Shown here: piece by piece, positions 1-43,487 of the stretch
Layout: each line of letters begins with the position of its first letter
Position numbering within the stretch: the stretch's first letter is position 1
NCBI GenBank assembly: GCA_032718475.1
Contig: JAUCBJ010000521.1
Coordinates: forward strand, 1 to 43,487
DNA from: Nemertoderma westbladi
Lineage: Eukaryota; Animalia; Xenacoelomorpha
Length of the DNA stretch: 43,487 bases
Direction of reading: 5' to 3'
Made by a program: the position numbers and the translations under genes
The notes under the pieces: model-generated
Seen by the model: the letters and a program-made list of their open reading frames with translations, nothing else
Databases searched by the model: none
Told to the model about the DNA's origin: nothing

Positions 1-386
1 AATTAAATTCTTTACGAAAATCTAGTCATCTTCTTTTAAATATGGACCCTGCATTCGTGGAAAATATAATATTTGATAATTCATCAGTCAGCCTACGCTA
101 ATTTCACGGCAAGTCCTTGTCATGGCCTGTGTGTAGTAGGCCATGGTACCACCCTACTACCGGTACCGGCTGACCGCGTGACCGGTGGCAACTAGCACTT
201 CAGCACTTGCACAGCAACAGCACTACCGGCGATACACAGGTTGAAATTTATGTAGAGTTTGCTCAACAGTACAGATATAAAATAGTTATCTAAATTATAT
301 ATATTACTATTGACAAGTATTGAAATATATACCGTTATTCGTGTTATCAGTATTTGCAACATCTGACATTGAAGAGGTGAAAGAAG

Positions 387-782
387 ATGAATACCGGCAC
401 TCAACAAAACCAACGCTTATCACAGGTCGGTATGGTTACCTCGAAACCGGCGCGACTGTCCACTCGAATACAACTTCAAAACACAAACGCCAACAATAAA
501 CTGAAAGCGAATCGAACGTCTTCAGAAGAATCTGTCATTGGGACGAAGAAAAGGAAGCCGAAACCACGGGAATGGACCACAGCTAAGATTGAATGCTCCC
601 ATTGTCAGAGTTCCTGGACCGAAATTGAAACACCAATTGCCGATGGGCTTGATCTCTCAAACCAAAACTTCCTCTGCGGGGTTTGCGCGGCAGTAAAGAT
701 TGAAAGTCTGGAAGCTGGCATCCCTAGGTATTATTATTATAAAGAGCGTCAGCCTGCGTTTAATAAATATATTTTAATATAA
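387..782 (+). pseudogene. Possible fragment of a LINE ORF1-like protein with a partial PHD/zinc-finger motif
   Basis: ORF contains IECSHCQSSW...NFLCGVC, spaced like the C-terminal half of a PHD finger as seen in CR1/L2 ORF1 proteins. No ORF2 follows. Weak. Confidence 0.25.
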
Positions 783-1472
783 AACAGGTCGAACGCAAAG
801 AGGCTTATAATGAAGACGAGTACTGCATTGATTATATTCCTATAAACCACCTGGCTTTGCATATTGAACGTGCGTTTGGAAATAAGTTCGTGCTACCCTT
901 CCGTGGGTGGTAGATGTCGCGGTTATGTATTGGTGGGTGGGGCGTGGGGGAGGGGGGGGGGGGGTGCAGATTAAAAGGGGTGAACACGTACTGTCCCCCT
1001 TTCTTTGATTAATTGGTGGTGTGGGTTAATCTCTCATAACCTGATTTTGTGATACAGTCGCACAATTTTAATTTGTATCTCATAACTGGGCCTCGTGCTG
1101 CGCGAAGGCCCCACGAACGTGTACAAGCCTCCTATGAAAATTTGTGAAATCTTCCATTAAGTCTACCCAACAGCCGTTGGTAACCGGCTTGCACCCTGGT
1201 TCAGTTTTCTGGTTTTGTTAGTTTAATCGACAGCTGTTGTAAACGTCCCAGATATAAGAGTAGCTCGGTCGGTATTTAATTTCGCGTTCCATAATATTGA
1301 TAATGTACTAATATTTCGAATATCGCACATCGAATCGTTCCCAACTTTTTTATTCAACAACTAGATACTAATTGATAAATAGTCGCGTTAAAAATTGTTG
1401 CGTACCTGCTTGAGTTTTTGAGATATTGGATGGTTATACACACATAACCACATCGTGTTTTTGAACGGCTCA

Positions 1473-1540
1473 ACTATTAACTACTAACTACTAGTAGTTT
1501 AACTACTAAACTACTAACTACTAACTCAACTACTAACTAC
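1473..1540. repeat. Imperfect (ACTACTA)n simple repeat
   Basis: Repeated ctactaa/actacta units seen directly. Confidence 0.6.
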
Positions 1541-1626
1541 CCAGTCTAAAGACAGGTTCGTTATAATGTGGTCTAACAACAGCAAATATTCGACTAAAAT
1601 AATTCACTTTTCGTAAAATACACCAA

Positions 1627-4600
1627 CCACAGTAACGGATCTCCAGTAAGTATTGTAGGTCTCCGTGCCACCCACAGTAACGGATCTCCAGTAAGTATTG
1701 TAGGTCTCCGTGCCACCCACAGTAACGGATCTCCAGTAAGTATTGTAGGTCTCCGTGCCACCCACAGTAACGGATCTCCAGTAAGTATTGTAGGTCTCCG
1801 TGCCACCCACAGTAACGGATCTCCAGTAAGTATTGTAGGTCTCCGTGCCACCCACAGTAACGGATCTCCAGTAAGTATTGTAGGTCTCCGTGCCACCCAC
1901 AGTAACGGATCTCCAGTAAGTATTGTAGGTCTCCGTGCCACCCACAGTAACGGATCTCCAGTAAGTATTGTAGGTCTCCGTGCCACCCACAGTAACGGAT
2001 CTCCAGTAAGTATTGTAGGTCTCCGTGCCACCCACAGTAACGGATCTCCAGTAAGTATTGTAGGTCTCCGTGCCACCCACAGTAACGGATCTCCAGTAAG
2101 TATTGTAGGTCTCCGTGCCACCCACAGTAACGGATCTCCAGTAAGTATTGTAGGTCTCCGTGCCACCCACAGTAACGGATCTCCAGTAAGTATTGTAGGT
2201 CTCCGTGCCACCCACAGTAACGGATCTCCAGTAAGTATTGTAGGTCTCCGTGCCACCCACAGTAACGGATCTCCAGTAAGTATTGTAGGTCTCCGTGCCA
2301 CCCACAGTAACGGATCTCCAGTAAGTATTGTAGGTCTCCGTGCCACCCACAGTAACGGATCTCCAGTAAGTATTGTAGGTCTCCGTGCCACCCACAGTAA
2401 CGGATCTCCAGTAAGTATTGTAGGTCTCCGTGCCACCCACAGTAACGGATCTCCAGTAAGTATTGTAGGTCTCCGTGCCACCCACAGTAACGGATCTCCA
2501 GTAAGTATTGTAGGTCTCCGTGCCACCCACAGTAACGGATCTCCAGTAAGTATTGTAGGTCTCCGTGCCACCCACAGTAACGGATCTCTAGTAAGTATTG
2601 TAGGTCTCCGTGACACCCACAGTAACGGATCTCCAGTAAGTATTGTAGGTCTCAGTGACACCCACAGTAACGGATCTCCAGTAAGTATTGTAGGTCTCCG
2701 TGCCACCCACAGTAACGGATCTCCAGTAAGTATTGTAGGTCTCCGTGCCACCCACAGTAAAGGATCTCTAGTAAGTATTGTAGGTCTCCGTGCCACCCAC
2801 AGTAAAGGATCTCCAGTAAGTATTGTAGGTCTCCGTGCCACCCACAGTAACGGATCTCCAGTAAGTATTGTAGGTCTCCGTGCCACCCACAGTAACGGAT
2901 CTCCAGTAAGTATTGTAGGTCTCCGTGCCACCCACAGTAACGGATCTCTAGTAAGTATTGTAGGTCTCTGTGACACCCACAGTAACGGATCTCCAGTAAG
3001 TATTGTAGGTCTCCGTGCCACCCACAGTAACGGATCTCCAGTAAGTATTGTAGGTCTCCGTGCCACCCACAGTAACGGATCTCTAGTAAGTATTGTAGGT
3101 CTCCGTGCCACCCACAGTAACGGATCTCCAGTAAGTATTGTAGGTCTGCGTGCCACCCACAGTAACGGATCTCCAGTAAGTATTGTAGGTCTCCGTGCCA
3201 CCCACAGTAACGGATCTCCTGTAAGTATTGTAGGTCTCCGTGCCACCCACAGTAACGGATATCCAGTAAGTATTGTAGGTCTCCGTGCCACCCACAGTAA
3301 CGGATCTCTAGTAAGTATTGTAGGTCTCCGTGACACCCACAGTAACGGATCTCCAGTAAGTATTGTAGGTCTCAGTGACACCCACAGTAACGGATCTCCA
3401 GTAAGTATTGTAGGTCTCCGTGCCACCCACAGTAAAGGATCTCCAGTAAGTATTGCTAGGTCTCCGTGCCACCCACAGTAACGGATCTCTAGTAAGTATT
3501 GTAGGTCTCCGTGCCACCCACAGTAAAGGATCTCCAGTAAGTATTGTAGGTCTCCGTGCCACCCACAGTAACGGATCTCCAGTAAGTATTGTAGGTCTCC
3601 GTGCCACCCACAGTAACGGATCTCCAGTAAGTATTGTAGGTCTCCGTGCCACCCACAGTAACGGATCTCTAGTAAGTATTGTAGGTCTCTGTGACACCCA
3701 CAGTAACGGATCTCCAGTAAGTATTGTAGGTCTCCGTGCCACCCACAGTAACGGATCTCCAGTAAGTATTGTAGGTCTCCGTGCCACCCACAGTAACGGA
3801 TCTCTAGTAAGTATTGTAGGTCTCCGTGCCACCCACAGTAACGGATCTCCAGTAAGTATTGTAGGTCTCCGTGCCACCCACAGTAACGGATCTCCAGTAA
3901 GTATTGTAGGTCTCCGTGCCACCCACAGTAACGGATCTCCAGTAAGTATTGTAGGTCTCCGTGCCACCCACAGTAACGGATCTCCAGTAAGTATTGTAGG
4001 TCTCCGTGCCACCCACAGTAACGGATCTCCAGTAAGTATTGTAGGTCTCCGTGCCACCCACAGTAACGGATCTCTAGTAAGTATTGTAGGTCTCCGTGCC
4101 ACCCACAGTAACGGATCTCCAGTAAGTATTGTAGGTCTCCGTGCCACCCACAGTAACGGATCTCCAGTAAGTATTGTAGGTCTCCGTGCCACCCACAGTA
4201 ACGGATCTCCAGTAAGTATTGTAGGTCTCCGTGCCACCCACAGTAACGGATCTCCAGTAAGTATTGTAGGTCTCCGTGCCACCCACAGTAAAGGATCTCC
4301 AGTAAGTATTGTAGGTCTCCGTGCCACCCACAGTAAAGGATCTCCAGTAAGTATTGTAGGTCTCCGTGCCACCCACAGTAACGGATCTCCAGTAAGTATT
4401 GTAGGTCTCCGTGCCACCCACAGTAACGGATCTCTAGTAAGTATTGTAGGTCTCCGTGCCACCCACAGTAACGGATCTCCAGTAAGTATTGTAGGTCTCC
4501 GTGCCACCCACAGTAACGGATCTCCAGTAAGTATTGTAGGTCTCAGTGACACCCACAGTAACGGATCTCCAGTAAGTATTGTAGGTCTCCGTGCCACCCA

Positions 4601-5498
4601 CAGTAACGGATCTCCAGTAAGTATTGTAGGTCTCCGTGCCACCCACAGTAACGGATCTCCAGTAAGTATTGTAGGTCTCAGTGACACCCACAGTAACGGA
4701 TCTCCAGTAAGTATTGTAGGTCTCCGTGCCACCCACAGTAACGGATCTCCAGTAAGTATTGTAGGTCTCCGTGCCACCCACAGTAACGGATCTCCAGTAA
4801 GTATTGTAGGTCTCCGTGCCACCCACAGTAACGGATCTCCAGTAAGTATTGTAGGTCTCCGTGCCACCCACAGTAACGGATCTCCAGTAAGTATTGTAGG
4901 TCTCCGTGCCACCCACAGTAACGGATCTCCAGTAAGTATTGTAGGTCTCCGTGCCACCCACAGTAACGGATCTCCAGTAAGTATTGTAGGTCTCCGTGCC
5001 ACCCACAGTAAAGGATCTCCAGTAAGTATTGAAGGTCTCCGTGCCACCCACAGTAACGGATCTCCAGTAAGTATTGTAGGTCTCCGTGCCACCCACAGTA
5101 ACGGATCTCCAGTAAGTATTGTAGGTCTCCGAGCCACCCACAGTAACGGATCTCCAGTAAGTATTGTAGGTCTCTGTGACACCCACAGTAACGGATCTCC
5201 AGTAAGTATTGTAGGTCTCCGTGCCACCCACAGTAACGGATCTCTAGTAAGTATTGTAGGTCTCTGTGACACCCACAGTAACGGATCTCCAGTAAGTATT
5301 GTAGGTCTCTGTGACACCCACAGTAACGGATCTCCTGTAAGTATTGTAGGTCTCCGTGCCACCCACAGTAACGGATCTCTAGTAAGTATTGTAGGTCTCA
5401 GTGACACCCACAGTAAAGGATCTCCAGTAAGTATTGTAGGTCGCAGTGACATCAACAGTATCGGATCTCCAATAAGTATTGTAGGTAGGTCTCCGTGC
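1627..5498. repeat. 45-bp tandem satellite, about 86 copies
   Basis: Unit cccacagtaacggatctccagtaagtattgtaggtctccgtgcca. Copies identical to about 2580, point variants after that, a 1-bp insertion at 3456, degenerate end near 5440-5498. Confidence 0.98.
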
Positions 5499-6295
5499 AG
5501 GTCTACAACTACAATAGATAACTAATTAATTATACTCGCAAGATCTGCTATCTTTATATGATTGATTGTGTATAAAGACGGTAGCGGTATACAGACGCTG
5601 ATCCCATATAGGAGTGGGGGGGACTTCCGGCGAAATCAAAATTCATCCCTTTCCAGGAGAAAATCGACGTAAATAACAGCTGATTACCATAACAAAAAAT
5701 ACGATGTAACCTGTGATATTGATATTATTTATTGTTTTGCATACAATAACGTGCTACTGTAACTTGTTCCTTTCCCTTAGTTTATAGTTTATCATAGAGG
5801 CGATAAATTACTTCACCGAGATCGTGTTTGCGTCTAGACACCCCTCTAGCTTGCTGTGGATTTCACAACGGTTCAATTTTATAAGAAGAAACCACTTAAT
5901 ATGTAGTTCACCTACAAAAAAAATTGTAAAAATGGCTTGTGATACAAATAATAATATTAAAAATAAATTAGTTAGTAGTATTTAGCATCCGAAGCTCCAT
6001 GCAAAGAATTTAAAGCCCTATGAATTGGTCTACTGTACATATGACACGCCGTCCCAAATTACTCGATCAGCCATAAACTTTTCAGAAGTGGTAAGGTGGC
6101 GACAAGCCGACTCGAGGGCGTTGCAGTTTTTAACTATACTTGTTAGTAGTGTTAGTAGTACTGGTCTTTATGTATTTGAGTTTATATTTTGGTCCTGACG
6201 ATACCCCAAATATTGACCCATAATTATTTACCAACCTTTTTTAAACTGGGCGATAAATCTCCTCACCACCCCCGCAACAATTATAAACTTTTCAG

Positions 6296-6841
6296 CGATG
6301 TATACTCCGTGAAATTCTGTGATGTATAGGCCTACTTCGTGAAGTTCTGTGATATATATATACTTCGTGAAGTTCTGTGATGTTATACTTCGTGAAGTTC
6401 TGTGATGTTATACTTCGTGAAGTTCTGTGATGTTATACTTCGTGAAGTTCTGTGATGTTATACTTCGTGAAGTTCTGTGATGTTATACTTCGTGAAGTTC
6501 TGTGATGTTATACTTCGTGAAGTTCTGTGATGTTATACTTCGTGAGGTTCTGTAATGCATACTTCATGAAGTTCTTTGATGTATACTTCGTGAAGTTCTG
6601 TGATGTATATATACTTCGTGATGTTCTTTGATGTATATTTCGTGAAGTTCTGTGATGTATATATTTCGTGAAGTTCTGTGATGGTATACTTCGTGAAGTT
6701 CTGTGATGCATACTTCGTGAAGTTCTGTGATGTATACTTCGTGAAGTTCTGTGATCTATACTTCGTAAAGTTCTGTGATGTATATATACTTCGCGAAGTT
6801 CTGTGATGTATATACTTCGTGAAGTTCTGTGATGTTATACT
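6296..6841. repeat. 24-28-bp minisatellite, segment 1
   Basis: Core atacttcgtgaagttctgtgatg plus variable t/tt/tat/tatat/c linker. Confidence 0.95.
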
Positions 6842-6845
6842 ACTA

Positions 6846-7727
6846 CTACTGGGTCGAGCGAACTCGGACAGTGGAAATGAGATCCTTCCAGCCTTCCCGA
6901 TTTTCCATAGTTGTCGCAATTTCGTTTCTCCCAAGTTCAGTATCCCTTTCAAGTTGATCTATATATGTTATGGCCGGTCGTCCACGACTACGCTTTCCAT
7001 TAGTTGGTTGCCAGAGAAGTAGATCTGGTATGACCTCGTCTTTACTTCGCCAGCAGTGCCCACTGAATCGTAATCTGTGTTCACGGAGGGTGGTTGATAC
7101 ATGTGGTATTGTACCATAAAGCTCGGCGTTTGTCATGTGTTGTTTCCAGCTGATGTTTAGGGCTGCCCTTAGTAGTCTTGCGTAGCAACCATCAATTTGT
7201 TGTTCAAGTGATTTAGTCAGTGTCCAGGTCTCACCCCCGTATAAAAATACACTTTCCACTGTGACTCGAAAGAACTTAGTCTTCAGGTGCCTGGAGAGAT
7301 CTGATTTCCAGATGGCATCCATTTTTGATAGAGCTACCCAAGCCTTTGCTTTCCTAACTTCTATGTCCTTTTTGCTACTCTCTATCCATGATCCAAGGTA
7401 CTGGAAGTCATCGACCTTCCTTAGTTGATTATTATCAATGGTTGTCAAGTTTCCATCAACATTAAAGGTCATGAATTCGGTCTTTGTAGCATTTATATGC
7501 AATCCAACCTCCTTAGCAGCCCTCTCCACTTTATTTAGTAGAAGCTGTGCATCTGCTAGCGTATTAGAGAGCAGGGCGATGTCATCCGCAAAGTCTGTGT
7601 CTGTGACTGTAGTTGCCGGATATTTACTACTTCTGCGTTCTTGAAGTGTGAATCCCAGATCTTCACCCTTTGTGGCCGCCCTCATTGCGTAATCCAGCAC
7701 AATTACAAATAGTAATGGTGCTAATGT
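6846..7727 (-). pseudogene. RTE reverse transcriptase C-terminal half
   Basis: TLAPLLFVIVLDYAMR, DFADDIALL, GLHINATKT, FQYLGS, YGGETWTLT, RLRFSGHCWR and RSRGRP...W motifs typical of RTE ORF2. Confidence 0.9.
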
Positions 7728-8242
7728 GGATTCCCATCAAATGTTGCGATCATAACCCTGGAATTTATATATTCGATGTTGTTTAGGGTCTTAAGTGCAA
7801 ATGGGCTTAGCAGAATTCCTTCTCCACCAATTGATGCATTGGCCGAGTTTCTTACTGCTGAGCTTGTTACTAACGTCCATCCATTTCCAATGTCATTGTA
7901 CTTCATCGCAGTGTCTTCATGACAAATCCGATGTTCTTGGATGTAGATGATGTCGATGTAATATTCCATTGCCAGAGCGACCATGTCACCCTGTTTGGTA
8001 TGTGCTTTCAGCGTGCGTGCGTTCATTGTAGCAATCTTTAGTGTCTTTTTACATTTCAACAGGCTGGTTCTTCTTTCTTCTCTGTCTTCTGTTCCAGTAG
8101 CCAATTTATCGACCCCAGCCGGGTGTACCACTGAGGGACGCGGTCCTTGTTGACCCGGGCGACGACCGAGCCGGTATTTCTCCTGGAGGGTTCTCATACT
8201 CATATCTTTCAGTTGTCGGGAGTAAACCGCTTGGGGTCGCAA
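7721..8242 (-). pseudogene. RTE apurinic-like endonuclease (APE) N-terminal fragment
   Basis: LKIATMNARTL, IDIIYIQEHR, GGEGILLS, SRVMIATFDGNP; cut off by the deletion junction. Confidence 0.85.
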
Positions 8243-8709
8243 CTCCTACAAGCGTCTTCGCAGTAGGTCGCCGTTGGTTGATTACCTTCCGCCGATCTTT
8301 TCAGCATGTCTAGCCGTTGGTTGATTACCTTCCGCCTATCCATGGCCTACAGCCCTGCTGCCGACTGCAGGGGTCCATTTGTTACACCCTGAACCAAGTG
8401 TGCCTCCTGGGTTAGGTTACCCAACACTGGTAGAGAGAAGAGCATCCAGTATAGACAGGGCGGGGCGTGTATCATCTCTAATGCAGATGCGTATCAAGCC
8501 TTTGCCTTCAATGGTGCCCTAGTCGCTATAGCCCTCAATGACTTATTTAGTTGACGGGGCTAAACCAACCCACTCTTGATCAACTAAATAATGAATAGGC
8601 TATGCTTATCGGGCCTGCCTACTGGGCTGACAGGTACAGGTAGTACCACATTACTGCCATAGTGGTAGCAGGATCTGGGGACCTGACCTGACCTGACTCA
8701 TCATCATTC

Positions 8710-11700
8710 GTGATGTTATACTTTGTGAATTTCTGTGATGTTATACTTCGTGAAGTTCTGTGATGTATATATACTTCGTGAAGTTCTGTGATGCATACAT
8801 CGTGAATTTCTGTGATGTTATACTTCGTGAAGTTCTGTGATGTATATATACTTCGTGAAGTTCTGTGATGCATACATCGTGAAGTTCTGTGATGTTATAC
8901 TTCGTGAAGTTCTGTGATGTTATACTTCGTGAAGTTCTGTGATGTATATTATATACTTCGTGAAGTTCTGTGATGTTATACTTCGTGAACTTCTGTGATG
9001 TATATATACTTCGTGAAGTTCTGTGATGTTATACTTCGTGAAGTTCTGTGATGTTATACTTCGTGAAGTTCTGTGATGTTATACTTCGTGAAGTTCTGTG
9101 ATGTTATACTTCGTGAAGTTCTGTGATGTTATACTTCGTGAGGTTCTGTGATGCATACTTCGTGAAGTTCTGTGATGTATACTTCGTGAAGTTCTGTGAT
9201 GTATATATACTTCGTGAAGTTCTGTGATGTATATATACTTCGTGAAGTTCTGTGATGTATATACTTCGTGAAGTTCTGTGATGTATATATACTTCGTGAA
9301 GTTCTGTGATGTATATACTTCGTGAAGTTCTGTGATGTATATATACTTCGTGAAGTTCTGTGATGTATATATACTTCGTGAAATTCTGTTATATATACTT
9401 CGTGAAGTTCTGTGATGTATATATACTTCGTGAAGTTCTGTGATGTATATATACTTCGTGAAGTTCTGTGATGTATATATACTTCGTGAAGTTCTGTGAT
9501 GTTATACTTCGTGAAGTTCTGTGATGTATATATACTTCGTGAAGTTCTGTGATGTATATATACTTCGTGAAGTTCTGTGATGTATATACTTCGTGAAGTT
9601 CTGTGATGTATATATACTTCGTGAAGTTCTGTGATGTATACTTCGTGAAGTTCTGTGATGTATATATACTTCGTGAAGTTCTGTGATGTATATATACTTC
9701 GTGAAGTTCTGTGATGTATATATACTTCGTGAAGTTCTGTGATGTATATATACTTCGTGAAGTTCTGTGATGTTATACTTCGTGAAGTTCTGTGATATTA
9801 TACTTCGTGAAGTTCTGTGATGCATACTTCGTGAAGTTCTGTAATGTATATATACTTCGTGAAGTTCTGTGATGTATATATACTTCGTGAAGTTCTGTGA
9901 TGTTATACTTCGTAAAGTTCTGTGATGTATACTTCGTGAAGTTCTGTGATGTATATATACTTCGTGAAGTTCTGTGATGTATACTTCGTGAAGTTCTGTG
10001 ATGTATATATACTTCGTGAAGTTCTGTGATGTATATATACTTCGTGAAGTTCTGTGATGTATATACTTCGTGAAGTTCTGTGATGTATATATACTTCGTG
10101 AAGTTCTGTGATGTATATACTTCGTGAAGTTCTGTGATGTATATATACTTCGTGAAGTTCTGTGATGTATATATACTTCGTGAAGTTCTGTGATGTATAC
10201 TTCGTGAAGTTCTGTGATGTATATATACTTCGTGAAGTTCTGTGATGTTATACTTCGTGAAGTTCTGTGATATTATACTTCGTGAAGTTCTGTGATGCAT
10301 ACTTCGTGAAGTTCTGTAATGTATATATACTTCGTGAAGTTCTGTGATGTTATACTTCGTGAAGTTCTGTGATGTTATACTTCGTGAAGTTCTGTGATGT
10401 TATACTTCGTGAAGTTCTGTGATGTTATACTTCGTGAAGTTCTGTGATGTTATACTTCGTGAGGTTCTGTAATGCATACTTCATGAAGTTCTGTGATGTA
10501 TACTTCGTGAAGTTCTGTGATGTATATATACTTCGTGAAGTTCTGTGATGTATATATACTTCGTGAAGTTCTGTGATGTATATACTTCGTGAAGTTCTGT
10601 GATGTATATATACTTCGTGAAGTTCTGTGATGTATATATACTTCGTGAAGTTCTGTGATGTTATACTTCGTGAAGTTCTGTGATATTATACTTCGTGAAG
10701 TTCTGTAATGTATATATACTTCGTGAAGTTCTGTGATGTTATACTTCGTGAAGTTCTGTGATGTTATACTTCGTGAAGTTCTGTGATGTTATACTTCGTG
10801 AAGTTCTGTAATGTATATATACTTCGTGAAGTTCTGTGATGTTATACTTCGTGAAGTTCTGTGATGCATACTTCGTGAAGTTCTGTAATGTATATATACT
10901 TCGTGAAGTTCTGTGATGTTATACTTCGTGAAGTTCTGTGATGTTATACTTCGTGAAGTTCTGTGATGTTATACTTCGTGAAGTTCTGTGATGTTATACT
11001 TTGTGAGGTTCGGTGATGCATACTTCATGAAGTTCTGTGATGTATACTTCGTGAAGTTCTGTGATGTATATACTTCGTGACGTTCTGTGATGTATATACT
11101 TCGTGAAGTTCTGTGATGTTATACTTCGTGAAGTTCTGTGATGTATATATACTTCGTGAAGTTCTGTGATGTATATATACTTCGTGAAGTTCTGTGATGT
11201 TATACTTCGTGAAGTTCTGTGATATTATACTTCGTGAAGTTCTGTGATGTATATATACTTCGTGAAGTTCTGTGATGTTATACTTCGTGAAGTTCTGTGA
11301 TGTTATACTTCGTGAAGTTCTGTGATGTTATACTTCGTGAAGTTCTGTAATGTATATATACTTCGTGAAGTTCTGTGATGTTATACTTCGTGAAGTTCTG
11401 TGATGCATACTTCGTGAAGTTCTGTAATGTATATATACTTCGTGAAGTTCTGTGATGTTATACTTCGTGAAGTTCTGTGATGTTATACTTCGTGAAGTTC
11501 TGTGATGTTATACTTTGTGAGGTTCGGTGATGCATACTTCATGAAGTTCTGTGATGTATACTTCGTGAAGTTCTGTGATGTATATACTTCGTGACGTTCT
11601 GTGATGTATATACTTCGTGAAGTTCTGTGATGTTATACTTCGTGAAGTTCTGTGATGTATATACTTCGTGAAGTTCTGTGATGTTATACTTCGTGAAATT

Positions 11701-12303
11701 CTGTGATGTATACTTCGTGAAGTTCTGTGATGTATACTTCGTGAAGTTCTGTGATATATATATACTTCGTGAAGTTCTGTGATGTTATACTTCGTGAAGT
11801 TCTGTGATGTATACTTCGTGAAATTCTGTGATGTATAGGCCGACTTCGTGAAGTTCTGTGATGTATATATACTTCGTGAAGTTCTGTGATGTATATATAC
11901 TTCGTGAAGTTATTTGATGTATACTTCGTGAAGTTCTGTGATGTATATATACTTCGTGAAGTTCTTTGATGTATACTTGGTGAAGTTCTGTGATGTATAT
12001 ACTTCGTGACGTTCTGTGATGTATATACTTCGTGAAGTTCTGTGATGTTATACTTCGTGAAGTTCTGTGATGTATACTTCGTGAAGTTCTGTGATGTACA
12101 CTTCGTGAAGTTCTATGATATATACTTCGTAAAGTTATGTGATGTATATATACTTCGTGAAGTTCTGTGATGTATATATACTTCGTGAAGTTCTGTGATG
12201 TTATACTTCGTGAAGTTATGTGATGTATACTTCGTGAAGATCTGTGATGTATACTTCGTGAAGTTCTGTGATCTATACTTCGTAAAGTTCTGTGATGTAT
12301 ATA
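8710..12303. repeat. 24-28-bp minisatellite, segment 2 (roughly 135-140 copies)
   Basis: Same core as segment 1; resumes in phase after the RTE insertion. Confidence 0.97.
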
Positions 12304-14204
12304 TATTCGAAGAGACAGTAACAAATACACGAATCCTGCAATATCATACTATAGAGTCTGTGAATCAAAGCATAAATCCGACCTTCTCACCAAAACAGTA
12401 AACTCTAAGTAGGCAAACCTATTGCAGTATCGGTCTCTTATAACCGGTGAGGCAGAAAACAGTCTACGAACGGACAAACTTCGATAAAACAAAATCCCGC
12501 GCAGCGAATCCTAAAATCGGGCTGACTCACTGACGGACTAAAGGCGCTCGTACACTTTGCCGCGGTGTGATTTATATGATGAAAAAGCGCTAGCTACAAA
12601 TATAACCAGCGGGAAAATCAGCAGTGCGAACAAATTATTTCGTATATTTTGAGGTGTAAATAATTCCTAAACGCACGTGTGTTTTTAATTCATAGGTCAA
12701 AATTGATTTTTATCCTTCATATACTCTCATTTACTGGGTCCGGCGTTTATTTTACAAATATTCTAATATTTTGGTAACTTGTAGGTCCAATACTTACAAA
12801 TGACAAGGCTCCTTCCCCCTTTGGTGTATTTCCAGGACTCAAATTCAGGCATAGGGTTAATACTACGCCCAGAATTCGGCAATTTTATCTACCAGGTCCC
12901 TAATACTAAGAAGAAATGTGTTAGTTTACTACTGTAGGCGTACGGTTACAAATAGCTATCCTGGCTCTTATCTGGAATTTTAGTCACCTAGGTAGGCTGG
13001 GTAACTTCCTATCAGGACGTTGGCGGGGACACGGTAGGTGTTAGTATCCCTAATAGCCTTAATTTATTTTCGCCTAGCAATAAACTGCCCTACCGCCTGA
13101 ACGGTATAATCTCAATTCAGAGAAAACACAGCAATCCTCTCCTGGCCTACAAGTTCCAACGCAAGCAATAAACACCGTGTACTGCCGACAAGCCACCAAC
13201 GCACCTATACCTGACAATGAGTTAGGCGTACAGTTTTGCTGCACCCTACCAATGTACATGCCGGGTAATGGTGTGCCTGTGTCCTATCTGCGTACGGGTA
13301 TCTCTGTCTAACTTTCCTTTTCTCCTTCCCCCGTAGGAATATGAAGGGGTTCTGCTGGTCTTCCAAGAATTGGGACAATACAGTTCTTAATTTAAATTTT
13401 TGGCGTACAGTGTGTCGCTACTCCTACCGTCGATCTTAGGTCTTACACTTAGGTAGCGAAGCATCGAACACTGTCTAACCTTCAGGCGATGGGCGAATAA
13501 CTCGAATAGATATTGTGGGCGGTCTCCTGTTCACATTCCCCGATGTTCCCGTTCACTGCTGCGGCCCGATGTCTAGCCGGCCATCCTGTTCTTTAGGGGC
13601 GTTCACCGTGGTGAAGCATAATAAAACAGATAGGAAAAGGCAGATATAACAAGTATTTCTAACTTTTATTACAAAAGATATACATAAACGTAACAAGAAA
13701 CTAATAGATAACTAATCATAGATAGAAGAAGAATAGTATTGGATTGATTGATAACTAATGAACGAAATCGCACCTTATATAGCAAATTTGTGCTGCAATC
13801 AATCGAGAAAATTCTCGATTGTTCTATAAGTTCTAATGGGTTTTTAAAGATAACTATTGGTCCAGCGAATATATAACTTGCACGACATTGGTTACAATCT
13901 AATAACTACAGTCCCATTGGTTAATCTAGGTACAGACAAATGCAATTTAATTTGTAGCGGTCAATTTAAATGAGTTGAAATTCTGTACAAAAGATAATTC
14001 GCACCTACAAGGATTCGAACTCAATACCTACTACATATATAATTTCCAACGCTCTACCGACTGAGCTACTGAACCACTTGAATAATCATCGTACAAATAG
14101 ATATAGTAAATACAAATGAGGACTTAATGTAATCTTTTAGCAAAGTTAATTCGAATAAAATAAAATTTTGAAAATCCACGGCATTTAGAGAATATAATTC
14201 TATA
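12304..14204 (-). repeat. 3' LTR (1901 bp)
   Basis: Matches 30453-32350 from tattcgaagagacag to aatataattctata. By eye at least 5 A/G substitutions and one 20-vs-17-nt block difference. Confidence 0.96.
14001..14075 (-). promoter_or_regulatory. tRNA-derived A-box/B-box (Pol III type 2 promoter-like) module in 3' LTR
   Basis: Minus strand GGTTCAG-TAGCTCAGTCGGTAGAGCG...GAGTTCGAATCC, tRNA-like box spacing, T-run shortly downstream; no acceptor or anticodon stem. Confidence 0.65.
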
Positions 14205-14759
14205 TCGCTCCATGAAAACAGGATATTATCGTGCATAAAATATACGGTTTTCACCAATACTAAATCAAATTATGGAATACTTGGGACGTACTTACATATT
14301 TACAAATTAAATCTCTACAATTACCTCTACATAATAATTCGATACAAAAATAATTACAAATTCAAACTTTACGTATTTAAGGCTTTATTAAGTAAGTACA
14401 ATATAAATATAATTTAAATTCACCAAAATAAATCTATTGCATCTCAAATATTGCATAAATTCAAACAATCACAAATACTAATACTACTTAAATATAAAAC
14501 AAATTGCATAAGTTCGGATAATTTCAAATAAATCACAAGAAAGGCTCACAAGTCTTCCGTCTGCTCTTGCCTTCTATTTACTGTAAATACAAATACTGCT
14601 TCTTTATAAAATATAAATTGCATAATATTCAAACAATAAATTGCGTAAGTTTGGAATGACTACAAATATAGCACTTTCTAAATATAAATCTTTACTAAAT
14701 TGCATAAGTTTAGAATAATACTGCATAAGTTTAGAATAATATAAACTCCTTTTACATCT

Positions 14760-15000
14760 CAAATATGAAATATAAATCTTTCAAATATAAATCTTTCAAA
14801 TATAAATCTTTCAAATATAAATCTTTCAAATATAAATCTTTCAAATATAAGTTCCTTCTAAATATTAAACTTTCTAAATTTCAAAATTGGAACAATACAA
14901 ATACATAAATTTAGAACAATATAAATTGCATAAACTTAGAATAATATAAATTGCATAAATTTAGAACAATATGAATTGCATAAATTTAGAGCAATACAAA
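14760..15000. repeat. AT-rich tandem repeats in the element's 3' UTR (15-bp aaatataaatctttc x4-5; about 25-bp aattgcataaatttagaacaatata x4)
   Basis: Seen directly. Confidence 0.75.
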
Positions 15001-15121
15001 TTTTAAACAATACAAATTACCTAAACAATTCAATTTACATAAACAATACATAAAACAAACATAAAATAAACAATTCACAAGAAAGGCTCACGAGTCTTCC
15101 GTCCACTCCTTCCTTCCCGCT

Positions 15122-16276
15122 TTAACGCTTAGTGGATCGAGCCCTGCCGCGTCCTCGAAAACTGTGTATCGGCGATTTAGCTCGTGATATGGGACTTGTG
15201 GGGCGAGCCACTGGTTTACTTTGGACGTTGAGAGACGGTACAACCGTTTCCTCACATATTCGTCCCTTAGTCATCCCAAATCCTCGTCCAATCCCTCGTG
15301 ACCGATCTGTTGTATCTACCGCTGGTAAAACGTCTGGGAACGCACGGAAAGCGGACGACGCAGACCCAATAGAAGCTTGCGCCCCCTTTTGATCAGCTGG
15401 TATATGTCCCGATCCTCCTTGCGGTTCTCTGGGAAGCGAAACCGTATCCCGAGTAATTCGAATAGTCAGTTCGTATCCCTTTCGTTCTTCAACGTTGATA
15501 GTTTTCTTTAACTGTTGGCCCACTTTCTGGACCCTTATGATCCTACCCTGTCCGTCCTCCCGAGGGTGACGTGCAGACGGCGCGACCGGAGTAGCTGGTA
15601 TGTTGGTCGCCTCTAGGACCTCCTCTTCCTCGAATACGCTCGCTCGTATACGTTTATGGTAGAACGCGGCTCGGTACGCCCATGCGACGGTTAACCAAGC
15701 TCCCTTGTTCCGCTTTTCCGTTCGGAACCGATCAAATTCACCATATGTGATACGATTGACTACTTTCTGGAAGTTCCATGTATTCTTATTGTCAGGGTGT
15801 ATCTGTAACAAATATTCGCGCACAACTCGGAATCCACTATCATGAGGCAAAATATCAACTACCTCGATGAGTTCGTCGTATTGTGGCATAGCGGAGATAT
15901 ATCCTTCCGACATCATAGTTTGAGGATTTACCGCCCAAAATCCAAGATGCGCTCTCATCGGGAACCGTCTTCTTTGCGCTGCTACATGTTCGTCAGCCAA
16001 ATCTTCCCACTCATCAAATAGTTTTCGCACGAGTTTTACAGATTCGTGTTCGTAAGGTATATCTCTCAGTTGGCATTCAGATGCTCGATGTCCCTTTATA
16101 TTGCAGTAAGTGCATTGAGCCATAAATCTCCAGCAAGTATAAAATGTATGGGACCCTTGATCTCCACACCATCCACAGATTAGTTGAGTTGTAGTAATGT
16201 GCTTTCCACTGCACTTTGTCGAATGATGTCCAGCGACACCACATTTACCACACATCGTATTAGCAGGGTACCACAC
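15122..16276 (-). CDS. Accessory protein with three CCHC zinc knuckles and a basic RG/RS-rich C-terminus (possibly the frameshifted C-terminus of the upstream ORF)
   Basis: CGKCGVAGHHSTKC, CGWCGDQGSHTFYTC, CTYCNIKGHRASEC; ends RGRGRARSTKR. Frame open from 16309; first ATG at 16255. Confidence 0.75.
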   Translation of the reverse strand: MWYPANTMCGKCGVAGHHSTKCSGKHITTTQLICGWCGDQGSHTFYTCWRFMAQCTYCNIKGHRASECQLRDIPYEHESVKLVRKLFDEWEDLADEHVAAQRRRFPMRAHLGFWAVNPQTMMSEGYISAMPQYDELIEVVDILPHDSGFRVVREYLLQIHPDNKNTWNFQKVVNRITYGEFDRFRTEKRNKGAWLTVAWAYRAAFYHKRIRASVFEEEEVLEATNIPATPVAPSARHPREDGQGRIIRVQKVGQQLKKTINVEERKGYELTIRITRDTVSLPREPQGGSGHIPADQKGAQASIGSASSAFRAFPDVLPAVDTTDRSRGIGRGFGMTKGRICEETVVPSLNVQSKPVARPTSPISRAKSPIHSFRGRGRARSTKR

Positions 16277-16287
16277 TCGCTCATATA

Positions 16288-18846
16288 TTAGATCGCCAAT
16301 CGGATCAGACTATAACAGATCAAACTATAATCATAATCGTCTGGATCAATAGGTTGGTATGTTTCAGAAGGTTGTATGCAAACTACAGCATCTGTTGCTT
16401 CTAATTGTCGAATCTCCGTCTGAGATTTCTTCGGGAGGTTCCTTTCAATCTCAAGAAGTTCCTCTAAAGGATCATCGATGGCCGTCGTTACTTCGAAATC
16501 ATCACCTAAGTGACCGATAGGCGCACGCGTCTGCCGTGATTCGTCCGTAAGCTCCACGATACGTTCTCCTTCATAGGGTAACAATGTAAACATAGATGGT
16601 CTTTCGATAAGAGATCCCGCACAGCGAAGATACACGTCTCGAAATATACTAAATCCTGCTCGAGTGAAGGCATTACACTGAGCGTCGGAATTGTAGAAGG
16701 GTTCGAGAAACCGTCTAAACACATCGGTATGAATTCTCCCTTCCGCGTAGAATGTATGATCTTCTCCGAGGCAAAGTGGATGTATTTTAAGAGTCCGAGA
16801 CACAATGTCAGCGACTAAGCAAACATTCACTGATGACTCTATCGCTAAATAATATTGTAGTAACGCTCTTGGAGGTGAAGTAATAGCCCAATATACGCAT
16901 CCTCTCCATTTGAGCTGTGATTCAAACTCATTTATATCTGGAGTATCACCTTCTCCATACGTTTCGATATACTTTGTTCTTTTACTTTCCTTATAATCCC
17001 AATTAAACATCAAGTAGGAAATATATTCAGTTCCGGTTTTCTGAGTATCATACTCACGGAAGTATCCTTGTTCTATAGACCACAGTATAAGAGGTCGAGT
17101 GTCGACGTAAGGTGTCGGTAGTCTGTCGTCACTGTCCGACATGCCGGCGAAGTCGCTAATTAAGTCCTCTCTTACTCCTGATCCAATCTTTACAACAGTT
17201 TTATCTAAAATCATATTTCTCACTGTCTTTGGTAACATTCTAGCATCGATATTGCAAGCCTGGTCCATTTTCTTTACTATATTAGTGATGAACTGGTGCC
17301 GCTTTGTAGTTCCTGGAGGTATCGGCATTCGCTTGTCGCTCCTTTGTCTACTGAAAACGTGCAAAACTCCGTCTGCCGCTCTAATTTGTATAGTCTTGGA
17401 GGTTAGACTCTGCTGATGGCTGCCGCCCTCGTTATCATAAAACATGTAACCGTTTTCCTGAAACGATCTAAACGTCCTATTCCATTCGTCCAATAATTCT
17501 TCCGAAGGTTGCCAAATCTTCTCTATGTCTTTCTCGTCCTCGAAACGAATGACTTTACCTTGCCAGTCTGCAGCGATATCTGTATCCGACTCAAAGGTTC
17601 CTGTTCCAATCCATAAGCGAATTGTTTTGGTTAAATATCCTTTCAGGTTACTCGGAGCTATATCAGCGCCAGCTCTATCCAGTTCCCTAAAGTCTTGAAT
17701 ATGAGGCGGAACATTATGCACAACCTTTTGCGTAATATGTCTACGTAAATCGTATATCTTAACCATATCGCTTAGAACAACTGCAGGAAGAAACTCTAAG
17801 TTCGAAATGATTTCCGGATGATCCACAATAGGTATTTCATACGTTGTATCTTGTCGAACTGGTATACTAATAGGGAAATTGAGTGTCGTACTCAATGGTT
17901 TCGTAGTTGAAGTACTATACGGTTGCATTTCTCTTGTCCTTTCCGGGGATGCAATCTGTAGTCTCTGAATAACGTTTTGAGCAAAGTTTATACTCTCGAA
18001 AACTTCCGGTGTCATCTCCTTAGCTGAAGTTTGATTGTGTGACGTCCAATGGTAAGGTAGGATCGCGAGTCTTCCGCCCCATTCTTCCATCTCACCTTTC
18101 TCGAAAGCCTTGTAGGCTCTGTATAGGCTGAGAGCTTCTTTCTTTTCGCGGGTTGACTGAGTCGCCTCGTCCAGCGTAAGTTCGAATACATCGGGTTCAA
18201 CAACCTTAGGTGGGTAAACGACAATTTCTCCCGCCTTTGGTCCAGTCATAGCGAATGAATGATATGGATTCGATAAAGGATACCCTCCTTCCTGGTAGCG
18301 TAGTTGTTGATGGTTCGAACACCTCGCCAATATCGGTTCGGGATTTTCCTTATTCAAACGCATCGGAATCGCATTTCGTTGTTCGCGCATACAAGATCCG
18401 CATTGATAATAAAGTTTATAAACTGAAAATGCTTCCTTTGTTTCTCTATCGTCCCCTCGAGTTCGTCTGTAAAGATGCATTCCATCGAATTCATCACGTA
18501 CCGCAGGCATAGGTTCGTGTGCTTTTAGGTATTGCATAGTATGATACAAACGACTAATTTCGGTATCGGGATCTTCGCTAATATCTCCCGTATCACATAA
18601 AGCGTCGTACGGGTAAAGTTCATTGAAGGTTTTGCGTAAACTTTCGATTCTTTCATTTAACGCGTTTTGCCTTCTCTTTATTACATTCGAGTCATATTTC
18701 GTCTTTGCGAGTTTCGCTGTACTTTCTGATAAATCTTTTATACCAAATATAGTGTAATCCTTAGCTCCAAATCGTTCGAATGGCGCTGCTGCTTCCTCTT
18801 GGATATCATATCCCCATCTCGGCTCTCCTTGTATCCCTTTCGCCAT
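16288..18846 (-). CDS. Accessory 852-aa protein with a putative DEDDy 3'-5' exonuclease domain (WRN/EXD/Mut-7-like)
   Basis: Intact ATG-started ORF. Motifs in order: MFYDNEG (ExoI), TIQIRA, LPKTVRNMILDKTVVKIGSGVREDL (ExoII), YVDT, W...P...QYYLAIES (ExoIII-like, D replaced by E). N-terminal CGSC...CSNH. Confidence 0.72.
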   Translation of the reverse strand: MAKGIQGEPRWGYDIQEEAAAPFERFGAKDYTIFGIKDLSESTAKLAKTKYDSNVIKRRQNALNERIESLRKTFNELYPYDALCDTGDISEDPDTEISRLYHTMQYLKAHEPMPAVRDEFDGMHLYRRTRGDDRETKEAFSVYKLYYQCGSCMREQRNAIPMRLNKENPEPILARCSNHQQLRYQEGGYPLSNPYHSFAMTGPKAGEIVVYPPKVVEPDVFELTLDEATQSTREKKEALSLYRAYKAFEKGEMEEWGGRLAILPYHWTSHNQTSAKEMTPEVFESINFAQNVIQRLQIASPERTREMQPYSTSTTKPLSTTLNFPISIPVRQDTTYEIPIVDHPEIISNLEFLPAVVLSDMVKIYDLRRHITQKVVHNVPPHIQDFRELDRAGADIAPSNLKGYLTKTIRLWIGTGTFESDTDIAADWQGKVIRFEDEKDIEKIWQPSEELLDEWNRTFRSFQENGYMFYDNEGGSHQQSLTSKTIQIRAADGVLHVFSRQRSDKRMPIPPGTTKRHQFITNIVKKMDQACNIDARMLPKTVRNMILDKTVVKIGSGVREDLISDFAGMSDSDDRLPTPYVDTRPLILWSIEQGYFREYDTQKTGTEYISYLMFNWDYKESKRTKYIETYGEGDTPDINEFESQLKWRGCVYWAITSPPRALLQYYLAIESSVNVCLVADIVSRTLKIHPLCLGEDHTFYAEGRIHTDVFRRFLEPFYNSDAQCNAFTRAGFSIFRDVYLRCAGSLIERPSMFTLLPYEGERIVELTDESRQTRAPIGHLGDDFEVTTAIDDPLEELLEIERNLPKKSQTEIRQLEATDAVVCIQPSETYQPIDPDDYDYSLICYSLIRLAI

Positions 18847-18874
18847 TATTAGAGGTAATGGTTACATAATCATA

Positions 18875-18908
18875 CTACTAGAGGGAATACAACAGAGTTT
18901 ATTATTAG
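18875..18908 (-). promoter_or_regulatory. Putative 3' splice acceptor for the accessory-ORF mRNA
   Basis: Minus strand CTAAT...CTCTGTTGTATTCCCTCTAG|TAG about 30 nt upstream of the ATG at 18846. Confidence 0.55.
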
Positions 18909-19505
18909 TTGTGAGGAGATGTGAGAGTTTTCGTCTGCCCTTTTGGCTCGACAACGCTCTAACCTCCAACCCATAGCCTAAGATCTAAGGTTTCTTTAGT
19001 GACACACTGTCTTATCTAAAATTTTTTGCCGAAATAAAAACGAATTTGGGCTAAACTGGCTGTGAGTCTAAAATACTCACTTTTTGATCCCAAACTATTA
19101 TCAGAAAATAAGCAATCAAGAGTTAGTAATAAATATAGGGAAGTCTATTTATTGACGTAACTTATTGAAACAAGACCGTGTAAAATTTAATTAAATTTTA
19201 AGAAAGGCTCGCAAGTCTTCCTTTCTTGTTTCTCTAATTTTAAGTTCCACCCGACTGTACCCTGAAATCTATTCACTGGAGAAAATTTTAAAAATTTTTC
19301 AAATCCAAATGGATTGTCTAAAATTTCGAAAATGTCTCAATATTGTGAGTTCCAAGTAGAATTCCATTTCTTATACCTACAAATCCCGCTCCTATGTGAC
19401 ACATAAGGGTACTACCCTCAATGTTCACATATAAAGACAATGGAATTCTACCGCTGTCCTTACTACGGTGTACAGGTACGTGGAAATCTATTTGTAAACT
19501 CCTTA

Positions 19506-21373
19506 CTATTTACTAACATTTGTTGGAGACTTGTAATCTCCAGACTCGTTTCGCGTCTCTTCAAGAAGTACGAGACGTTGTGTCGGTCTGTCTACTGTAC
19601 GACCGTCAATTGTCCGTACAGTCACAGTTCTTGTCACTCCATCCATAGATGGATGTGTGTCTAGAATTACACCTGTTATCCAGAAGCGTCTTTTTAGATT
19701 CACTTCTGCTAATAGCACATGATCTCCCGCTCTTAAAGCGCGAGTATTGTTGTACCAATTTGTTCTGGCAGAAATAGAGGGCAAATAGTGATTTTGCCAT
19801 ATTTCCCAGAATTTGTTAGCTAGTAGTTGCGTGATTTTCCACGCTTTTCTACCGTAGCTGTCGCCTTCTATTGGAATAGAAATAGGCATTAATGTAGTCG
19901 GTGCCTGCATAAGCAGGTGTGCCGGTGTCAAAGCAAACTGGGATTGTTTGTCATCGGGTACTAATACTATTGTTCTAGTATTTAGTATTGCCTCGATTTC
20001 AACAAACAATGTTGTCAGTTGGTCGTCTGTCAAGATGTGGTTTACTGGAATTACCTTTGCCATGGCTGTTTTTATAGATCTAATCAATCTCTCCCATACT
20101 CCGCCTCTCCAAGGACTGTCTGGAGGATTAAACTTCCAAACAATCTTGTAAGGACGTAGTTCGTTTGAGATTTGATCATGATCTAATTTCTTAAAGGCTC
20201 TAGCAATTTCATTTCGAGCACCAACAAAGTTTGTACCTTGGTCTGAGTGCAAGCATTTTACTAGTCCGCGTCTAGCGATAAATCGCCGCAATGCTAGTAT
20301 AAACGCGTTGGTGGAAAGATCCATCACACGTTCAATATGAACTGCCCTACTGGACATACATGTGAAAATCAGTCCCCAGCGTTTCACTAGTATACGTCCA
20401 CGTTTCATATGTATGGGACCAAAGCAGTCAATTCCAGTCTCTGTAAAAGGTGGTCTGAATGCTTGAAGTTGTGCTTGTGGAAGTTCACTCATTTCTTGGG
20501 TACCTATTCTAGAGTGTACCTTTTTACAAATAATACACGTACGTGTCACTGAACTTAACGCTTTACTGGGTCTAATTAATACAAATCTTGTACATAAGTA
20601 GGAAAGACAGTGATGTCTTCCAGCGTGTTTCAGATGTAAATGTGCGTCCAGTATCATTGCACGTTGTAATTCGTGATGTTGCGGTATTATTATCGGGTAC
20701 CTAAAATTTGTGTTAAAGTCAATGTTTTGAAGCCGAGATTTATGACAAATTAAGCCATTATAAATTATCGGACTCCAACTCAATATTGGTGACGACTTGA
20801 TTGGTTGACCTTGACTTATAGATGTGAATTCGCGCGCGAAATATCGCAATTGATAATGGCGAATTAATTTAATTTCTCACCTGTCAATCTCGGTCAATGT
20901 GAGTCGACATGTAAAGTCGCGTTTGCCTTTGACGTATTGTACAAAACGTACAATCCACGCTAATTTTCGGCACGCGTTGGTCCAAGAATCTGTTAGGTTT
21001 ACAATACGGTCGACGTAAGTATTTGTGACGTCATCAGGTAAGTCAATGGAGAATTTGGAAGGTTTTGATTTACTAGATGGGCCCACGAGTCCGCCGGTAG
21101 GTATTCCCTTGTTGACTGTTGATCCGTCCGGGTCTACGAGTAATTTGTCCTTCTTTGTTTTCTTACCTTGATTGTCAGTACTTTGTAAGTCGATCGTTAA
21201 TGGTGGTTTGAACTCTATGGGATCACTGGGTTTCGGTAAACTTATTTTTCTGCCGATATTAATCCCAGGTCTCACCGTAGGTTGTAAGGTTGGTATGTCT
21301 CTTGAGCGTAAAGTAACACCTGTATTTACATTTGCGTAGGTACTACCCACATCTGTAATACATGAGGTTTCAC
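19506..21373 (-). pseudogene. pol: Pol C-terminal part: linker plus integrase, with in-frame TGA at 20877-20879
   Basis: HHCC (AHLHLKHAG...CIICKK), DDE core (GIDCFGP, SDQGTNF, GGVWERLI) and BEL-type C-terminal domain (W..GVILDTHPSMDGVTRTVTVRT...RPTQRL). ORFs 20877.. and 19506.. share one frame. Confidence 0.92.
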
Positions 21374-22614
21374 TGTGCTTATGGTTACTCAAGAGTGTTC
21401 GCTTGTGTACTTTTGGGCTCCTCCCCGAGGCGCACCCACGAGGCGGACACCTTTCCACCACCCTTGGGGCCAGTCCGACAGATGTTATTATCAGACCGGG
21501 CCGGAGGGTGGCCTGATGCTTCCCGGGTTCTGTTTTCGGTCCCCCGATCACACCAGCACAGCTCGTCGAACGTGTAGCCAGATGGGCGGCTACTGTCAAC
21601 TTACTGTGGCCTGACTGTACATTGAGCCAACTCAAAGTATAACAAAGAGTCAACCGGCAGGTGGACCAGTCGATAGCGATCGAGCACCAAGGACGCCCTT
21701 GGGCCTAACCGACGGTCTTGTCCCATGTGGGCTTGCGCTACCCAACATGGAATTTTGACTCGTTTTCACCTGCCTCGCCGGCAGTATTTAAAAAACAATA
21801 CTGTCTGTAGCTCAAAAGCTACTGAACAAGTAACCACTTACCAGTCACTGTACACGTGTACTCAACAGATGTTCACGAAATCAAGTACACAACGGTAAGC
21901 ACAAAATCGAACACATACCATGCACACACAGAGACATAATCGGGAAAGACAAAATCGGGGTCAAAATTGAGAGGACAAATTGTATCGACCAACCACCAAG
22001 TCGAGAGTACCTTATTTTACCGACAGGGTAAAATAACTTTGTGTGCACAAAGTTATTTTACCGACAGGGTAAAATAACTTTGTGTGCACAAAGTATGCTG
22101 GGGTGCAGTAAAGTATGGTCCTACTAATACCAGCGGCGTCTGGTCCAACTGGCAAGGGTTCCCATACCCACTCGCAGTGGCCACACATACAATCACGTGT
22201 ACTCACGTACCCACAGCAACAGAAAACTCAAGACCCGACGGTTTATTCCAATGCCACCAAAGACCAAGTCAGCTGAACATGGAGACAATAACATATAGTA
22301 TCAAAAAAAAAAAAAAACAGCTGACGGTCAATGGAACCATCCAAGCCCCAAGCAAACTGCCACTGATCGCCCACATACAAAACATAGTTCACGCCACATG
22401 AACCACAAATCACGCCATGCCACCACCCCTACTGTGTACAGGACTGGCAGTACGGCAACAGGCCGACTAGGCGATACCACGGCACCATGGCAATTCATGG
22501 TTCGTTAGACACGAGGGCCTTCAGTGACTCCCTAGCACTATACTACCAATTTTAACGTGCCCCCAGCCCCTCACGAGTCTGCCGCCGCCTGTTAAACTCA
22601 CCCCTATAGAGACC
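21374..22614. mobile_element. Unclassified 1.24-kb insertion in pol
   Basis: Breaks the pol frame between RNase H and integrase, with a change in strand composition. Flanked by tcac at 21370-21373 and 22615-22618. Internal 41-bp palindromic duplication and an A15 run. Boundaries are inferred. Confidence 0.55.
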
Positions 22615-25600
22615 TCACCTCTTTGGGTAAGTTTGGTAGTTTGTCAATACAAGGCCGCTCCAATAGGGAAACTGTGGCTTTACTATGTGTCGCTACATTA
22701 CTAATGTCTGGTAGAACATTTTGTGACATGTCTGGTAAAATGTTTCGCGGAACATCCGGCGAAATATCTAGTGACATGTCTGGCAAAACGTCTGGTTGAC
22801 CGTCTAGTAACGCGTCTGGTTGTTTGTCATTAGAAGGCTGCTCCAATAGAGAAACTGCGGCTTTACTATTTGTCAATATGTTACTAGTGTCTGGTAGAAC
22901 ATTTTGTGACATGTCTGGTAAAATGTTTCGCGGAACATCCGGCGAAATATCTAGTGACATGTCTGGCAAAACGTCTGGTTGGCTGTCTAGTAACATGTCT
23001 GGTTGAGCGTCTGGCGATATGTCTGGTTGAGAAAGGCTCGCAAGTCTTCCTGCCCTAACTTTGTGAGTTATATTCTTCCATTTCGCCTTTGGTTTCTTCT
23101 TAAGTTTCGCCGTTGTCTTTTTCTTTGCTTTACCTTTCTTGGGTTTTTTAATTTCGGCGTCCTTAGGGATAGTATTAGACTTGTTATCGTAAAGTGGTGG
23201 CCAATGTTGTACTGATCTTTGCAAGAATTGTGGTCCGTGTTGCCAAAATTTCTTGTTTTCCGGTTTACAGAATTCCTCAGGCATCATTCCTCGTGACGCA
23301 ATATCAGCTGGATTTTGTGGTCCGGGACAATGTCGCCAATCTTCCTTTATTGAACGGTCTAGAATTTCTGCACGACGGTTAGCTACGAATGTCTTGAATT
23401 CAAGTGTATCGTTGTTTATGTAAAATAAAACCAACGTCGCGTCAGTCCAATAAAATATCTGTAAACTTGACTGTAATTCCGTCTGTATAAGGTTCACGAT
23501 TGTGGTTGACAGGGTTGCGGCTTGTAGCTCAGCGCGTGGTGTCGTCATATACTTAGTAGGCATGGTCTTAGCCTTAGAAGTAATGAGCGAAACATCAAAC
23601 TCGTCTGAGTCTACTTGTCTGCGCAAATACGCTGCCACACCAAAGCCGTTGTCACTGGCGTCTGAAAAACAATGTAATTCTAAGTTGTCAGGAAATGTCG
23701 TCTGTAATGGAAAGTACACCCGGGGTATGGAATAATCCTCTAGCGAAGATAATTGTGCCTCCCAAGTCTTCCATAAGTCCACTTGTTCGGATGAGATCGG
23801 TTCGTCCCATGTCAGTCCATCTTTCCAAATACTGCGCATGTAAATTCGTGCTTGCAGTATTATTGGGCTGATGAAACCTAATGGATCGAACAGTCTACTT
23901 AGTTTCGACAAGCAAGACCTCTTTGTCAGAGAATCCCCTTCAGCGTCCAGTTTTACTTTCACTCGAAAGTTGTCTGTGTTCGGGTCCCAAAATAGTCCCA
24001 ACACCTTGGTCGTCGGCAGTGGTTCGAACTCTAAGTCAATATCACCACTCCCACGTTCAGTCGTTCCGAATGAATCTACCAATTCGGCACTGTTTGAGGC
24101 GAACTTGGTGAGGTTAAAACCTCCGCCTGCTAAACAGTCCCGTAATTGATGTGCTACGGTGATAGCACGTTCTACTGTATCACAACTTTGTAACCCATCG
24201 TCTACGTAAAAGTCTCGTTCTACGATCTCGATTATCTCTGGGTCATATATATGTTTCTGATCCCTAGCGGTCTGTTTTAGGGCGTACATAGTGCAGTTTG
24301 GGCTGTCCCTGGCACCGAAAACGCGAACTTGCATTTGGTAAGTCGCCGGTGGCTGACTTAAGTCTCCATCCGGGTACCAGAGGAACCTCAAACTGTCTCT
24401 GTCTCGCTCTAACGCTCGCACTTGGTGAAACATCGCTTCTACGTCACAAGTAAATGCTACTTGGCGCTGACGGAAGCGCATAATCACCCCCATGAGATAA
24501 TTATTCATGTTTGGTCCATCCATCAACTCACTGTTGAGAGACATTCCTTCAAACAGGGCCGCGCAGTCGTTAACTACGCGTACTTTATCAGGTTTGTCGG
24601 GGTGTCTCACATAGTGATGTGGCAAGTAGTATGTCTGGTCTGTCACAATCTCTGGGTTAGTCATCCTGATAGCGTACCCTTTTGTCAAATACGTCTCCAT
24701 CTGAGTATTGTACTGCAGATGGGCTTTCTCGTTCTTTAATAGACGTTGTCGTATTGAGTGTAGACGTCTTAAGGCTAGCGGATAATTATTGATAAGTTTA
24801 GGGCTTTGGCTACGCCATAGCATCCCTACCTCATAATGTCCGTCTTTCGTCTGGCGGATAGTATCTTCCATGATCTTCAAAGATTGTTTCTCTTGTTCCG
24901 ACATACACGGTTCATAACTACCGGGTTCTGCTGTATCTTGTTCTAACCACCTGATAGTTTTCTCTGTTAACTCTTTGTCCAGTGCAGCTTGTTCCACTTG
25001 ATGGTTTCTTAACGCGTCATCATCGACGGGCGTTGTTGAAGTTATTGGTGTAGATAGACTCGCAAGCCTTCCGGCGTTATCATCTGTCGTCGATGGAACC
25101 TCTGCCTGACTCGTCTTCTTCTCATGCTCTATACTAACCGTGTGGATTGGCTGCTCTTTGTGACTTATCATATTTGCTACACACGTCGTACTCGTAAAGT
25201 TGTCGTGTTTCGTCGAACGTAGTGTAGTGTAGTCTATGTCAGGTGAAAAGGAATGAATCGAAGTTGTAGTTAGTAAACTACATGTACTTTGTACATCGTC
25301 TTCCTCATCACTTATATCCAGTGTGCGCACAGGCGCTCGAGTATACCACCCTATCGGAGTTCTACAGGCGTAAGCGTTTCCCGCTACAACTACCGATGGT
25401 CTGGTTTCCCACACTTGATGTAGGTTGAATTGGTCCGTCCCGATCAGCATTGCTACTGACCTATAGTTGACAGGACATTCAGGTACACCGAGGTGTCTGA
25501 AATACTTACGGTCTTCTAAAGATTGCTCTGGGACTGGACCTAGTAGGTTACTAAAGTCCTTTGTGGCCGCAAAAGTCAAATCCTTAAAAGGTAACAAAGA

Positions 25601-28600
25601 CCTCTCCTTCTCGCTATGTTGCGATTTTGGAAGAAGAGTGTCCAAGTTTAACTTAACTCGTGTCACTGGTATTGCACGTTGTCCATGCATACTACTTACG
25701 GTGTAACTGACATTCTTACCTTGTCGGAGATCCGTCACAACATCAGCTACCTTCTCATCCACATAGCTGTGAGATGAGGCTGAATCCAAGATAGCGTAGA
25801 TCCGTTTGCTCCCCTTTGTGCCCGTAATCTTGACAGGAATTATACTAAACCCCTTTAGTTGATCAGGCGTCAGAAGCGCAATCGATGGTTGTTCGTCTCC
25901 AGTATCTAAGTAAACGTCGTCGTCTTCCGACTCTTTATCCGACGATCCTGATTGTTCCGAGAAGCAATCTCTAATGTGCGTCACGAATGTCGGTGTTGTT
26001 TTCGACTCTCTACCTTTATATGCTGTGTTGCATCTTGCTGCCGCTTCTGGGTGTTCCCTGGTGAAGCGTTTGGTCGGCGTATGGCTGTCTGTATGGAGCA
26101 AGCCGTCGTGGTTGCGTCCACAGTAAGGACAGGTGTCAGTATTTGGGCAGTCCTTACGGACGTGTCCATGTAGCGTACACCGCCAACAAGAATCCAAAGG
26201 CCGTATTTGCAGTCGTCGTTCCTCCGAGTTCAATTCGCGGAATAGTCGACATCCCTTTAAGTTGTGGCTAGTATGTCGCTTACCAATTCGTTCGCAATAT
26301 TGGCAACCGCTGAAGTCTGTGCTCAGTTGCTGTTGGGTCTGTTTGGTTCCAATGGGTGCGGATACCTTATTACCGTCCGAAAATTGTCGGGTGTCGGTCG
26401 ATGTTGCGTAGGTAACCGTCTTTGTAGATGTCGTTGATGGTTTCTGTCTGTTTGATGAAGGTAGTGTGATTCCTTCCGCCACAATATGTTGGTCCGTGTA
26501 GTTCGAACGCGTCTCGACTACTGCCTCTCTGGATATCAGTAAGTAGACGTCTTCCAACTTCAAGAATCCGCCTCTCTCTTCTCGCTGATATTCTATCTTT
26601 CGCCACTCCCGACGAAGTCGATGGTGCAATCTTCCTATTATTTTCAATAGGACTGTCGGAGTGTTCGCGTAGTCAAGTTGTCCAATCGAACGTAGTGTAG
26701 TAATGGCGTTCTTAATCTCGTCAGCTAATTTCAGTAAGTCAACGGGTTTTGTAATAGCCCCTCCCTTACAGAGTTCTTCTATCACTGACTTAGCCATACT
26801 TACGGTGCCTCCGTAAATCGATGTTAAGCGATCGTACGCTAATTCGAAGGCATCTGGTACACCAACAAAAGTCTCCGCTAGACGTTTCGGTTCTCCCGAT
26901 AATGTTTGGAGCAGGTAGTTGAATTTCTCTCTCGATGTAAAAGCACACACAGCGATCTGAGATTCGATGTAGTCTACAAAGGTGTGCCAATGTTTAGAGT
27001 TCCCGGAAAACTTAGGTGGTTGTTGCACCGGTAGTCCTTGTCTAGCTGCGAATTTCGCTATTTCTTCTGCAACGTTCAAAGTTTCGCGTCCTTGGTTGGT
27101 GATCTGGTTGGTGTTCTCTCTTCTAGGCGCTTTTCTTTGATACGATGTGTTGGTCGATGGTATTTGTCTTTGCGGAACTTTTGGATTTCTATTGTGCTCG
27201 AATTCGGAATTTCTCGAACTGTCAGTGTGAACTTCCTCCAAGCGTTCCTCTATCTGGGCCAACTTGTTGACAACTGGCCTCAGAATGTCGGCAAATTGTT
27301 GAGTACTGATTGCGTCCGTTGGTTGTAACGCCTTTTGTGTTGGTGTATTCTGTGGAGGATTGTCAATAAATGAATTATCCGAACGCTCACGTTTACATTC
27401 GTCGGCCGCTCCTGTTCTAAATACCTCGCGTTCCGGGTAATCCGACTCGCTTGAAGTACTACTGTCGCCTGGATACGGTGGACGACGTGCTCGTGTCCGT
27501 TGCGTCGTTCGAATTCTAACATTCCGTTTCGGAACATCGTCTACTGGTCTCCGTTGTTCGGTAGGCTCGCGGGTCTTCCTCGAAGTCGTAGATTGCGATG
27601 TAAACTGGTTAAACGGTCGCGTATCCACTGGTCTCCGTTGTTCGGTAGGCTCGCAGGTCTTCCTCGAAGTCGTAGATTGCGATGTAAACTGATTAAACGG
27701 TCGCGTATCCACTGGTCTCCGTTGTTCGGTAGGCTCGCAGGTCTTCCTCGAAGTCGTAGATTGCGATGTAAACTGGTTAAACGGTGGTCGAGTGACAGCG
27801 TTTGAATCTAAAGGCCTTGTAGGCCTAAACGTCATTGGGTATGTGTAGTGCGTAACGGGTTTTGGTGTCGAAGGTGGACTCACCTGTTTTGTTGTTATCA
27901 GTGCAGGTCCGGTCAATAAACTACTACAATCTGTAATCGGTGGGTTACTTACCTTGACTTTCAGAATAGGCGACGACATTGCTCTTGGCGGTACGAACTT
28001 GTCCGGAATAATAAACCTGTGTTCCGTCGCACCATGGATAGGAGAAATATTACTACTACCCGCAATCGAAACAGGTTCCTTAGTCGTAACTGGTGCAAAC
28101 ATAGGAGTTACTTGAGGGAATCTTTGACATAAGTCTTTAACTAGTTGTCTTTCTCGCCCAGGTGCCCCTACACTTCCTTCCTTCATTCGTTCCTGAATTT
28201 GGCGGTGCCTTACCTCTATCTGGTCCAAATCATGTCCGTCGTTAGATCTCATCGATCGATCGCGGGCTAGAAGATCCAGATTTTCCTTGGCTTCGGCTAG
28301 TTCTCTCGCCTTCCTTTCGAGTTCGAAATGAAGTTTAACTTCCTTCTCGCGTTGTTCCGTCTGTTGTTGTTGCGCCTCGAACTCCGCTTGTCGTATAGCT
28401 GATTGAGCCTTTATTTGCCGTTTTTTCAACTCGGCTCGTGCTTCCGAAGCTCGCCTTTGTTCGTCTAATGCTGCCGCTGCCGCTTGTCGTTCCAACTCAA
28501 CTGCTGCCGCTTGTCGTTCTAACTCAGCCGCTGCCGCTAACGCTGCCGCTGCCGCTTGTCGTTCCAACTCAGCTGCTGCCGCTTGTCGTTCCAACTCGGC

Positions 28601-29644
28601 TGCTGCCGCTCGTTGCGCTAACTCAGCTGCCGCTGTTCTTTGTGCTATTTCTAGCTCCAACCTTTCCATCTCAGCCGCTTCCAACTCGGCTTGTTCTTGC
28701 AGATGAGAGATTCTCGCAACATTTGCAACGCGTAGCTTCTCTTCCTCTACAGCTGCTTGTACAGTTAACAATTGAGTTTGTTCTTCCATTTCTCGTTGTT
28801 GTCTGTGGTACAGTTGTTGCTGTCTAGAAATTTCTGACGTCACTATACTTACCTCGCCAATTTCGCTGCGAATACTCACTAACGATTGGTCCAGTATTTC
28901 CGGTGCCGATTCGATTTGTACGGGTAAAGTTCCCCTCGTATATTCCGGCACGGTTTCCAAATCGCCGACGTCTTCGCCGCACATACGTAAGTGATCCGTC
29001 AGATGTTTCAGTTGTCCATCCAGTCGGTACAGTTCCTGTTCTTCCTCGGGCTGTAATAACTCGTCGGAAACCGACTCACCTAGCAACTGGTCCGCTTGTT
29101 CCTGTTGTATCTGTCTAACGGTCGTCTTAAACTGAATCAGTTTCTCTCTAGCGATCATTAGTTTCTCGAGGATTCTAAACTGTGTGTCCATATCCTGTCT
29201 CTGTCTAGCTAGATCTTGTAGACCTATTAGATTATCTACGGACTTATGTACTCTATTCTGTACTCTCACCTGTAGAGTGTAGAACTCGAATCGAGACATC
29301 GGAGCGGTCAACTCGTCTAATATGCGTTGGCCTTCTCCAATACTCCTAGTAATATGCGCCATGTAACCTCCGACGCTTCTAACCACACTTTCTGTGCTTC
29401 CTACTGAACTTATCATGTCCGTTTCCCTATATCTAGGTTGCGGGACCGTTAGAAAATCCTCGGTCCTGCCGTCGCCTCGTACTACGGCATCCGGTACTCC
29501 CGTTGGATGTACTGGTGACGCGCACGGTGTAGGTTCGGTAGGCTCACGAGTCTTCCCCTGTGGTTCTTCCGCTTCTGACTTATCCGCGTCACATGAGTCA
29601 TAGTCGGTTTGTGTATTCTTCGTATAGTCTTGTTTGTCACTCAT
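22604..29644 (-). CDS. gag-pol: BEL/Pao Gag-PR-RT-RNase H polyprotein, truncated by the insertion
   Basis: Gag PKFSGNSKHWHTF...EKFNYLLQTLSGEP; three Cys/His clusters; protease AILDSASSHSYV; RT YLPHHYV, KVRVVNDC, DVEAMFHQV, FGARDSP, FYVDD; RNase H LHCFSDAS, PRAELQAA, WTDA, NPADIASRG. Confidence 0.95.
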   Translation of the reverse strand: MSDKQDYTKNTQTDYDSCDADKSEAEEPQGKTREPTEPTPCASPVHPTGVPDAVVRGDGRTEDFLTVPQPRYRETDMISSVGSTESVVRSVGGYMAHITRSIGEGQRILDELTAPMSRFEFYTLQVRVQNRVHKSVDNLIGLQDLARQRQDMDTQFRILEKLMIAREKLIQFKTTVRQIQQEQADQLLGESVSDELLQPEEEQELYRLDGQLKHLTDHLRMCGEDVGDLETVPEYTRGTLPVQIESAPEILDQSLVSIRSEIGEVSIVTSEISRQQQLYHRQQREMEEQTQLLTVQAAVEEEKLRVANVARISHLQEQAELEAAEMERLELEIAQRTAAAELAQRAAAAELERQAAAAELERQAAAAALAAAAELERQAAAVELERQAAAAALDEQRRASEARAELKKRQIKAQSAIRQAEFEAQQQQTEQREKEVKLHFELERKARELAEAKENLDLLARDRSMRSNDGHDLDQIEVRHRQIQERMKEGSVGAPGRERQLVKDLCQRFPQVTPMFAPVTTKEPVSIAGSSNISPIHGATEHRFIIPDKFVPPRAMSSPILKVKVSNPPITDCSSLLTGPALITTKQVSPPSTPKPVTHYTYPMTFRPTRPLDSNAVTRPPFNQFTSQSTTSRKTCEPTEQRRPVDTRPFNQFTSQSTTSRKTCEPTEQRRPVDTRPFNQFTSQSTTSRKTREPTEQRRPVDDVPKRNVRIRTTQRTRARRPPYPGDSSTSSESDYPEREVFRTGAADECKRERSDNSFIDNPPQNTPTQKALQPTDAISTQQFADILRPVVNKLAQIEERLEEVHTDSSRNSEFEHNRNPKVPQRQIPSTNTSYQRKAPRRENTNQITNQGRETLNVAEEIAKFAARQGLPVQQPPKFSGNSKHWHTFVDYIESQIAVCAFTSREKFNYLLQTLSGEPKRLAETFVGVPDAFELAYDRLTSIYGGTVSMAKSVIEELCKGGAITKPVDLLKLADEIKNAITTLRSIGQLDYANTPTVLLKIIGRLHHRLRREWRKIEYQREERGGFLKLEDVYLLISREAVVETRSNYTDQHIVAEGITLPSSNRQKPSTTSTKTVTYATSTDTRQFSDGNKVSAPIGTKQTQQQLSTDFSGCQYCERIGKRHTSHNLKGCRLFRELNSEERRLQIRPLDSCWRCTLHGHVRKDCPNTDTCPYCGRNHDGLLHTDSHTPTKRFTREHPEAAARCNTAYKGRESKTTPTFVTHIRDCFSEQSGSSDKESEDDDVYLDTGDEQPSIALLTPDQLKGFSIIPVKITGTKGSKRIYAILDSASSHSYVDEKVADVVTDLRQGKNVSYTVSSMHGQRAIPVTRVKLNLDTLLPKSQHSEKERSLLPFKDLTFAATKDFSNLLGPVPEQSLEDRKYFRHLGVPECPVNYRSVAMLIGTDQFNLHQVWETRPSVVVAGNAYACRTPIGWYTRAPVRTLDISDEEDDVQSTCSLLTTTSIHSFSPDIDYTTLRSTKHDNFTSTTCVANMISHKEQPIHTVSIEHEKKTSQAEVPSTTDDNAGRLASLSTPITSTTPVDDDALRNHQVEQAALDKELTEKTIRWLEQDTAEPGSYEPCMSEQEKQSLKIMEDTIRQTKDGHYEVGMLWRSQSPKLINNYPLALRRLHSIRQRLLKNEKAHLQYNTQMETYLTKGYAIRMTNPEIVTDQTYYLPHHYVRHPDKPDKVRVVNDCAALFEGMSLNSELMDGPNMNNYLMGVIMRFRQRQVAFTCDVEAMFHQVRALERDRDSLRFLWYPDGDLSQPPATYQMQVRVFGARDSPNCTMYALKQTARDQKHIYDPEIIEIVERDFYVDDGLQSCDTVERAITVAHQLRDCLAGGGFNLTKFASNSAELVDSFGTTERGSGDIDLEFEPLPTTKVLGLFWDPNTDNFRVKVKLDAEGDSLTKRSCLSKLSRLFDPLGFISPIILQARIYMRSIWKDGLTWDEPISSEQVDLWKTWEAQLSSLEDYSIPRVYFPLQTTFPDNLELHCFSDASDNGFGVAAYLRRQVDSDEFDVSLITSKAKTMPTKYMTTPRAELQAATLSTTIVNLIQTELQSSLQIFYWTDATLVLFYINNDTLEFKTFVANRRAEILDRSIKEDWRHCPGPQNPADIASRGMMPEEFCKPENKKFWQHGPQFLQRSVQHWPPLYDNKSNTIPKDAEIKKPKKGKAKKKTTAKLKKKPKAKWKNITHKVRAGRLASLSQPDISPDAQPDMLLDSQPDVLPDMSLDISPDVPRNILPDMSQNVLPDTSNILTNSKAAVSLLEQPSNDKQPDALLDGQPDVLPDMSLDISPDVPRNILPDMSQNVLPDISNVATHSKATVSLLERPCIDKLPNLPKEVRSL
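22640..23005. repeat. 183-bp (61-aa) in-frame duplication in the RNase H-integrase linker
   Basis: QPDxLLDxQPDVLPDMSLDISPDVPRNILPDMSQNVLPD occurs twice; offset 22731 to 22914. Confidence 0.85.
27543..27785. repeat. 84-bp (28-aa) tandem repeat x3 in gag
   Basis: PFNQFTSQSTTSRKTxEPTEQRRPVD three times. Confidence 0.9.
28468..28636. repeat. About 30-bp AAAAELERQ repeats in the gag coiled-coil region
   Basis: Seen in DNA and translation. Confidence 0.8.
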
Positions 29645-29687
29645 TTCGGTAGTTGCAAGTCAAGTAAAGTGAGTGTCAAAGTATCAA

Positions 29688-29695
29688 ACTTACCG
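29688..29695 (-). promoter_or_regulatory. Putative 5' splice donor upstream of gag
   Basis: Minus strand CG|GTAAGT about 50 nt before the gag ATG (29644). Confidence 0.55.
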
Positions 29696-29729
29696 TATTT
29701 ATATAAAAACGGTATTAATTACAGTCATA

Positions 29730-29860
29730 TAAAATTAGCCTACTGGCCGATTTTATAGCAAATGGATAAAATTAGCCTAAACGGCCAATTTTACAGCAAA
29801 TAAATGTCACGGATTAAGTATATAATAAAATTAGCCTACCGGCCAATTTTACAACAAATA
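29730..29860 (-). repeat. Three related hairpin repeats in the 5' leader
   Basis: Sense AAAATTGGCC-loop-GGCTAATTTT-like units x3. Confidence 0.7.
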
Positions 29861-30439
29861 AATCAGATAACGATATACGTTATCAAAAGGTAGATTAAAT
29901 ACAATAATACGGACTAATTCAGCAATAAACAAAGAAATCGTACGGAATGCATAAATACTTGAGACAGTGGAACCCACAATAATTTTAACTAATACGGTAA
30001 TGCCTAACTTATTTATGCAACTTTTCGAACTCACCCCCTCCAATGATTCTCCAGAAAAACAGATTCCCAGATACAAACCGGACGTGAACCTTTCCGTTTC
30101 CAGCGTTGCGGACGAAGTGCGATTTTCCCAACCAAAATTGTTGAGTTATCTATCTCCCAAACTTGCTAAACACGGTCTTGCTCTCGTTACAGTCTAGAAA
30201 TGAGCTCTGAATACTGAAAAACAAAAGAGTTAGGTTTTACTTTTACGAAAATTTTGTACCGGTACAATATGGTATTTAAACCCTTTTAAACACCGGTATT
30301 CAATTCCAAAATTTTTACACGCGTTTCAAATCAAAATTTTGTTTCAAAATATCAGCACTTAGCTAATCAAATATAAATTTTTACCTCAAAATACAAAATT
30401 TTCAAATAATTTTGTTCTACTGAACCGTAGTTCAGAAGA

Positions 30440-30452
30440 TTCATATTCCTAC
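30440..30452 (-). other. Non-tRNA primer-binding site candidate (GTAGGAATATGAA)
   Basis: Abuts the 5' LTR end, lacks TGG, and is the exact reverse complement of LTR 31494-31482 (13345-13333 in the 3' LTR). Confidence 0.65.
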
Positions 30453-31919
30453 TATTCGAAGAGACAGTAACAAATACACGAATCCTGCAATATCATACTA
30501 TAGAGTCTGTGAATCAAAGCATAAATCCGACCTTCTCACCAAAACAGTAAACTCTAAGTAGGCAAACCTATTGCAGTATCGGTCTCTTATAACCGGTGAG
30601 GCAGAAAACAGTCTACGAACGGACAAACTTCGATAAAACAAAATCCCGCGCAGCGAATCCTAAAATCGGGCTGACTCACTGACGGACTAAAGGCGCTCGT
30701 ACACTTTGCCGCGGTGTGATTTATATGATGAAAAAGCGCTAGCTACAAATATAACCAGCGGGAAAATCAGCAGTGCGAACAAATTATTTCATATATTTTG
30801 AGGTGTAAATAATTCCTAAACGCGCGTGTGTTTTTAATTCATAGGTCAAAATTGATTTTTATCCTTCATATACTCTCATTTACTGGGTCCGGCGTTTATT
30901 TTACAAATATTCTAATATTTTGGTAACTTGTAGGTCCAATACTTACAAATGACAAGGCTCCTTCCCCCTTTGGTGTATTTCCAGGACTCAAATTCAGGCA
31001 TAGGGTTAATACTACGCCCAGAATTCGGCAATTTTATCTACCAGGTCCCTAATACTAAGAAGAAATGTGTTAGTTTACTACTGTAGGCGTACGGTTACAA
31101 ATAGCTATCCTGGCTCTTATCTGGAATTTTAGTCACCTAGGTAGGCTGGGTAACTTCCTATCAGGACGTTGGCGGGGACACGGTAGGTGTTAGTATCCCT
31201 AATAGCCTTAATTTATTTTCGCCTAGCAATAAACTGCCCTACCGCCTGAACGGTATAATCTCAATTCAGAGAAAACACAGCAATCCTCTCCTGGCCTACA
31301 AGTTCCAACGCAAGCAATAAACACCGTGTACTGCCGACAAGCCACCAACGCACCTATACCTGACAATGAGTTAGGCGTACAGTTTTGCTGCACCCTACCA
31401 ATGTACATGCCGGGTAATGGTGTGCCTGTGTCCTATCTGCGTACGGGTATCTCTGTCTAACTTTCCTTTTCTCCTTCCCCCGTAGGAATATGAAGGGGTT
31501 CTGCTGGTCTTCCAAGAATTGGGACAATACAGTTCTTAATTTAAATTTTTGGCGTACAGTGTGTCGCTACTCCTACCGTCGATCTTAGGTCTTACACTTA
31601 GGTAGCGAAGCATCGAACACTGTCTAACCTTCAGGCGATGGGCGAATAACTCGAATAGATATTGTGGGCGGTCTCCTGTTCACATTCCCCGATGTTCCCG
31701 TTCACTGCTGCGGCCCGATGTCTAGCCGGCCATCCTGTTCTTTAGGGGCGTTCACCGTGGTGAAGCATAATAAAACAGATAGGAAAGGGCAGATATAACA
31801 AGTATTTATAATATACATATTCTATATACATAAACGTAACAAGAAACTAATAGATAACTAATCATAGATAGAAGAAGAATAGTATTGGATTGATTGATAA
31901 CTAATGAACGAAATCGCAC

Positions 31920-31928
31920 CTTATATAG
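31920..31928 (-). promoter_or_regulatory. Candidate TATA box of the LTR promoter (CTATATAAG; 13774-13782 in the 3' LTR)
   Basis: Consensus-like TATA followed about 20-30 nt later by Inr-like TCATT/TTAGTT/TCAATC. Confidence 0.45.
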
Positions 31929-32146
31929 CAAATTTGTGCTGCAATCAATCGAGAAAATTCTCGATTGTTCTATAAGTTCTAATGGGTTTTTAAAGATAAC
32001 TATTGGTCCAGCGAATATATAACTTGCACGACATTGGTTACAATCTAATAACTACAGTCCCATTGGTTAATCTAGGTACAGACAAATGCAATTTAATTTG
32101 TAGCGGTCAATTTAAATGAGTTGAAATTCTGTACAAAAAATAATTC

Positions 32147-32221
32147 GCACCTACAAGGATTCGAACTCAATACCTACTACATATATAATTTCCAACACTC
32201 TACCGACTGAGCTACTGAACC
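32147..32221 (-). promoter_or_regulatory. tRNA-derived A-box/B-box module in 5' LTR
   Basis: Copy of 14001-14075 with one substitution. Confidence 0.65.
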
Positions 32222-32350
32222 ACTTGAATAATCATCGTACAAATAGATATAGTAAATACAAATGAGGACTTAATGTAATCTTTTAGCAAAGTTAATTCGA
32301 ATAAAATAAAATTTTGAAAATCCACGGCATTTAGAGAATATAATTCTATA

Positions 32351-32683
32351 ATATATACTTCGTGAAGTTCTGTGATCTATACTTCGTAAAGTTCTGTGAT
32401 GTATATATACTTCGTGAAGTTCTTTGATATGTACTTCGTGAAGCTTTGTGATGTATATCGTGACGTTCTGTGATGTATACTTCGTGAAGTTATGTGATGT
32501 ATAGTTCGTGAAGTTTGGAAATGTATACTTAGTGAAGTTCGGTTATGTTATAGTTCGTGAAGTTCGGTGATGTAAACTTACAGTAGTGAAGTTCGGTGAT
32601 GTATAGTTCGTGAAGTTCCGTGATGTAGGCCTATTATATATAGTTCGTGAAGTTTGGTGATGTATAGTTAGTGAAGTTCGGTT
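32351..32683. repeat. 24-28-bp minisatellite, segment 3 (degenerating edge)
   Basis: Same core, drifting to atagttcgtgaagttcggtgatg. Confidence 0.9.
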
Positions 32684-32846
32684 TTAGACACCAAGTGAGT
32701 TCAAACTATGTTACTTTCTGTCATGCAAATACTGAGTTACCATAGTACGAGGTTGTGAACATGCCGATGCTCGCGACTATTGCATTGACAGTATAGTATT
32801 AAGCGAAGGGATTATAAGGTAGATATAAAAGGGGAAGTAAAGTAAA

Positions 32847-32921
32847 GGTCGAGCAGGTAGAGCTATCACACGGTTTGTGAGAGGTCCCTGGTTCGAATCC
32901 CGGTCCCAACGTGAATTTTTC
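32847..32921 (+). mobile_element. tRNA-derived SINE head or tRNA pseudogene
   Basis: Degenerate A box (ggtcgagcaggtagagc), perfect B box GGTTCGAATCCC at 32890-32901, then a T-run. Confidence 0.55.
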
Positions 32922-35900
32922 AACAGGTCCATATCTTTCAATATGGTTCTATTTGAACTTTGCCAGCGGGTGTCGGCCTTCAACATCTTTAATAATTAAT
33001 TTCCCCGATTTAACATCTTTACCTTACTTTCTTTCTAATAAACTTTATATTTACACTAAAAAACAGCTAGTGTTTGTACAGTAGTTCACGACAGGTTACA
33101 CTGAAGGTGGTACAGTATGTGAGCCTGGGCCCTCTCAATGTCTTATTTATGATTACATCCACTGCCTACTGTAGAGATTATCTTATTTAGCGTGTACTGT
33201 ACACGCAATTAAATATACTGGTTAACTACAGTTGTATTACACAATATGTTGTACTGTAATGAATGTGTTGGATATATTGTATATGCCCTATATGAAAGAT
33301 GGTATGAAGGCACCATGGTATGATGTATGGTATGAAGGCATCTCATTGTAATATATATTATTGATCTTTGTATAAGTACAATGTTGTCTATGCTTTCAAA
33401 CGATCATTCCTTACAAAATAAATATCCACTCTCGGCATGTGGTCCTCAGTGACCTTGTGCCACCAATACACTCTGACAGTCTGGCATCAAGAAAATGGAT
33501 GCACAATGTAATAGATTCTGTTATATTCACAGCAGATGGGTTATACCCAACCACACGTAACCAAACTGTAACCAAACACGCACTAAAATAAGAATCTGTG
33601 GACCTCACTTCTGGATCAGGACTAGAAGCAGAACGAGCAATACAAAGCAGAAAGTAGACTCCACCCTAGAGACCATTACATACTTAGGTCCGCGCCTGTC
33701 AACCGGAATTCGCAACGAAACATACACCAAAGATACTGACGACCCCTTGAAACATTACTACTATGACCTGGATAGCATAATGCAGCGGCCAAAAAGAGAA
33801 GCATTACAACAGGAGAAGCATTAATGTCTCTAAGATTCTTGCCATACGAGATGATCTGTTCATGAAGGTCAAACTTCTCATGTCCGCTGTTGACTCAACA
33901 GCTATGCACCTGAGATCCCGTACAGCCACCAACGAACTGGCTGTGGACATCTTTGAACTATATACATGTAACTTTGACAAAGTGTACACAACATCTTGCC
34001 AGAAACTAAGAAGTAAATGAAGAAGTAAATGACAGCCCATCGAACTCATCAACAGACTCCCTGAGAAATGAACTACTCAGCATTATTACAGCCATGCAAT
34101 CCAGACTCAGTAAATATGAATCTAATCATGAACAAATGCTACAAAGATCAACGAATCTCGAAGATGAATTACAGCACGAGAGGCACTGCCGTTCAATCCT
34201 GGAACAGAAGGTATCTGATCTAATGAATGAAAATAATCTCTTACCAGTTAATCTTGTCACAGCTGACGTTGACAACGAGGCTGAATAAGATGACCTTATA
34301 ACACTTGATTCATACCATGACAACTCTCCAGCAGTAGCGCATCAACAGCGCAGTCAAAGTACCAAGTCTGAGTGGATCCAAAATACATCTAAACCAAGTA
34401 GACCTAACAACAGCAGCAGGAACACCATCAACACCAACATGACAAACACAAATAGTAAACATCAATCCACAACTTCCACGTACAATAGATTTGAGCATCT
34501 TAGCAACAAAGGTGAAAAGATACACAACAGAACTCCATGGAGACAAACAGGTAATAAGAAAACCCATAGAGACATAGTCAATTCACCACTGAAGCAGAGC
34601 GGTGATAAACGCCACGTGTACACCCATGACAAAACACAAAGAAGGATGAATGCAACCCGGCAAAAAATCTCCAACATAGGTCTATCCAGCACCAACCTGC
34701 ACCAACAGCACCAAGGTACTCACAATCAGCCAGGGAAAAATTTGAAGGCCATTCAATCCATAATAAAGGGTCACCAAAACTTATACACCACTACCTCAAT
34801 GAGGCCAAACACAAAACAGATAATAAGGTAAACCTCCAATCAGCGAAACAAAGAAGGACAAACTTTATCAATGATGTTCATAAGAAGCATATTATAAGAG
34901 GACATCACTGAATACCTCTATAATCATAATGTAGAGGCATATCGAATAACAACTAGAATTACAAACAACTGCAAAAACTTTAAGGTAGAAGTCGACTTGG
35001 ATAAAAGGGACACAAGGATGGTAAATTCTGGCCCCAGGGAATTACATGCACTGACTGGTTCAACCGCTCTAGAACATATGACTGGGGCCACAGCAAATTG
35101 AGCACTGACCACCCAAATCGCCAAGCACATTATTTTTAACCCAAGCTCTACCATGGATAAGGACACTGTCCAGCAACTAAATCTTACAAGCTTTAACGTA
35201 CGCGGCCTTCTTAGCAACTGGAGTTATATTAGTAAGTTAGGATTAGACAGTGACGTGCTTGCAATCCAGGAACATTGGCTGGACAGAACTGAATCAAACG
35301 AACTAATACCATCACTATTCGGAGATAATTTTACCTGCCATTACTTACCAGGCACTAGAAAACCAAACTGTCCCCGTGGTCAAGGGGGTGTGGCCCTAGC
35401 TTTCAAACATGATAGATTCAGCAGTTGTACGAAAGTGTGATCCGGTACAGATATTGTTGGAATACATGCCAGGCTCAAAGGAAACCTACAAGAGGAGTTA
35501 CTACTTATCAGTGCATATGGACCTGATACTGGGAAAAACATGGCAGATTACTCTGATTTTCTGAGATGCTTAACAGCCATTATCATGAAATACCCGAGGT
35601 GTAAGCCAGTTATACTCACTGATACAAATGCTGACCTGGGCGCACTTCAAGGCCCAAGATATGGACGCCTAAAACCAACCCGCAGAGGAAAGATACTTAA
35701 TTCCTTCATTGCAAATAATAACCTAACTGCAGTGGATACATGTAATAAGTTCACCGGCCCCTGTAACACTTTCTACGGTGTCTCTAATAGTTACATTGAC
35801 CATGTGCTAGCTCCTAAGTCAGTAGAACAGTCTATTGTTCAAGGATGTATACCCGATAGACGATAGAAACACCAGCTGCAGGTACTCATGAGGGCCTAGT

Positions 35901-37957
35901 AAGCTACTACTATTGATGTTCCAATCAATCTTACAATCTCATTGGTAACTTCTACTGCCACACGATGTGACACTTACTCCTGTGGTGGTATAAATCTTTC
36001 AGTCAACAACGATATGACTGGTCGAAAACATCTCACAATAACTTAATCAAATACAAATAAGAAATACTTTCAGAGATAACAAAGATGTTGGACAGCATGT
36101 CTAATGACCAAACATGGAAGAGTACTGACATAGATCTCATCACCAACAAGCTACAACATATCATTACATCAGCTGCAAATAAATACATTAATAATAATAA
36201 TAATAATAATATATATTTATTTATATAGCGCCTTTCTAGGCATATTTCAAGGCGCTTTTGAATAAAAATTAACAATACGGTAAAAAACAGTAAAAACATG
36301 TTGACATAAAAACATATATACAATGAGTTAAAATGAGTTAAAAAGGCGCATCATGGTACTCGCGTTGAAATAAAACAGTTTTCAGTTTCGATTTAAAAGT
36401 TGTCAATGTAGTGGCTGATCGCACGTCATAAGGTAGTGAGTTCCAAACACGTGGCCCGGCAATGGAGAATGCGCGCCTGCCATAGTTCTCTAGCGAGTAC
36501 CGAGGGGTTACCAAAAGATTACCCGCTTGAGCGTAATTCTCTACCGGGTGTGTATGGCGTCAATAAGTCGCTGAGATAGTGCGGTGCCAAGCCATTCAGA
36601 CACTTATAGCACAACATTGCCAGTTTGAATTCCACCCGTCTAATAATAGGGAGCCAATGAAGTCGTTTTAGAACGGGAGTTATGAGTTCTCGCTTCTTGA
36701 CACTTTCTAATAGTCGCGCGGCAGAGTTTTGTACATATTGCAGCGTTTTCATATATTTGGCAGGCAATCCATAATAAAGAGAATTATTATTATCCAATTT
36801 ACTTGTAATGAAAGCATGTATTAAGATTTCTAAGTCGGGTTTGCAGAGATATCGCTTGATTTTAGATAGGTTCCGAAGATGGTAGAACGAGTCTCGTACA
36901 ACATTGGAGATTTGTTTTTTAAAGGTAAGGTGCGAGTCCATGATGAAACCTATATTTCGTGCGTGATCGCTGTTAGATATAAAATCATTTCCAATATTAA
37001 CTTTGATGGGGGAAACTTGGTCACCAAATCGAGACTGCAGTAAAAGTACCTCGGTTTTATCTGTATTCATTTTTAAAAAATGGTCCTTCATCCAAATTCT
37101 TACATCTCTGAGGCAATTTTCTGTAATGTTTACAGCATCCACATAATTTATAGGTTTGAATGATATGTACAACTGCGTGTCGTCAGCATACAAATGGAGA
37201 GAAAGACCGTATTTTCTGATTACCTGTGATAGTGAACGAGTATATATCGAAAAAAGTAGTGGACCAAGCACTGATCCTTGGGGTAATCCAAACTTAATAT
37301 CTTGGTGCTTTGAATAAGACTCCCCAATCCTGACTCCTTGTGTTCGTCCATGGAGATAAGATGTGAACCAGTCCAATGCCGTCCCACGAACCCCAATACA
37401 ATTATCCATGATATATATTAGTTTATTGTGATCGACAGTGTCAAATGCGGCACTTAAATCTAATAATATCAGAAGCACTGTTGAGCCACCATCGATTTCA
37501 CGCAATATATCGTTGTTGACCTTCAATAAAGCAGTTTCAGTGCCATGGAACTGCCGGTAGGCACTCTGCATTGGCTCATATAAACCATGTAGATTCATAT
37601 GTGTAATTAGCTGCTGTGCTACCGCCCTCTCAACTAGCTTCGATATAAATAATAAGTTAGATAATGGTCGAAAATTCTTAAATATTTCGGGATCCATGCT
37701 GACTTTCTTTAAAACCGGTGTGAGTATAGCCTCCTTTAGTAAATAGGGTACAGTCGCAGTTGTTATAGATAGATTTATTATCAATGTTATGATTGGCAGA
37801 AGCAGATCTATTGATAATTTGAGAACTCGTGTCGGCAATGGGTCATGGGGGCTAGATTTCGATTTCGACTCTTTTATAAGAGTAGCAGTTTCATCCATTG
37901 ACACCTTACGAAAGTCTGTGAGTATTTCAGGCGGAGTTGCATCATTGCACATAGATG

Positions 37958-38587
37958 GGTCGCCAGCATCAATGCCAGGGTCGCCCATAGTAACCGTCGA
38001 CTCAGGAGGGTCGCCCACAGTAACCGACGACTCGGGAGGGTCGCCCGTAGCAACCGTCAACTCGCCCGGGTCGCCCGTAGCAACCGTCGACTTGGGAGGG
38101 TCGCCCATAGCAACCATCGACTCGGGAGGGTCGCCCGTAGCAACCATCGACTCGGGAGGGTCGCCCGCAGCAACCGTCGACTCGGGAGGGTCGCCCGTAG
38201 CAACCATCGGCTCGGGAGGGTCGCCCATAGCAACCATCGACTCGGGAGGGTCGCCCGTAGCAACCATCGACTCGGGAGGGTCGCCCGTAGCAACCATCGA
38301 CTCGGGAGGGTCGCCCGTAGCAACCATCGACTCGGGAGGGTCGCCCGTAGCAACCGTCGACTCGGGAGGGTCGCCCGTAGCAACCATCGACTCGGGAGGG
38401 TCGCCCGTAGCAACCATCGACTCGGGAGGGTCGCCCGTAGCAACCGTCGACTCGGGAGGGTCGCCCATAGCAACCATCGACTCGGGAGGGTCGCCCGTAG
38501 CAACCATCGACTCGGGAGGGTCGCCCGTAGCAACCGTCGACTCGGGAGGGTCGCCCGTAGCAACAGTCGACTCGGGAGGGTCGCCCA
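37958..38587. repeat. 30-bp in-frame minisatellite (GDPPESxVAT, about 20 copies) inside L2 ORF2
   Basis: Unit gggtcgcccgtagcaaccatcgactcggga. Confidence 0.95.
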
Positions 38588-39897
38588 ATATATCATCGCG
38601 GATATTTGATATTTTATTTTCAAAGAAATTTATGAATGCATTTGCCAACAATTTATCATCATCATGTGATGGGAGAACGTTTTTATTATTGCGGTGTAGA
38701 ATTTTATTAATAACTGTGAAAAGCGTCTTTTGATCACCAGAATTCGTTTTTATGATGTTGCTATAGTACTCTTCCTTGGCAGCGACAATAATTTCAGAGA
38801 CCACATTACATTGTTGACGATATGCAATACAATCTATTGCAAGTTTTGACTTCCGATATCTGCGTTCTAGTTGGCGTCGTTTTCTTTTTTCAATTGTAAT
38901 GTCATTAGTATACCATTTAGCATTAGGGTGTTTAATGATAGTCTTTTCCACTACTGGGGCATGATTGTTAAATATATTACTCAGAGTATCATTGTATAAA
39001 TCGGTGAGCTCGGTAATGTTCATCTCCGAGTGTGATTCCTCTGCACAAAGAGGTGACCGCGCCACGTCACCCAAGAACATATCCAAATCAAATTTTTTCA
39101 TGTTCCTGAAAGAAATCTTTCCGATTTGTACTTCAGGTTTGTTAATGTTAATGTTGAAATATATCGCAAAGTGGTCAGATAGACCGATATTTCGCACACT
39201 TACATTCTTAATAATGTGGTCGTCATCTGTCGTAGTTAGAACCAGATCTAAAGTATGACCTTTTATGTGTGTTGGTTCATGGACCCATTGTTGGAGCCCA
39301 AAACAGTTTATTACATCCAAGAATTCGCCAGCTTCTTTATCATTCAATACATCAACATGGAAATTAAAATCTCCCAAGATGACTAAACGTCCAGGTAGAA
39401 TAATTATACATTGTAGAAGTTCTGCAAATTCTTCAAAAAACAATGAAGCTGTGAACCCGTTGGGCACGTTCGGTAAATAATTAGCAGTCTAATTACAGTC
39501 CCGCAATGCACAAATGTTAGTTCAGTGTAATCGAAAGTGAAGTAGTAAAACTTACATTCGTGTTGTTTTAGTTGAAGGATTTCTTTCGATATGCAAGCAA
39601 CACCACCCCCTGGTATTACACCTCTAGGTTTGTGCTTCAGTGTATATCCCATGGGACAGATTTCTCCAATGGCAATATTGTCGCTAAAATTTCCTTTAAG
39701 CCAGGCCTCAGTGACAGCCATTATATCTATATTGCCATCAACAATATAATCATTTAATACTGCAGCTTTATTATTTATAGAACGCGCATTATATAAGCAA
39801 ATACTTAACAGAGTTGGATCAAGTACAGCAAACTCTTTTGGGTCCGTAATAGTGGAAGAAGCTGTGGGTAGTCTGTGGGGAGCTGTGGGGATAACAT

Positions 39898-40288
39898 AGT
39901 CCCTTTGGGGAACGCGATTCGGGGGGCCCTGGGGGGGAACGCAGTCTTTAACTGGGTCCCTGGGGGGAACGCAGTCGATGGCGGGGTCCCTGGGGGGAAC
40001 ACAGTCGTTAACTGGGTCCCTGGGGGGAACGTAGTCGATGGCGGGGTCCCTGGGGGGAACACAGTCGTTAACTGGGTCCCTGGGGGGAACGTAGTCGATG
40101 GCGGGGTCCCTGGGCAGAACGCAGTCGATGGCGGGGTCCCTTGGGGGAACGCAGTTGATGGTGGGGTCCCTGGGCGGAACACAGTCGATGGCGAGGTCCC
40201 TTGGGGGAACGCAGTTGATGGTGGGGTCCCTGGTGGGAATGCAGTCGATGGCAGGGTCCCTGGGGGGGACGCAGTCGATGGCGGGGTC
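39898..40288. repeat. 30-bp in-frame minisatellite (DPAIDCVPPR, about 13 copies) at the L2 ORF2 N-terminus
   Basis: Unit gggtccctggggggaacgcagtcgatggcg. Confidence 0.93.
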
Positions 40289-40311
40289 GCTAGCTGTTCT
40301 ATGATCTGCTG

Positions 40312-40590
40312 TCATTCCACCTGCGAAGCAGATGAATTTCGTGTCGCTACGTTTCCGGAATTATGTTGAGATCGGTTGATAGTTCGGGATCGGTGGATAT
40401 TCCGGGAAGTAGACTGAGCATATGTCCGGGGTGTCTCGATAACAGACTCGTTTTCACCAACCTTAACATTATCTGTAACAGGCGAGTTCTTATTAGATGT
40501 TAACTTCTTAAGAGTCGATGCGTCTACAACCTCGTTACGGAAAATAATCCAATGTTTGTCCGGGTCTGTCAGTATTAAACAGGTTATCAT
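40312..40590 (-). pseudogene. C-terminal remnant of L2 ORF1
   Basis: Open frame from the element's 5' end; its stop overlaps the ORF2 start (ATGA). Confidence 0.5.
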
Positions 40591-43487
40591 AATTAAGAAG
40601 AAACGAGGTAAGAAACGCTTAAGAAACCAGCACTTGTATGTATGAACGTGTAAAAACCTCTACATCACTATACAATATTTGGAAAAAGCGTGGAAAATTA
40701 AAAAGTGATGAATTTGCTACCAAATTTCATGAGTCCAAAAAATTGGTAAGGAAACTGCGCAATTACTTATTAAAGATTGACTTGGATACAACCATACACT
40801 CACACTCCTACCTGAAACACAAAAAGGCAACGTTAAACTATTTTGGAAAAGTCTACTTGGATGCAACCAATCAAGTGCAGGAATACATATGAGGATGAGT
40901 CTGCATAAACACACGAAAGCCAAATTCCAAATCGCCAAAGATCAAGTAGAGGAAAGGGCAAACATGGGGAAACATTTGAATGAAAACTGCCAAACCTCAG
41001 GGAACACAGGTCCCATGCTATCCACTGCCACAGTTAAAAGAGCCGTTCTCTCACTCAAAACAGGCAAGGCATAAGATTTAAGAAGTCTGTCCATAGAACA
41101 TATACTACAGTACATGCATGTGATGACATTATCTTCTCCGCTCTTACCAAATTGATAAATAGTTATATTCGAACTGGGTATGTGCCCAATATTCTGTGCG
41201 AGACATTGGTGTCATGTATCTACAAAGGCAAAAACAAGGAAATAATGTGCCTCACCTCATACAGGCCTATATCATCAATATCCATTCTCGCAAAAATCAT
41301 GGAAGCTGCAATACTAGACCAGTATCTTCGACCCATCCTCATTCCGTTTGATACCCAATGGGCATACCAAGATCATATTGGGACAGACCTGATTTTAGCG
41401 AATGTCCTAGAATGTATTGAGCTATATCGATCACAAGGATCTGTCAGATATTTTTGCCAAATGGACGTGGCCTCTGCGTTCGACAGCGTCAACTACTGTG
41501 TGCTGTTTTAGAAACTAAGTTGCACACTGAATCCTGCAGACTCTTATGGAACTATTATAGCAAGGGGATTATGTTTCTAAAGTTCGACTCAGTCATCACT
41601 CTGAAGGTATTGTGATGTACAATGGAGTTAAGCAAGGGTCCCTTATCTCTCCGCTACTATTCAACTTCTTCCTCAAGGACGTATTCGCTGCTCTACATAG
41701 CACAGGTATAGGACACAAAGTGTATAACATAAACATGGGTTCTTCGTCATACGCCGACGACATTGGCCTACTAGCATCACATCCGACGACTTTGGAGCGC
41801 CTTGCAACCACCCTGTGTGTAGAATTAGGGAAAATTGGTCTAACAATTGACCCAGTCAAGATATATTGGACGGCTTTACCAGGATGTATGCATACCCCTT
41901 TCAAACAACATCTGAACATCATTAATAGGATGTATGCAAAATCAAATAACTTGTTCTTCCTAGTGTTTAACATAGGAAGTCTGCCAAACTCAACACCCTC
42001 AGCCAAATCCACAAAATAGTATCTCAGTTCTGTGGCATCTTTCACCAAAGTCCACAATGGGTGGACAACAAGACACTATCCCGTTGAAACCATATCCCTG
42101 CTTTGGAGTTCCATTGCTGTGCCGGCAATTCTATACCGTGCTCAGTACCTCTTTGTACCAGTATCTTCTGTCTCAGTACCTCTTTGGAGCACTTTCTCCT
42201 ACTAACCTCGAGAGGACTAATGCATTCTATAGAAAGAAACTGAGGTCTCTGCTAAAAATCGGAAACTATGTATCCAATGACACCATGCACCATGTTACCC
42301 AGATTAGACCAATCTCTGTGGATGTATCTCGAGAAGCAGTCAAAAAAAGTTATACGCGCGAAAACATGCCCAAACATTCATCTGAGCACAGCTCTCAACA
42401 TTTCCTTACTTCAAAACTCCACCCTGGCCGATCCTATATAGGGCTGGGCAGTCTGTATCATTTAGCTAGGAAAAGCTACAGTCTACCACAACTGATGTTG
42501 CTCATCTTCTACAGATACGACATTACGAACCTGCTAGGAAGTATTCATACCACCAAACCTTCCCCAAAAACAATCATGGATGCCAGCTTCATATCTGAAG
42601 TGTTTGATATGAGCGGCACCACATTTAAAACAAAGAGAAACCTGATACTGAACTACTTCAACATTCCATTACCTGACGAGATGAGACACACATCGCTCGT
42701 TCTCTCAGAGCCTTTGAATCGCATTCCGTATATTGTGCAATTGCTATGATTATTAATTATATTGTATTACTTGTCGTCACCAAGTATATCTTCGAACTGT
42801 AAACCTTATGTTAACAAAATCACATAATGTATATTGGTGCATCTCTTAAACTTATCGATCTATCTCGTTTTTATTTATATAATGTTTTATGCAGTAACTG
42901 TTTTTACTTATTGTCACCATTGTGTGAATTAAACATTATTTATTAAACATATTTTGCCCGTTCACGTTCTTTTCTGGTTAAATGGTCGAAAGGGTCGAAA
43001 TGGTTTTCATTTTATTACTCCTTTCCCTAAATTGGTAACACCAACGTTTATTGTTTTGGTTAGAAAAAGACGTCTCTGAAACCTGATCCTTTCCCTCATT
43101 ATTGTCTGTCAGACATGTTTCTCCTGTGGAACGTATTTTCGCCCCGTTGACCTCTGTTCCCGTGGGCACTTCACTCTACTACTATCGCCATACTCACTTT
43201 AGCTTCGTTGGAATACTTCTGGGGCGAAACCTACAGTACCAATCAGCTACAGCCGTCAACAGATCACCGAAGTCATTGAGGAAAGTCATTAGGGCGCCCA
43301 CCTCGTCTATCCTCACCAGCGGGCATCTACTATACTACAGTACAAGTTTGTGTAAGTATGTAGATTGATCCTGTAGGCGAAAACTTGTAAAAACTTATTC
43401 TTAAATAGCTTTTTGCTAAGCCTGTCTCTCCCTCAAGGAAAATAGCCAAAGGAACTTCATATAATGACTCAATTTTGGAAATGATGT

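Follow-up and report, generated by a model that had tools for sequence, protein, structure and literature searches.

A giant BEL/Pao retrotransposon of Nemertoderma westbladi with a self-complementary primer site and two cargo genes

Introduction

How does a retrotransposon without a tRNA-type primer site begin reverse transcription, and do the extra genes that it carries take part in this? Both questions are raised by a giant BEL/Pao element of Nemertoderma westbladi, found within a window (the whole stretch of DNA analysed) of 43,487 nt. BEL/Pao elements are described by the ICTV as tRNA-primed (PMC8742986). A different route is set out in PMC7175516 for Tf1, whose first 11 bases pair with the primer-binding site and are then cut off by RNase H, and self-priming has been defined by an LTR sequence complementary to at least 10 bases directly after the 5' LTR (PMC6317226). 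Cargo genes of the DEDDy exonuclease type have been reported in rotifer LTR elements (PMC5408684); for BEL/Pao, we found no literature description either of self-priming or of DEDDy cargo. A preliminary description of this locus had joined a self-primer and an encoded exonuclease into one system. Our analyses support self-priming and not the link to the exonuclease, the pairing being present in 12 of 13 related families without the exonuclease ORF.

Results

Structure and classification

The features of the element are collected in Table 1. BEL-type domains in the order Gag-PR-RT-RH-IN lie between its LTRs, which is the criterion for BEL/Pao (Belpaoviridae), and its RT-RNase H clusters with BEL/Pao proteins in a tree that holds only BEL sequences, none of them a named reference for a sub-clade such as Sinbad/Sailor. 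RT-RH identity to the 120 matches listed is 38–44%, and the closest proteins among them belong to molluscs, echinoderms, cnidarians and a nemertean; an RT search in viral contigs gave 0 loci. A Ty3/gypsy chromovirus RT, the criterion for Tf1/sushi elements, is not what the element carries, its domains being BEL-type. It shares DUF1759, Peptidase_A17, DUF5641 and the 5-bp target duplication with BEL/Pao but, unlike described members, has TA..TA ends, two non-env cargo ORFs and no tRNA-type primer site. Without an insert of about 1.2 kb it measures about 18.8 kb, with LTRs of 1.9 kb, against the 4.2–10 kb and 0.2–1.2 kb given for BEL/Pao in PMC8742986 and PMC3118150. The ICTV size range and tRNA-complementary primer site, both absent here, describe known members, whereas membership itself is decided by RT and domain order.

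Table 1. Coordinates of the element and its parts within the window
Feature	Position	Strand	Remarks
Giant BEL/Pao element	12304..32350	-	20,047 nt, Nemertoderma westbladi contig JAUCBJ010000521.1
5' LTR	30453..32350	-	1898 nt, TA..TA ends
3' LTR	12304..14204	-	1901 nt, TA..TA ends
Target duplication ATATA, 5 bp	12299-12303 and 32351-32355		flanks of the element
Primer-binding position, 13 nt	30440..30452	-	zero gap after 5' LTR, no TGG
LTR 13-mer, candidate self-primer	31482..31494	-	complement of primer site; LTR nt 857-869
Second LTR 13-mer copy	13335-13347		3' LTR
Purine tract, short and degenerate	14205..14213	-	adjoins 3' LTR; read from sequence
Degenerate tRNA-like unit (A box, B box, T run)	32145..32221	-	upstream LTR part; sequence reading
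Second tRNA-like unit copy	~14000-14075		other LTR
Gag-protease-RT-RNase H polyprotein (DUF1759, Peptidase_A17)	22607..29644	-	truncated at insert
Insert in pol, ~1.2 kb	~21400..22630	.	plus-strand A run, 41-nt palindromic tandem repeat
Remaining pol: linker, stop 20877-20879, integrase (H2C2, rve, DUF5641)	19506..21399	-
852-aa cargo ORF	~16288..18846	-	open frame behind integrase
377-aa cargo ORF	~15122..16255	-	three N-terminal CCHC knuckles (CX2CX4-5HX4C), basic tail
Dispersed 16-nt motif, 10 copies	14543..29556	-	8 independent sites; starts 29556, 27747, 27663, 27579, 25072, 23050, 19221, 18075, 15100, 14558

Both LTRs have the termini TATAG...GAATA and they are 99.16% identical, the differences amounting to 7 transitions plus a block of some 20 nt; the target duplication sits within a 24–28-nt satellite. 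Tandem repeats of 84 nt and 183 nt lie inside the gag-pol polyprotein region, and a related contig (run X1) passes over the insert. This copy is a young but defective member of a giant BEL/Pao family, defective because the polyprotein has an in-frame stop besides the insert. The 3' LTR carries AATAAA at 13068–13063 and at 12751–12746. The preliminary description was right about the youth of the element, its size above the BEL/Pao range and the first of these signals, and had placed the second one base off.

The primer site

As that description also noted, a tRNA-type primer site is absent and a 13-mer inside the LTR is complementary to the primer position. No TGG follows the 5' LTR; the adjoining 13 nt are an exact complement of the 13-mer, which is bordered by C4 and G5 runs. 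Among 16,223 internal positions the primer site is the only one with 13-nt complementarity to the LTR, a length attained by 2 of 5000 Markov-shuffled LTRs; conversely, the 13-mer is the sole LTR complement of at least 8 nt to the primer site. The element thereby shows the Tf1-type feature, an LTR complement to the bases adjoining the 5' LTR, of at least 10 bases as in Tf1/Tf2/Tj1, Tf1/sushi, Tcn1 (Ty3/gypsy) and TAR (copia). A primer assembled by splicing would be needless here, since the 13-nt match is contiguous. In the folding model, the helix between 13-mer and primer site has a probability of mostly about 1 for RNAs starting up to 100 nt upstream, but of 0 when the start is moved to 300 nt upstream. 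Promoter motifs are ambiguous, the good TATA box standing 433 nt before the 13-mer and the nearer TTTAAA, at -51, being weak; this and the fold of the longer RNA count against the self-priming scheme. The predicted strong-stop DNA is about 1 kb, compared with 87–203 nt in relatives, and the LTR is three to six times the length of theirs.

Related families

The relatives are elements of about 7 kb without the cargo gene, and the gap between integrase end and 3' LTR is 82–261 nt in the families measured. Thirteen families with a defined LTR end could be tested, 32 of 45 having none that could be defined. A self-complementary primer site of 10–15 nt at offset 0–4 was present in 12 of the 13, pairing with the family's own LTR directly in 2 and only across a splice junction in 10. 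The ten first-pass families and L035 each exceed all 150 of their shuffles, and L021 exceeds 149 of 150; control anchors moved downstream gave at least 10 nt in 1 of 88 trials. The letters of the primer site vary between families, following each family's own LTR. The miss, L067, has a changed donor in the 5' LTR and a changed primer half in the 3' LTR. A scan without anchors over another 35 loci, which has no null and stands outside the count, found a match of at least 10 nt in 11.

The giant element clusters (support 0.987) with L003, L014 and L035, all self-complementary. L014 has a TATA box 31 nt before the primer, which therefore stands at the likely 5' end of its RNA; a TATA box at this Tf1-like position occurs in 1 of 10 relatives only. 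TGG is found near the LTR end in two relatives, L013 and L035, where tRNA priming may operate. With the 852-aa ORF as tblastn query, 0 of 79 loci matched; as most of these loci are short, the absence is secure only for those that reach the 3' LTR. Our search yielded no close relative that has both the cargo and a known primer site.

The cargo ORFs

Residues ~440–700 of the 852-aa ORF form a DEDDy/RNase D-like region in which ExoI (D471 and E473) and ExoII (D561) are present, while ExoIII has two candidates, Y630-D634 or Y666-E670, at a model pLDDT under 50. Of 30 Atlas matches, 24 share PF01612 at 0.92, and the hhalign score for the exonuclease fold, 26.2, was reached by 0 of 60 shuffles, the best of which scored 20.1; against single subfamily profiles, shuffles did as well in 14 of 60 cases for one and in 3 of 60 for the other. 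The structure model is partly circular, as it leans on the exonuclease alignment, and a single-sequence fold reached pLDDT 30. The exonuclease-like ORF of the preliminary description is thus borne out as a remote DEDDy-fold domain, with moderate support from two independent lines and with predicted activity. Its N-terminal part (residues 1–430) has a Cys/His cluster at residues 149–179 and no match in the Atlas. For the whole ORF, Pfam, NCBIfam, PHROGs, phmmer and hmmsearch returned no significant match, and no homologue was found in PDB sequences, in viral and prokaryote contigs, in plasmids or by a word-index search with words from the first 500 residues only. A splice-acceptor-like site lies near the ORF at 18878.

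The second ORF, earlier described as an RNA-binding CCHC protein, does have three knuckles, and binding is predicted; a homologue search with its 377 aa found none. Both frames are open although pol of the same copy is broken twice, and run X1 contains diverged copies that extend over most of the cargo region.

The dispersed motif

All 10 copies of the 16-nt motif are internal and on the sense strand, where 0.02 would be expected; the pattern was derived from its own copies, and an unbiased k-mer test agrees. Inside ORFs the motif is read in two different frames, and one tandem repeat holds 3 of the 10 copies. The dispersed RNA hairpin that had been claimed survives as a motif, its hairpin being weak (-1 to -5 kcal/mol, with a YGYG loop). 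Where the exact motif occurred in prokaryote and viral collections it did so as single hits, which we took as chance.

Discussion

We consider it somewhat probable that the giant family primes itself with 13 nt of its own LTR RNA, freed by RNase H as in Tf1, and that the cargo is a separate matter, likely concerned with RNA handling. Cutting of the Tf1 kind is, we infer, the likeliest priming route. The 13-mer would belong to the 5' part of the transcript, or lie close to it, and pair with the primer site some 1030 nt downstream; the element's RNase H would cut it at its 3' end, so that copying begins at the LTR edge. The strong-stop DNA would then move to the 3' R, which would reach as far as one of the downstream AATAAA signals. 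Compared with Tf1-type elements, this is another superfamily with about 1 kb between primer and site, in which the 5'-terminal primer and the RNase H cut are putative, and many relatives would assemble their primer from two exons. The likeliest role of the cargo is to act on element RNA, its catalysis being predicted and its tie to the motif one of co-occurrence. More tentatively, DEDDy-fold and zinc-knuckle proteins may be made from subgenomic RNA. They would bind the long genomic RNA or process it, with the repeated hairpins as possible sites, and so serve its export, packaging or protection.

The preliminary description proposed that the 13-mer of the 3' R anneals to the primer site and that the RNA 3' end is trimmed back to the duplex by the encoded exonuclease, which would make the primer. 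The 13-mer is probably in R, because it is followed by one AATAAA signal after 265 nt and by another after 582 nt; the acidic ExoI and ExoII residues are present, and an LTR so much longer than those of relatives may mean that the mechanism has changed. Yet 12 of the 13 related families pair without the gene, a poly(A) tail and hundreds of bases would have to be removed, trimming would destroy the 3' R acceptor for first-strand transfer, and ExoIII is atypical or misplaced. We regard this scheme as very improbable, and an exonuclease-made primer system is probably not there. Relatives with a self-complementary site and no ORF had been named beforehand as the observation that would refute the coupled system, and such relatives are what we found; coupling of primer and exonuclease is unsupported because small, cargo-free elements carry these sites. 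A host RNA, either a tRNA half or another small RNA, might instead be the primer, with the LTR 13-mer an occluding regulatory switch or a relic. The tRNA priming ascribed to BEL/Pao by the ICTV (PMC8742986) is in its favour, as are half-tRNA primers without TGG in other elements (PMC6317226, PMC10886601), but a fixed host RNA is disfavoured because the primer-site letters track each family's own LTR, ten times as an exon-exon junction, and we hold it to be improbable.

Other readings concern the cargo. Self-priming could be accompanied by a putative anti-silencing DEDDy nuclease, an alternative that the preliminary description had also raised for the exonuclease; it would trim or destroy small RNAs of the host, to which the zinc-knuckle protein would guide it: MUT-7-like small-RNA enzymes belong to the fold class, a silencing role has been raised (PMC5408684), and the abutting of the two ORFs suggests joint expression. 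The dispersed motif is left unexplained by this proposal, which we find doubtful. We find it very hard to credit that the element captured both ORFs as neutral passengers and that the motif merely arose from local duplications: no homologues of either ORF were found and a tandem repeat accounts for three motif copies, but 852- and 377-aa frames have stayed open beside a doubly broken pol, the diverged copies of run X1 span most of the cargo region, and the motif keeps to one strand and occurs in two reading frames.

Together with the giant element, the pairing in 12 of the 13 families that could be tested suggests that self-priming extends over a wide BEL/Pao branch, often via a splice junction. 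This would link reverse transcription to host splicing and would release these elements from control by tRNA fragments. The known range of DEDDy cargo, so far gypsy-like and Penelope-like elements, is extended to BEL/Pao. Juno and Vesta (bdelloid gypsy-like) and the Terminons carry an RNase D-like DEDDy ORF downstream of pol (PMC5408684, PMC6431247), with a changed acidic motif as here and likewise predicted activity; in this likeness by description the giant element differs in its BEL/Pao carrier, in having the DEDDy region inside an 852-aa protein and in the neighbouring zinc-knuckle ORF.

The dispersed RNA motif offers a concrete candidate ligand for this cargo. Egalitarian, which uses its exonuclease-homology domain to bind RNA stem loops, among them the I-factor signal (PMC13186709), and CERV of Cer1, an element-encoded RNA export protein (PMC10309623), are functional analogues only; the hairpins here are much shorter than Egalitarian's stem loops, and Egl ranked below EXD2 in the fold search. 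It is conceivable, though unlikely in our judgement, that a self-priming lineage doubled in size by acquiring Egalitarian-like exonuclease-fold and zinc-knuckle proteins that read a hairpin barcode. Such a barcode would comprise eight hairpin sites along the genomic RNA, for export, transport or packaging, and the lineage would sit within a larger set of BEL/Pao elements in which most primers are put together by host splicing inside the LTR.

The tRNA-like unit of the LTR drew no call from ARAGORN or Rfam and was rejected as a primer source, having no complementarity to the primer site. In this it resembles the tRNA-like Pol III boxes in the LTRs of Helenus TRIMs (PMC10886601), which are short and non-coding elements, whereas the giant element has a degenerate unit with a T run behind it.

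Primer site of the element

The 13 nt following the 5' LTR of the giant BEL/Pao element (see table) are the exact complement of LTR nt 857-869, and LTR complementarity of this length is unique among internal positions (1 of 16,223) and was reached by 2 of 5000 shuffled LTRs. This agrees with the preliminary description, which reported no tRNA-type PBS and an LTR 13-mer complementary to the primer site. The pairing geometry sets the 3' end of a primer at the LTR edge, and the predicted helix probability is mostly about 1 when the RNA starts up to 100 nt upstream of the 13-mer, falling to 0 with a start 300 nt upstream. Promoter motifs are ambiguous, comprising TTTAAA at -51 and TATA-like boxes at -316 to -334 and -433 from the 13-mer, which is itself overlain by TCATATT, presumably an initiator-like motif. 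Poly(A)-like signals follow at +265, +582 and +644.

Primer sites and cargo in related elements

A 26-sequence RT alignment was used to scan metagenome contigs for relatives. Of 517 confirmed stretches the best 80 were retained, giving 79 loci in 45 families, and primer sites were counted in the 13 families whose LTR end could be placed from the repeat and its flank. A first pass found 10-15 nt of self-complementarity, at an offset of 0-4, in 10 of 12 families, each above 150 of 150 shuffles. The primer site pairs directly with the LTR in two (L003, L032), and only across a GT..AG junction within the LTR in eight (L013, L014, L037, L041, L056, L058, L066, L076), where the predicted introns span 76-164 nt. 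L035, added after inspection, has a 14-nt self-complement (0 of 150 shuffles as good); that of L021, whose LTR end was set by eye, is 11 nt and was equalled by 1 of 150. Both bring the ordinary-sized families that pair only through a spliced junction to ten and, with L067 counted as a miss, the final tally to 12 of 13. When control anchors were set 25-95 nt further downstream, 1 of 88 trials gave 10 nt or more. A TATA box lies 31 nt 5' of the primer in L014, a layout seen in only 1 of 10 relatives, and TGG occurs near the LTR end in L013 and L035.

These relatives measure about 7 kb, with 82-261 nt from integrase to 3' LTR where measured. None of the 79 loci matches the 852-aa ORF, and the 377-aa ORF had only five weak matches there (E 0.06-0.44). 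In a midpoint-rooted RT-RH tree of 57 segments, lacking an outgroup, the element has a long branch and groups (support 0.987) with L003, L014 and L035, whose primer sites are self-complementary, and with L017, L048 and a Lineus protein. Since self-complementary sites occur in 7-kb relatives that lack the cargo, the site is older than the cargo and does not depend on it; the coupled primer-exonuclease system proposed in the preliminary description is thus not supported.

Priming is therefore probably independent of the cargo. LTR RNA would anneal to the primer site, and cleavage by RNase H would free the primer, much as in Tf1, whose first 11 bases pair with the primer site and are then cut off by RNase H (available text of PMC7175516, PMC4600332). 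We favour this route because the element's own enzymes suffice and because it fits relatives without cargo. Much less certain is the role of the cargo: our first choice is that it handles the long genomic RNA, our second that it serves anti-silencing. Egalitarian, in which an exonuclease-homology module binds stem loops, among them the I-factor signal (PMC13186709), and Cer1, which encodes its own RNA-export protein (PMC10309623), provide analogies to cargo and motif, not evidence.

Self-priming has been described for Tf1/sushi, Tcn1 and copia groups (PMC6317226, in part), and only there in the literature searched; within the same bounds, DEDDy cargo appeared only in rotifer elements. The term PBS is absent from the Sinbad and mollusc papers (PMC554778, PMC6238403). 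An earlier description in subscription journals or Repbase is possible.

Cargo reading frames

The 852-aa ORF had no match in Pfam, NCBIfam, PHROGs, a word index, 1.84 billion representatives or PDB sequences. For residues 430-730, PF01612 was common to 24 of 30 Atlas feature matches at 0.92, scores of 0.9 having a chance rate of 4-10 per 100; the top three matches were unnamed clusters, and residues 1-430 had no assignable Atlas match. Using a profile built from 40 bacterial PF01612 domains, hhalign aligned 159 columns (score 26.2, E 0.002; shuffle maximum 20.1, 0 of 60), and MAFFT placed D471, E473 and D561 on invariant columns. A structure model built with the same 40 sequences (mean pLDDT 60.9) has a confident ExoI-ExoII core and a low-confidence ExoIII; its best structural match, partly circular, is EXD2 (E 2e-5), followed by RICE1, NrnC, RNase D and Egalitarian. 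The DEDDy-like exonuclease of the preliminary description is thus likely as a fold on the Atlas and hhalign results and putative as an active enzyme; hmmsearch and the WRN-like and RNase D subsets taken alone were not significant. The rotifer elements Juno and Vesta similarly carry DEDDy ORFs of putative function behind pol (PMC5408684, in part).

The 377-aa ORF begins with three zinc knuckles, in line with its earlier designation as a CCHC ORF, and had no homologue in protein searches. Its frame runs without a stop through the final codons of the 852-aa ORF and may thus be translated by reinitiation or frameshift. Contigs of sequencing run X1, mostly 80-95% alike, span most bins of the cargo region, which suggests that the cargo is probably a trait of the whole family.

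Dispersed motif

The 16-nt candidate hairpin motif has ten copies, every one internal and on the sense strand (expected 0.02), and occurs once among the 79 loci. In an unbiased k-mer test the top 11-mer lay at 7 separated sites, whereas 12 shuffles gave no more than 5 and eight relatives gave 4-5; the top six k-mers were all part of the motif. Copies in coding regions are read in two frames, suggesting selection at the nucleotide level. Dispersal therefore stands, but the folding of the proposed RNA hairpin is weak.

Element structure and setting

Coordinates of the element and neighbouring features
Feature	Position	Strand
Element	12304-32350	minus
5' LTR	30453-32350	minus
3' LTR	12304-14204	minus
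Primer site	30440-30452	minus
852-aa ORF	16288-18846	minus
377-aa zinc-knuckle ORF	15122-16255	minus
Zinc-knuckle frame open over 852-aa ORF	16255-16309	minus
In-frame stop, pol region	20877-20879	minus
Insert	~21400-22630	
Partial motif copy	near 22580	
LTR block difference	~31805-31825; 13660-13680	
Degenerate tRNA-like unit in LTR (A box, B box, T run)	32145-32221; ~14000-14075	minus
45-nt tandem array	~1600-5500	
24-28-nt satellite, insertion target	8710-12303; 32354-32627	
Non-LTR retrotransposon frame, endonuclease and RT	36519-40360	minus
Non-LTR retrotransposon RT fragment	6846-7736 (within 6846-8245)	minus

The element lies in a satellite with a 5-bp target duplication. Its gag-pol frame contains DUF1759 and Peptidase_A17 and its integrase frame H2C2, rve and DUF5641; RT-RNase H is 38-44% identical to at least 120 BEL/Pao proteins among the matches listed, whose named sources are molluscs, echinoderms, cnidarians, one fish and one nemertean. 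This copy is defective, having an in-frame stop and an insert of about 1.2 kb that a related run X1 contig skips and that matches nothing in the rest of the window or the 79 loci. The insert holds an A run, a 41-nt palindromic tandem repeat and an 11-base partial motif copy.

The total is 20,047 nt, or about 18.8 kb without the insert, as previously estimated; published BEL/Pao elements, in contrast, measure 4.2-10 kb, with LTRs of 0.2-1.2 kb and a tRNA primer site (PMC8742986; PMC3118150, in part). Against the 20-kb internal-region threshold in the consulted part of PMC6431247, the element is large but no record among LTR elements.

The LTRs are 99.16% identical, differing by 7 transitions and one block (17 against 20 bases) that resembles a templated repair patch. 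Both start and end with TA in place of TG..CA, and TG..TA ends occur in two relatives (L032, L056). The first ten bases of the tRNA-like LTR unit recur, perhaps by chance, just 3' of the primer site.

Follow-up and report, generated by a model that had tools for sequence, protein, structure and literature searches.

What would a retrotransposon do with an exonuclease of its own? The question is raised by a window of 43,487 nucleotides (the whole stretch of DNA that was analysed) from Nemertoderma westbladi (assembly GCA_032718475.1, contig JAUCBJ010000521.1), in which a BEL/Pao LTR element of about 20 kb on the minus strand, with LTRs at both ends, houses an additional open reading frame, ORF3 (Table 1). 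A sequence-only reading had taken ORF3 for a DEDDy-like 3'-5' exonuclease in the env position of the element.

The element and its insertion site

The two LTRs are identical at 1887 of 1896 aligned bases and the element has duplicated a short target site, the register of which is slightly ambiguous in a TA run. PF03564, PF05380 and PF18701 are all found above cut-off and the parts follow the order gag-PR-RT-RH-IN, which, with the two 1.9-kb LTRs and the short target-site duplication, identifies the element as BEL/Pao. The translation of ORF1 contains YVDD and knuckles. TG...CA LTR termini and a tRNA primer site are typical of BEL/Pao elements without being strictly defining, and neither is seen here. 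The pol of this copy is broken twice, by an interval of 1.2 kb and by an in-frame stop; the interval was considered as a GT-AG intron, which its ends rule out. A young insertion with a broken pol suggests that this copy moved in trans. The family is multi-copy, with 9030, 5846, 3829 and 404 contigs aligned in four runs from three studies (9.2 kb compared). An integrase search of metagenome contigs returned a single relative, a BEL locus with 34% integrase identity (L004); an exonuclease-like ORF is absent from the 0.7 kb after its pol, and its cargo is unrelated. The same search of viral contigs gave no match.

ORF3 lies between the integrase and the 3' LTR, so that its assignment to the env position holds. 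An env-like signal peptide or transmembrane anchor was found neither in ORF3, in agreement with the sequence-only reading, nor in ORF4, the frame that follows it (maximum 19-residue hydropathy 1.39 and 0.77, respectively). The leader of the element contains splice donors, as in env-type spliced messages, and the candidate acceptor before ORF3 is one of five sites with a branch motif among the 18 acceptor-like sites in the element.

Table 1. Features of the element, in the order in which the minus strand is read
Feature	Position	Strand	Remarks
5' LTR	30453..32350	-	1898 bp; termini TAT...ATA, not TG...CA
Predicted self-primer, inside LTR	31482..31494	-	complements exactly the 13 nt that follow the LTR; C4 and G5 runs flank
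Primer binding site, self-priming type	30440..30452	-	without TGG start
Hairpin, C(UACG)G loop	30416..30439	-	directly after primer binding site; z -2.68; 5/200 shuffles fold as well
Dispersed motif GGAAGACTYGYGAG(CCT)	14538..29556	-	21-mer at 29556, 25072, 23050, 19221, 18075, 15100, 14558
ORF1: gag, protease, reverse transcriptase, RNase H	22604..29659	-	2351 aa stop to stop; PF03564 E 4e-11, PF05380 E 1e-42
Interval interrupting pol, this copy	21399..22628		~1.2 kb; contigs join across it in 4/4 runs
Integrase part of pol	19506..20876	-	PF18701 E 1e-21; PF17921 and PF00665 under cut-off; in-frame stop precedes
Candidate splice acceptor	18878..18925	-	branch-like CTAAT, pyrimidine tract, TAG; ~30 nt before ORF3 ATG
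ORF3	16288..18846	-	852 aa; residues 1-427 without assignment, one CxxC...CxxH pair
Probable DEDDy-fold (WRN-exo/EXD2-type) domain	16813..17565	-	ORF3 residues 428-678; D471, E473, D561, Y666, E670
ORF4	15122..16309	-	395 aa stop to stop; three CCHC-type knuckles at nt 16252-16073; basic RG-rich tail
3' LTR	12304..14204	-	5-bp target-site duplication TATAT, inside a 24-28-bp satellite

A probable DEDDy fold in ORF3

All of the motifs on which the exonuclease assignment had been based were found in ORF3, in the order given for them. FYDNEGG occupies residues 469-475 (nt 17442-17422) and is followed by TIQIRA at 485-490, LPKTVRNMILD at 538-548, VKIGSGVREDL at 552-562, YVDT at 580-583, Trp653 and YLAIE at 666-670. 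The D-E-D-D plus tyrosine set is incomplete: D471, E473, D561 and Y666 are present, while the fourth acid is a glutamate (E670), confirming that the last catalytic aspartate has been replaced.

Standard searches gave little. The Pfam check that had been proposed for this frame (DNA_pol_A_exo1) came out negative, with no match of ORF3 to PF01612 over the gathering cut-off, and no match was found in NCBIfam, in word-based protein searches, by HMMER over 1.84 billion representatives or among metagenome contigs. Nor was there a match to the sequences of the PDB, the best being EXD2 at an E of 2, and hhalign of ORF3 with a three-sequence profile gave a probability of 3.9. AlphaFold run from single sequences yielded no confident three-dimensional model (pLDDT 30.5 and 33.0), and because of this low pLDDT Foldseek was uninformative.

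Two other kinds of method point to the WRN-exo/EXD2 type. In the ESM Atlas 24 of the 30 hits of residues 430-740 fell in PF01612 clusters and, with residues 420-695, all 30 named hits were PF01612, the best at 0.93 with 174 shared features, where scores of at least 0.9 are reached by 4-10% of shuffled proteins in a calibration that does not extend to parts of proteins, and where, in the clusters shown, only 11-50% of members carry the PF01612 annotation. One cluster matched by residues 420-695 is named Werner syndrome-like exonuclease. A targeted HMM was built from 120 bacterial WRN/EXD2-like proteins, its seed profile matching WRN-exo at an E of 1e-26 and EXD2 at 5e-17. On ORF3 it gave 5.9 bits (P 3e-4) over the ExoII segment at residues 538-562, a score above those of all 1000 shuffles and all 33 real decoy ORFs.

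The family motifs were also sought as a collinear series of blocks. In the first version 1 of 400 shuffles scored as high as ORF3, with ExoI and ExoIII placed elsewhere, and with tighter spacing 0-1 of 150 did so. A nine-block version, in which two family blocks were added, the N-terminal one after WQGKVIRF at residue 428 had been noticed, finds all blocks in order within residues 428-678. With each of three settings 0 of 500 shuffles scored as high, the nearest in one setting reaching 33.6 against 33.7 for ORF3, and 16 decoy pieces scored far lower. The nine-block test sets the three Exo motifs where the sequence-only reading had put them, and this placement, like the WRN-exo/EXD2-type assignment itself, is supported by the ESM Atlas, the targeted HMM and the block test taken together. 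The score comes mainly from the N-terminal block (15.4 bits) and ExoII (17-20 bits); ExoI (0.8-2.8 bits) and ExoIII (2.7-5.0 bits) are weak alone. An alternative ExoI at residue 431 was resolved by the nine-block test as the N-terminal strand. An ExoIII-like LEATDAVV at 815-822, which outscores the 663-678 block when each is taken alone, was set aside, as it follows ExoII by some 250 residues and has no tyrosine.

It therefore seems very probable, to the extent that a sequence can indicate this, that residues 428-678 adopt the DEDDy fold. By these matches the domain, with its non-canonical D-E-D-E set, is related to PF01612 only remotely, below the level of Pfam membership. Like WRN-exo, EXD2, Mut-7 (Nibbler) and plant WEX, all of PF01612, it has all nine blocks in the family order, among them 'F.G.I' of the N-terminal strand and K.G.GV..D, but in contrast to these it escapes Pfam detection, has insertions of about 20-40 amino acids in three loops and has glutamate for the last aspartate.

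ORF4 and a predicted fusion

Downstream, ORF4 overlaps the end of ORF3 by 22 nt in a different frame in this copy; PF00098 on ORF4 gives an E of 0.02, under cut-off. At the junction all three contigs listed (three runs, three studies) differ in length from the window, predicting a single frame, and two of these, which diverge from the window by about 10% and 17%, were checked for their span; their letters are visible in part, so that a stop within them is possible. Since these contigs predict one frame with ORF4, ORF3 is probably cut short here. The description of ORF3 as an intact ORF of 2.5 kb thus stands as regards the open frame of 852 residues, but not as regards 'intact', ORF3 and ORF4 probably forming one frame in other copies. 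The usual protein of the family is predicted to have about 1,200 residues in most copies, comprising the N-terminal part, the exonuclease, an acidic linker, three knuckles and a basic tail.

Purifying selection on the probable exonuclease domain

The exonuclease domain is clearly under purifying selection in this multi-copy family. Between nt 16800 and 17480, 29 of the 40 differences listed among copies are synonymous, against 29% expected (P 2e-8), these 40 having been chosen by the tool from 85 variable places and each being classed singly. Third positions account for 27 of the 40 listed differences in the domain. The comparison of copies that had been suggested as a dN/dS-type check thus shows an excess of synonymous changes, with a rough pN/pS of 0.16 for these 40 of 85 places. 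Among them D471, E473, D561 and Y666 are unchanged, the codon of D561 varying silently, and no insertion or deletion in the domain is found among the differences listed. In a second list (40 of 789 places) the synonymous changes number 4 of 9 in ORF3, 8 of 14 in ORF4 and 8 of 10 in the integrase. Contigs that are 8-17% different align gap-free over up to 1887 bases of ORF3. The depth of ORF3 relative to pol was left unused, contig depth being unable to rank genes. The exonuclease domain has been lost by at least four distinct deletions, one of them in 3 of 4 runs, and since such derivatives exist it is dispensable in cis.

A likely self-priming signature and a dispersed motif

Directly after the 5' LTR, at offset 0, begins a 13-nt complement of LTR positions 31494-31482, with the polarity right for copying U5, whereas an LTR complement of 13 nt occurs in none of 3226 internal 25-mers. 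AATAAA lies 277 nt downstream of the predicted primer segment. No tRNA genes were found in the window. In the available text of PMC6317226 self-priming elements are defined by an LTR complement of at least 10 bp starting 0-5 bp after the LTR, and those named are Tf1/Sushi, Tcn1 and TAR/Houba/Osr-1; the 13 bp at offset 0 seen here fall within this definition. It is likely, from this signature, that no tRNA is needed to prime the copying of the element, which would supply the primer itself. As in Tf1/Sushi and Tcn1, which are Gypsy elements, and in TAR/Houba/Osr-1, which are Copia, the primer binding site complements part of the 5' LTR that precedes the poly(A) signal (available parts of PMC6317226 and PMC4600332). 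The present element differs from these in being BEL/Pao. No self-priming case from BEL/Pao is named in the parts of PMC6317226, PMC4600332, PMC3601003 and PMC6934838 that are available, and if the signature is what it seems, tRNA-free priming would reach a third LTR superfamily.

A 21-nt motif, GGAAGACTYGYGAG(CCT), matches the element seven times where 0.00 matches are expected and, taken as a 14-mer, has 12 matches on the minus strand and 0 on the plus strand. No consistent hairpin was found in the four copies folded (z 0.0 to -1.9) and no match in Rfam. The copies sit in both coding and non-coding DNA of the element.

Comparison with known systems

DEDDy ORF3s have been described from the Ty3/Gypsy elements Juno and Vesta and the Athena/Terminon elements of bdelloid rotifers, with the acidic set DEED and with no activity shown (Rodriguez et al. 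2017, PMC5408684), and they are cited as known in the available parts of PMC6338049 and PMC6431247; in what is available of PMC8220671 there is no exonuclease. The ORF3 of Juno, Vesta and Terminon is, like that described here, RNase D-like, placed after pol, without a transmembrane segment and altered in its acidic set, the activity of both being predicted (PMC5408684). By this analogy, the way in which our ORF3 works would be that of the rotifer class. The differences are that the rotifer frames are DEED in Ty3/Gypsy or Terminon hosts, whereas D-E-D-E in a BEL/Pao host is found here, and that the protein here is much longer, with a predicted triple knuckle (PMC5408684). The variation of rotifer ORF3, tested on env- and GDSL-like ORFs, is near neutral, in contrast to the purifying selection seen here (PMC5408684).

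The class of exonuclease cargo is thus already known, having been published from rotifers (PMC5408684). As regards novelty, which had been put forward with caution, no BEL/Pao case was found in the literature searched, though Repbase, Dfam, subscription journals or supplements may hold one, and the cargo as such is known from Ty3/Gypsy. With this element a second LTR superfamily has an exonuclease ORF in the env slot, the rotifer Gypsy cases being without evidence of selection or function, and here the ORF comes with clear purifying selection, a predicted RNA-binding module and natural deletion derivatives. It suggests that retroelements have captured RNA-trimming enzymes more than once.

The predicted architecture also resembles that of the RNase D of T. 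brucei (TbRND; PDB 7C42/7C45), an RNA trimmer with an exonuclease and CCHC fingers (available part of PMC7797062). By analogy both would have the exonuclease, then a linker, then several CCHC fingers, although TbRND is a host enzyme with four fingers and a canonical DEDD set, as far as the same text goes, whereas here there would be three knuckles in a fusion that is predicted and not present in this copy. No direct sequence similarity of ORF3 to TbRND was detected.

Possible roles of ORF3

The reading that we tentatively prefer, as quite possible if short of probable, is that ORF3 is an accessory gene under purifying selection for what is likely a WRN/EXD2-type 3'-5' exonuclease, with a predicted knuckle fusion, that would trim RNA 3' ends in trans against host RNA-level control. 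It is preferred because of the fold, the kept catalytic residues, the selection, the architecture and the dispensability in cis. A protein comprising ORF3 and ORF4 would be translated from a spliced subgenomic RNA. As in the trypanosome enzyme, single-stranded RNA would be gripped by its knuckles so that the 3' end reaches the two-metal site. Trimming of RNA 3' ends in trans would then shield the RNA of the element from the host's control, candidate substrates being the small RNAs of silencing or tails that have been attached to the element RNA. An RNA substrate is proposed because Mut-7/Nibbler/WEX-type relatives, from which the idea is drawn, act in this way. Mut-7 has been raised for the rotifer DEDDy ORF3s too (PMC5408684). 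A role in small-RNA pathways is plausible by analogy, but the rotifer elements with a DEDDy ORF3 are still covered by small RNAs (PMC5408684), which counts against counter-silencing.

Were the DEDDy fold instead catalytically dead or weak, the protein could be an RNA-binding adaptor (Egalitarian, EXD1-like) that recognises element RNA, perhaps by its dispersed motif, so that this RNA is transported or packaged. The glutamate at the ExoIII aspartate position, the zinc knuckles with their basic tail and the 12 sense-strand copies of the motif would all suit such a protein, and the exonuclease-homology domain of Egalitarian binds RNA stem-loops about 15 A from the catalytic residues (available part of PMC13186709). 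We consider an adaptor unlikely all the same, as D471, E473, D561 and Y666 are kept and stand unchanged in the 40 of 85 variable places, and the rotifer ORF3s, which likewise deviate (DEED), were judged intact (PMC5408684). Improbable, too, is a function in maturing the self-primer, by which the exonuclease would trim an unpaired G-rich 3' tail down to the duplex, once the 13-nt segment of the LTR is base-paired to its binding site and the RNA cleaved, giving the 3'-OH for the minus strand. Here the self-primer signature is present and a tRNA-type site absent; the primer segment is preceded by CCCC and followed by GGGGG, flanks that would allow its presentation in a loop; and RNase D-type enzymes do trim structured RNA ends (PMC5408684). 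Yet the primer of Tf1 is reported to be made by the RNase H of its reverse transcriptase (title of Levin 1996, as cited in PMC4600332), self-priming Tf1/Sushi and TAR are not described as needing such an ORF in the available parts of the papers on self-priming, and self-priming and exonuclease are found together in one family only.

That ORF3 is a DNA-directed 3'-5' exonuclease, correcting mismatches or editing the ends of cDNA while it is reverse-transcribed or integrated, is the reading to which we give least credence. The nearest profile family is WRN-like and the WRN exonuclease acts on DNA, but CCHC knuckles indicate single-stranded RNA, the variation of the element family is not visibly low, and packaging of the protein into particles is not evident for a separate 3' ORF. 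The motif match might also be coincidental, ORF3 having another fold or being an unusual env-like protein, as the blank standard searches and the share of shuffled proteins that reach high ESM Atlas scores in a calibration not made for protein parts would allow; this we hold to be very improbable, since two different kinds of method converge on the same family and region and ORF3 has no signal or transmembrane segment.

The preferred reading of an RNA-trimming enzyme acting in trans can be set against the others in the family itself, which offers a system to test counter-silencing versus RNA processing versus RNA transport. A broader and more speculative proposal, to which we attach little probability, is that a self-priming BEL/Pao lineage replaced the tRNA primer by its own RNA, and that an exonuclease-knuckle protein would finish this primer or manage the RNA via the dispersed, self-complementary motif. 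If true, the replication of this retroelement would include an enzyme of its own, dedicated to processing RNA 3' ends. The zinc-knuckle ORF downstream, the self-primer signature and the published rotifer DEDDy precedent had all been missed in the sequence-only reading.

Dispersed motif in the BEL/Pao element

A short motif recurs on the sense strand of the element, its reading frame varying between copies, some of which lie in non-coding DNA; three copies fall within the 84-bp tandem repeat. The motif core, CUYGYGAG, is self-complementary when G-U pairs are included. The two CG positions across the seven 21-mer copies show seven C-to-T states versus no G-to-A states, a pattern that fits a signal for RNA pairing, in either dimerisation or packaging, better than CpG decay. 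The copy at 23772 may be a chance match.

Features located in the window
Feature	Position	Strand	Remarks
Dispersed 14–21-nt motif	29556, 27747, 27663, 27579, 25072, 23772, 23050, 22583, 19221, 18075, 15100, 14558	minus	
Interval breaking pol	21399–22628	not assigned	T run and 41-bp tandem duplication
Self-primer signature	30452–30440 and 31494–31482	minus	exact 13-nt complement
ORF3 N-terminal 427 residues	18846–17566	minus	
In-frame tandem expansions, ORF1	27543–27785, 28465–28627, 22634–23005		units of 84, 27/72 and 183 bp, respectively
24–28-bp satellite	6297–12303 and 32354–32627		
RTE-like LINE fragment	6846–8245		PF00078, E 2e-11
CR1/L2-like LINE	36519–40360		carries 30-bp tandem arrays, in frame
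45-bp tandem array, homogeneous	1623–5486		86 copies, 97% matches

Element structure and surroundings

The whole element is 20 kb, which is large for its superfamily, and the tandem expansions inflate the length of ORF1 (gag to RNase H). The duplication in the interval that breaks pol includes a palindrome; some contigs representing other copies join across this interval and many others cover it. The LTR termini are TAT...ATA and, in the putative self-primer duplex between the nucleotides following the 5′ LTR and a segment within it, 12 of the 13 pairs have a predicted probability near 1, provided that the RNA starts there.

The N-terminal part of ORF3, the accessory ORF, gave no match in the protein searches run on ORF3. 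It has a predicted long helix and a CxxC...CxxH pair (residues about 149–179) that may form a zinc site.

The 24–28-bp satellite hosts both the BEL/Pao element and the RTE-like LINE fragment. In the CR1/L2-like LINE, about 20 copies of the 30-bp repeat separate the endonuclease from the RT (37977–38586) and about 12 lie ahead of the endonuclease (39922–40288).

Follow-up and report, generated by a model that had tools for sequence, protein, structure and literature searches.

Self-priming of reverse transcription is established for the retrotransposons Tf1 and Tf2 of Schizosaccharomyces pombe and has been proposed for Tj1, Tcn1 and TAR (excerpts of PMC7175516, PMC4600332, PMC6317226 and PMC5341516). 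Tf1 RNA binds its PBS through its 11 initial bases, and RNase H cleaves between bases 11 and 12 (excerpts of PMC7175516 and PMC4600332). In the Tf1/sushi group of Ty3/gypsy, no tRNA is used, and the PBS is complementary to a short stretch of the element RNA that derives from the LTR. Self-priming has also been predicted from sequence outside the yeast models, for the TAR lineage (Houba, Osr-1) of Ty1/copia and for Tcn1 chromoviruses; these are plant or fungal elements of other superfamilies, and the excerpted text describes no internal or spliced primer for them (PMC6317226). For BEL/Pao elements, the ICTV profile of Belpaoviridae gives an 18-nt tRNA-Arg/Gly PBS, LTRs of 0.2–1.2 kb and genomes of 4.2–10 kb, and describes replication as poorly understood (PMC8742986).

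The element described here lies in a 43,487-nt stretch of DNA from the xenacoelomorph Nemertoderma westbladi (assembly GCA_032718475.1, contig JAUCBJ010000521.1, positions 1 to 43,487; hereafter the window). Self-comparison of the window delimited a young element of 20,047 bp on the minus strand, bounded by two direct repeats, the 5' LTR (30453–32350, 1898 bp, ending in TA...TA rather than TG...CA) and the 3' LTR (12304–14204, minus strand), which are 99.2% identical over 1903 columns. Of its relatives, L044 has TG...TA termini with a confirmed 5-bp duplication. The element is flanked by a 5-bp target-site duplication (TATAT, 32351–32355, partner at 12299–12303) inside a ~26-bp satellite. Because the empty site implied by these boundaries occurs 41 times in the surrounding satellite and the alternative with an extra TA occurs 0 times, and because of the 5-bp duplication, the LTR end at 30453 is sound. 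A shorter LTR end, with a 2–3-nt spacer before the PBS, was ruled out by the same count. A short, purine-rich PPT position precedes the 3' LTR (14205–14211, minus strand), with the same boundary in a contig of sequencing run X6. The satellite hosting the element occupies 6291–6844, 8710–12303 and 32351–32682; another tandem array, with a 45-bp unit and about 4 kb long, lies at 1476–5525, and endonuclease/RT ORFs of non-LTR (LINE) type lie elsewhere in the window (36519–39488 and 6846–7736, both minus strand).

The gag-pol ORF (22604–29659, minus strand, 2351 aa) encodes DUF1759, an RT with YVDD and a Pao Peptidase_A17/RNase H region, and its stop precedes a separate integrase ORF (19506–20876, minus strand; weak Integrase_H2C2, DUF5641). 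The domain matches include PF05380 (E 1e-42), PF03564 and PF18701, and the top homologues have the same domain set. This order of gag DUF1759, Pao-type RT/RNase H region and integrase with DUF5641, the direct LTRs and the 5-bp target duplication are those of Belpaoviridae, and on these features the element is classed as BEL/Pao. The domain search found no chromodomain in the element, the protein feature of Ty3/gypsy chromoviruses. It differs from the ICTV description in its 1.9-kb LTRs, TA ends, 20-kb length, two extra ORFs and absence of the 18-nt tRNA-Arg/Gly PBS, TGG being missing after the LTR. The tRNA PBS is a descriptive trait only, since BEL/Pao elements are filed by their proteins and 14/15 relatives (below) also have no tRNA-type PBS. 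The RT/RNase H region is 44% identical to that of the best homologues, the named ones of which come from molluscs, echinoderms and cnidarians, and the element forms a long branch without supported sister in both RT trees (the second with 41 rows, midpoint-rooted).

Between gag-pol and integrase the coding sequence is interrupted (20877–22603, minus strand) by a stop (22606–22604), ~1.2 kb of non-coding-looking DNA and a further stop (20879–20877). The non-coding-looking stretch (22603–21400, minus strand), which lies between RNase H and integrase and contains a T-run and short palindromic repeats (22012–22094), may be an insertion or an intron. With pol broken in this way, the copy is probably non-autonomous. 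Two further ORFs come after the integrase. The smaller (15122–16309, minus strand, 395 aa) has weak zinc-knuckle matches (E 0.023). The larger (16288–18861, minus strand, 857 aa) gave no Pfam match, 0 matches among 1.84 billion representative sequences and no meaningful PDB match, and single-sequence structure models were unusable (pLDDT 30.5 and 33.6). By language-model features, as a lead only, it is exonuclease-like: residues 420–750 scored 0.92 to 3'-5' exonuclease clusters (24/30 Atlas matches; PF01612 on 50% of members). DEDD-like motifs were noted in it by eye only. The nematode BEL element Cer7 has an exonuclease ORF, and as a speculative candidate the product of the 857-aa ORF might trim a primer.

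Immediately after the 5' LTR, at offset 0 from its end, the minus strand reads GTAGGAATATGAA (30452–30440), a 13-nt PBS position without TGG. Its exact complement, the putative self-primer, lies inside the LTR (31482–31494, minus strand) with no intron in it, and a further copy is present in the 3' LTR (13345–13333). The first-pass annotation had reported this TGG-less site and its LTR complement, and both coordinates proved exact. As it also stated, pairing halts precisely at the LTR boundary on the primer 3' side, a boundary now backed by the target duplication; pairing does not extend on the other side either. A PBS complementary to an LTR segment, with pairing that ends at the LTR boundary, is a feature that the element has in common with the Tf1/sushi group. 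From base composition, 5.4e-5 exact matches are expected in the 1898-nt LTR, and the 13-nt complement was reached at 1 of 16,218 internal start positions (12 nt at two, one of them the same site shifted by 1), in agreement with the annotation's view that such a 13-mer is unlikely by chance. We conclude that a chance origin of the PBS/LTR match is excluded. A longer spliced primer in the window LTR was rejected, as the best candidate reached only 9 nt versus the unspliced 13-mer. The putative primer 3' end abuts a G-run and purine-only tract (31461–31481, minus strand), the letters of which vary among copies while purine richness is kept. By eye, the primer 3' end could be drawn in a C-UACG-G tetraloop hairpin with the following G-run (31486–31478, minus strand); the overall fold z-score around it was not significant.

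Copies of the element's own family were compared in contigs from four of seven sequencing runs over 30000–32500 and from two over 31400–31600, and the family was found to be high-copy and variable. In the two runs, no substitution was listed at 31473–31508, with 13 varied positions at 31453–31472 and 7 at 31509–31523, all listed changes being at least 31 bases from a contig end and nearer ones seemingly hidden. Among diverged contigs, just two, X3 records 10 and 14, appear to cover the 13-mer in full. Several diverged contigs cease aligning at 31496, two bases beyond the 13-mer, a subfamily (depth 60 in X1, 282 in X3) fails to align over 31453–31537, and one loose-end contig of X1 has a base changed within the 13-mer. 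The comparison is suggestive, not decisive, of the 13-mer being a conserved island.

More distant relatives were collected by an RT alignment search; metagenome contigs contributed 79 loci (best 80 of 579 confirmed), and genome contigs another 12. Repeats flanked the RT in 37 of the 79; 18 were inspected and 14 with a definable LTR 3' end were kept, L026, L032, L038 and L045 being dropped where the repeat ran to the contig end or into tandem repeats. The LTR end was taken from its family for L035, and was placed 7 nt inside the BLAST end for L064 and 1 nt inside for L011, L039 and L050. At 12 of the 14 loci, a PBS at offset 0–4 had a 10–15-nt complement in the locus's own LTR that beat all 40 control positions (spliced in 11, unspliced in L064). 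L039 has a complement of 10 nt in the 5' LTR and 7 nt in the 3' LTR, and L078 has a TGG site and no LTR complement. Among the 12 genome-contig loci, L080 has an unspliced 11-nt complement, identical LTRs and a target duplication. In total, 14/15 loci and 11/12 distinct PBS families have a self-complementary PBS. The genome-contig loci (L080–L091) are animal-type BEL/Pao elements although their contigs are assigned to bacterial MAGs, which probably reflects contamination by host DNA.

In most relatives the PBS complement is present only across a GTAAG…AG junction, whereas the window element has it unspliced. All 11 spliced matches of at least 10 nt have GTAAG donors, though the search demanded GT..AG only. 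In L067 (1–214 and 6935–7265), a 117-nt GT-AG intron of the 3' LTR is cleanly missing from the 5' LTR, an intron loss caught in the act. Matching of PBS and LTR in diverged relatives was among the checks proposed in the first-pass annotation, and the outcome favoured its reading: PBS letters differ between families, and each PBS fits its own LTR. This includes families that are sisters on the RT tree (L054/L010, L064/L041, L083/L006/L080 and L011/L037/L051/L029/L013). When PBSs and LTRs were swapped between families, 8 of 11 rows had the own LTR as sole best match, 2 had it level with close kin, and in 1 another LTR scored higher. The primer 3' end is AC in 9/11 families and in the window element, and pairing ends 0–5 nt from the LTR end across families.

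Further loci, for which the LTR end had to be guessed from the pattern, form a weaker set: L001, L004, L006, L009, L010, L013, L014, L029, L032, L038, L041, L045, L046, L048, L054/L056, L065, L073 and L083, to which L086 was added by eye; L049 has a TGG site and L026 a mismatched PBS, and the junction was absent or no call was made at the remaining loci. A blind scan of 78 loci, which provided leads only, returned spurious matches (e.g. L002, L015, L027) and missed L004 and L046. In viral contigs, none of 59 pattern matches was confirmed. The window element shares the missing TGG, the register, the primer length and the AC end with the relatives, but common descent of the mechanism is inferred; its kinship with the self-complementary families has no phylogenetic support, the branch being long and unplaced. 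The sequence itself shows that PBS and LTR 13-mer are complementary, that the pairing is in register with the LTR end, that TGG is absent and that many relatives repeat this layout in other letters. We consider it likely that the element primes minus-strand DNA synthesis with this 13-nt stretch of its RNA rather than with a tRNA.

The position of this putative primer in the RNA depends on the transcription start. The first-pass annotation had allowed a Tf1-like start at the 13-mer, citing a YYANWYY initiator, and had noted a TATA box ~430 nt upstream that would make the 13-mer internal. The box is real, the sole TATAWAAR of the LTR (31920–31927, minus strand), 433 nt upstream of the 13-mer, and predicts a start at about 31896–31891. 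The initiator match is also real (31493) and is uninformative, being one of 22 in the LTR; were it used, +1 would be 31491 and 3 of the 13 paired bases would precede the transcript. The tRNA-independent self-priming that the annotation proposed draws good support from the comparison of relatives; the Tf1-like start at the 13-mer is weakly supported, given 22 initiator-like matches and a TATA box 433 nt away. The alternative it had raised, an internal 13-mer, is the likelier reading and has parallels: the primer lies 133–136 nt below a TATA box in L013, L017 and L051, and at some 220 nt in L083, another element with a long LTR and offset 0. One family does look Tf1-like, the primer in L001/L008 beginning 31 nt below TATA. 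Since internal primers look common among relatives, we moderately favour an internal primer in the window element, with transcription beginning ~30 nt past the 31927 TATA box. AATAAA occurs at 31212–31217 (minus strand) and again at 30900–30895; both are downstream of the primer, which would leave enough of R to allow strand transfer.

Predicted folding bears on whether the LTR–PBS helix serves priming at all. A competing hairpin was predicted (30436–30486, minus strand; z -2.28) in which U5 (about 30482–30467) pairs imperfectly with the PBS. The primer–PBS duplex was predicted at -16.6 kcal/mol and the U5–PBS hairpin at -14 to -15; the long-range helix dominated in 4/10 boundary choices and the hairpin in 6/10, including both folds begun at the TATA-predicted start. 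The hairpin would suit a different function, in which the LTR–PBS helix was selected as a regulatory or structural switch (PBS masking, dimerisation, packaging or a splicing check) and priming occurs by other means, e.g. from the U5–PBS hairpin; for GalEa elements, which lack a PBS, priming from a hairpin has been proposed (excerpt of PMC6934838). However, across families the pairing ends within 0–5 nt of the LTR end and the primers have AC at the 3' end in common, which is the register expected of a primer. A strong-stop DNA primed from the U5 hairpin would be about 14 nt long, too short for strand transfer, and no alternative primer is visible. We regard a purely regulatory helix as unlikely.

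Priming at the PBS by a host tRNA fragment or small RNA, with the LTR 13-mer as a decoy or captured copy, would fit the tRNA-Arg/Gly priming given for the family by ICTV (PMC8742986) and the half-tRNA priming without TGG known in Ty1/copia (excerpt of PMC6317226). A fixed host RNA would not track PBS letters that vary over 11 families and fit each family's own LTR, mostly only after splicing; TGG is absent and the tRNA-like segment of the LTR does not contain the complement. We consider this explanation very improbable. That segment, in U3 (32225–32150, minus strand) and in the matching part of the 3' LTR, has A-box/B-box look-alikes and is perhaps a SINE head or Pol III promoter; neither ARAGORN (0 genes) nor Rfam (two sub-threshold matches) called it. 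The least credible possibility, that the match is a one-off, functionless short inverted duplication made by template switching, could appeal to there being a single full copy that is defective in pol, but the same arrangement recurs in 14/15 relatives and the 13-mer persists in diverged copies with remodelled flanks.

For priming by the element's own RNA, the following steps can be envisaged. Transcription would start about 30 nt below TATA, placing the 13-mer ~400 nt inside the RNA, and the 13-mer would pair with the PBS about 1030 nt downstream, displacing the U5–PBS hairpin. Cleavage after 31482 by a nuclease, which by analogy to Tf1 would be the RNase H of the element, would provide a free 3' end, from which RT would copy U5 and the remaining R before jumping to the 3' R. 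In every cycle the PBS would be written anew when the plus strand is copied from the primer, which would account for PBS and primer changing together. A primer with a long 5' extension would need a second cut or trimming to keep the PBS at 10–15 nt. In most relatives, the primer is predicted to be joined up when an LTR intron is spliced out, and the window element would carry it ready-made.

The element, then, probably works like Tf1-type self-priming elements and yet is not a member of Tf1/sushi. It belongs to a different superfamily, its primer is probably internal, at the distances given above from the predicted start and from the PBS, and the primers of most BEL/Pao relatives are predicted to be made by splicing. 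No literature report of self-priming or splice-built primers in BEL/Pao was found, including in excerpts of PMC3601003 and PMC6934838, with subscription journals, Repbase, GyDB and supplements outside the scope of the search. Term searches of BEL/Pao surveys showed that priming is not discussed in them: in PMC3118150 and PMC6238403 the words primer and tRNA have 0 occurrences, PMC554778 mentions PCR primers only and PMC9094657 none. Tf1-type self-priming is known; what is proposed here, judged from sequence, is a probably internal and, in relatives, usually splice-built self-primer in BEL/Pao. A wider proposal, for which we see an even chance, is that much of aquatic-animal BEL/Pao has swapped the tRNA for a self-primer, possibly hundreds of bases inside a capped transcript and usually assembled by the spliceosome; the giant element would be the intron-free form, in which the U5 hairpin may gate the primer, and it may encode a 3'-5' exonuclease that trims the ends of primer or strong-stop DNA.

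If correct, these findings would add one more independent origin of self-priming. They would also mean that the primer is not necessarily the 5' end of the RNA and can be built by splicing, so that the initiation of reverse transcription would be tied to RNA processing by the host, and a splice-built primer would license reverse transcription on spliced RNA only. Pipelines that demand a tRNA PBS would then miss or misjudge many BEL/Pao elements, and the stated replication mode of the whole family, given as tRNA-primed by ICTV, would change.
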